From positions 62,001-126,000 of the forward strand of contig ADNK01002524.1 in the NCBI GenBank assembly GCA_000320545.1: 64,000 nucleotides of DNA. The letters are read 5' to 3'. The notes beneath the pieces were generated by a model, which worked only from the letters and a program-made list of their open reading frames with translations, searched no databases and was not told the origin of the DNA. Made by a program: the position numbers and the translations under genes. Below are positions 1-64,000 of the stretch, piece by piece. Positions within the stretch are counted from its first letter, which is position 1. Each line of letters starts with the position of its first letter. This stretch comes from Bigelowiella natans CCMP2755. Taxonomy: Eukaryota; Protista; Cercozoa.

Positions 1-104
1 GGCAGCCCAATCTATCGACTCCACGTCTTCTTCTTCATCATAGACAATATTTTATTAAATTGATATGATATTGTTTTTCTTCATCTTCTTCTCGTTCGAA
101 ATAG

Positions 105-223
105 GTTCCATCTTCAGATATTATTGAAGCCGTTTCATCTTCTGCTTTACATCTCAAGGATCTTCATGATAGTTTATTATCATCGACAGGAGAAGGAGTA
201 GTAGTTCATCATCAGGTATATAT

Positions 224-286
<63 letters not shown>

Positions 287-990
287 AGCATGAGCAGCAA
301 AGAACGTGAAGAGGAACCATATATTCAGAATACAGCAGAACTAAATAGCACCATATAATAGCGTCACTACTGCGTATTATTACTGTACTGTATGATGATT
401 TCCTTACTTCTCCTTCTGTTGTATACTATGTGTTTAATGAAACAATCAGCTCCACGACGAAGCTACCACTACTACTACAGCAGCAGCAGCAGCGCAGCAA
501 ATGTTTGATTTAGCTTCCGAGCCTGTTGTCCTTCCATGTCATCGAATGCGATGTAAGAAGAAACAACACAGCTACAATAACTCATTTTGACAGCACCAGC
601 ATCAGGAGCACCATCCCATAATTGAATTCATCATTAATGTGGTGGTGGTGGTGATGATGATTATGATGATGATGATGATGATGATTAACGTCGTGGTCGT
701 AATCATCCTTTTCGACACCACCAAACCCCACCACCACCTAACCCTCTTCACTTCTTCTTCTTCTTCTTCTCCTTCCTCTCTTCAGGCACAACAGCACAAC
801 CTGCTACCCCAGGATTAAAAAAAGCGGTTAGTTTGTTTGTTTTCTAACGATGTCTTCTAACTACACCACTACTGCTACTACACTTATGTTATGGATGCAT
901 AGTAAGTAGTAGTAGTAGTAGTAGTAGTAGTTTTGTAGAATTTTGATACTTTTTTTCCATAATGTTTTTCCTTCCTTCCTGCCCCCCCCC

Positions 991-1033
<43 letters not shown>

Positions 1034-1397
1034 TCATACTAGGGTGTTGCATTGCTCTCAGCACTGTTCTTATACCTTACGTCAACACCGGGAGTGCTGG
1101 CTGGAGTCTTAGACATGTATGATGTCAAATCAAGAAGAAGAAGAAGAAGAAGAAGAAGAAGAAGAGAAAGAAGATCATTTCTAGTAGTATTGACATCATT
1201 ATCTTACATACATCTCTTTGAAATAAATAAATGTATGTTGTTGTGATTGAATGATAACAGTGATAGTCATCACCACCGTCCTAATAATAGGTATCTAATC
1301 GCCCCAATCCAAAGACTCATCGAGCCAAACTTCAAGTACGTGTTACTTTCTGTGTGTGTGTGTGTGAGTATGTGTAGTGGATGATGGTAATAATAAC

Positions 1398-1433
<36 letters not shown>

Positions 1434-1877
1434 TAAGAGATGATGACCAGTGTTGATAATATCATCGGTGTAGTGATGAAAGGGAGAGAGGGGGGGGGAG
1501 GGAGGGGGCGGGGATAGAAGAAGAATAAGAGAGGATATAATATGATAGAATATGCTGGTGTCAAAATTCATCATACAATCAATCTACATTTGTTTCTGCT
1601 ATTTCACTATTGATTTATCATCATCATCATCGTCATCGTCATCGTCATCTATCATAGTAGCAGAAGTAGTAGCCAGCAGCACTTCATCCTCACTCTGTCC
1701 TTAATGCTACTACGACGGAGTTAAGTGGTTATTTTCATTCATCGCATTATCGTGCATGGTGTTTCAGATATAATCTTGACGATTTAGCTATTGGAAAGAT
1801 GATAGCTGAGGGCGGATTTGGAGAAGTATATAGAGCTACGCTCATTGGCAAAAAGCAGACACGAGATGTATGTTAGG

Positions 1878-1922
<45 letters not shown>

Positions 1923-1937
1923 ATTTATGTATGTCTG

Positions 1938-1974
<37 letters not shown>

Positions 1975-3696
1975 CGCTATACAACAAATTTCTTAAGTAA
2001 CCACTAAAATCATACACTGTGAAATGTTCATTTTGTCATCATCATGTAAGTATACATCATCATCGGCAGGTTATCGTCAAACGAGCAAAAGAATTTGGGA
2101 GACCTGAGGTTACTATTAACTATTAAACACAGGAGGAATAGTAATCTAGAGTTGGTGAGGAGGAGGAGGAGGAGGAGGAGGAGGAAAAGTAGAATATTCT
2201 CATCATACTATCTCTCTGATAAAACACATGAATGAAGTAGCATTTATTTCAATATTTCTAGTAAATAAGTCTATGTTTTTCTGCCTAAACCTCCATCATA
2301 ACGTATATATTCCTCATTCTAGTCTTGAATGCTACTTAGTTGCTGCAAATCATCATCAGCACCATCATCATCGTTGTGACTGTCGCTGTTATTGGTGTAT
2401 TATTAACATCTTCTTCCTTCTGTGGAACATCACTACTACCACAACTACTTTATGCATAGGTTTGGATGAATGAGCGCATGCAGAGATCCGCACCTGGTGT
2501 TATTGCAGAGTATATCACAGCGTTTAACGAAGACACAGAAGACTCGATGTAATACGTCTACTACTACTGCCCCTCCCCTTGCATTATTTCCTTTTTTGCT
2601 TGGCTCCCTCACTCACTAGTAATCTCACTAATTTCATCGTATTCATGCTTAAGAAACTTGCTCCTTGTTTTTCCCCTTCTTCTTTTTCTCCTCTTTCGTC
2701 TTCGTGTCAGCTCAAGTCCTATTTTGCTGGTGTGGAATAATGAGGGAGAGTATACTCTATCGAGCTTAATGACAAAACAGGTTATCGCTTATTCTAAGGG
2801 GGGGGTTGCAGTAGTAGAAGAGTAGTAGTAGTAGTAGTAGTCAAAACAGTTGATAGAATGTTCCTCACATTACTATATGATGATAACGATATTGAGAAAT
2901 CGAAGAAGAAAATGCCGGCAATAACAACTCATCATTTGTTTTGTGTTGTTTGACTCTGATTTGATGAGTCGTTCTTCGCCTATCTTCGCCGACCTGACAC
3001 CGTCAGTCTTTTTTCTCTCTCTTCACGACCTCACACTGCTCAGTTGTGGATCAATTCATTCTTTTTCTTCGTATTCTACTAGCAATATTCTGCTGCCACC
3101 TTTAACTTACTACGACTACTACTACGACTACTACTACTACTACTACGACTACTACTACTACTACTACTACTACGACTACTACAGGATTTTCCCTTCAACG
3201 TTGCTCCTTTGCTGTTTGATGAATCCCAACTTCCAATGGACAAAACTAAAGAAAACAAGATTAAGATTATTCAAAGGATTATGGAACAAATTTTGTCAGG
3301 TACTACTACTACTAGTAGTAGTACTACTACTAGTAGTATTAGAGCATACATAAACAGAGTAAGTAGTAGTCGTGCCAATAAATCACACATCACTATCACC
3401 ATTATCATCATCATCATCCAGTACCAGAATTTGGGTCAGTGAGATATCTCATCCTGGTGTATAATCTGCATGTATAATAATGATGACCGCATCTTCTATT
3501 CTATCATTTATGATATATAATAATTACCACGCTTGCTACCTCATCCTTCAAAAATGCTATCATCACAAATGATCTTTGGCATCATCATCCTCCTCCTCCT
3601 CTTTCTCTCTTCCTCCTGATGTACATATGCTAATTCTTCTTCTTTTTCTTGTTCATCTTCTTCTTTCCTTTCGATATATTCACATACATAATGCTA

Positions 3697-3737
<41 letters not shown>

Positions 3738-4099
3738 CAATATTGATTGATAACAATAACAAAAAAAAAATACTACTACTACTACTACAGGATTGAAAGC
3801 ATGCCATTCTACTGGTATAGTCCACAGAGATATAAAGCCGCAAAACTTTATAGTGTCGCAAAGAGATAAAAGAGTCAAGCTTATTGATCTAGGTGGTGGT
3901 GCTGCTGCTGCTACTATGAGTAGTAATAGTTAGTAGTAGTAGTACTGGTGGGAGATAATGAATCGTAGCATGATGATAGAATCATTTTCAAACAGAACAA
4001 ATATCCAATAATAACTCAGAACATCTATCAAATAACTAATTATCCTTTTCCTGATTTTTTCCTTGTATCTCCTATATCAACAATCAGTGTGGTTATGGA

Positions 4100-4135
<36 letters not shown>

Positions 4136-4234
4136 AATGATAACTATGATGGTGCTGCTGATGATGATGATAATAATCTTATTTCCGTACATCATTAGGA
4201 GCTGCTGCTGATCTTCGCATTGGAATTAATTATG

Positions 4235-4277
<43 letters not shown>

Positions 4278-4456
4278 TAGTATAAATATAACGAGGAAGA
4301 AGTAGATATATGAAATTGAGTAAATACAATCTAACGTGCATTATTATAGCATCGATAGATACTTACTACCACCCATTCTTCTAGGTACCGAACGAATTTC
4401 TGTTAGATCCTCGTTATGCTCCTCCTCAGCAGTACATCATGTCAACAAGTAAGTAC

Positions 4457-4501
<45 letters not shown>

Positions 4502-4527
4502 AGTACATCATGTCAACAAGTAAGTAC

Positions 4528-4574
<47 letters not shown>

Positions 4575-4734
4575 ATTTCATAGCTATCTGAAAGGGTTTT
4601 GCAATGACAATGTAAGTGTGGAAGATGTGATGAAAATCATGATAGAGTGGAAATATAGTATTAACTACGTACGTACGATGAAATGGAGAAGGCACTTCTC
4701 TAGCCAACAATTTTGTTATTTGCTCTTATAAATG

Positions 4735-4769
<35 letters not shown>

Positions 4770-4987
4770 GTTATCCCTTTTTTGTATTCTCGTTGGATTG
4801 TATTACTGTCTGCTGATTAAACTGTGATGATGATGCATGCTTCAAGGAACACCAAAGGCACCTCCTGCTCCTATTGCTGTTTTCCTCTCACCGGTGCTAC
4901 CTACTCCGATAATAATGATATTTATACAAATAATAATGTTAATCATGCTTGTAAAGCTATGATGGCTAATTAATACTCAAGTCGTAC

Positions 4988-5067
<80 letters not shown>

Positions 5068-5556
5068 ATCTCTCTATTTGTATGTGTGCATGTGTGCATG
5101 TGTACGTGTGTGCGGTCGTCGTATGGACGATATAGATTATATAAATATAAACTTAACTAATCTTAGATAATAATTTATTACGACTTATTTCGTGGTGTTA
5201 TTTCGTCGTCTTCGTTTCTTCTTCTGTTTTTTTTTCCTAATCCTCTTCTCTTACTCTTTGGTTGTTGATTTTATTATTAGGTGTTATGGCAGATGAATTA
5301 TCCGGATAGATTCGATATTTACTCAGCAGGAATGAGTGAGTACACTACTACCTGTAGATAAGTAGTTGTAACGTACTACCAACCACCTCGATGTACTATT
5401 CAGAAAGAAACGATGATGTTTCAATGCGTCTTTGTTTGTTATTATTTATCTTTTTCATTATAGCTATAATTAGTTATCAGTATTTCATTTCGAATTAATT
5501 TTGCATAGTTTTACTGATAATTTCATAAACAACACATATATGTATTAATAAATATA

Positions 5557-5597
<41 letters not shown>

Positions 5598-6303
5598 TAT
5601 TGTTCCATAGTTTACTGATAATTTCTTCACCAACAAAAGGTAGTACAGTGTATAATGAAGGTTGTGAAGGATCCTCAATTAGTTTCCAAAAGAAAGAATT
5701 ACTTGTATTAACTATTTTCAATAGTGTAGAATAGAAAGTGATGGTATACGTTATTTAACTCATTGTTATTTTCTTCTGCCCCCCCCCCCCCTCTCCCCTC
5801 ATACTATTATCTACACTGTTCTATACCTATACGGCTTGTAGGCATGTTGCAGATGGTATTCGCACCGTTAAGAAGCGACAATGCGCTTATAGTGTAAGTT
5901 TTCCTCGTCGTATTAGTAGTAGTAGTAATAGTAGTAGCAATATAGGAGGGGGAGGGGGAGGAGGTGGTAGTTAATTATATACAGTATGAATGTACGATCT
6001 CCAAAACTACTGGTACTAGTAGTAGTAGTATTCCTAATATTGTGGTTTTGGAGTAGTAAGTAGTAGTAGTAGTAGGAGGAGGCAAAATTGGTAGTAGGTA
6101 AGATAATCAAAGATGTAATGGAATTACTATTCATCATTAATATCTTATCGATCAAAGATGCAATGAAATTACATATCCATCATTAATATCATCTTCTTCC
6201 TCCTTCCTCCTAATATATGTAGCTTCAATCGACGAATGCGTAAGGAATTCAAATACGACTTGCAGAAGTGGTAAGTAATAATAATGAGGGTAGTAACACT
6301 ATA

Positions 6304-6334
<31 letters not shown>

Positions 6335-6465
6335 CGCTGACGACGATGGCAAATTATTCAAGAAGCTATTCACAACAGCTCTGAGTAGAAATAATAGAGA
6401 TAGTAGAGAATAAGTGGTTGTTGGAAGACAAGGCGGGATTTTGTTGTGATTCATCCATTCTAGTC

Positions 6466-6497
<32 letters not shown>

Positions 6498-7383
6498 ATT
6501 TGGTAGTATCAACGGGTGGGGTAGGGTAGGGTAGGTTGTTGCTGTGTATCATCGTCATGGCACCAGTTCTATCACGCGTATGAATTGCATTTTGTATCAT
6601 CGTACACACTACGCAATAGGAGGAAAGCAGAGCGTTCAAAGTTATATCAAGAGGGATTTGAAAGTAGTAGTAGTAGCTTGAGTACTACTACTTAATTTCT
6701 TTTAGTTACGACTAGCTCTATTATCAGAAGAGATATCCAAAAGTTATTTGTATTCGTCTGATGATGTTTATGACGACGACGATGATGATAGTGATAGTGT
6801 GCAGCTGCTTCTTCCAGCTGTTATCGTCTTTACCTCCTACTACTGCTATTGCCATCGTCCTCATCATCTTCATCATCAGAATGATCGTCTTGTTTGATGT
6901 AATACTAATTGTTGGTTGTTGATTGATATTCATTCATTCATTCATCACCAAATCCATTCTCAGTTCTAGATGCCAATGGCGGAGCAGGTTGGGATTTACT
7001 GAGAAATCTTCTCTCTTTCGAGCCGAAAGAAGTAACAAATGAATATCGGATAGACGGATAGAAGAAGAAGAAGAAGAAGAAGAAGAAGAAGAATGATGAT
7101 GATGATGATGATGAAAAACTGAATATGCTCCCATCATTGATGTAATATGCAACTTGCGGATAATTGATATTTTCCATATTGTTTCTATGGCATGAAGCAA
7201 TTTGATGACATCATGAGGACCAGCTGTGTTTTCTTTTAACCCGAGAAATTACTAGCGATTAATCAATGGGTGGCGATTCATCATATTCTCACTTCAATTT
7301 TCTTTGTTCATTTCATAAGCGCCCCAGTGCGGCAGAGGCTCTTGGTCATCCGTTTTTTGAAGCAAATCTTTCTCCTATGGGTG

Positions 7384-7414
<31 letters not shown>

Positions 7415-7832
7415 CACTTGTACTAATACCAGCAGTAAGTACCAATACTACTAGTACTAGTTATAGAAGACGAGTAGAGTAGTCGTAACCAATCCCCATT
7501 AACAACATATATAGATATTTTATCATCAGTAGAATGATGGTTTTGTTCTTTTTCTTTCTATTATCATCATCACCATCATCATCATCATCATCATCATCAG
7601 GATTAATGAACAGTGCATGGGCATACTCCGGAAAAGCACTCGATAAGATCATAAATTCAGATATATTACTCGATTATGTGGGGGGCAAAGCTCGTGGACT
7701 CGATAAGGTACCAATACTAAAATATGATGATGATGATGATGTTGATGATGACGATTAGGATTATGTACGTTCACGCACATGCTCTCTTCTTCTTTGCTAT
7801 CCATCTGAATATTATATTGCCAAGAGAAGAAG

Positions 7833-7863
<31 letters not shown>

Positions 7864-8554
7864 GTAAAGCAGTTTCAGTAGTGTTGTCGTTGTTCTTATT
7901 GTTGTTGTTGTCTTATTTGCGGTTATCGTCATCATGACTATCAATCTATCTACCTACCTACCTATGCTAATTTGCTGGTGGTGCTGCTACTGTTTTGCTC
8001 TCTAGTTTCCTCATCATTCTCACATTACTGAGTCCCCTTGATTTCTTCACATGACGACTACGACTAATGACAACTGACAGATATTCACTGAGGTGGAACT
8101 TAAAGAGCAATTTGCAGATGAATTTCGATCAAATGAGGTGCTGTCTTGTGTGCTAGAGAACTACTCACTAGTAGTAGTAGTAGTAGTAGTAGCAGCAGCA
8201 GCATGTAATCACCAACAAATTAGTAGCACCAGCAGCAGAAAAATAGGAAGATTGATGAATCTTATTTCAAGCTTGGATAGATCAGTAGTAATAGAGAAAA
8301 CATGTGTGATGATGATATACAAAGAGAATCAATAGTTACTACTCACATGTGAATTTGTACTAGTATCTTCACCGCTAAGACTACTTCCAAAATACTAATA
8401 ATAGACCATATACAGTGCATATATTATACGTCACTAGACGGATGCAAGAGTGATTCATTATGCAAATGTTATGATGGTAATCATGATCAGGCTTCACCTT
8501 CGGACTTGGACTCTGTATCTAACACAATTAGGTGGTGGGATGGAAGAAATAAGG

Positions 8555-8587
<33 letters not shown>

Positions 8588-8924
8588 CAACGAGTACATT
8601 ATGACGATGATCATGATTTTTATTAATAACATTAACATTATCATTAGCATTATTGTCAGTGATAACACGTTTCTGACTTGCACCAACTAACACGGCAGCA
8701 ATTATGTGATGACAATAACATAGGCTCTTGAACGGAATAAAATGGACGCAACAGAGACTCAACTAATGTACGACGACGACGCTATGAGGCCTAGACTGTT
8801 ATATTGTCAAACTTAGTTTTAGGCAGCTACTCTCTCTCTCTCTCTCTCTCTCCCTCTCCCTCTCCCTCTTTCACTCTTGCGCGCGTGTGTGTGTGTGTGT
8901 GAACAATGTGTGAGTAGTAACCTG

Positions 8925-8965
<41 letters not shown>

Positions 8966-9087
8966 CATTGTGTGAGTTGTAACCTGGTCTGAATTCCAAC
9001 TAGGTACAAAGAGGAGGTGTTAGAAGAACTGAAAAAGAAGATCAAAAAGCCTCCAAGACGCCAAATATAGTAGCAAAGGAACACTGA
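105..9087 (+). CDS. STN7: State-transition thylakoid Ser/Thr kinase STN7/Stt7 (about 24 exons, 5' end upstream of window)
   Basis: Spliced exons give lumenal LPCHRMRC (C-X4-C), TM segment [32 protein letters not shown] (1768-1867), [33 protein letters not shown] (3791-3891), [75 protein letters not shown] and C-terminal NTIRWW; stop TGA at 9085-9087. These motifs are diagnostic of the STN7/Stt7 family. Confidence 0.92.
3108..3182. repeat. Compound (TAC/GAC)n microsatellite abutting a splice acceptor
   Basis: TACTACGAC-type array running directly into the AG acceptor at 3183-3184; representative of many intronic microsatellites in the window. Confidence 0.9.
4430..4566 (+). repeat. Tandem duplication of exon end + splice donor + (AG)n
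   Basis: CAGTACATCATGTCAACAAGTAAGTACTACG(AG)n occurs at 4430 and again at 4501. Confidence 0.85.
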
Positions 9088-9689
9088 ATTATGTGTGGGT
9101 GTGTGTGTTTGTGTGGTGATGTTGTTTGAGAAGCTACATCTACCTCCCTCATTGTATATCCTTGCGAACTATCACTCTTCTTCTTCTTCTTCTTCTTCTT
9201 AAAGAGCAAACAACAAACAACAACACAGTATAGTACCTGAAACCAATTCATCATCACCACATTACTACCGGATGATACGTTACATTGTTGTTATTTCTAA
9301 CAACCAGCATCACTTTGCCGTCGTGGTAATTAATACTAGTATATCTGTGATGTGTAGAAGTAGTACTTGCACTTACAAAAACAAGGCATTACTCAGTTGA
9401 TATATGATTATCTAGTATTATTACACTGAATAGATCTACAGTAGCTCGGATCTATTGATTCGACGTGCGCTCAACTGGATTTATGCTTATCGTCCCGTAT
9501 AGCTACTACTACTACTACTACTACTACTATATTTCGTACCTTGAGACCATGAGTAATGTTGCTGCAATTTAGTAATTCAAGCGTCATCCTATGTAAATCT
9601 CGTGTGACAGCATAAGTTTACTCTTATTCTTTTTTTGCTGTAAAGCTTACACTTTAACAGTGCCATAATGAATCAAATAAAAAGTCGTG

Positions 9690-10350
9690 TTCGACGAGCT
9701 AGCGAGCGAGAATAATTGCAACGTATACGCTATCAGCGAACGCTTGACATTGATCTGATCATTGTTAAGCGCATCTTGTAGCATCTGAAATCAGACACAT
9801 CTCATCAAATGTTTGCTGTATACGCTTCACGCATCGCAGTGGCACGTACAATCACAAATGTAAGGCTGTGTATACAACAGTAGTTTGTTGCTGGCCGAAT
9901 CGACGTACGCTGCATGCAATGCAAAATCGAAATAAATGTGTCAGCTGCACATATCACACATGCCTCTAGCTAGCTAGGCCTGTCATTGCTAACGCAGCGC
10001 ATATGTAGCTAGCTAGCTAGCAGCTAGCTAGATAGGTCGACGAAATATAAATGAACAAAGGCAAAGATACGATACGATCAGAGAACTACGTGCAAGCTAT
10101 GGCGCTCTTATATGTACTAGTGTAACAGACATTGCACATACATGTAGCAGGAAAGACACTGCATACAGCAGGTTCATCTTTTTGCTAGAGCTAGCTATAG
10201 CTCACTAGCTCATCTACAGAGAGCGCCTGCTGTAGTTGCCATTGGCTAACAACTGCGTGGATTGGCCCTATTATATATTCATCGCTAATAATACTAGAAT
10301 AACCAATTTTAACTTGTCCCGAATCATGCATGGTAACTAGCTAATGCTAA
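9690..10350. repeat. CTAG/TGCA/CATG-rich low-complexity spacer between convergent genes
   Basis: Runs such as CTAGCTAGCTAG at about 9966 and 10007-10032, many TGCA/CATG words, no credible ORF. Confidence 0.55.
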
Positions 10351-10419
10351 CCAGAAGCTTACAAGGATCTATCTTCAATTTGCGTAACTCATTATCCCCT
10401 TTGAGCCGGCGGGTATCTT

Positions 10420-11274
10420 CTAGGAAGGATTTTCTTCTTCTTGCATCTGCTTCCAGGTATCTGTTGCCATTCTATTCATGTGTACGATGTCACCCCAGCC
10501 TGACCACCATTTATTGAATCCACCTGCTTCCCCAGCACCCTGATTTAGTCCTCCGATGGTGTGCGGATCGCTCTTACTTTCTCCCTTCTCGTTCAACACC
10601 GCTACCATCTGCCTATTCGATGGTCCTCCTTTGTGCTCATTCAACACCTTTTGTGCCTCCAAGACATTCTTGTAAGGTCCCTTGACTTTCTTCGTGGATG
10701 CATTGACCACGAAATAATACTTCTCAAGAAATGGATTATCGATGATAAGTCCTTGTTTCTTTGCCCATTTGTTAGCCATCGTATTCATCTGTTTAATCTC
10801 TGCCCAGCCATACCACCATTTCTCGAATCCCCCAGGAGCACCAGCTCCTTGATTTTCGCCACCCACAGTATGCGGGTCGTCCTTTGCCCCAGTCTGACTC
10901 ATCTCACATATCATCTGTTGATTGTTCGCCCCTCCCCTGCTCTTATTCAGCTCCTTTTTTGCTTCCGAAAGCTCCTTGAAGGGGCCTATCACCAGCCCAC
11001 TGTTTTTTTTAACAACGCAAAACCAGTTTTCAGGCTTAGAAATCAGAAGCATGAGCTCCGAGCCACTCTCAACTTTGTATGTGCTCAGCAGCAATGCAGA
11101 GTCGTTTTCCAAGAATGTTCCTTCATACCAGTACTTCTGTTGGTCTTTAGGTATCTTAGTCTTTTCTTCATACGTCTGCTTCAGAACACCGACGGTCGCA
11201 GAGAACGGAACTTCAATACGTTTCTTATCTCCCGACATTGTTTTAACGTATACTTCCATGGATTTCCCCTCCAT
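10420..11274 (-). CDS. Ubiquitin-like domain protein with two tandem ~90-aa Gly/Trp-rich repeats of unknown function (intronless, 284 aa)
   Basis: N-terminal MEVYVKTMSGDKKRIEV...TVGVLK...IPKDQQKYWYEGTFLEND...LSTYKVESGSELML follows the ubiquitin pattern without a C-terminal GG. aa 84-170 and 186-274 align (GP[FY]K..EA.K.LN...GG..N.QM...DPHT[VI]GG.NQGAG..GGF.KWW.GW..I..MN.MA). Confidence 0.85.
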   Translation of the reverse strand: MEGKSMEVYVKTMSGDKKRIEVPFSATVGVLKQTYEEKTKIPKDQQKYWYEGTFLENDSALLLSTYKVESGSELMLLISKPENWFCVVKKNSGLVIGPFKELSEAKKELNKSRGGANNQQMICEMSQTGAKDDPHTVGGENQGAGAPGGFEKWWYGWAEIKQMNTMANKWAKKQGLIIDNPFLEKYYFVVNASTKKVKGPYKNVLEAQKVLNEHKGGPSNRQMVAVLNEKGESKSDPHTIGGLNQGAGEAGGFNKWWSGWGDIVHMNRMATDTWKQMQEEENPS

Positions 11275-11511
11275 AGTCCCAGCAGCAGCAGCTCCTTAGT
11301 TAGTTAGTTAGTTAGTTATTCTGTTCGCGTCCTTGACTTTAGCGTTGGTGTGTATCTACTCCTCCAACGGCAGCGAGTAGATTCAGTAGATTCTTATCCG
11401 GTGGTGGGCGGTAGATAATTCTAACCGGTAGTTCGGCAACAAGAAAAAGGAAAATACAGGGAATTCCACTCCTACGACATCAATTTGTTTAATACTGTTT
11501 AGTCCAGGAGC
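11275..11511. promoter_or_regulatory. Putative bidirectional promoter (237 bp)
   Basis: Short interval between divergent start codons 11274 (-) and 11512 (+); contains two TAGAT..CCGGT-like elements near 11387-11430. Inferred from position only. Confidence 0.4.
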
Positions 11512-12352
11512 ATGTCATACAGATCCGCAAACAATGACTGGTATTTACCCAGTAAATATCGTAAATTTTGTCCTACAGTGCTCAGAACATAAACAACAAA
11601 TTTGAGTCCAAGCTCCGAACTTCGGCGACGTGTCTCAATACCCCCCCTAACCTTTCGTTGTCATTACCATGGCCTCGGCTCTCAAACATGTAAGTGAAGT
11701 GTATATGTAATCCCACAAATGATTGCTTTTTGAACGTATCGAACGTCCAACATACAGTTGTTAATACTCACTTGGAAGAATTGATGATTACGATGATGTT
11801 TTAAAAAAGTGTGTAAAGCGTCTCACGGAAGACAATGGCTGCTCGCCCTCCGAAGCAGGGGAGGTAGCATAATATTTTTTCCAACTTACCTTGTGGTATC
11901 CTCAAATGGCATAACATTCAACAGTGTGGATACGTTGAGAAATTTTGCTATTTGTAGGCGGTTAAGGAAATAATGTCTGGGGGTGCAAATGAAGCATTGA
12001 CTGGTGTGTGTGTGTGTGTGTGTGTGTGTGTGCATAGGCATGAAAGCGTGTGTAAAACAAAAATTAGATGTATGCTGTATTTAATGTGGTTGAATATGAA
12101 AATTATATTCTTCTGTGGGGCCTAAACAATTAAGAATGCTTGTCATTGATCGACTTAATTTCTCTGCTAGTCACTGATCAGCTTAATTTTTTTCTCTCGC
12201 GCTCTCTCTCTCCCCCTTCCCCCCCCCCTCCCCCTTCTATTGTCGATCTACTAAACCAAAAAATAATTTCAACAACTAGCATCTTTTCTTACCGCTCTGC
12301 GCTGGGACAAATGTACCCCTGAGATCGTAGCGGCAGTTGCCAAGGTGAATGC

Positions 12353-12389
<37 letters not shown>

Positions 12390-12838
12390 GGCTATAAAGA
12401 GAATCGGCATCGCTCCTTTCGTTTCTTTGCTTCTTTCTCTCTTTGATATAGCTTTTTAGGGCAGTGTTTACTTGTTTTGTGATTATTGATTGTTAATAGA
12501 ATGAGGAAGGGTTAAAAGGGATGATGAAAATAATTAATCTAAGGATAGAAGTTTTTACTCTATTCTAACGTGTTTTTTCGCGTTGTGTTCGTTGACGTGT
12601 GATATACAACTCTTTTCACTATGAGCAGTCAATGAGAGACTGCGCTCTGCCATGTAGCCCTGAGCTTAAGAAGGTGGTAGTAGTAGTAGCTACTCATCCT
12701 TCTCTATTACCTTATAATACTACTATACGATCACAACACACACTACCACATACACTCATTGACTCATATGTGGCTGTACCTGCACAACACACACTACCAC
12801 ATACACTCATTGACTCATATGTGGCTGTACCTGCACGT

Positions 12839-12875
<37 letters not shown>

Positions 12876-13535
12876 ACAATATGTGAATAAGTCATTGAGC
12901 TGCAATAAATTGGGTGGTTGGTTGTTGTGTAGGGAGAAGTCCTTGTCGATGTAGTTGGAACAGGTGACTCTTCTACTTAATAGTAATAGTAACAATGATA
13001 ATAAAAATTGATGGTGAATAATTCACCAAAACGAGTAGAGTGTAGCAGTAGTAGAAGTAATAGTAATAGTGATAGTAATAGTATAGATTCCTGTACAAAT
13101 ATGCTCCTTAACAAACAGTAGTGTTGTGGTCTAAGTACATCAGATTCTATGAACTTTTGTTGTTGTTGTTGTTGTTTTTATTTGGGTTTTAATAGCTAAG
13201 AATACGTCGCAAATATATTATGGCAGCTATCATAATAGTAATCATTATAGTAATAATAACCATAATCATCATCGTCATCACCATCATGATTAGGGGGAGA
13301 TGATAATAATAACCATAATCATCATCGTCATCATCATCATCATGATTAGGGGGAGATGGTTTCGATACATTCAATGTATCTACAGCTGCTTCTATTGTAG
13401 TTGCAGCAGCAGGAGCAAAGGTTATTTATAACATAAAATAAACTACAAAGCCATAAGAAGAAGAAGATGATGATGATGAAGAAAAAGGAAGTGCAATAGT
13501 ATATTTTGCCTGATGATAAGAGAACTACTTAAATT

Positions 13536-13594
<59 letters not shown>

Positions 13595-14031
13595 TATTAT
13601 ATTACAATCTTTTTATAACCTGATGCTTCCTAATCCAAACGATGTCAATACTACTACTACTACTAGTAGTAGTAGTACTTGTACTAGTACTACTACACTA
13701 CCCACTACTCACTACCAATTATTATTTCAAATTGACAACATGAGTACAGCTTGTTACTCCCTTCATTGTTACGAATTGATAAGTGAATCAATAGCAGCTT
13801 CGTGTGTGTTGGCTACTAAATTAAATATATGATAAAAGGGTAGGGTCGTTGTAATACCACAGGTTGCAGAAGTATATGCGTGAATAAGCAAACAACACAA
13901 CATAGCACAACATAACAAACAGGTTTTAAAGCATGGAAATCGATCAAATGCTTCAAAGTGCGGTTCAGCGGACATATTGGAGGTTGTTGTGTGTTTTTGT
14001 GGTGGCAGCACTTAATTACACAAAATATAAG

Positions 14032-14103
<72 letters not shown>

Positions 14104-15890
14104 ACTGGAACGTATTAACAGCGATTGTGTATACTATTAACAACTAGCTGTTAATATGCCAGATGCATATCTATCATCATCATTGATAATTACATCATTA
14201 TCATCGTCATTGTTATCATCATAATTCAGGAAATCATCATCATCGATCATTATCATCATCATCACCATCATCATTGTTATCATCACAATTCAGGCAATGA
14301 TCATTATCATCATTATCATCATCATTGTTATCATCACAATTCAGGCAATGGGGGCGAATCTAAATATCGATGGCAAACAAGCAGCACAAGTCAGTCATTT
14401 ATTGGATAAACCATAGTGCCACTTCTCCCCCCCCTTCCCGCTAAAATATAAGAATGATGATGACGATGATGATGATGATTATGATCTCGATTATAGATCA
14501 AGATTTCTCCGATTTCGCTTCTATTTTTCAACATACATTTTAGCTTGAATAATTCGTGTATCTATGATGCTTGGAATTTGAGGATAGCACACATAGACGA
14601 CGAGAATGGAGAAATCCTTATAATGATAAGAGTTGTTGTTATTGTCATTTATGCTGTTGATGCATAGGTTATGGCGGAATGTGGGTTCTGCTTCCTGTTT
14701 GCTCAGAAGTTTCATCCGTCTATGCGGCACGTTGCAAGTAAAGAATGAAGGAATCATGATGATGATGATGATAAGTAAAGCACAATGTACAGCCATCACC
14801 AATATTTACTACCAAAAGATGCACTTTTCCATCATGAACCTCAAATAGAAATGAAAGTTAGATTATTGTATTATTACCCCCCCCCCCCCCTGCCCCTTCT
14901 CTCTTTCCCTCTCTCCTTTTGTGTTGTCTTTATCTCATCACAAAGAGGTGAGAAGGGCATTAGGTGTACGCACAATCTTCAATATTCTTGGCCCTTTAAC
15001 AAACCCTGCGAGGCCCACGGTCATCAATTAATCGATCAACTAATCAACTTGCCAATCGGTAGAGAAACAAACAAATATAGCGTTACATCATCATGATGAT
15101 CATCATTTGCTATTTAGGTCCAGGTGACAGGGGTATTTGCAAAGCACCTGGGCCCATTGTATATCAACGTGATGAAGAATGCTGGAATGAAGCGAGCAGT
15201 GGTAATAGGATACTCTCTCCCACGCAATCTGTTTACATTGAGAAGAAGTTTCTTAGTAGGGAGAAGTAGTGAGATGATAATGCTGATAACGGACATCCGT
15301 GCATGGGTTATATAATTAGGTTGTTCATTCGAAAGAGGGGTTAGATGAGATAAGTCCGGCTGGGGACACGTAAGAAGAAGAAAAAGAAGAAAAAGAAGAA
15401 GATTCAAGGACAAAGATCATATATACATGACGCAACAACACGACGATTCAACCCCCCCCCCACCCCCGGTTATACTAGCTGAAGCAGATATATTTATTAT
15501 GCTTGCGACGTTAATAATGGCGACGAAGAGTGTGATGAATGGTGGCTGCTACCACTTAGATTTGCATGGATATTGGACAACGGCAAAATTGAGCATAAGA
15601 CTATTTCTCCCAAGGTAGGCATCATTAGTTGTTCGTATGTACAGTTGTTAGACGATGGAAAGGTGGGGGGGTAGGAAGTGCAAGGACGTAAAGGATGATG
15701 GCGACGGTGATGAGGAGTAGGAAGAGATAGAGAAGAGAGTAAAATAATAATTAAATGACAACGATTATTTAGAATATTGCACGTTTCGCTGTAGAACACT
15801 CGATGTTTGTTTGTTCTCCATTTGTAAGTGCAACCTCTTGCTTGTCGCCATAACATACTTATCATCATTATAGTCATCAACTCGACGCAC

Positions 15891-15927
<37 letters not shown>

Positions 15928-16911
15928 ATCTTTTAGGATTTCGGTCTTCCAATATTCTCCCTTGAGAAGGTTGCTGGAAAAGAACCAGAGAAGGTTGCAC
16001 GTCAATTGGATATTACTATATTGCAGTTTATTGATTGATATATTGAAAATAATCTACATAGAGAAAGGAAAAGGGGGGATGGGGGAGAAGGAGAGCATGG
16101 AGAAATGCTTATAGTAGTAGTACTGATCCTTGATGACTGCCATCTTCGCCTCATTCTCAGAATAGTGATAATCTTTATCTTACCCAAGAATATCTCCACA
16201 AGATCATCATCATCATCATCATGACTATCACTATCATTATTACATAACTTTCTTCTTCTATACTGATAGAACAAGAAGACTTTCTTAGATGTTGTGGGCG
16301 GAAAGGTGTCTTCTACTTAGTGAAACATACATTAAAACTAACTATAGACATTACTGCAGCAAATGTTATGATAATGATGATAACTATGGCAACTAACAGA
16401 TAACAACGATAAATTTGTGCAAAGTTCACTAGACCTTACCAAAAAAGTCTTGACGACGTAATATTGTGCATTCTCCTTAATTCTACTGCTACTACTACTT
16501 GATAGGAAGGTCCTCATGCTGATTTCGTCATTCTCAATGCTGGATGTGCTCTTTGGGTGGCAGGTAGTAAATAGATAGATAGATAGATAGATAGATAGGT
16601 AGGTAGGTAGAGGACTACTACTACCACTACTATTTTCGTGAGAATGTCGGTTGTATATGTAAAACATGAGGATGATTCGATTAAATGGCCTTCGGATCCT
16701 CCTTGAGTGGCGTGACTGCTGAATTCTCATTATTACGACGAGTGCTGGTGATTTCTCATTATTATTACTATCTGCTTGATCATGTCCGCACTCAAAGGCC
16801 TCGCATCAAGCTTGAAAGATGGCGCACTATTAGCAAGAAAGACAATACAAAGCGGAAAAGCAAAGGAGGTGTTAGAGGTAATATTATAGTTGCCAACCAT
16901 TTAATATTACG

Positions 16912-16952
<41 letters not shown>

Positions 16953-17342
16953 CTATTTCACATCAGCGCTAGTTACTCTGTCATTTATAGATTTGATTGC
17001 ATTTCATTTCTCCACTTCAATAATGTGGATGAAAAAACGGGTAGATGAGGATTAGTCAAATATGTTAGTTGAAACGATAGAATAGGAACAGTATCGAGAA
17101 TATTGAGCGAATTCTAATATATACTTTCTTCGCCTAAATCATCATTATTATCATCATCATCATCATCACTACTAATCCGTTATTTATGGTGATGTTATAG
17201 AAATATATCAGCCTTTCAAATTCGGTTGTTGGTGAGAAGGCAAACACGTCAGAGAAAAAAGGTACAAACCAGAGCTTGATGCTTATCGTTATTGATTGTT
17301 TTATGCCCATGCATCGATGATGAGGGCAGCCAATAAACCCTG

Positions 17343-17381
<39 letters not shown>

Positions 17382-18875
17382 TGTTTATGTGTGCTTTACG
17401 ATAAACTACCTCTTCCATTTAAATGAGAAGGGGGGGAGGAGAAGAAAAGCATTCTTCACACAATTGCAGATCATCGTGCATCAGTCATTTCTGGTACTAA
17501 TTGTGTGATGATGATGCGTTGACAGTCGAAGCATTTGTTTTTCCCAACATTACAACATATGAATGAGCAGCACTCTCATTAGCATTCCTATCTATCTTTA
17601 CGATGTCACGTACATGTAGTCGTCATCGTCACACTACCAGCATAGTATTTGTGTTTAGAGAAGTAATTGCGTCATTTTTCTCCTCCTCCTCCTCCTCCTC
17701 CACCTCCTCCTCGCCCTCCTTCTCGCAATCCTCGTTGGCAACCACCAGACTTAGCATCTAAAGAACCTTTTCCTAAAATGATGCGTAACGCCGTTGGATT
17801 CCCTCCTATTAACGTTCTTTCAAGAATAAAGGTGGTGATGGGGGAGGAAGGAAGGAAGGAAAAACGAAACCTAGAAAGGATGGATATGAGTGGGGGAAGA
17901 GGGGGGGGCAAAGGGAGAGATGATGATGGTTTGTTTTGGTATTACGATAACAAGAATAACATGTTTGTACCAACAACAACAACAACTACCGACAGATGGG
18001 CAAGATGGGTACCGGAAAGATTCCTAATCTAGTTGCTTTAATGGCAGAAATCAAGGTGTTTATCCAGAGTAGGGTGGGTAGTGGATCATGATGATGAGAG
18101 CTGCAATGACTTCACCCTCTCTCTTCCTCATCGCCTTCCCCCTTCTCCTCGCCCTCCTCTTCTTTTCTTTCATGCTCGTCTCAAATCATCGTTCTGAGAG
18201 AAACTCATCATAAATTGATAAACATAGCGAGCCTCTCCCAGCAAAGGAAATATTAACATCGGAGTCGACGTAGTTGCGCAGGTGTGGATAAGAAGAAGAA
18301 GAAGAAGAACAACAACAACAACAACAACAACAAGTACCTGTGTGGAGAACATTAATGATCATCACAAAGGCGTTGTTTTGATCTTAGCGTTTGTTGGTTT
18401 GTTATTCATTGCATCCTTGCATCATCATCAATCAATAAATCAATAAATCAATTAACCAATCAAGCAATCAATCAATCAATCAATCATCAGGCACTGTTAT
18501 ACGCGAAGGGGGGTGCTTCAGTGATCTCAGTGCTGACAGAGCCAAAATGGTTCAAGGGAGATATAAAAGGTAGTAGTCGTAGTGCTACGGTTGAGAGTAG
18601 GAGGAGGAGGAGGAGGAGGAGGCAGTAATGGAGAAGAGAGAACGAAGTAGTAAAATTCACTTCATAATGTATTGATGACGATGATTGCCTCTTATTCGTT
18701 TTTATTCTAGTTGCGTCGTTATCACCTTGTTTCCGTTGGCTTTACCAAAATGAAAATGCACAACAACAACACCAACAACAACAAACAACAATAACAACTT
18801 GTCTGCTGTAGATTTAAGAGCCGTTAAAGAAGCTGTGATGACTTTGGAAAATCCTCCAGCAGGTAGCAGTTGTAT

Positions 18876-18908
<33 letters not shown>

Positions 18909-19574
18909 CGGTACAACAACATCATCATCATCATCATCGTTGTTATCCTCATTCATCAGTGTACAACAACATCATCATCATCATCGTTGTTATCCTCATT
19001 CATCAGTGTTGCTCAAGGACTTTGTTGTTCACGAATATCAAATTCTACAGGTTGACACATGCAGTAGCTCTGCTTATCATCGCCTATATATATATATATA
19101 TATATATACATATATGTATACATATAATCCAGCTTGTAGTAGCAATAGTAAACCGACTTACTATCTAAATAATAGCTGAGATAATTATCATTATTATCAG
19201 CATCATCATTACAATCATTATCACTAACAATACTGTGATTATTGATGTTGGTAGGCCCGTTGTAACGGAGCTGATTTAGTGCTATTGATAGTCACACTTC
19301 TCCCTTTACCAAAGCTAAAGCACTTTATCGACGGTATCCTCCCAATTCTTGTAGTAGTAGTACTAGTAGTACTAGTAGTACCAGAAGTAGCAGGTGCAGC
19401 ATGTAGGATTTTACGTTAATATATAGTCAAGCTTTGCATTCATAGCGATCATCAAGCATCACTATCGATAATGAAGGAGTAATTAATTGTCGATAAGAAT
19501 ACCTAGTATATGAGATAGAAAGGGGGGGGGGTTGGTTTTCCTTACTGCTGTGATTGTTATAATACGCGACAGGT

Positions 19575-19616
<42 letters not shown>

Positions 19617-20076
19617 ATATGGCAGTTTTTGTTCTTGGTGTGTTTGTTACGAGAATAGCCATCATCATCAGCAGCAGCATCATCAGCATCATAGCCATTA
19701 TCGTCATCCTCATCGTCATCATCGTCATCACCACCAGCTGATTCATCGATTATTCTTATTTTTTCATTAGTTTGTCGGTGCTTGGGCATGGAACCATTAG
19801 TAGAAGTAGCTAGAGAAGAGGAGGTTACTGCGAAATGCTCTGTTGTGAAAAAGAACAACGAGAGGAAGAAGAAGAAGCAGCAAACATCTCGCATCATCAG
19901 TCTATCTGCTTCTCGTAGCTGTTGATCCTTATTCACTCTTTCACATCGATCTGCCGGTGCGTACATTAAGTTGTTATTCATGTATATCGATTCTGCTCAG
20001 GTCAAGACGGCTCTTGAGGCTGGGGCCAAGTTTATCGGTAGTAATGTTTACACTTAAAAGAAATGCCGATAGTGTT

Positions 20077-20109
<33 letters not shown>

Positions 20110-20563
20110 ATGCAGTCTGTGGTAGTAGCATTAGTAATAGTCGTGTAAGAATCATCATCACCGTTATCATCATCGATATCATCATCATTTGTCCTGCCTT
20201 TCATTACCTTTTAATAATTATGGCGCTGCTCTCTCCTCCTCCTCCTCCTCCTCCTCCTGATCAGGCATCAACAACAGGAACCTCAAGACCTTTCATGTAG
20301 ACATGGATACAACGAGTGAGTAGTTACTTTACCTTGGGGCAAGGGCTTTAGTTGGTGTTGTTATCGATGCCTCTTCCATCCTTATTGTTACTGCCGTTGT
20401 TTTGAATAAATGAGTGTACATTCACTCCACCAACTAACCAAACTTTTATCATTTATGTGGTTATTAGATCGTGTGGCGAAGTTAATCCCTGATGACGTCC
20501 AAATCGCTGCTTTGAGCGGTAGTAGTTCTCATGCTCTTTATTCGATCTCTCCCCTCCCTCACT

Positions 20564-20595
<32 letters not shown>

Positions 20596-20790
20596 TATCA
20601 CCATTGCGGCAAATCTCAGACAAATGTTTTTTCCGATATTCAATATTGCCCTGGAAGTGCTAATGCGTTGGTACTACTACTACTACACCATATAAATACA
20701 AAGGAATCAAAACTCGAGATGATGTTCTCAAATTCAAAAAGGCAGGAGCTTCGGTACTGAAGAATTCAGAAAACGGAGAGAATTCTCTCT

Positions 20791-20831
<41 letters not shown>

Positions 20832-21332
20832 ATATTTGTATGATTCTTACGCCTACCACTCCTTCTCCATGGCATGGCCATTCTGCTTTAGTACTAAAGT
20901 GGCAAGAATAACAAGAATGATAATAAGAGAAATGAAATCATGTACATGATAAAATAGGCCGTCTCCTCCTCCTCCTCCTCCTCCTCCTCCTCCTCCTCCT
21001 CCTCCCCCTCTTCCTCTTCCTTCCCTATCTTGCTTCGCCTTGATCTAACGTGCTCCCATTGCATGTACACGTGCAGGCAGTGCTAGTAGGAGAGACTCTC
21101 ATGAGATCAACCGATGCCTCGGTACTAGTACTAGTAGTGGTAGTAGTTGTAGTAGTAGTAGTAGTAGTAGTAGCAGCAGCAGTAGAGTCAACGATAACAG
21201 TCCCCTCCCACGTGAAAATACCAGCAGTAGCAGTTGCAGCAGCAGCAGAAGTAGTAGTAGCAGTTGCCATGCAGAGTCATCACACTTTGTATAATCTAGG
21301 TCAAAATTAAAGAGCTGATTTCGGGAGAGTGA
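11512..21332 (+). CDS. trpD-trpC: Bifunctional anthranilate phosphoribosyltransferase / indole-3-glycerol-phosphate synthase fusion (about 35 exons)
   Basis: TrpD motifs DVVGT|[79 protein letters not shown] (about 11779-16877). In-frame linker exon 17201-17261. TrpC motifs [17 protein letters not shown]|[27 protein letters not shown]...[33 protein letters not shown]|[13 protein letters not shown]; stop TGA 21330-21332. Confidence 0.9.
12732..12833. repeat. Perfect 51-nt tandem duplication in intron
   Basis: CACAACACACACTACCACATACACTCATTGACTCATATGTGGCTGTACCTG occurs twice in tandem. Confidence 0.9.
13251..13358 (+). repeat. Tandem duplication of a splice acceptor
   Basis: AATAACCATAATCATCATCGTCATCA..CATGATTAG|GGGGAGATG occurs twice; only the second copy continues into GGDGFDTFN. 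Confidence 0.8.
14221..14350 (+). repeat. Triplicated acceptor-like unit
   Basis: AATTCAGG(A/C)AAT at about 14223, 14287 and 14338 embedded in (ATC)n; the last copy is the coding acceptor (AMGANL). Confidence 0.75.
18911..19008 (+). repeat. Tandem duplication of a splice acceptor
   Basis: GTACAACAAC(ATC)nGTTGTTATCCTCATTCATCAG|TGT occurs twice; the AGs end at 18959 and 19006. Confidence 0.8.
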
Positions 21333-21899
21333 GAAAGGACACAACCGATTGTTGTTGTGGAAAGTAAATAGCTTTCCATTTCAACGCCATATACATTTAT
21401 TCAGCTAGACATGATTACACGCTAGCATTTGCTGTGCATATATTGATGGATACAGAGATAGTATTGTATTCGCATATTATTTCACCATAACATCAATAAG
21501 TCCAAATAATAGAATATATCTGATTTGTTGAATAAGACTGCTGATACATTATCATAATGTCGTCTTCGTATTGACCCTAGCTAGCTCTGTCGCTGATGTG
21601 AGGGGTTGAACAAAATATAACTTGATGTAGATGAGTGTCTAATTACTTCGTTGGCAACTAGTGTAGACTATCTTTGTAAGAGGTTTGTAAGACATGGCGT
21701 AGAATCATCAGTGATGGTACGATGACAAATAACGTACAGAATATATAATGAACAAAGCATTTATCATGCATTATATGCGCCGTGCGGCAAATAATAGCAA
21801 TCCTAGATTAATTGTGCACCGCGCATGCCTCGTAGCATGATGTCATGTCATGAGTATTGTTCGTGTGTGAACAACGCATAATGACCGCCATTCGATCCA

Positions 21900-22600
21900 G
21901 CGTTGTCTGGATGTGTGTGTTCGAAAGATTGTTTGCCGTTTGCACATCTAGCTAACTAGCTAGCTAGCTAGACATCCTTACATTGATCTAGAAGTGATTG
22001 GCTTTGTCTAGTTGTGACGCAGTAAGACCTATAGAGCTAGCATGGCCATGACTAGATGATGTAGCACTACAGAGCAGGTGCCAACTACATCGAATGTTGT
22101 ATTCACGTATTCACACAACTTGTGTCTCTCTAGCTCTCACTGTTGCTAGATTGTCGCATTGGTCGTGCTAGCGTGTCTAGATGCACGTCTAGCTAGCTAG
22201 CTAGCTAGATGGAGCTAGAGAGCTTGCTAGATTGAAGCGACATCACAACATTGTCCATTCTAGTTGCTCATAGCTGCATGCTAGCATGATAGCTAGCTAG
22301 AGTTAGGAGCAAATTTGCTAATCATGAGCACAGGCAAACACGCACTAGCTCTAGAGCTGTCATGCAATGCTAGGATGTGCACGCCACAGTGCACAATTGC
22401 ACATCCATCGGTCGCAATGCAAGGTATTCGTCAATCTCATAACAGCACATGCAGCATGAGAGTTCTCTAGGTTCTGCATCATGTCAATTGCTTTGCAAAC
22501 CCAAATCCAGCTGAAGATGTGACATGATCGCAGCATTCGTTAGCTCTAGAGCTGTGAATGGCAGCATTCATTGCATTGTCATCGGATTATGTGGCATGTC
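21900..22600. repeat. CTAG/TGCA/CATG-rich spacer between convergent genes
   Basis: (CTAG)n at about 21948-21971, 22188-22208 and 22290-22301; repeated CTCTAGAGCTG and GCATGC words. Confidence 0.55.
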
Positions 22601-22810
22601 TTGCACATCAAAACAATAAGCAAATAAACACTAGAAACAAAAGAGTCTATCATTGACAAAAAATGGGTTCCTTGATTTGTAGCTCAAAAAAGCGAACATT
22701 ACATCCCAACAGTGGTCAAATCGGCCTATCACATTAATAAACACAAAGACTTTTCCGAGCGTAAGTATCTCATGCTATTGTCTTCGACCATTTATTGCCA
22801 TGATTCTTGT

Positions 22811-24726
22811 TTAGCTTGGAGGAGAAAGGGCATCGAGCGATTCTCGAATGAAAGTCCAATATTTAAACTTGCTGTGGCCTGGAAAATGCCCGAGGCAAAC
22901 CTGTTGAGTTGGAAGTCATTATGATGGATAAGTTATAGCCACGTGGTGGTAATGACTTTCGACATGTTATATATTCATCTTCTAAGTAATCATAATAATA
23001 ATTATGATAACAAAGAAAGTTAAATATTAAATAATACCTGCTCGTCAACAAAGGTGTTGTACAATGCACCGTCGTCTCTCACCTCCCAAACTTTATCCAC
23101 TTGCACGAATGACATTACGTTAAACAGCTCCTGGCCGAAATCAACAGTAACCTTATCCTAATCGATGCAAATGTAAATGCATTCGTTACTCTATCACATA
23201 TGGACATTTTTCATGCCAATAATTACTACAAAAAGTAAACATGATTTTCGCATGCTGGGAAGTGATAAAAGTCTGTACATACTACAATCACCACCTTATG
23301 ATCCAGGTAGTAATTCCAATAGAAATGCTGCGCATGCATTTGATTATGGGGGGGGATAAGAAATGAGAGAAGGCTTTTCGTTATAAAACATGAAAGGTGC
23401 AACTTATCTGAGCTACACTCCATGCAAACAAAACTACCTGGTCAGTAGGCTTTCTATTGTTATGCGTTTTGACATATTTCGAAAGACGTTTTTTCCAATT
23501 ATCTCCAGGGTGACGTGCTTGGAACAAGTCCAAATACCCATCAAGTGCTGTTCGTGACATTTCTAACCAGCAGAAAAATAAGAGAGGAAAAGAAGAAGCA
23601 TTATATCATTCGTAATTATCAGCATTATTTGTTATCGCAGCGTTGTCCCCTTCCTCTTTACCCTTAGCTCAGTTGGTAATTACAACGTTTGAAGACAACA
23701 AAGCAACAGCAGCAGCTTGCTGTAACAGTATCACCTTGAAGCATAGAGGCAGGTCCCATAATCGTGCCAGAGTTCATATAGATAAACCCATCTTGATCGT
23801 ACTTACGGTCTGCAAGCTGCTTAAGTTGCTCCATATCGATGAGCTAGAATAATCAGCAATGATAACCACACCCATTCACATTATTTTAACTTTTGTTATT
23901 TTCAGAAGGCACGCTCTGTTTGCATTTGTAACGCACTTACTTACTACGGCTGTACAATTGTTCTACACCTGGGGTTTTTCACTTGCAATGTAGCGAGGAA
24001 CTTGAGGGACTTCGTCAGGCCTGTCCGTATCGAACGAGTTAAGCTCTGCTCCAAATACAATTCGCTTTCCACCACTTTTCTTGACGATGTTATGGTACTT
24101 CTTAATCATCTGAATTTGAAAGATAGGGGGGACCACCGTAAAAATAATGGAAACAGCATCTATATGATGTTTCAATTTTGGAGTAATTTGTGAGAGTTAA
24201 TTTGTGAGAGTTTAAATACCATATCCATGTCGCACGACTTTGCGATGACTACATCGGAATCCACAAGGAGAACGAGCTGTTCTGGGTTACTTGCAGTTAC
24301 GTTCTTCAAGTAGTGGTTTGCAATAGCCATCTTAGTTGTAGTGCGAAGAAGAGTTATGTGTTATGTTCAAACCATCGCAGATTGGAAGAAAATATGCCTT
24401 CCAAAACATTCTACAGAAGATTGTTATACATCATCGAAGATTAACGCTACCTTAGTCCTGAAACCTCGAAAGACTTCTCCCTTTCCAATCTGTTGAAAAC
24501 GCTCATCTCCTTTCGTGGAGAGCCGAAGGAGAGTATCCTTCATTGTGCGAGTTTCAACAGAAGCAATTCGCAAGGTTTCTTTGGAGGAGGATGGGGTGGA
24601 TCCAACATAAATCAGCTCGAAAATCCCAGTTCCATGAAGCTTGCTATGCTCTGCGATCTCGGGGTCCCACACAGCCTCAACGCGAAGGATGGCGGCGACT
24701 ATAAGAGCAAAGTAGAAAGCAATCAT
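22811..24726 (-). CDS. Secreted/ER glycosyltransferase resembling the PLOD (lysyl hydroxylase) GT domain (about 8 exons)
   Basis: Signal peptide MIAFYFALIVAAILRVEA; FRGFRTK|MAIANHYLK...VLLVDSDVVI (DxD); IVFGAE; FIYMNSGTIMGPA; TDQ|HFYWNYYLD; VTVDFGQELFNVM; GHFPG; stop TAA at 22813-22811. Motif order matches the PLOD-type GT-A domain. Confidence 0.75.
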
Positions 24727-25597
24727 CTGCAGCTGTTTGTCCTGACAGCGGAAGGTGGAGAATGCAATTTTCGGACGAGTCTAGGAGTACTGAAGCAGAT
24801 TTTTTAGCACTAACTCAAAAAAACTGTGCAGCAAATGATGTGGAACGTGGAACGAAGGTTTTGCGGCATCGACGTAGCACCGGGGTAAGACAGCGAATAC
24901 CGGAACTCCGGCGGTGACATATGAAGGTACCGTATGGCTGTTCCTAGTCAAAAACTCCCGGACAATGACGGGATTCGCTTCGACAATTTGCTTCAAATTA
25001 TCGAAAATCATCCACTTGAACCACCGGTTTTTGTCTGAGGATATCAAGTTTTTGAAATAATCGCCGGTCATATCAAGGTTGCGCCAAGTTTAAGCAAAAT
25101 ACGCGATAAAATGGAAATATCAGCAACAATCGACCTACATTTGAAACAATCGAATCCAACCCTACCTTTAGCTCTGAATACCAGCAGAATCTCATACTTG
25201 GCTAATATTGGATCCCATCCCAATTTGAAAGTCTTCAGATTTCTTTTGTTGTCGCAAAAAATATTTATCATCCATTCATCCGTTTTCTTCAACTCAGTGG
25301 TTCTGCCACAATCTCACACTTCCGCACCACACGCAAGTACCGCACCCTGCCCACCCCTTATCCACGTGTGTCTCAGATCCTTCAAACGAGAATTTTAAAC
25401 CGATTCAATGCTTACAAATACACTTATCATTATTTAGTGGATGCTTGTCAATGTTTTCTATGGATATCCTCCCGCTTTTTTAGTGTATAAATGAGGAAAG
25501 TAGGAGACGATGCGTGGTTCCGATGTCCTTAGACATACATGTAAACCTTAGATATTTAATAGCTTACATTACTTTATTTGAAATCAGAGGAAAGAAT

Positions 25598-27076
25598 ATG
25601 CAGCACCCTGGTTCTTCCACCGACTACGTCTCTTTGGACCTCAATGTACCTGCCCCTTCCACGCCTCGCAGGAAAATTAACCTTCGCTACGTGGCAGTGT
25701 TTGCTGGGGTTGCTGTTGTAGCTTTGGTTGCACTTTCCGGTGCTTACAATGTCCTAGGGCGCGGTCTTGCTACACGTAGCACAGCCTTCCGCGCTCCTTC
25801 ACTAGCTCGCAATCAGTTTGCAATTTCGTCCCCTCTTGCTGGATGCGGACGAGTACCACGAACCGCCATGTTCGCCACAGCGACCGATTTGAAACTTGAC
25901 TGGGCTGGTCTTAAAAATGATCTTGCAACAATGATCAAAGCAAAAGAATGCGGGCCTATTATGATCCGGCTTTCTTGGCATGATGCTGGTACCTACTGTA
26001 AGGCTGACAACAGTGGAGGAGCAAGAGGTGCTCAGCGTTTTGAAGAGGGAGAATCTCAGCATGGCGCCAATGCTGGACTTGACGTTGCAATTGGCCTCTT
26101 GAAGGACATCCAGGAGAAGTAATTTATCATTTTTTTCGTAAATCTTGAATCAAAGATTGAACTGTTTAACTTCGAGAACAAAGACTGCTTAATTAATTCT
26201 TAACTTTATGATTTTGGTGAGCTAAGCTTATCGCTGAGTGCCCAAACACATCATATATATATCATGTATTCAAATCTGTTTTCTAACTATATCTCCTCGC
26301 TACCCCTATCTCCAGATATCCCATCAGCGCTGCCGACCTTTGGGCATTTGCTTCATGTGTAGCAACGGAGGTGATGGGAGGACCAAAGATTGCTTTCCGT
26401 GCTGGGCGTGACGATATTCCTGATCCAACCGGCTGTGTTGAAGAAGGAAGGCTTCCCGACGCTGATAAGGGCTCAGACCATCTGCGATCTGTATTTGGAC
26501 GAATGGGCTTCAGTGACAAGGATATCGTTGTCCTTTCTGGGGCACATACCGTTGGAAGGTGCCATGGAGACCGAAGTGGTTTCGAAGGTAGCGATGAATA
26601 GTAATACTAGCAACACAATGCTACTATGTCCTGGTTTGCGCAACGTATGCAATATTCGATTCCCATATTATCAACTGCGCATTGAGGCATGCTCATAAAA
26701 TGGAAGTCTTTCCACAGTTCAGATTCTGGATTATTTCTATTCACAGCCACTATATCCTCATTGCTTGGTTTGTATTGTTTAAGGTGCATGGACTGAGGCT
26801 CCTCTTCAATGGGACAACGCCTACTTCAAGAACATAATGTCGAAGAGCTACGCAGCGGAAACCACTGCTGCTGGCAACCCGCAGTACAGAAATGCCGATG
26901 CTGATATCATCGCTTTGGAAACAGACCTTGCTCTCACTACTGATCCTGAATTCAAGAAGTACACAGAGGAGTTTGCCAATGATGCTGAAGCTTTCAACAA
27001 GGCTTACGCTGAAACCTATCAAAAGCTGCAGGAACTTGGCTGGGGAAGCAAGGGCCTCACTGAAATTGCTTGGTAA
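25598..27076 (+). CDS. APX: L-ascorbate peroxidase with bipartite plastid-targeting leader (exons 25598-26118, 26316-26587, 26784-27076)
   Basis: [18 protein letters not shown] (distal R/W/H), [45 protein letters not shown] (proximal His and ascorbate-binding Arg), RSGFEGAWT, LETDLAL. The N-terminus has a hydrophobic segment followed by an acid-free Arg/Ser/Ala-rich transit-like peptide. Confidence 0.95.
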
Positions 27077-27299
27077 GTGTAGGCAGAATCCGCTGTTTAT
27101 GCAGTGGCAATCAATTGCATGATGCGACCATGATAGGGTCATGTCAGTCAAATACTCACGCTCCATCTGTGAATCTGACTAAGAAAAGTATCTAGGCATG
27201 CTTTCACAATATTCATACTAATATTGCATGCAAAAGCAAATGAGAGTGTATGCGGCGCTCGAAAAACGGCGCGTGGTGATCGTAGATGCGTTGGTTATG

Positions 27300-28800
27300 A
27301 TGCATACAAGCATGCCTAGCTAGCTTAGATGGATGGCATAAGCATGCATCGTAACCTGACACATCTAGACAACTAGAGCTGCTGTTCACCCTGATGCATT
27401 TCTAGAACGCTACACAAGAACAAACAAAGTGCATGCATTTAAGCATGTACGTGCGTGTGCTAATAACGAACTGCTAGCTAGCTACATGTACGTAGCTAAA
27501 TAGCAAGCTTGGATGTATTTGTTCGACTCTGCTAGGAGTTGCTGCGCTTGACACGGTCTAGCGGTGCACATGTAGATAATGTAGCTAGACATCACTATAG
27601 ATCATGCAAATAGACATGCCACACGCACATCTAGACATGCCCACGAGACTAGACCTACGACTAAATGCGAGCCATGCGTGCTCGCGCCTTGCTAGCTTGT
27701 GCTGCTCTGTTGCTACAATTGTAATTGCTCCTTGTGCTAAAAACCACGCAGCGCCGCAGCAAATTCAGGTGCGTCACATGTTCTTACAAAAGAAATCACT
27801 ACAGTGCTGGACGAGTACGCAAAGCTTCGATCGTTGACAAAACGTTTGCTAGTTCTAGAGTTTGCGCGCGCGCATGCATCATGCTAGCATGATGGAGCAA
27901 CACAAACGGTTCCAAACATGCAAGCGCTTAAAAAAACAATTATTTCAGCATGCTAGCATTGCAGGCACTTGCAAGCACATTTTTGAGCGCTTGTTGAAAT
28001 CGCTCACATCCACTTTTCCATCCCCCTAGCCCTCTCTAGCCCTCCACTCTAGTGCCACCCTCCATGAGCACACAGAAATCACTCTAGCACTACACTAGTA
28101 CACCATGGAAAAAGCAGCCCCCTTGGCTAGCTGAGAGTAATTTTTTTGGCATACTAGCATAGTTGTCACGCATTCATTCATTTTGATCAAATGTGCAAAA
28201 ACAAGCGGGCAAGTTTGAAATGTAACATGGATGACCCTCAAAACGTTTTTCGAGTGTTTTTGAAGTACTTTTTTAAGCTGCCAAGCTTTCTTCTGACACA
28301 CCCAACTGTGTGCAATGCCGCGTTAGTTGGCTAAATGGCTAACACACTCTGTTTGTATTTTTTGACGAAGCCAGCAAGCTTGTAGATTGCATCTCACTCA
28401 TGTGCGCATGATCACAATGCACGTGCGCCTGTCCAGTCGATCGCAGTTGATGGACGTGCATGTCTATCTTAATGCTAACTAGTGCGTCCGCGAAGCATTG
28501 CCATTGAGATATCTAGATTTTTGCCATTGTTGTCTGTTCATCAGCCGGCGGCACATCCCAGCTGTGCAGCATGATATAAAATGACTTGCACGTGCGTGCG
28601 ATGAAACGCATGCACGCGACTGCAATGATAAAAACAGATGAAGAAAAGTGCATGCAAGCTCTGTGCATCTAATAAGAGAAAGATGACACAATGTATATTG
28701 GGCACTTTTTGAATACATGTGTCGTATACGATAGTAACACAAAGTGCATGTAGCAGTTAGAAAACAACATGTGATGCGTGGCACATTATCCCATGACAAG
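27300..28800. repeat. CTAG/TGCA/CATG-rich non-coding region downstream of APX
   Basis: Dense CTAG, GCATGC, TGCA and TCTAGA words; repeated TAGACATGCC at about 27611 and 27632. Confidence 0.5.
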
Positions 28801-29137
28801 ATGCTTATTGAGCCAATGATACTTGTATCTTACGCGAAGCCAATAAGTTTATTCTATAGAACGAAAAAGAAATATTCATTTCATTTCCTCCAAAATATCC
28901 TAATGCTCATTGGATTCATTGGGAAAGGAAAATAGCTTCTTCAGCCAAAGCCAATTTTTAATATTAAATAAATATAGTCGCCATCTTTATCTTTCTGACC
29001 TCCAGCTTCCCACAAAAGTATTCGTTGCATCATCTGTAATACGCACAGAATTTCATAAATTAAAACGAATTTGTAAAGATCCAATTTCCTCCCCCTCCTC
29101 CTCGGTCCGCTTCTTTTCATATATCTACATCATAGTC

Positions 29138-29572
29138 ATGTTCCACTCCAAATACAGTTGCCAACTACTACTTATCAGTGCTCTAGCTGCTACAATAATA
29201 CTTTCCCGTCCTCCTATTCATCTTCCTGTTACTACAACCTCCAAGATATGAGGAGAGAAGGCTTCCTTTGCGCTGGCCTTTTTTGTGGGTATGGACCTTT
29301 GTCATTGCTGCAATGCGTGGTTGTAGATCACCCTGCTGATGCTCACGATAAACACCACTATTGTTGTTGTGGGGATTTCCCCCTCTTTTTCCTCCTCCTC
29401 CTTCTACGCTCTCAATATGCTCATTACGATAGGAGTGGTGTGCTTGCTGGTGACTTCTTTTGATGCTTTCCGTCAATCCAACCTGCACCCAAACCAGAGG
29501 AGAATGACGAAGCAGAGAAAGAGAAAGAAAGAGGGTGAGATCAAAAGGCTTCAATTGGATCTGGCTCAATAA
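29138..29572 (+). other. Small two-exon locus with an in-frame TGA (pseudogene, lncRNA, sequence error or recoded gene)
   Basis: Exons 29138-29288 and 29433-29572 give MFHSKYSCQLLLISALAATIILS...SKI*GEKASFALAFFVG|VVCLLVTSFDAF...KQRKRKKEG...; TGA at 29249-29251. Confidence 0.2.
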
Positions 29573-29684
29573 ACGCAAGTTCTAGAATGGACTAAAAATG
29601 CAAAAATACTTATTGAATATTCCTATATTCATGTTGCCATCTATACACAAGAAATTGAGATTGGGAGGCCACTAGTGATATGAA

Positions 29685-29766
29685 GTAGGATGATGACTTT
29701 TATCAATTGTATTCACCTATCATATTACCACATTCCTTGGACTGGCTAAGCTGGCACCTGAGCAGT
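29685..29766 (+). ncRNA. Weak candidate box C/D snoRNA
   Basis: ATGATGA at 29690-29696, CTGA at 29758-29761, and GCTGGCAC (29750-29757) complementary to the conserved SSU rRNA GUGCCAGC. The guide is short and there is no clear terminal stem. Confidence 0.15.
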
Positions 29767-29857
29767 CAGTAGAGCAGCAGCAAGGAGTCAGTTATTGCTC
29801 CTCTAATCGAGCGCTAAGTTACAATTTATCGATGCTTTCAAGTTAATTAGGTTGATT

Positions 29858-30377
29858 TTAGAATTTGGAGTAAACAGTAGGTGATACATCTAATGAGTGT
29901 CGAGCACTATCATCCTGAGCATCATTATTTAAGGCAGTAGCTTCAAGTGTCACATTGTTATCAATCTTTGAATAGGCACCCTTCGTTTGATTCGTGCCAG
30001 TAGAAGAAGCACTAGTGTAATTGCTCTCCCAAGTGCATCCATCATCTTCCCTCTCCAGCCTGAAAATCAAGCACAATAACCCTTTCATTCGAGAGTGGAA
30101 ACCATCGTAAATATTCTGGAGCAATTACAAATGCATGTGCCACAACACAGAGAATATAGTAGAAAAGCTTACTCTCTCATCTCGTTTGCTGTTGGTAAAG
30201 AGTCAAGAACGCGTTTCTTTTCTCTTTCCAGATGAATCGAAGATAACTGTAGGAATACAGTTTTAGAACGTCATGCTCGCGATAGGGCAATATCAATAAA
30301 CATGCACACACGCGTGCAACGTTGGTATCTGTACCATAAATATATAACATACATATGTCATAGTAGTATTATTATTT

Positions 30378-30417
<40 letters not shown>

Positions 30418-30446
30418 GATCGAGAGAGAGATAGAGAAAGAGAGAA

Positions 30447-30496
<50 letters not shown>

Positions 30497-31207
30497 ATAG
30501 GATCCAAATGACGCACTTTCTATGACATCTATCGCTTTAGCATTTAACTACCACATCGTTGTTGACATTATCACCGTCAAGCTTCTTCTTATTGTTAGCT
30601 GTGTTTCCCCCCTTCACTGCACTCAACTTAGAGATCTTTAGAATATTACGACGCATCTTCTCAAGGTTGAAGCTGTTTTTGGACATCTATAAATGTATCG
30701 AATTAGATGAGATTGATCTAATATAATTACCTTGAAACGACAGAAAATAATTAAAGTGAAACGTATCTGACAACAACCCAACAACTAGGCAAACCACGGA
30801 TGGAGTGTGATATGCACCACGTGTACCTGCCAATATTCATCGAGCGAGTCACACCCGATATCTTTTCAAGACACCAAAAAGAAGACGCATAAATTAGATT
30901 AGAGACAGTAACACTATTTACTGGACAAATTTTATTGGAAAAACGATACGATTGTATTAGCTATAACAGCAGAAGAAACGCGTTGATGATGATAACACTG
31001 GATTCTCGCGTCAAATAGATACCCTTTCGTTGGGATATGAATTGCGAGAATTCAGACGTCGGACCTGTCTAACATCTAAATTATTCGTTTTGCTTGAATG
31101 TTAATGCCTTGTTGGTGGAGTTTATGGTGTTATGATTGTATTTCTTACAGCAGTAGAGCGAAGTAAGGAGAAGTACGATGCTGGAGAGCAAAATGAGGGC
31201 TTCTTTC
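29858..31207 (-). CDS. Hypothetical protein, multi-exon (5' structure unresolved, may extend to about 31900)
   Basis: The last three exons splice in frame: MSKNSFNLEKMRRNILK...NNDV|LSSIHLEREKKRVLDSLPTANEMRE|LEREDDGCTWESN...YSKF*. An upstream hydrophobic exon reads KEALILLSSIVLLLTSLYC. No family recognised. Confidence 0.4.
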
Positions 31208-32719
31208 CTAATAGTGAAAGATCATTGCTTTAGACCTTAGAACTAAATATTAATCAGACGATAAAATGAAAATGAAAACATTCAAAATATGATTTTGTCC
31301 TTGGATTCCAGCGCATTTTGTCGGCGCAGTTTGGTTTTTGTCCTAGTTTAGTACTATATCATTTGCGTTTGCTTATTTGTTATACTTACAAATTCACCAG
31401 GGAACTTGATGACGAAGTTGAACTCTAGTGAGTTAAAAATAAATAATATTGTGCATTAGAGCAAATGTAATTTTCGAGATCTTGTTTTAAATTACACACG
31501 TCGTAGATGTTCTTGTCCCATACAATCATGCACTCAAAACAAGAGTAAAAAGGGAAACCGCTGCTGCCAGACTCATTGTTGAATACAGCAACTCGCACAA
31601 ATCAGCTTAAAAATCGATCAATGGATTTTAAAATTCGCACAAATGTATGATTACATCACAACTGGCTTAATCGAATACCGGAGCGACTGTTGGTGCGTAT
31701 GTTGCCGCAACCTCCATAGGCATCTGCAGCAATAACAGTAGGAGAGAACTAGCAATAACTTGCATCGTTTATTTTTCTTCGTTGTGCGGTGGATTGCTAT
31801 GTGCGTTGGCCTGTAGGATCAAGCAGAATATAAAAATAGACTGTTACAAAGAGCTTCCTCGTGCATCAACCGCATGTGTTAGTTCCAACATATCCAGTTC
31901 AACATATCACGTTAATTAAGTAGATAAGCGAGGACCAATGGAGTGTAGTAGCCAAGATTCTAGTTAGAAGTGGATTGTTGCAAGTCTGTAATTGAATCTT
32001 AGATCTCTGAGGCACCACTTCAGCTAAACGCCACGGGGATGCTGCCCTCATGCGGCTCGAGGAGGGCGTACATTGTAAAACGCTCAGGAAATAGTTGGCC
32101 TTTTTTCACTGCGACAACAAAATCCTACACAAAACGACTTGGAACCGCTCCGCTCTCAGCGAACCCAAGGGCAACGTTACGATGCCAATCGAGACTGAGT
32201 AAAACATGTTTCTTGAAGGGGCCCGCGCGAGAAACACACTGCGACTTGAATGCTGGTTTCTCAAAAAGAATGCGACATTTCCATTTGTCGTATGAGGAAA
32301 ACCCAGCAAGTTTCTGCCTGATTTGGAGATGCAGCTGAGACCAACGGGACGAGGCACGTGTGCCCTTGGTATCTTGACCATTTTATGCTACAGTACCGCA
32401 GAAAAGCTCCCCGCAGCTTTTTGCTGAAAACCATGCCGAAAACATCGAATTTACAAGTCGCAGAATCAAAATCTACTGCTCTCCCTATTCGCCGAAGCGA
32501 TACGAAGTAGCGCAAAAGGTAGGAAAAGGAAGCATCCGCTGTTTCTGAGGGAAAAGCGTATTTTTGGGTGTCTGCGAGCATTAAACGGAGGGCAATTTAG
32601 GTCTTTGTAAGGAGTTTATTTGACAAATAATACTTCCATTACTCAACAATCCTGAGGAGCACCAACGACAAACTCACGACTACCACGTAACACTCCCCCC
32701 CCCAATACTGCTACCAGGT

Positions 32720-33766
32720 ATGCTTGCCATTTCCTTCGCTTTAGGAGTCTTGCTCTATCTTCAGCCAATAGAAGCCGTTTGGAAAAAGAATCGCAGGACG
32801 GCGACGGCTGTGGTCGATGATAATGAACAGTCGTTATTTGAATATAACAACGCATTTGCTGGCAATGCTACGGCTGGTATTATTCTAGTGTCCACCTACT
32901 CTGTCCTGAGTAAGAAGTAGGAGTGCCTCTGTTTACTGCTAGACCGTCTCTCACCCCCCTCACTGCATATTCTATTGTAAACCTCTTCCAACGTAATGCT
33001 AAGCTGACCTTGTAAAATGACTCCGTACACAGGACAAGAACGGTTTGTGGAAGAAGATGGAGTGTTAGTGATTGAGGCCGAGCACTTCTTTCGAAGGAAA
33101 AAATCAACCTACTCTCTCTACACCAAAACCCATCGATGGAAAACGGACGAGGAGCTTGTCGAACAAGGCGTACTTGTTAAAACGGGGTTCAACAGCAACT
33201 ACTGGGACAACAGTGGGGGGGGGAAGTTCATGTGCGTCTTCCCAGATGAGCGAGGAGAAGATAAAGAGGTATTTCCATCAACAGCTAGCTACACATTATT
33301 ATAGTGAACCTGATGCAAGAGAGTCTTCTATTACAGTATGTATACAGGGTTTTGGTTATCATTCCTAATAAATCTACATTTTTATTGTTTTTGCTACCAT
33401 TCCTAACATATCTACATATATATTTTACGTGTTGGCCATTAAATTGAACTGGCAGCCGCACATACACATTCACCATAAAAGAATATTCGTGGATATAATG
33501 CCGTCGTTGAAGCCAACAATAACTAAAAACAGGGGCCGTTTTCACCGAAAGACAGCACTACGCTGGGTTCTCCAGCCCGAATGGATTATCGAATCTTCAT
33601 CACGAACCCAGGCATATACTACGTCTACGTCAGAGGGTACTCGATAGGAGGAGAGTCAAACGGGATTCATGTTGGCCATAGCAAGGCCCTCACCCCGGAA
33701 GAGGCAGAAGCACAAGGGAAAAAAATGTCTGACAGAGTAGACTCTAGTGCCTGCATACGCTCAGTA

Positions 33767-33800
<34 letters not shown>

Positions 33801-34490
33801 TGTTGTTCTAGTAGTATTGATTCATTCATCTTCATCATCGGTACCATTATTCCATTAGCCGTCTGGAGGACTACGAGTCATCGAATATATCAGGTTTCAG
33901 AGGTCACAACCGTTGGATATGGGAAGAAGGCCGCAAGGTAGGAGGGAGGCGTCGTATACACGTATACACATTCAACTCCAAACAGTATATTATGTTCTGT
34001 GTGCAATTACGAATAACGATGATATCTATATCATACACTCGCGCACACATACGCATACGCACACATAACATACATTTATGTTATATCATCTAACAAGCCC
34101 TATCCATCAGCATGAGTACTCCTCCCCCGCACGTCTCAATCTGAGGAGAAACAAAATGGTAGTGTAATCAATCACAACTCTCACGACTAATAATGGAGGC
34201 AAAAACTGGGCTGAAATACATCAGTAGAGAAACGAAGACTACGAGCACACTCAAGCGAACACCAAGCAACAAACAACAACCAGAGTGCCGTGTGGGCATA
34301 AATAACTGCCGTTCTCTATCATTGATACCTATAGACGCTGAATATCTGGAACCGAGACGACGGCTTTTGCTTTGATAGAATTGTTCTGACGAAAGATCCG
34401 CTCTTTGACCCCGACAAAGACACCGACGATAAAGAACGCCGCGTTCGTGAAATAGGCCCTCCTGAGAGTAAAGTGCAGATGATCCTCTAG
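32720..34490 (+). CDS. Secreted protein with a bacterial-type GH115 C-terminal/CBM-like beta-sandwich domain (about 6 exons)
   Basis: Signal peptide MLAISFALGVLLYLQPIEA; FVEEDGVLVIEAEHF; SGGGKFMCVFPD; MDYRIFITNPGIYYVYVRG..SNGIHVG; WIW; TLNIWNRDDGFCFDRIVLT; GPPES; stop TAG 34488-34490. Confidence 0.75.
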
Positions 34491-35748
34491 TTTCTAGCAT
34501 TGCAATGACTAAGAAGGGTATACTCGACGCTCACCCGATTGGAAATATAGCTTGAGGAAGGAAACGCTATACATACTGAAAGTGTGTCCTGTAAGCATAT
34601 TTAGTTGGAAAGACTATGAATATATGTCAACTATTTATGTTTTGCACAAACAAGTAGATCTATCGAAATGCTCTCATATTTTCTATTAAGTTGAACTACA
34701 AAAGTGTGCGAGGCATTGATCTGCGAAACGAGTCTACGCATGTTCGTATATGTGATATTACCATTATTACCACTACAGTCGCCGCAACGGACACTTTTTG
34801 AGTGCGCATGCCATGACACACTTATCAAGATGAAATTGCATTGGTTTCTTACCCAGCTATATAGCTGAATACTCTCATATACATGTGCTTTTGTGTTTTG
34901 ACTAGCATTCAACTAGCATTCATTCTGTACGATGCGTGCAAAAATTAAGTAGGTCTGCTGCCATATCTACTAAAGTTGGGCAGTAGTTGTTTCGCACCTG
35001 CTGATGATGTCCTTATTTTGTGCATGTATCACACGCACGCGCTACATGTATGCAAGTGCCGTCGCCATAACGCTAATGAGATGGTGGCTCACAATGTCAT
35101 GGTCTTCAATGTGCATTCGCAGCAGCCCGCGGTATGTGACACAGGACAAATATAAAGGAGCATGTTGTGCTATGTTTGTTATTTCTAGTTCATTGAAATA
35201 TGCATACCAACACATGTGCTACCAACGCATTTCCTCGTGTGTTGATCGCTTCTCTAATGCACAGCGACGTCAGCATCATTGTGTACTCATAGGTCTAAAC
35301 GACTTTCAATCAATAGGGAAGCAAGCATCCTGTTCCAGTCCGAGGGCGCGATTTAGATCTTGCACGTGACTTTAAACGCTCCTGATATCGATGGACGCAT
35401 CATGCATTTTCACTAAGAATCGTTCGACGAATAACTACATTTTATAAGTATAAACATATCACACAAACAGAGGAAGGAATCGTTGCGTTTTCATTGAAAT
35501 TCTGTAAAGGTCACATTTCAGAATCATCGCTCTCTAAAATGAACATGTTATGAAATGATATATCCTCACGGCATTGATGGACACTCTCCTATATTCTACG
35601 GGGTGCAGACATTATTGCTGCGGGGCCTTTATTCGACTAGAGTCACACTCTTTTTTTGGACTTACACTGTTTATACAGTTTCATCTTGCATACATGTACA
35701 TCGTGTTCATACCATACCATACATCCGTTGGAACAAGAGGGAGAAATA

Positions 35749-35790
<42 letters not shown>

Positions 35791-35929
35791 ATACATTTAT
35801 ACAACAAGTAGCGTGTATGCGCATGGACGCGTGAATGCGTGTGTGCGTGTTTCCAATATCCCCCAAATAGACCCCAAATACAATGTAATATTGCCCGATA
35901 CGCAAAAACCATAGCAAAAGAGCTTTGGT

Positions 35930-38188
35930 TCAGTGCTGAGAACTCATCATTAGGAACGATGACGACGACTATAAACGTATGACCATCATCCGATTTTTCA
36001 ATCGATCGATGATTGATATTAGATAAGAAATACGAGGACAGAAGAGTACGCAATAAGGACAATCAAGCTGCTATAGATGAATCGACTTGTTACCCGTTCT
36101 AGACGCTCCTTTAACGTTTTGCTAAGAAGAATCAAAGTACGTGCAGAGACATTCTCATCAGCTGTAATGCATATGGAAATAACGAACACGAAATCGGAAG
36201 TTTCCCAAGATGAACGACACATTTTGCGACGTCATCACGTTGTAGCATGCATGTACTGATCGATATCATCATCACGTTCTAGCAGCCATCATGTACTCAT
36301 CTCCCAAGAAATCTTTACAAGCATTTCGATTGCACTCATAAGAACACAGAATATAACAATCTAACCCCCCCCCCCGCCATTTTCCGGAGAAAAAAGGTTT
36401 TAACGTACATTTTGAATCTCTCCAATTTGAGTTCGTGCTCAAGTATTTCTCTGAAGTAGATTGATTGATTGTTTGTTTGGCGATGAGTGGTGTTAGTCGT
36501 CCATGCTCCTCAATTGTTTTCTATTGTAGATTGCTGACCGATGATGATTTTGTTGGTGTTGTTTTTGGGCATGTGCTACAACATCATTTGTATCATCGTT
36601 CACTTGATATCGAGCCCTTCACGCACCATGCAGATCTAGACACCCACACGCACACACGTAATGCATGGTACTTCCAAATCGTAAAAAATACACAACTACT
36701 TGTCCTGCTCCGTATCAGACAATTGTATTGAGAAGTATATCAGCGCCCTATTTATCAATAAGCAACAACAATAACAACAACAACAGGGAAAATATATTAA
36801 TAATGACCAACCACAAAATAGTAAAGTGTTTCTCTGGCTCGATGAAATCTCTCTCTTTCTCTCTCTCTCTCTCTTAGAGTGAGAAGGGGAGTTTGAGGAT
36901 TGGTGCTTCATTGCTATGCTTACGCTGCCATAAACGCCACGAGGAAGCCCATAAACCCGATGAATAGCCATGTAGCATTAGCAGCACTCCTCTGGATGAA
37001 TGATGATAGCATGTAGTACTGCGATGATGATGATGATGATGATGTGGATGATGATTTCCTACTGCTCGGAGAGCCATGATCCTACGAAGACAGCAATATT
37101 TACAAAGTACAATTGCAACAGCAGAAAAATGAATGGAAGCAAAGGATATATCGTTCAAAACACTAGTTCTGACCTCTTTAGTGTTAGCTCCCCCCCCCCA
37201 TCTCGTTGCTGAACTCCTTGATTTTGGACGCCAACCAGCATTTAATTGCGGGGAGGAAGATGCACTTCCCTTCTTCTCATTGGAGCGAGAGAATGACATC
37301 TTCGGGGAGTTGTTCTCCTTTGGACCGACAGAAACTAACGATAATGATGGTGATGATAATGGATGATCGCAACTTGTAGCCAGTAGCCAATTTCTAGTTC
37401 GGTGCTATTTTCGGATATCGTCTCGTCTTTTCATCAAAAACCCCTCCCCCCCCCCTCGACTTTTTATTAGGCCTTGTCCCATTGATTACCACGTGTCCGT
37501 AACGGAAAGACGAGCGATGATAGAAAGCCTGCAAGGAAACTCAGGCATCCTAACAATATTGCCAAAAACGACACAATTCTCGCATTGTCACAAAGAGACA
37601 ACCAAAATTCCTGGCTTTTCCTTCCCCCTCCCACCCCCGGCACCTCTCTCTTTCTCTTTAACGGGTGCGTGCGCTCTCCTAGCGCCCTCTCTCATCACTC
37701 ACCACAACTAATACTTATACTCGCTATACTTTAAACCGGGCTAATAGCACACCCACATATTTTTGACAATATGGATAATGGTTATGGTGATGATACTTAT
37801 GATAAAAACAGGATATTATCACATCGTTGCCTCATACCTATCAAAGCCATCGGTTCAGCATTCTCTACAATCCCTCCCTATATGGAATGACGGAAACTCA
37901 GCACGAGGCCTCACGCATTATTGCATGCATAACTGGAGTAGTACAAGGCACATACAGCAGCTGCTGCGCTCAAAAGACTTTATATAATAGTACCTTGCTA
38001 AAAACCAACTGGTATTGCAATTTTTTGCCTCTTGGAGCGTTACCATCAGTTGCGTTCGAAATGCACACTGCGCTCAGTACAACGGCAGCAAGCAGAAGGA
38101 AGACCTTCCGTCGGAGGGAACCGAATAGACCTCTCCTACAGGTGGATCCCCTGCGAGATATCGCCTCTAGCCTGAACCCACCGTCCAT
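35930..38188 (-). CDS. Hypothetical membrane protein (N-terminal signal/anchor plus a second TM segment, about 11 exons)
   Basis: MDGGFRL...RRKVFLLLAAVVLSAVCISNA; in-frame exons GGIVENAEPMALI|GFLSSLVFPLRTR|VSVGPKE...TKE|RSAANATWLFIGFMGFLVAFMAA|FHRARETLYYFV|ICMVREGLDIK|EILEHELKLERFK|...SKTLKERLER. The 3' end is uncertain. Confidence 0.5.
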
Positions 38189-39179
38189 ACGTAGTGGCTC
38201 GGTGGGGACAACCAACGGCCTGGATTGCGAGGCAAAAGCGTTAGGATTTTAGAGTCATTCTTCAAAAGGCAACACTATAAACTGTAAGAGATAAACGAAA
38301 ATAATAAGACTCTACAATGTAGAGGGCAGTAGATGAGAGGGGGGAAAGCTCACGTGGGTTGTAGAATTATGTGAAGGATTGCTTTCGGACAGACGGTGGG
38401 GAAATACCAGGCTAGAATTTCAGATCTTCTCCCATCAAACAATCTCTTATTAAACTCAGAAATGCCCTGGTTTTTTCCCTGATTATGAGATTATCTGAAT
38501 GTTGCGGTTTAATTACTAGTTGATTTTTTCGATGTGGTAAAAAAATTATCGGTAGGAATTCCGTTTGAATGATCATCAAAATTCTGAACTTTCGGGTGCT
38601 TTGATGGTCGGTGTTCCTAGGATGATACATCGATCTTAAAGCCGTTCTGGGCAAGAATATTGGGAAATGCACTCGTATTCACATTCTGCGACTGGAGATC
38701 CCACTGCATAATTGATGAATTTTATGAAAATTTGGATTTTTGAAAAAATGCGGGAACACCTATCACACTTTGAACTGATCAGAGTTGTCGTAAGTAGCGA
38801 GCGGAAGCTTCATTGCACAATTTATCTTCAGAATTGATGTCGGACAACAATGGGAGAACAGACTTTTCCTTAGCAATGCGACAAGCAATCTGACTGCTTA
38901 TCGGCAACAAACATCAATCAATTCATCAATTCCGGTCGAAAGAAGAAATAAGACAAGCTTCCCTCCGAAAATATCTTGCTCAGGGAAGAAGATACATCTT
39001 TTTAACATATACGACAAGCAAAATGATAAGTCGTAAAAAGATTTCCAATTCAACTTTAAATTCTCTGTTCCCGCAACTGCAGCCGCCCCCCCCAACCCTG
39101 GCCTTTTCCGCACAAACAAAGCCCCCTAAAGCCACTGAAGGAAGAGGAGGAGGAATCACCAATTGAGCGAAGTGCCGCT

Positions 39180-40983
39180 ATGACCTCCGAATCATCACCA
39201 TCTGCGCCTGTCAAGGCGTATGTGGTAAATTTGGTGTATGATAGCAAGCGTGTTAAGGCTCAGCTTTGGATAGGAATAACCCCCAACGAGCTACGGGATT
39301 TCATTAAAGGCAAGATATACATTATCAGTCATCGCATTTCCCTCAGAATTCAAAAATTTCTCCCATCTGTTACTTACGTCTCCCTTTTGTAGCGAGAGAT
39401 GTTTTTTCTTCCGAGTAGTAGCAGGGCGTGCGTCTCATGCCTCACTGATACAAACGTGCTTTTCTTTAGCAACCTTCGGCGTCGATGCCATTGGTTTTGA
39501 AACCGAGTACCACTTCATCCTGCCACCGGAAGTTCTTTGCCATTACATGCACTTATACCAAAACATGGATTTGAACATTCTCGTCAACGAGACGAATGAT
39601 AAAGAGCAACAGCAGCAGCAGCAGCCTTCGACCGAAGTAATACATCTAAAACATGTCAGTCTGGACGTCAACTGAGAACGTTTTCGAAATTGGATGCAAT
39701 AATAGATATATCGAATAATATGGTGCCTCTACCATGAGTATTTTTTAACCCTATCGTATCTCCCTCCTCTGAGGTCATCATCATTATAGCATAGATCTTT
39801 ATTTTTATCAAATGGATATGGTAGCGAGTAATCACGAACACACACACGCACACACGCATGCATTAAACAGGATGCGAAATCTCCCAGGGGCTCTGTTCTT
39901 TCACCTCAAATATACTCGTACGTGTGGCATTATAGCTGCAAGCACACACACATGAATTAAACATACATTTGTCGCATATTGTGATTTGAAAACGCGAAGT
40001 ACAGACGTACATGGACACATATCCATGATAATTTTTTATGTGAGAGACGACCGTTAGCATCGTTGCGGAAAACCATAAATGTTACATCATTATCATCATC
40101 ATCATCGCGCACCGGATGTAGCTAAATCGTTAAAGAAAACCTACACCGTAGAGTCTTCATGCCCCCTCCATGTTGTTTCGTGTTGAAGGAGTTGATGATA
40201 ACATCGTTACTATACTCGTCGTCAGATATGCGAGAATGATAGAGATGGAGAAGTTGCACACTCTTGTACTCCGAGCTTGCAGAGGTCGGTTCGGTAGCAG
40301 CAATGGCATCACCACCACCACTTTCAACCTCATACGATGATGTATTTCGGGCTTATCCCTTCTGCTGTTTTTCCTTCTGCTTCTTGCTAGATGGGGCATT
40401 GGATAAGACTAAGTTCCAGAGACTCATGACTACGCTGCTGCCGCGCGACACACCGAACAAGATCGCAGCCCCGTAATACTCGTAGTATGCATTCATTTTT
40501 GAAATCGGCTTCCTCCTCTTCGTCTATCTTCTTCTTCTTCTTCATCTCCCGACATCTTAGAGAGATGAAAATACTTGTCATTTATTGGATTTCACGGGGG
40601 GGGGGGATTGCCATATATGCTTGTGTGTGCGTGGGTGTTTGTGTGACGTACCCAAGAACACGATGCAGTACACTGCTAATAGCATGAATATTGACCTTTC
40701 CAAAATTCGACACAAGTTTTCCCTTCTTTGTTCTCTTCGCTGAGATTGTATTGTTTGCTGTTGCGGCTTGCTTTTGGTCCTCCCGTGCAGATACCTAGCT
40801 TCCTTGTCATCTCTGTTTGACTTGTTTGACACTAACGACGACGATGTCGTGGACCGGGTGAGTTACATACTTTTTACAGCCATCGATTTATGCTAGCAAT
40901 AGGGAAAATGATGACAACGAGGCTATTGTTGATTGGGATAAGTTCTAGGCTGTGCTACGGTTTTACTAGTGTATATATGTACG

Positions 40984-41022
<39 letters not shown>

Positions 41023-42147
41023 GGAGAGGGAGAATAATCGTCATTTGAAGATTGAATAGCGTCTATGCAAACGAGACTGCTGAGCTTGCTATTGTTGTGT
41101 TCTGAGTGGAATTGCAACGATTCGGTATGGTACATCATACGAATATGTCGTTTATTAGGACGAATTGCTCTCGGGACTAACACTACTATCCCAAGGATCA
41201 CTCAACGAACGGTTGCAGGTAATTTATCGCACATTTGCGTGTTGTGAGTGAATCTTTATGGGTTTATTTTAAGATGTTTCGGCGTCGCATTTTACATGAA
41301 TACGAAGCGTAAGGCTGCTACTAATTTTGCACAAATAATAATAATATTTATGTTTTAGGTGGTGTTCGCCCTAGTGGACAAGGAAGGAAACGGGTAGTAG
41401 TTAGTAGTAATCATGATGATGATAATGATGGTGGTGATGATGGTGATGGTGATGATGGTGATGGTGATGATGAGACGATCTGCGACAACAATCGTGCTAT
41501 AACCACCAGCTCTAATCTTACACAAATCATCATTGATTTCGCACGTCGTGTTCTCTCAATCGTTGTGAAATTCTGTCATTAGTTACATCTCCCCCAACGA
41601 GATGTGGAAGTTCTTCAAGCTGTCGATGCTCGTTCAAATGGCACTTTCCGATGAAACATCGGTATGGTAGATTGATTACTATATAATCCATCTAGCCAAT
41701 TATGTTTGTCTGCCAAGCGCCTAAATGTTAATATAAAATATAAAAAACAACAAGTTCTTCCCGCTACCCCCCCCCCCCCCTCCTTTTTCTCCCACTATCT
41801 TTTAATCGTTTCCTTTGAGCATAATTGACACCTCGCTTGGATGTGGGTGGTTAGAATCAATATTCAAAAAAAGTGCTGAGCGAAATTGCAGGTATTGCGC
41901 TTAATAGCATTCATTCAAAGCCAGGAGAAGAAGAGTGTCTACATTATCACCTACTGCTTTACACCCATCAACATTTTCAGCATTATTATGAATATCTCAC
42001 GTGCTGATTATTCCGATATGTATGACTGGATGAAATGCGAATACAATGAAGCTGTGTGCTTGATACGGCAAAAATCCTGATTGCTGGAGCATAAATATTG
42101 CTAACATTATTACCATATAATCCATTTTTACTAGCATCAACCATGTC

Positions 42148-42189
<42 letters not shown>

Positions 42190-43117
42190 CATACACACTC
42201 TCTGCATATGCCGCACAGACAACTCCCCATAGAAATACCCGATTTAGTGAAGATACATCTTGACACAATAGCGAGGATGATATTGACGGATATATCTCCT
42301 TAACATAGGAAACACAGCTGCAGAGGCGGTCGGGAAGATGTTTCGAGAGGCCTCTATGGCCAACAGGAGTAAAGGCATATCCTACGACGAATTCAAGGCA
42401 TATTGCCGTCGAAAACCGCACTTAATCTCCTGGATATCGGTTGGTTTGATGATTGATGAAGATAGTTAGGATGATGGATGATGATGACGGTGAGGATGAC
42501 GATGTACAGGCAGTGAGAATTGAGAAAATAAGTATTATCATCGTGTATTATCTTCCCAACCTAATTCTTGTCATCGCCTCTGCCTAAGCTGCTTCTAGGA
42601 TTTCTACTACTCTGCTGCCACTACTACAGCTACTACTACTGCTGACTGATCACGCACACCCTTCTCAATCCCCCCCCCCCCGCCTCTCTCTCAGATCTAC
42701 GACAAAATTCCCGAAGCAGAAAGTGGCCACCCTCTCCTGAAATCACCCGTGAAAAAGAAGAGAGGGGGGGGGGCTGAGAGGAGTAGATTCGAGATAGAAG
42801 ACGATGCCGGCGGAGTTGAGCAGCCTCCGTTCTCATCTTCTATTGAGCTCAAGACAAATGATGGAAAAAGCATCGTAGTCACCTCAAGGAAAGACAGAAT
42901 CGGCGAGTTTCAGAGCCTGCGACAAGCCCTCGGACCAGAGAAAACGCAGGAAATAGCAGATGACCTTCTTCGAGCCTTCCAAAGGTAGTAGAGAAGTAGT
43001 AGTAGTAGAGTAGTAGTAGTAGTAGAAAGATGGAATAAAAGAAGATGACAAAGGATTCGAGGGAGATGGGGTAATGGCGGTTATGTTTTGAGGGCATAAC
43101 TAGACGTTAAAGAAGAA

Positions 43118-43163
<46 letters not shown>

Positions 43164-43220
43164 GAATCGATGGTCTATGAACGGATGTCTACGCTGCTTT
43201 ACTTCCAATCTGACAATAAA

Positions 43221-43266
<46 letters not shown>

Positions 43267-43924
43267 TAATGTGTGGGTGTTTGTTCTGCAGGGAAGCAAC
43301 GTCTGGTTGTGTCAACCGCACCCAGTTCAAGCGAATCATGGCCAACCTCCTCTTCAGCTCGGGGGGGGCAAACGACTCCCAAAACGCCAAGATTGCGTAC
43401 CACTTTGACCGCATCTTCGACATGTTTGACGTATCCGGCACAGGGGTAGTAAGAAGCAACCAGCCTATTGTCATATCAGATATAACAGGCATGATAGCAA
43501 TATATCTTGAGTGTATTTTGCATTGTATATGTCGTGTCGTTTGTGACCTTTTACCTTTCTCGTGTTTGCCTTATGCCCCCTTTCCCCCTTCCCCCCCCCC
43601 CCCCCCTTTTTTTATTAAGGTTGTCGACACTGGAGAGTTCGTGACTGGTATGCTGATCTTCTCGAATGGAGGCAGAATGGCAAAGTAATAGCGACGATAT
43701 TTCTGTCCGCAACACACTGCACACGACACACACAACAGATATCGATGAGATGTACAAAGCATCGTGCCCACGCATACAGTTTCTAAGTATTATCACATTT
43801 AAAAAAAAGCACATTCTTCTCATCAACAGCAGCCGCACTCACGCCTACCTCGTTATGACGCAAACACAACATCGACAACAACAACAACGACAACAACAAC
43901 GACAACAACAACGGCAACAACAAC

Positions 43925-43958
<34 letters not shown>

Positions 43959-44471
43959 AACAACAACAACAACAACAACACCGACCAACAACGCAGGTTG
44001 CAGCTAGCCTTCGGCATGTTTGACATCGACAAAAACGGCTTCATCTCCAGGGACGAGATGTTCCGATTCATCGAGACCTTTCTCCGCGTGTGCGTCAATA
44101 TATCCGATCCATCATCAGGTTTGATGATTCAGGCACTACTTATCACGACAAAATCTCCATCATTGTGCTCTCCATCATTGTGCTATCTATCCACCCATAT
44201 CTATGATGATGGATGAATGAAGGCGAGAAACCTTCAAATGCGGTGTTGTTACTTAAACTAGCCAACGCCTCATTACTACTACAACTACTACTACTACTAC
44301 TACTACTACTACTGCATTGGTACTACCATCCATCCATCCATCCATTCAGGGGGCGGAGGAGGCGCATCTATTGGCAAGGGAAATCTTGCAGAGACTGTCA
44401 ACAAAATCGCCCTTGAATCAACGGACGAGTACTACCGAAACTACATTGATACGATTGCTACATAGAATATG

Positions 44472-44509
<38 letters not shown>

Positions 44510-45047
44510 TTATTTGTGTGTGTTTGTGTGTGTATTTATATGACACAATACGAATATGAAGTCTTTTTGGGATTTACGCGAGTCGCTGTGTACAAAATTC
44601 CTCGTTCTTTCCTCCACCTCACTACCCGTCTCTCTCCCTCCCAACCTTAGATTCTTTGAGCTTGCAGACGTAAACAACGACGACAACGTAAGAACGAAGG
44701 GCTAGCAGAGATATCCATCCATCCATCCATACTGCCATTCACCCCTCCTCCCTCCAAATCAGTTGTTCATCTCACAGTGTGGTGGTAGGGCAAAGTACAC
44801 CGACTGCAACTCCGCACGTTGTGTGTAGTAGTGTTGAAAACGACTTTTTCAGCATTAACCTCTTCTGCTTCTTCTTCTTCTTCTTCCTCTCCTTCTTCTC
44901 AGGTGTCTTGGACAGAATTCGTGCAGTTTTACAACAAATACGGACGACGGGTCTTATCGTTTCGATGTTGCTCTCGTCGTCATTGTTGTAGTTGTTGTTT
45001 TTGTTGTTGTTGTTGTTGTTGTTGGATAACGATAATGATATTTGATA

Positions 45048-45079
<32 letters not shown>

Positions 45080-46065
45080 AATGGTGATGACGATGATGGT
45101 ATTGCGAAGGATGTGATAATGCTAATGTCGTTGTTATTGCTGCTGCTGCTGGTGCTGATGATGATAGTGAGCATGGTGATAGCCATCATCGTTCTGCTAT
45201 CCCCTTACAAATCTGAAATAATGCGTTTGCAAGTTTGCTATAATCATCATCCTAATCACCGTCATCATAATCGTCATTCGCAAAGGTGAAATGGCTCTCG
45301 CTGCTCAATGAGATGATACCAATCGACAATGATTCTGTTGGTGAAGAAGTAGACCAAAAGACATCGGAGAACAGAAGACAGGTGTGCTGCCTACATTACA
45401 TCTAACTGCAACAAACTTTAATAAATGCTCAGTTATTCCAATGATCAATAAGCCAAGCGGCATATTTGATTTTTAATTATTTTATCCCCCCCCCCCCCCC
45501 CCCTTCTCCCCCTTCTTCACGCCTACCTCTTTTATACTCCTATTCATCTGTTCTGCAACCAATTCTTGCAGCAGAGTAATTTTTGCTTTGTTGATTCTGT
45601 ACTTATTTTATCTCCGTCCAAAAGCCTTCAAAGAAAGACGCAAAGGCAGTGGATGTCAAATTGAGCATTCCTCTGCCTGAGGGAGGAGTCATCGATATAC
45701 GCGACAACGACGTCACCAAATTCCGATTTCTTCGCACGGTGCGTAATCAGTGATAATGAAGATATAGATGGTTGGAGAATAGGAAACTATACTTCAGCAA
45801 ATAGACGCTCACTTAGCCATTAGTATGGTCCATAAATATCATCATTATGATCATGATCATCATCGTCATCATCATCGTTGTTCATCATTATCATCGTCAT
45901 CATCCACAGATATTCTCCAAGGTGGCACCTCTCCTGCAGCATCGTTTCTCAGAGTGTAAAGTCCTTGGAAGAACGGAGTTTATGCGTACGATGAAGTCTA
46001 TATTACCACGGTTAGAGCAAGGCCTTTACCTTTACCAGCAGCTTTTAGGCTAAATATACACACAA

Positions 46066-46125
<60 letters not shown>

Positions 46126-46380
46126 TATCCTGAAACTCTATAGCTCGATACCCAAACACATACCACTTGTGTTGTTATTGTTGTCCATGCAGAGAATACG
46201 TGTTCGTTCTTCTTATGTGTGTCTGTTTCTACTACTGTGATCAGTGACAGTCTATCACCAGCTCTCCGAAGCATTGTGGATCTGAGCCTCTATAACCTAT
46301 TCAACGCCTTTGACTACAACGCGGATGGCGTCATCGACGGCGAAGAGGTGAGGATTGTAGAGGCAAAGAAGAGAAAGAGG

Positions 46381-46418
<38 letters not shown>

Positions 46419-46738
46419 AACGACGAGGTTATTAGAAGTGTTAGATTTTCACTTCCGGCCTCTTTCCCATGACACTGAGTGTTTGTGGTTTTTTTTCTTC
46501 TCCTTCTTCTTGTTCTTCTTCTTCTTCGTCTATATAGTTTATGCGAGGAATGGTTCTCCTCCAGGCTTCTTCCAAAGAGCAAACACTTCAATTGATATTT
46601 GATATGGTTGGCTTGCCTGTTACCCCTTTGTCTTGTTATGGTGTAGTGGGCATTACGACGATGACCTCTGCTCTCTTTCTCTTTCTTTTCTCACTCTATC
46701 TACTTTCTCTCTCTCTCTCTCTCTGTCTCTCTCTGTGT

Positions 46739-46779
<41 letters not shown>

Positions 46780-47085
46780 TGTGATTGCCCTCTAGTCACT
46801 CAATTTGTCCTATTGCATTCCTTATTGTTCAAATATCTGCTTGCTGCCGTCGTCGTTGTTGTTCTCGATGCTGCTGCTGCTTATTGCCACAGATCGATGC
46901 GGATCGAAACGGAAAGATTTCGATGGAGGAGATGTGTGATTTCTTCTCCTCCTTCCTGCTGATGACGTGTGCAATTTGCGAGGACGCTGCAGATCTCCCT
47001 GCGGAGTACCTACAAGATGTAGTCTTCAAAGCGGCACATCAGGTGTGGATTTCCTCTTTTTCCACTTAGCTGACAGAGACTGTCG

Positions 47086-47152
<67 letters not shown>

Positions 47153-47555
47153 CTATGTATATACTATTATTCTCATGTAGAGATTTGGCGGAACTATACA
47201 CAGTGATATCAATTATTCCTCACCATACCGCAAATGTTTGTGAGGATGCACATGTCTACGTATGGGACAATTGCACTTGTTTCTATCAAGCCAAAATGAC
47301 TCTTTTTCTTCGCTAAAAATCAAATACTTTGTCAATATAATCGGCATATATCCTCTCACATTCTCACCGTTTTCATTGCTACTACTATCACTACCCTCTT
47401 TTGCTGCCGTGGTGTGTGGTCTTAGGTTACGGAGAGTTTCTTCTACATCGCAGATACCAACGAAGATGGCTGGATATCTTGGTAGTGATAACAACATGAT
47501 ACTTTACTTTCTCTGCTCTCTCTCTCTCTCTCTCTCTCTTCCTCTCTCTCCTCCA

Positions 47556-47597
<42 letters not shown>

Positions 47598-48284
47598 CGC
47601 ATACGCACAGGCATGAGTTTGTGACGGTGTATGAGAACGACCGACATCTGGTGCCTTGGCTGCAGCTCTTGGATGTAATAATAGTACTATACGAGAGATA
47701 CTTAGCCAATCCTACGAGGACGAGAGGACGCAGTGCCCAGAAAATTTTGTTTATTTAAGCGAAATATTTCTACTCTCTTTTGTCCAGATTGGTGTTGATG
47801 CCGTAGTTGAGAAGATATCGGACAACACTAACAAATGCAATTAAAACGACACTAACAAATGCAATTAAACCGATAGATTGCTGATGAAGAATCGCTCCAA
47901 GAAGATGCGATTGAGAAAGGCGATGACGACGCTGGCCGTGATGATGATAATGAGGAAAATGAAGACAGCGGCTACGACGATGAAGATGCTGGATTATTGC
48001 AGCAGGGCGGACCTATTTCTAACACATCACTGGTAATAAAACGTCTCTTTTATTCTCACTCTTTTCTTCTGCGTCTATAGCCTTCTCACTCAAGAACCGT
48101 GTCGGTTGCATTGCATTGGGTTGATTGAGAATGCTGCTATCTTCCTCCTTATGTTCCTTCCCGTCCTTCTTTGTACCAATCCCGGTTTCTTCAGGTGCTG
48201 TTGACTGATGACGTAGCTTGCCTCTCCTCCCTTGCCCCTTTGTTTCGTGATATTCCACCCGACAAAATCCTTGAAGCTTTCAGG

Positions 48285-48322
<38 letters not shown>

Positions 48323-48634
48323 AGACTACTATGCAGCAGCTAGTATTACATCGACTAAAAAGCAAATGACGCCGTATTTGCAACTACAAAGCACCATCAT
48401 CTCCGAAAACGGCAGTCATTAGTAGTTGGTACAGATCAGGGCGACATTCACGAGCGCGGTTTATGCGTATTCTCTATATTTTCGGAAAGTACCAACCCCT
48501 CGTCTCCTCCCTACCCCCCCCCCATTTCTTCACGTACTCAGGAGAGAAGCAGGTAAAGGGTACTTGGATCGTGTGTCTTTCTCCAGTGTGATGGCGGAGC
48601 TCTTCTACAAGGTTGAAAATGTCTTTGATAACAG

Positions 48635-48676
<42 letters not shown>

Positions 48677-49521
48677 GCCATACGTACATTAGTTCATCTT
48701 GTATAATATAAGTAAATATGGTGTGCGTGTTGGCACTCTCGTATCGTCGATATCACTCGTTGTTGTTGTTTTTGTTCCACTTGGATATCTATGCGCTACC
48801 CCCTCTTTCTCCACACCTAGCTTCTTGCAGAGGACGAGACGCTGAGTCGTCTCTTCCGAAATCTATTCAACCTCTTCGATCAGGTATGCACGCACGTGCG
48901 CGCGCACGCGCGCGTGTGTGTGTGTGTGTGTGTGGTTGTGTATGTGGGTATGTGTGTGCATATGTGTGTGTGCTTGTGTGCAGAGCAATTTAAATTGTAT
49001 TCAAAGAATGCACGGAGCTCTATGCTACCATCGATGTTACGTTCGCGCACCTCATGGGCTAAGCCAGAAACACGCAAAACCTGTATTGTACAGACGGACA
49101 GTGGAAGAATATCAGCGCGGGAGTTCCTAACGGGGATGTGGCTTCTAACGCTTCCTTCGGTGAGAAGTCACGCTGCTACTAGCATATAACAATGGATACC
49201 AGCTTACCGAAACCCTCCTCGTAGATGTGTATTTGGACGAAGCGTTGGTTAGATGAAATTACAGAGAAGGAAGAAGAAATATATGAACGAAAACATTTAG
49301 CATGTAATAGCCTAGAATATTGCGTATGAGACGATGTATGATCGGTCTATTTATCTTCAAATTTTGGTCGTATCTTCTCGAATTGATGGATGCGCTGTTC
49401 TTTTTCTTGTTTGGTAGGTTGGAGATAAGCTGAAACTAGTCTATATATTCTCCAACGAGAACGAGGAGGAAAATGACCTCGAGCCGATGATTCGTCCAAT
49501 GGTACTTTTAGAAATTAGTTG

Positions 49522-49557
<36 letters not shown>

Positions 49558-51725
49558 ATAGCTTGTGTGAAAGGCCATTGTTGTGATGTTCTTCTTCTAT
49601 ATGTATTTGCTTCGTAAGGAAGAATCTACGTGCCTCATGATGTCGCATAAACAATTAGCTTCACTGAAATATGCATGATAAGTCACTATTTATAGTAGTC
49701 TGCTGCTGCTGAAGGCCTTTGTTTCCTCCTAGCCAAAAATAATTCCGATGTATTGTGGTAACACTGTTACAGGCCGTTACGCGTTTTGTGGTGTGCTTAA
49801 TGCGGGTTGCATTCGGAGGGCGATTGCTCTCACACCAGGAGACAAAACAGCTCAAAGACGGCATCGTATGTGTCACTTAATTTGCATTGACCTGCATGAA
49901 TTGTGTGGTTTAGATGGCGCATTCGAGAAGAAGCAAACAAACTAGCGACATGGTGTATCTGCGTGTGGTTGTGTTTGTGTGTGTGCGTGTGTGTTTGTCT
50001 AGTATATCCACGGTTTTGATATTTTGAACATCGATTCGCCTTGTTATCGGTGCTGTCTCCCCTTTCACACGTTGCACCGTTCTGATCCCCCCTTCGCTGT
50101 TTGCGCCGTCATCGTTTGCCCTCCGCAACCCAAATGCTCATCAGGTGAGTGAGGCGCAGGAGATCACGGAGTGCCTCTACGAAGCCCGTGACACTGCGCA
50201 ATGCGGAAAGTTGCGCTATGTAGACTTTGCCGAAGCTTTTGTGCGCCACCCGTTTGCAAAGGTTGAGAATAACGATAAATTGATGATTATGGAGATAGTT
50301 ATGATAATGTAGATGGTGATGATGATAGTGACGATGATGATAGTTGCGGGGTGTTAAGAGTATCAGATACGTGAAATATTGGAGCAAACACGTACAATCA
50401 GCGTTATGGTCTATGCGTCAAACAACTCACCACCACCTCCTCAGGTCTTGCATATATTCGCATCACCGCACACCAAAGTGCCTCCCACGCCTTCGTCCAC
50501 TGCAAGGATGCAAAGGAGTGATGAGCATGGAATAAGACAACCAGGATATGAAACTAAGGTATAGTATATTCAGACGTTTTCTGCACATTCGTCTGCACGC
50601 GCATTCACATGGAATTGCGAAGTTGTGGAGTAACCCGCCACGCCGAAACGCCCGGTGAAAAAGAAGAGTTTGGGCATGGAATTTGATTGTTTTGGCACAT
50701 CCAATGTTGTGTCGCTGCCGCCATCTGACCGATTATTTCCTTCCAAAACAAAGAATCAATACTACGACGAGAAGGGCAAGAAAGGCAAACTGGTCCTTGA
50801 GCGTGGAGATGGAGTACGATTTCGTCTCAAGCCGCAAGATGTGCAGGGATTGGAATTCCTAGTGCAAAACCTGGGAGGGCTCACATTCACGCAACTTATG
50901 AACACGTACAATTTTCATCACGATTATAGTGTCTCCTTCCCCTTTTCTCTCTCTCTCTCTCTCCCTCTCTCTCCCTCTCTCTCTCTTTGAGTGTGTGTGT
51001 GGGTGGGTGGGGGTGTTGTGTGGGAACTATATCATCGCTGCAGCACACTGATAGCAGCACCGTATGGCTACCTCACCAAAGATTCGTCCATTTTGCCAAA
51101 AACGGAGCTCTAAACAAGGAGCAATTCAACGCTGCCATAGACGCTCTAGTGCCTGCAGCTGCTATCTCCCAAGTAGAAGGCGGCGATGACAACGAGGGCG
51201 CAGCTGGGGAGGAGGGCGATTACGAGGATAGAGAAAGGTGATGGCAATTGAGTTGCAAGCGAAAATATGATCATCATTTCTAGCTTCGTTACTATCACCA
51301 ATGCTATCTCGCCACCACCGTTATCATCACCATCATCATTATCGCCGTCGTCGGTCACTTTTCTCTATTCAGGCAAAGCAAATCCCGAACAGATGCCTGG
51401 ATGCTGCGGTTTGTGCTTCATCGCCTTTTTGAGGTAGAAATGGCTGGGAGGGGGGGCGGGTGTAGAATGGAAGTCATGTCGCATGTTACCCGGCCCCCAC
51501 CGTTTGCGAACGTTTAACACCGCAAATCGGAAGTGGAAATAACTATGAAATATGTTTCAAATGCGTGATAATAATAATAATCATTTGGGTTTTAAAATTT
51601 TTCCATTTTTGGTGGGAGCGGGGGGGGGGGGGATAGTCCGAGCATCAGTCTGCAACTGGATGTTGTTGAAGGATGATTATATCTGCGTTTTCTTTCTACT
51701 TCTACTTTCCCCTCTCCCTGTGTAC

Positions 51726-51762
<37 letters not shown>

Positions 51763-52106
51763 TGTATTTGTGTGTGCGCTTTTTTTTTAGGTCTTTGATT
51801 CTAACAATGACGGAGCTGTTGATTGCTTCGAGTTTCTCTCTGGTTTGAAATCAAATAACACATACGAAATGACACCTTTTAAGCTCCTCAGCAGACGCTG
51901 TACTCTCGCCATTATTCCTTTAATCCACGTCGGAATGACTCTTTTTTTGTCTGTTTGTTTGGTATTTGGCGCTGCGGCAATTTGCCTGGGTTTCGGTAAC
52001 AACGCAGGAATCAACTTTCTCTTGAATTCCGACATCAAGCAAAAACTAACAGTGGGCTTTATCATGGTAGACTCCAACGGAGACGGGTAAATGAGCATAT
52101 TTATAG

Positions 52107-52140
<34 letters not shown>

Positions 52141-53798
52141 GTATTGTGCATGACATTGACGCGTACACTTTGAACAAAAAGGTACATTGAGATGGAGGAG
52201 CTCTTCAAGTTCTTCATTTCGTTCTATTCTCTGGTAGCCGCAATATCGTCAGAGGCGCGTGCATTGAGCACGCAGGATCTTCGCAATCTAGTTGTGGACG
52301 CTTCCCAGGTGCCGCCGCAACTGCCCATTACCATTGCCCGAAACTCGATGCACTGATGGCAGAGACTGCCATCATCATCATCATCACCACCACCACCACC
52401 ACCACCACCAGCCAATGCAATGAAATGCGTGTTTTAATTGCGACGAATATTCAGGCCAGTGCTAGAGCTCTTTTTGCGGCTGCGGACTCCAAAAGAAGGT
52501 TCGACCCCCACGCGCACATGGCATGATGGTGATGGTCAGCACCAACTAGCTGCACTGCATACTCACCGTCTTGGTTTTGTGCGTATTTGGGAACTCTTGT
52601 CCCACTTTGCACTGTGCTGTGCGACTGCCAATCGAGGGTATCAGTACCTTTTGATGACTGCTCTACATCATCATCATCATCATCGCCATTGTCTCGTTTG
52701 CGGTCATTTTCGTGATATCATGCCATACCTGGTTTCAGGGGCAAGATCTCCTTGGCGGAGTTCGTAAAGGCTTACGTGAGCGACAATGAGCTTGTTCCGT
52801 GGGTTCGCTTGTTTGTCAAACTTGGCGCTGAAGAGACCAGGGCAGGGGGGGGGGGAGCAAAGGTTGTACTGGCACCTACACATCATGTGGATATGAAAGC
52901 TAATGTCTGTGTTGATGCTAGGAATACAACGAAATCAAGTTAGAAAGATATATATTATATATATATATAACACGGTATGGACGTCATAGTATGCATGAGG
53001 CCTCTATGAAAGAATGGAGAGAGCACGGTTTTCGCGTAAGTACATTTCTCTACAACACGTTGAGTATGATATAATTTTCAGAGAAATCAAGACGCCAGAG
53101 GTGGTTCTCCCACAATCAAGCTAGCAGCTGGACTTCCCACCCCAAGAGTCTCGATGAAGAAAACCGCACGTTTCAACGACGATGTGGACGAGGAGAAGCA
53201 GCACGATGATGTAGAGGCAATCCCTGTTGGGCCGCACTCATCGAGTAAGAAATAGACATTTGGAATATGAGAATGCGACTGATATAATGACCGTGTTGAT
53301 ATTGCTGTGCCTGTGGTGTAGCCTAGCTGTGTGTAATATCGACTTTAACTTGCTGTTGTGAGCTGATCTCAAAACAAATTTCGTAACATCTTTTCTCTCT
53401 CTCAACCTCTTTCTCTCTCCCGCTCTCTTTATATATATATGTATATATATTTATTTATTTATTTATTGTTTATAATTTCGATGGTTTTTCTTAGCGCGAT
53501 TTGTGAATTCTCCGGAAGAAGAAGAATCTGTCCTTCTTCAGATTGCCATTTCGAACGATGGAAAATACCTGTACGACAACCACGCGCACAGCTTCACTAC
53601 ACATTATGGAACTATTATGCCAAGCCGATGTTCCCTCGTATCTTAACTTTCTAAAAGCAGATGATGATAATGACGATAATGATGATGATGTGTTGATGAT
53701 GGTGGCAATATCGATGATGTCTTCGAGTTGCGATGTATACCGCACATCTGCCAGTTCACGAATAACTTTTCCTCTGGCAGATTTTGCACGTACATTTG

Positions 53799-53834
<36 letters not shown>

Positions 53835-54855
53835 ATTCACCGCAGGTATCTTACTGACGACGACATGGAAAAGCTGTACTACATCAGAAACCAACTGAAA
53901 GGATATTCAGCCAAGGATCTGCTCAATATATTTGATATGGCAGCTGATGCAGGGAGCCTTGACCATCGGGTGGATATGCTACTGAATCAAGCTGTTGTAT
54001 TGTATGATGTATAGTTGCGGAAGATATGCAAGCGAATGTACATGTTTGGAGGTTGGTGAGAGCAGCCTGCACACGCATTCTGAGAGATGCATTCTGAATA
54101 ACAACATTGACTGGAAGTCAGGAACACTTGATTGTTATTCACTCGTTGTGCTGCTGCTGCTGCTACTTCTTAGGGATTCATAAGCTGCCTGAGGTCACTC
54201 ATTCCTGGTGAAGACCTTGATGAGGATGAAAAGTGAGTGGGAAGTAGCACCTTTCCTCGTAGCGCGGAGCACTGATCATTAATGCATATGAGGATGATGA
54301 CAATGATGATGATGGTGGTGGTAGTCACACACATGCCAAGTTCCCCAAATTTGGTTATTGCTCTTAGACGATAGCGTTAAGTTTACCATCGCGCTAGCTT
54401 GAGCGAATACAAAGCAAAAGTCGCGTTGTCCATAGTCCTGACACGCCTTTTGCCTTCAACACCATCGTTATCGTTAATAGGCATCATCTGGAACAGCATC
54501 TGCAAGCACTCTTCTACGTCTTTGACCGCGATCTTGTAATTGATACTCTCCCCGCCATCAGGGATTCACTATCATCCGCAGTAGCAATGTTACTTATCAA
54601 ACTCATGTTTTGCACCATGATGGCTAAGGCCTCGTCTATATGCTTACACAGCTGATTGGTGATATGATGCGACGGGTGATTGTTGTGTTGTTGGGTGTAC
54701 CTGTTCCAGGACGGACTGATATCTGTGCATGAGTTTCTTTGCGGTTTGTACGTATTCTGCGAGGAGCCACCAGCGAAGAAGCTCGCGGTGAGTGGCATTT
54801 ACTTTTCCGCTTAACCCAACGCAAGAACATCACAGCACGTGATGTTCTAAATGGC

Positions 54856-54894
<39 letters not shown>

Positions 54895-57800
54895 CCCCCG
54901 TGCAACTTTCTCCTCTCCCCCTACCCCCCCCTGCTCTCTAGGTATTGTTCTCACTGGTTGATATGGACGAGGATGATATGATTGATGCTGACGAGCTTCG
55001 GTTGTTTTATCGTTCAATTCTTGCTGCTCTCGTCGGGCTCTCCTCCTGGGCGCACTCGGTAGTAAGTGCAAGGAAATAATAGCTTGATTGTCAATATGCA
55101 CGAGAGCCTTTAGTTAGTGGCGTTTAGATGGGTGAAAGTTCGTCTCTCGAGTATCTTTCGAGATGAATGCGATATGCCAACGACGTATCTCGGAGAGTCC
55201 GTTTTGCTCACCTACTCTCTCCCCTGCTGACGCCGGTCAGGTCCCTGTCTCGCACCTTTCGCAGCTGCTCTGGAACGCCGCAGCGATAAAGACTGCAGAG
55301 TTCTTCGATTGCGCCGGAGCGGCAATGGAAGAGGAGGACGCCGTTAGCTTCACCACGTTTTGCCAGATTCTTACCAAATTCCCCCAAACAGCTCCTTGGC
55401 TATCAATTCCTGACGATGAAGACCAGGCGGTGGGTTGCATGTTTCTCCCGTGCGTGCGATATGCATGGTGGCGCGTATGATGTTCAATCCATTGCTGAGT
55501 TCCTTCTCTGTCCCCATCCTCTCATCTCACGTGCAGAACGACGATGAGGAGAGCAATACAGTGGTGATATCTCCAAGAAAAGCGGCGCGAATGCGCCAAA
55601 GCGAGAGACCGAGGGTATATGTATATATTTGCACTTTTGCCGTTGATTCAGTTTGTCCTTACGTAATGAGAGTACCAGCCAATGGTAATTGAATTTATAG
55701 TTTATAAAGTGTAGAGGGGGTGGAGAGAGGGGAAAAGAGGGAGGGATGGTAATATGTTGCGTTTTGTAATCTTTATTCTTTGTTTTCTCCTTCATTTTCT
55801 TCGTCATCTCCCACCCCGCCCCGCCTCATTCTTGACCGTATCACCCATCAGATGCTGGCCTTGACAGCACAGGATGTAGCGGCAATCGAAGCTATAGCAC
55901 AAAGCACCCAGTTCAGGTAGGAAATCTAGACAAAATTATAAAGACCGTGAGGACGATATTGACTAGATAAAAACACGCCATGTATTTACTACCCTTTCTA
56001 CAACGTCTCTCCTGCAATAACCTTTCGAATACAGACGGAGCAGCACCTTGCATCTTCCTCACCGTTTTTTGGTATTATTTTTGTTTTGGTTTATTTCCCT
56101 CCCCCCCGCATTCCGTTGATTCCCCCTTGTACAGGGATATGGATCTTAAGATGATGCTTCGAGCCTTCGCTACTGTCGCAAAAACGACCGAGGCAGGCAC
56201 TGAGGTCAACAAGGCTGGATTTACCAAGATTTGTCGCGATCTTGTACCAGGACTCCGAAGCGGTACTAAGTAGCTCTGTTTTAGTAGTAATAGTAGTAGC
56301 AGTAGAAGCAGTAGTAGTGTGAGCATAGATGTCGGTATAGTTGCGAGGGCATGTGGAGTTGGCGCGTGTGCGTGTGTTTGACGGATTCTCCGCTGTATAT
56401 TTATACTTTGGTCTATTGAAGATGACGAAGAGGGCTTGAGGTCTTTTGCAGAGCTGCTGTTTCTCCTATTAGATAGAAATCAGGTTGTCATGTGAGAATA
56501 GAGAGAAATCGTGTACTCCTCCTCCTCCTCCTTAGCACGATCAATCTTCCCCCGAGCACATTTATATGATTTTCACGATTCAATGCGAAGCTACCAGATG
56601 TATTTGCCGTTTTTTGTCCACGCCGAGAAGTAAACACCACGATTGTGTTATTCTTTACAGAATGGGCGAATCGACGTCACAGAGCTTACTGTTGGCCTTT
56701 CGATTTTCCTCAAAGGTCAGTCGGCATTAGCAAAGCTCATCTATGTTTTAACGGGCTGCACTCACCACCACAGCATTCAGTCGATTGTGAGTAGTACATT
56801 AGTTTCGCGTCGGTATGGCAAAAGGAAGTTTCATTCACATGATGCCCTCATGGCTCTAATTAACAGGAAATGCGACGCAGAGGCTGCGGCTGGCGTTTGA
56901 TTTGTGCGATTCGAATGCTGACGGCAACGTTGATTGGAGCGAAATGTGAGTGCGTGCGTGTGTGCGTGAGGATATGATGATGATGACGACGATGATGGTG
57001 GAGATGAAGAGGTTTTGAGATCGTGAGGTGCTGAGACGTCTGATAGCAAGACGGAGAGGAGCATCAGATATCCTTGCTTACTGCACTCGTATGGCGGTCG
57101 CGTGCTGCTTCTACAACACAGCATGATCATACATCAAGGCCTAATTATAGCTGTTAGATACAGTGTGCTTCTTCGCTAATGCTGACTCATCCACCATCCT
57201 CGACAGGTATAAAGTGCAATCCTCTAGTCTTTCCGTATTGCTCGCATTTGCCGCGGAGTCACAGTCGCTCTCCAACGCCATTCCAAAGCTTCAAGCCCTC
57301 GTTAAGATAAGGGCGAAGGAAGCTACTGACGCTGTTTTCGAGCTAGGAGACACGGTCAGAATCCACTTGGGCATATATCGTGTTTGTAGATGAGCGTGTG
57401 TGTTTATGTTTGTGTGTGCGTGCTTTGGTACGTGGCCCTTCAAAGAGCTTAGAGCCGCCATTCTTTGCTACTCAAGAATTGGGTCGGAGACTGATTGAAA
57501 ATTGGTGTGTTATGATAGAACAACGATGGGCTCCTGTCCTTCGATGAATTCGCAGCTCTCTACGCAAATCACCCGGTAGGTTTTTACCAAAGAAAGCATT
57601 GTGATGCGTGCTTGCAGGGATGGTGACATCGTCAGTCGTGGGAATTGTTTGATATCTCGGTTGTGTGAGTGAGTGTGAGTGTGTGCGTGTGTGTGTGTGT
57701 ATGTGTGAGTGTGTGTGGTGTACGAAGTCGGCATTAACGGCAGATCGTTTTGAAAGTGGATTTTGGTGTTTCGATGTTCATCCTTCTGCATCTCTTTCCT

Positions 57801-58148
57801 CTCACGATGATGAATGAGACGAATAATTCCTATCTGCGTCACCTTTATAAAGGGTCTCTTACCATGGATGCACATCTACAACCACTCGGCATCATCTTCA
57901 AGCCCCTCTGAGCTCAAAGAGGCTGAAGATACCACAGCAAACAGCCCGAGGGTGTGAAACGAAGAAATTGGAGAATTATAATAACTTGATGTATACTTTT
58001 GGGGGAAAAAAAAACAGAGGAAGAGAATATAGATTGTTGTGTTTTCGTGGAGAAGAGGCGTATTCTGATGAAAGCTCTATGAAATGTATTTCAAAGGGGA
58101 AAGGGAACGTTTTGACTAACGTTTTGACTGCGAAATTACTTATTTCAC

Positions 58149-58188
<40 letters not shown>

Positions 58189-58835
58189 TATATATATATA
58201 TATATGTATATGAGCAGGTTATGCTACGAGATTCAGACGCCTTTGGGCCTCTGCCAAACAATGGAGAATCTTCCGATGAGGAGGAGGACGACGAAGAAAA
58301 GCGTAAAGGTAACACCAACGTCCTGATGAGGCGCATATACTCACAACACTAGTGATGATGACTCCCCTCCTCGAGGAAGTAGGATTTGCTGTATTGCGTG
58401 CAATTTTTGTGTAGCGAATTTAACTCCTGAAACGAAGCAAATGCACTAGCATCTTGGGTTGTGAAAGTTGCCTTTTTGCGTGTCTTTATCCACCGAAAGC
58501 ATCGGCCATCGGCACCTCTGTCGCAGCATCTCCCTTTTTTTGACTCAGCCGTCTTGTATTGCGCACTGTTTCCATTATCTTAGGATATATTACAATGCGG
58601 AAGTCCAATCGGTACAGAGCACCAGCTAACAATGACGAATCTGTGATGCATAAATACTACTATTATGCAGCACAGCTAACGATGACGAACATGAGTCGCA
58701 TGAAGATCACGCGGCGCATACGAATTATTCACGAAATTCCTGATTGCCTTTTAGTACCTCACGTGTACGAACGTGATATTCTCAAATTTTTCTGTTATCG
58801 ATTCATTATGTTTATTCAAATTTTTGTCCCCAATC

Positions 58836-58877
<42 letters not shown>

Positions 58878-60576
58878 CTTCTACCTCTACCTCGTAGAGA
58901 GCAGCTTCGATTCATCAAAAAATCCAGCGGGCTGAGCAAACTATCACCAGAGACGATTTACGACGAGTTAAAGACAATAGCGACTGCAAAGGAAGGAGAT
59001 TCCAACTATACTGTAACAAGAAAAGCCTTTCTAGACTGGATTGTTGGGAACTTCTCAGAGGGTTGTTGATCAATACATCTTAATAAATAGTATACTATAA
59101 AGTACGTGACAAATGAGGACGACGAGGAAAAACTGTGGGTAGGGAGAGAAGGGGGGGGGTTACTTTACGTCACTCGATGCGTCATATGGAAATCAAATGA
59201 GTTTGGTATAAACATGATATTAATGAGCCAAGATAAAAGCTAGCATCTGAGTAGAGTTTGGCCGTACATACTTTATCAGAAAAGCACAAGATCGATTGGG
59301 AAACCCCTCCCCGCGAGGTAATATGTGTCTCGACTTCATCGCTCTATAGTTTACTTGCCATTCCTGGAGGCCTTTTTTTTCCAACCTACCTTTTGAAAAA
59401 CACGGGATTTGCTGTTTTTCGGCCCTAACAAGAAATTAAACTGTGCGGCCTTGGAGACGCGTCCATTTGGGGGTGCTTTGAATGCGCTCGGGGAATGAAA
59501 GAAGGCATCGCTTAAGGGCGCCACTCTAATATCTTTTGATCTTGTTTATGTTCGAAAGAAGCAAGGAGACGGTATGCGCACCGGAGACGGGGCTATGTCC
59601 CCCCGCAGCTCGGAGAGAGCAGTAAAGATGCACGTGTTAAGTTTCTTTGGCATGATCTTCGATTCTCTCGACTATGCGAGCTACCAGCGGGTTGGTCCTG
59701 ATGTGTAGTAGTCCTCCGAGTGTTAGATAGAATGAAATGGTGAAATTATCCCTCGTGCTGCTATGAAGTAGTAGAAGTAGAAGTAGAAGTAGCAGTAGTA
59801 GTAGTATTAGGCCTGAAATCCATCTATCGAAAGAGTAGCAAGATTTATTTTTATTGTGTACACGCGCCCATACAACTTGCCATCTCCTAGCGCATAATGC
59901 ATGACGATGGCGGTTCTTCGTTAGCAGCGGTGGAGAGAATACCCATGTATTGTCGCTGGCATGATATCCTGACTGGAACACCATCTCAATAGAGCATCAA
60001 GCACCGTTGACTTCGTTTGATTTGTAGGTTCCAACGGCTGAGCTTGCTTTTATGCTCTGTGGGTTTTGCGGAGGTAGTAAAAGAGTGCGAGGCCAATGTT
60101 TTGTGTGTGTGTGTGTGTGTGTGGAAGAGAGAGAGAGAGAGTGAGAGAGAGCGAGAGTGAGAGAGACGGGGGGGGGGGGGGGGATTATATTATCGTCGGA
60201 TGACACTGATACGTACATAAATGTGCATATGATGTTCTTACATAATTGCGAGCAAGTTCCGTGGCACTATTAAGAATGGGACTTCTTAAAGTCGATCTTC
60301 AATTATTTGCAGCTTCCTGATCTTTGTTTACAAATATGCGTAGGAAACCTGACAAGCAAGCTGAAAGTCGCATTTCACATGTTTGATGAGGACAGGTGGT
60401 TATAGTAGCCGTGACTCCAAAATAAGTGCAGTATTTGCTGTAAAAGAAAAGCATTTCCAAAAATTTAGATTTGCTGATTTTTTGCCGCATTTATATGGCG
60501 GTTGCAAAGCTAGTTGTTGTTTTGCAGACCGATAACCACTGAGTGATCACAATTTTGTATTATTCAAATTTTAAGA

Positions 60577-60616
<40 letters not shown>

Positions 60617-60649
60617 TGCATGCTTACACAAAAGACGTATATATAACGA

Positions 60650-60690
<41 letters not shown>

Positions 60691-61444
60691 TATAATATGA
60701 GATTATGTATTTCTGGTTTCAAATCTAAAAGCATATTGGTTGAAATTGCTACTATTGCCCCTGCGGGACATATCTATGATAGAGATGAACGAATATCGAA
60801 GATGGAGATGTTCTTCTTCCTGCGCACACTGATCGCCTTTGTCCTCACCTCCACGGCGCGAAGCAAGGATCATATGGTGAAGCTAGAGGAAACATGTAAT
60901 ACACTCGACACGATCTAACACGTTAGCACAACAGCAGCATCAGCAGCATCAGCAGCAGCAGCAGCCGAAGGAGCAAAAGCAAAATGGCAAATCTCTACTT
61001 CTAGAACGCGCCAACAACGATATGAATTCATCCTTTCTATCTTTTCACCAGGCAATAAATTAGCGCAAGAGGCAACGGTGCGGATCTTTGACGTCGCGGA
61101 CTCGAATAACGATGGCTCTCTAAACTTTGACGAGTTCTACGAGCTTTGCTTGAAGTGAGATGGGGGAGGGCATACAAGGGAAAAACAAGGAATTACCAGA
61201 AGCTTTGTATTGATGTCTTCGATGTTGGGCTCTCTTTCTTCTCCCTCTTTCTCTTTAGATTTCCTTTATTTGTCTCATGTTCTTATTCCCGCAAACACCC
61301 ACACATACAAGCTCGCGCATGTAGATAGAGAGAAGTCTCATGAGAGGAGGTGAGGGGGAATCGTGAAAACTGAGAGAATTTTGCTTGTTTTCTTGCTTAC
61401 AGACATCCAGAATTATGCCCCTGGATCCAGGTTAGAAAAGCGTG

Positions 61445-61484
<40 letters not shown>

Positions 61485-62226
61485 TAGATATATTTATACA
61501 TACATGAATGCATTAGTTTGTATCATTTCGGCAATTTGCCGAAGGTGAGCGAATGGCGTCAGCTCGTAGCGAGCTGCCTGCAATCGTGCACACCAGAAAG
61601 AGAGGCAGATCATGCACACACGGGGACCAATCTAGTCCGTTGTGGCGCGAGGAGATCTGATATAGTCCAGAAAATTAGGAGCCTTTGTAGATGTAAATAT
61701 GTTTTGCATGGAATGAATCTTGCTGCAAGCTTTGCTCTGTCGTGGCATCATTCAATTGCCGCTGTGGATTCATTAAGGTGTTCCAAGTCTTCGATGAGGA
61801 TGATGACGACGATGAAGATGAGGAGGAGGAGGGAGAGGGAGGCGATAACCTTCAAGGCAATGACGCGGAGAGGCTCGGAGCGGCCAGCAGCAGCAACGTC
61901 GATGGGGTTGAAGACGATGGTGAGATGAAGGAGGGCACGAGCTTTGATCCAATGTCCACGTACTCGCCACGTCATGTTGTAGCCAATCTCAAACGCGCGA
62001 AAAGCCTCTTCAGCCTCATACCGACGAGACATCTCCTGCACATATGCAAGTCAAACAGAGGGGCTTGGAGGTAGGAAGAGAGAAAGAGAGGGGGGGGGGA
62101 GGAGGGGGAGAGCGGATTTACACTTCAAACGTTTGCTTTCTCGCACGAACTGGGGGGGGTATAGAGGTGTTCTGAAACTGGTTTTCTTTTGTTCGGTATA
62201 GTGATGATGTGTTTGTGAATACGATA

Positions 62227-62260
<34 letters not shown>

Positions 62261-63077
62261 ATGATATACTACGTTTAATGCATGCTTGGATGAGCACTTG
62301 AGCCAACACTTTCTCCTAAAATCCTGCGAACATCCTTCGGTGTTGCTGTTATGCCTAGATTGCATCAATTCCAAGAGCTGTTCACAACGTTGATTCAATC
62401 GTCGCTAAAGCAAGTTGTGCTTTCGAAGGAGGAGAGGAACGGTAGATCTGTTAGCACGATAGTATAATATTGATGCTTGTTTTGTTTGGAAGGGGTAATG
62501 CCACTTCATTTTTTCTCTGAAACGAATAGAACAACGATATATAGTTATTTGAGTATTGTCGGTCGTTATACTGCGCGAATCGTGGAGATTTGGTTCTTCC
62601 TCTTCTGTGCTCTCCCTACTGTTTATTCTTCATCTACGCAATGATGATGCGCATTGATGTCCCTGAACGATATACTTCGCAAAGGGCTCGCACACGACTT
62701 GGAAATGCTGTTCCACATCTTCGATGCGGACGGAAACGAGGAAGTTGATACGTGGGAGTTTGTTTCTGGTACTTGTGAGAGAGGGAGGGAGAGAGAGAGA
62801 GGATAGAGATATGTGATCGCACATGATGTTTTGCTTTCAAATTCGGAGCACTCAAATTTGCAGCCGTTGTCTCTCCTCATTGTGTTTAGCCTACGCTCCA
62901 ATCAATTTAAAAAGCTGCGTGATAGATGTACCCGTCACGTGTACTAATTGTCCTCAACTCCTTTGCGATTAGGCATCTTCCTCCTATTGGACGGCACTGC
63001 ACGCCAAAAGCTTGATTTTGCCTTTGGGTTGTTCGACAAGGAAGGCTCGGGGGTAGCACCGGACATCACACACACAT

Positions 63078-63115
<38 letters not shown>

Positions 63116-63286
63116 ACACCTTATTTTCTGTTTCGGGTTCTCGAATATGGTCCTGCTACACATACATATCATGTACTACTACCCACATGCAGCGTAATAC
63201 AAAAATCGCAACTGCATTGTGTTAAAGATACACTGTACATACACACACACACACACACACCTAGACATGCACACACAAACGCATAT

Positions 63287-63318
<32 letters not shown>

Positions 63319-63760
63319 GTACATATTTAATTTAATGTGCTATAATATGATCGTTTTCCTTAGTTAATTTCCCGAGTCGAGTTGTTCACTCTATTTATCG
63401 CATTTGTCCGGGTCTTGCTGCTGTATTCTCTGAGTGAGAAGATTTCATCAAAACCGACCCCGGCGGTGAAAAGCCGCATTGAAGAAATCGCTTACCTCCA
63501 AGCTCGAAAGGCTGTTGATGCAATTTTTGACAAAATCGGAAAATCCGACGAAGAGGCTCTGCCTCACAGTGACGTCATGTAATATTTGAACAATTAGTTC
63601 GTTGCGCCTAAGTTAGAGAGTAAACGATCGATTGCGCATTGGTATATAATTATGTGTTTTTTTTGGTTTTCACGTTTAAAGGACTGTCGCTATGGATTGT
63701 GCTCCGTGGCTCGGAATGCTGGACCTCTTCTCGGATGCAGAAATGGTCGAATCTGTTTGA
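39180..63760 (+). CDS. Giant multi-EF-hand protein: small N-terminal domain plus nine tandem NCS/recoverin/calcineurin-B-like four-EF-hand modules (roughly 75-85 exons, estimated 2,500-3,000 aa)
   Basis: Recurring unit: degenerate EF1 (G.l....F), LF..FD.xxDG.vD..EF..Gl, KL..AF...D.xxxG.Is..Em..f, EF4, terminal (P)W. Canonical loops include DIDKNGFISRDE (44023), DYNADGVIDGEE (46312), DADRNGKISMEE (46896), DMDEDDMIDADE (54960), DSNADGNVDWSE (56908), DSNNDGSLNFDE (61099), DADGNEEVDTWE (62723). Last exon TVAMDCAPWLGMLDLF...ESV* ends at 63760. Confidence 0.85.
43867..43980. repeat. Long imperfect (CAA)n microsatellite in intron
   Basis: CAA/CGA array just upstream of the acceptor at about 43996; explains the spurious poly-Q and poly-V ORFs. 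Confidence 0.9.
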
Positions 63761-64000
63761 ATAGGGGAGCAGCAACTTAGCATGTGAAGCGGCGGTCCGC
63801 AGTGAGTATGCATTTCATGTGCATGGACACATGATGACAATTTGTAGACATTTTTCCGATGCACGGCACGGCCGTTGATCCTGGCACTGTACGCACATCC
63901 GTGCGATGTTTTAAAATTCAAAATCATGTTGCCAAATAAATTCCAATTTGCGTGTCGTGCATAAAAAGCTAAGAAATCCATCATGACTGGGCTGGTTCTG

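Follow-up and report, generated by a model that had tools for sequence, protein, structure and literature searches.

Nine diverged four-EF-hand modules in tandem at a Bigelowiella natans locus, predicted to encode multi-module calcium-sensor polypeptides

Calcium sensors of the NCS, calcineurin-B and CBL types are textbook single-domain switches. Those of the calcineurin B/CBL/CHP group are four-EF-hand proteins without a catalytic domain that grip a target helix in a groove. Internal EF-hand duplication, again with no enzymatic domain, is found in calbindin D28k, calretinin and secretagogin (6 EF hands) and in sea-urchin LpS1 (8), all of which hold their 6 to 8 EF hands within one or two globular domains. 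Here we describe a locus of Bigelowiella natans at which nine homologous four-EF-hand modules lie in tandem on the plus strand, at positions 39180-63760 (24.6 kb) of the 64-kb stretch of DNA that was analyzed (the window). The sensor kind is known as a single module, and our literature search found no paper describing a tandem layout of NCS-like modules.

Architecture of the nine modules

Each module follows the same plan: EF1 is degenerate, EF2 to EF4 come next, a long linker separates EF3 from EF4, and a helix of the Pro-Trp-Leu type closes the C terminus. An earlier note on this DNA had proposed nine modules and located their ends, and all nine C-terminal motifs were found there in plus-strand frames, at 42422, 45286, 47648, 50244, 52791, 55388, 57856, 61413 and 63698. 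The modules show the helix-loop-helix and 12-residue Ca2+ loop of the EF-hand superfamily and are recognized by Pfam, in line with the profile check that had been proposed: single-exon translations match EF-hand_1/5/6/7 with E values down to 8e-6. A strict, intron-free EF-loop pattern occurs eight times in the six frames of the window, always on the plus strand and between 44022 and 62723, and not once in the 10 kb downstream. No further module was seen on either flank, over at least 10 kb on the downstream side and over some 1.8 kb or more on the upstream side.

In the spliced modules, strictly canonical loops fill 17 of the 36 EF positions. Every module has a degenerate EF1, EF2-EF4 occupy conserved alignment columns, and from their sequence about 17 to 21 of the 27 EF2-EF4 loops look able to bind Ca2+. 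Pairwise identity, in alignments over the whole module length, is only 19-31%, yet the hydrophobic core positions and the 17 canonical loops are retained. Four EF positions in a compact module of ~190 aa with a nonbinding EF1 are features of the NCS/recoverin family, and to this extent the proposed likeness to NCS and calcineurin B stands. Membership of the NCS family in the strict sense does not: none of the nine aligned modules has the Cys-Pro-x-Gly substitution in the EF1 loop, and the myristoylation consensus Met-Gly-x-x-x-Ser was not found either in module 1, which begins Met-Thr-Ser-Glu, or in modules 2-9, which are internal or have other N termini. In PDB searches with exons and an exon profile, NCS-1 and hippocalcin rank beside calmodulin, secretagogin and an amoebal CaBP. 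Iterated HMM searches with exon segments converged poorly because introns split the EF loops. The modules contain no catalytic domain, as the earlier note had said.

Module 1 (39180..42439; 10 exons, 320 aa) starts at ATG 39180; its cap and four EF positions begin at 40152, and it ends in Ser-Trp-Ile-Ser at 42439. Exon 41925-42000 and a GC-AG join at 39310 are its uncertain parts. Module 2 (42695..45381; 8 exons, 297 aa) opens with an exon that lacks an ATG; it has a linker with P-V-K-K-K and a beta-hairpin cap, its EF1 is degenerate, and its EF2, EF3 and EF4 loops are canonical. EF2-EF4 are also canonical in module 3 (45634..47674; 7 exons, 216 aa), and all four loops are degenerate in module 4 (47877..50261; 8 exons, 249 aa), whose acidic linker exon, 47877-48032, has 52 codons, an AG directly before it and GTAATA at its end. 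In module 5 (50754..52862; 8 exons, 265 aa) the beta-hairpin cap is clear, EF2 and EF3 are canonical and EF4 is nearly so; module 6 (53082..55429; 8 exons, 295 aa, including linker exon 53082-53244) has canonical EF2 and EF3 and a degenerate EF4. Module 7 (55537..57951; 9 exons, 257 aa, with 55537-55614 as its linker exon) has canonical loops at EF2-EF4; module 8 (58218..61430; 10 exons, 265 aa), which has an acidic linker and an uncertain small exon at 58584-58611, has them at EF3 and EF4. Module 9 (61778..63760; 6 exons, 278 aa) has a canonical EF2 and ends at TGA 63758-60; its first exon, 61778-62070, opens with 49 acidic codons and lacks an ATG. All nine lie on the plus strand, and the linkers between them are acidic or basic and Pro/Ser-rich. 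The acidic linkers were rejected as proof of coding because (GAY)n runs also occur inside introns.

A small beta/alpha cap had been proposed in front of every module. Its beta-hairpin is clear in modules 1, 2, 3, 5 and 6 and weak in 4, 7, 8 and 9, and its helix is no separate element, being the N-terminal, EF1-entering helix of the predicted sensor fold itself. The N terminus of module 1 has an additional ~100 aa of ubiquitin-like appearance (exons 39180-39309 and 39470-39636), and no Pfam ubiquitin-family match was obtained for exons 39180-39308, 39472-39636 and 40152-40283. The hairpin-plus-helix of the module 2 cap is weakly similar to the first half of the repeats in two poly-ubiquitin-like repeat proteins, P0001 and P0002 (27-29% identity; E = 5.5e-9 and 6.8e-6).

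A single open chain and its phase-0 junctions

The gene model was built with a home-made dynamic-programming exon-chaining script and homology guidance rather than from RNA, and a few of its small connector exons are open to doubt. Early gene-finder models were discarded, one as over-fragmented (220 exons) and others for missing exons, as was a multi-gene gene-finder mode, whose outcome on gene number hung on an arbitrary penalty. The curated model has 74 exons and a coding sequence of 7,326 nt, giving a protein of 2,441 aa (274 kDa, pI 4.7). As first proposed, one in-frame chain spans the 24.6 kb, from ATG 39180 to TGA 63758-60 and with no internal stop. Its splice sites are GT-AG throughout, except for one GC-AG intron, and chance alone can give in-frame GT-AG links; intron lengths divisible by three (33 of 72) are above expectation.

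All eight inter-module introns are in phase 0, compared with 30 of the 65 internal introns (p of about 0.002 if phases are independent). The junction gaps of 107-492 nt fall in the same range as the internal introns (median, 235 nt), and the junction donors lie at the 82nd to 99th percentile of decoy GT sites. The genome has 32.9 Mb of intergenic DNA and 21,708 genes, implying a mean intergenic spacer of ~1.5 kb (PMC12730881), and the junction gaps are far smaller than this.

These features bear on whether the locus is instead a tandem row of nine separate sensor genes with one module each. In size and exon number the modules match the averages for B. natans genes, 2.8 kb and 8.8 exons (PMC12730881), and candidate ATGs are available in modules 5-8, each near the module start. 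But neither the first exons of modules 3 and 4 nor the gaps upstream of them contain a start codon, modules 4 and 9 begin with acidic exons that are flanked by AG and GT and offer no ATG, the gaps are intron-sized and every junction link is in phase 0, all of which makes nine separate genes highly improbable. More widely, no ATG precedes the conserved parts of modules 2, 3, 4 and 9, and no ATG mini-exon was found in the upstream gaps of modules 3 (252 nt), 4, 8 and 9; in module 9 an ATG is available only downstream of the acidic linker. Since neither module 3 nor module 4 offers a start codon, at least modules 2-4 should lie on one polypeptide. Together with the eight phase-0 junctions, this makes it very likely, as judged from the DNA sequence, that the locus encodes multi-module polypeptides. 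That part of the original proposal of a single nine-module protein holds up well; for the whole chain, junctions 1 and 4 (J1 and J4) need weaker donors to avoid in-frame stops.

Junctions J1 and J4

Of the eight junctions, J1 and J4 have the weakest chain donors. At J1 (42440..42694, plus strand) the donor TCG/gttggt after 42439 scores 4.1 bits, the 19th percentile of internal donors, and is joined to the acceptor before 42695, the strongest of the locus. If this donor is not used, the frame stops at TAG 42467-9, 9 codons past the module 1 motif. One base after the stop lies ATG 42471, the start of an acid run of 14 codons that extends to a second donor, GCA/gtgaga (42512), which is also phase-compatible with 42695. 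A search for duplicate copies able to check the frame at J1 found the locus to be unique in the genome.

J4 (50262..50753, plus strand; donor AAG/gttgag after 50261, acceptor before 50754) is the weakest link of the chain. Its donor scores 3.7 bits, the 14th percentile of internal donors, and without it the frame meets TAG 50310, 16 codons past the module 4 motif. Within J4, ATG 50676 is in the same frame as module 5, and a relic-like P-V-K-K-K stretch at 50649-68 is separated from the upstream exons by TAA 50631-3. This ATG and the severed linker relic suggest that J4 is a real gene boundary. Acid runs in a shifted frame are present at both J1 and J4. Programmed frameshifting at these junctions was set aside, there being no evident slippery site and nothing else in its favor.

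Two or three multi-module proteins rather than one are a serious candidate, which we rate somewhat below the single chain. Module 1, or modules 1-4, would terminate at the stop at 42467 or 50310, and translation would begin anew at ATG 42471 (modules 2-4) and/or ATG 50676 (modules 5-9), whether from separate promoters, through alternative 5' splice sites or after a secondary split of an older gene. The two stops so close behind the module motifs, the two ATGs, the weak donors and the severed relic all favor such a division. Against it, stop and ATG at J1 are one base apart and leave no space for a promoter, the strong acceptor at 42695 requires a donor upstream, the gap at J4 would be only 364 nt, and in-frame phase-0 links are available at both junctions. 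In-frame stops between modules had been named in advance as grounds for giving up a single protein; those at 42467 and 50310 are present in the assembly, a combination of Sanger and 454 data in which 1-nt errors may occur, and the chain donors can avoid them. A single protein of ~2,441 aa carrying all nine modules, from one transcription unit, has in our estimate about an even chance of being the product of the locus. What is observed directly is the set of modules, the homology among them and a spliced frame that stays open; we infer a single mRNA across the locus.

In the collections searched, no transcript, annotated protein or homologue matched any tested exon. An exhaustive protein search with the module 2 linker-plus-cap exon gave no self match and returned only the poly-ubiquitin-like repeat proteins and one low-complexity match. 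Word-index protein searches within a 0.55-1.75x length window were blank for exons 42650-42985 and 55136-55477 and for 43122-43685, the last query being swamped by low-complexity words, and a metagenome scan found no relatives of exon 42695-42982. The lack of any expression or annotation trace in these collections would fit a silent or decaying array, that is, a pseudogene cluster or a gene unexpressed in culture, in which the breaks at J1 and J4 are real lesions; the loss of every canonical loop from module 4 and the shifted-frame acid runs point the same way. We nevertheless consider this unlikely. Some 70 homologous exon pieces are open, with compatible phases and normal splice signals, the retention of core positions and 17 loops at such low identity points to long purifying selection, and the blank searches were limited by length windows and low-complexity words.

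Proposed function and comparison with known systems

The array may have grown as a cassette for a recoverin/NCS-like four-EF-hand sensor, made up of several exons and bounded in phase 0, was repeatedly duplicated in frame. Each module would behave like one NCS or calcineurin-B-type sensor, in which Ca2+ at EF2-EF4 moves the conserved C-terminal Pro-Trp-Leu helix and opens a hydrophobic groove. A chain of such modules, with nine different grooves, would be a multivalent adaptor switched by Ca2+ or would buffer Ca2+ at high capacity; the function we infer is multivalent Ca2+ sensing, scaffolding or buffering. How many modules one chain contains may depend on use of the weaker J1 and J4 donors or of the stops that follow them. 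Tentatively, and with less confidence than we place in the single protein, we propose one chain of ~2,440 residues with 36 EF positions (~20 live), for which splicing at J1 and J4 would pick one, four or nine modules, making it a tunable multivalent Ca2+ decoder or buffer. Nothing was found in favor of the earlier suggestion of a contractile filament or of a role in reticulopodia. B. natans is a flagellate chlorarachniophyte alga. Orthologues of LC4 and DC3, which are flagellar Ca2+ sensors in Chlamydomonas, are reportedly missing from the species (PMC4415241).

If the proposal is true, the sensor fold can be strung together like beads, placing nine target grooves on one scaffold or forming a very high-capacity, cooperative Ca2+ buffer, and the locus would be a clean case of gene growth through phase-0 exon-cassette duplication in an intron-rich protist.

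Like NCS-1, hippocalcin, neurocalcin and KChIP, the B. natans modules have a core of ~190-200 aa with four EF positions and a nonbinding EF1. They also share with the NCS/recoverin family an EF2-EF3 spacing of 36 residues, a long EF3-EF4 linker (57-64 residues between loop starts in the B. natans modules) and N- and C-terminal helices, and the longest alignments of an EF3-exon profile are to NCS-1, hippocalcin and neurocalcin at their EF3 (residues 104-135), although sequence searches fail to separate the modules from calmodulin or secretagogin. They differ in lacking Cys-Pro-x-Gly in EF1 and an N-terminal myristoylation signal, in the additional beta-hairpin in front of several of them, and in standing nine in tandem where the family is single-module. 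With calcineurin B/CBL/CHP they share what we take to be a common type of EF3 region, G-x(4)-KL-x(2)-AF-x(2)-D-x-D-x-(N/D)-G-x-I-S-x(2)-E-(M/L). Those proteins have one module and, for the most part, a lipid anchor, and all four sites of calcineurin B work; in the B. natans modules EF1 is dead throughout, and there is no evident kinase or phosphatase partner. The poly-ubiquitin-like repeat proteins P0001 and P0002 share the hairpin-plus-helix of the module 2 cap exon but have no EF hands, while in the B. natans modules the cap helix continues directly into EF1. Compared with the duplicated EF-hand proteins of the calbindin D28k and LpS1 kind, the locus has up to 36 EF positions, arranged as nine four-hand modules joined by flexible linkers. 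To our knowledge, the nine-module chain of ~2,440 residues would, if real, be the longest EF-hand array known.

EF-hand modules of the array

All nine C-terminal motifs listed in an earlier note were found in + strand frames, at the places which that note had given. They close nine tandem four-EF-hand modules on the + strand: M1 (39180-42439, 320 aa), M2 (42695-45381, 297 aa), M3 (45634-47674, 216 aa), M4 (47877-50261, 249 aa), M5 (50754-52862, 265 aa), M6 (53082-55429, 295 aa), M7 (55537-57951, 257 aa), M8 (58218-61430, 265 aa) and M9 (61778-63760, 278 aa). Aligned end to end, the modules share 19-31% identity and a common order of parts, namely linker, (beta-hairpin), helix, EF1, EF2, EF3, connector, EF4 and C-terminal helix. 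The small beta/alpha cap proposed to precede each module was seen as a clear beta-hairpin in M1, M2, M3, M5 and M6 and is weak in the other modules. EF1 is short, ligand-less and entered from the preceding helix in every module, EF2 and EF3 are spaced by 36 residues, and the EF3-EF4 connector is long (57-64 residues from loop start to loop start). The terminal helix carries a conserved Pro-Trp-(Leu/Ile/Met/Val), varied to Ser-Trp in M1, Lys-Trp in M2 and Pro-Phe in M4.

Translated single exons matched Pfam EF-hand_1/5/6/7. A strict EF-loop pattern uninterrupted by introns occurred eight times in the six frames of the window, each time on the + strand (44022-62723), and was absent from the 10 kb downstream of the window. 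Splicing of the modules raised the number of strict canonical loops to 17, with about four near-canonical loops beyond these read from the module alignment; M4 has neither kind. A phase-0 intron within the EF2 loop of seven modules exemplifies intron positions common to the modules, which fit duplication of a multi-exon unit. M1 also begins with about 100 extra aa, encoded by two exons (within 39180-39636), that read like a ubiquitin-like beta-grasp and had no Pfam match.

The window DNA is intron-rich and eukaryotic, with about 42-47% G+C. The Bigelowiella natans assembly comprises 91.4 Mb in 3,736 contigs from Sanger plus 454 reads (PMC12730881), and no second copy of the locus was found in its 91,405,885 bases. 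The flanks are module-free over 1.8 kb or more on the upstream side and over at least 10 kb on the downstream side. A + strand gene with coding-like exons lies at 33008-34487, 4.7 kb upstream of the array, and a short coding-like stretch at 37133-37363 (+), 1.8 kb upstream.

Joining of the modules into one predicted chain

The gene model came from our own dynamic-programming script for chaining exons, which drew on codon log-odds and splice-site weight matrices and worked with GT-AG introns. It was constrained by 69 coding anchors, read from three-frame translations via homology between modules, and doubtful joins were mended after listing all frame-compatible donor/acceptor pairs. Joined exons served for frame checks and module-to-module alignment, and single exons for database queries. 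As the earlier note had proposed, a single open frame across the array is predicted, running without internal stops from ATG 39180 to TGA 63758-60. In its 74 exons the predicted chain holds 7,326 coding nt, which translate to 2,441 aa (274 kDa, pI 4.7). Median exon and intron lengths are 82 and 235 nt; published averages for B. natans are 159 and 184 nt (PMC12730881). Exons 41925-42000 and 58584-58611 are doubtful, the donors ending exons 48542-48620 (1.0 bit) and 49773-49865 (2.7 bits) are weak, and the first intron, joining the two extra exons of M1, is best read as GC-AG (AAAG/gcaaga at 39310). Predicted introns with a length that is a multiple of three (33/72) exceed expectation. Three of these are stop-free (43446-43619, 48884-49093 and 51843-52007), and their retention would preserve the frame; they are nonetheless real introns, as every one of them interrupts an EF loop or helix.

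Several observations, the module-free flanks among them, favour a single joined unit. Phase 0 is seen in all eight inter-module introns and in 30 of the 65 internal ones, and the inter-module lengths (107-492 nt) are typical of internal introns; the mean intergenic spacer implied by published B. natans totals is about 1.5 kb (PMC12730881). When the scoring matrices were derived solely from internal introns, junction donors ranked in the 82nd-99th percentile among decoy GT sites and acceptors in the 59th-100th among decoy AG sites. In-frame ATGs are missing from the first exons of M2, M3 and M4, the acidic starts of M4 (52 codons) and M9 (49 codons) are AG/GT-bounded without an ATG, and the gaps before M3, M4, M8 and M9 offer no mini-exon that opens with an ATG and has a usable donor. 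Together, the missing ATGs and the in-phase junctions indicate that M3 and M4 are not independent genes and that M2-M3-M4, at minimum, share one predicted polypeptide. Nine separate genes, a reading ruled out for M3 and M4 by their lack of a start codon, are very improbable. That the array encodes one nine-module protein has, on these predictions, about an even chance.

The M1/M2 and M4/M5 junctions

The array may instead encode two or three multi-module proteins, which we consider plausible, if short of an even chance. At the M1/M2 junction (J1) the chain uses the donor TCG/gttggt (4.1 bits), without which the frame ends at TAG 42467, and at the M4/M5 junction (J4) it uses AAG/gttgag (3.7 bits), joined to 50754, failing which TAG 50310 ends the frame. 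One base past the J1 stop, ATG 42471 opens 14 acidic codons that close at the donor GCA/gtgaga; this donor and the acceptor at 42695, a very strong one, are in phase. ATG 50676 is a candidate start for M5 and is closely preceded by a P-V-K-K-K stretch, separated from the upstream exons by TAA 50631-3, that looks like a linker left after a split. A 14-nt run coding V-K-K-K is identical at 42749-42762 (M2 linker) and 50655-50668 (in this stretch), despite only 22% identity between M2 and M5.

J1 and J4 each have a (GAY)n acid run that is shifted one base from the frame of the upstream module (42467-42512 at J1, 50279-50350 at J4). Such a shift could stem from a 1-nt error, possible in a Sanger-plus-454 assembly, from a true lesion, or from switching between alternative 5' splice sites. 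That the array is silent or decaying seems improbable. Poly-Asp (GAY)n microsatellites also lie in array introns (41415-41500, 45035-45100, 53650-53700, 54263-54320 and 56970-57023), where (TA)n, (CA)n and (CT)n runs abound as well, and acid-looking open frames in the array are therefore no evidence of coding.

Possible role and family placement

As the earlier note had held, the predicted chain has no catalytic part; membrane or coiled-coil parts were likewise absent from it. Individual modules probably work as one sensor of the NCS/calcineurin-B/CBL class each, in which Ca2+ bound at EF2-EF4 would shift the Pro-Trp-Leu helix at the C-terminus and uncover a groove. With nine such grooves, all diverged and strung on flexible linkers of acidic or basic character, the chain would be a multivalent Ca2+-dependent adaptor, or it may simply be a high-capacity Ca2+ buffer. 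The module observation of the earlier note stands and its interpretation is supported in part; nothing in the sequence points to the contractile filament that it envisaged. As context only, one review notes that the Chlamydomonas flagellar Ca2+ sensors LC4 and DC3 have no orthologues in B. natans (PMC4415241).

The literature yielded no account of tandem NCS-like modules or of the locus itself. When 1.84 billion representative proteins were searched exhaustively with the M2 linker-plus-cap exon, no self match appeared; the only matches were one of low complexity and two poly-ubiquitin-like repeat proteins, which align to the beta-hairpin plus helix (27-29% identity, E = 5.5e-9 and 6.8e-6). Word-index protein searches with single exons, bounded by a length window and with one query low-complexity-laden, found no relatives, nor did a metagenome scan.

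PDB searches with exons and an exon profile retrieved EF-hand proteins in general. Calmodulin, secretagogin and an amoebal CaBP scored like NCS proteins in these searches, and the longest alignments were to NCS-1, hippocalcin and neurocalcin at their EF3 (residues 104-135). In architecture the modules fall in the recoverin/NCS, calcineurin-B and CBL group: EF1 is dead, the connector between EF3 and EF4 is long, and there is a helix at either terminus. Of two NCS hallmarks, Cys-Pro-x-Gly in EF1 is absent from the module alignment and an N-myristoylation signal from the predicted chain; we therefore call the modules NCS-like rather than NCS members.
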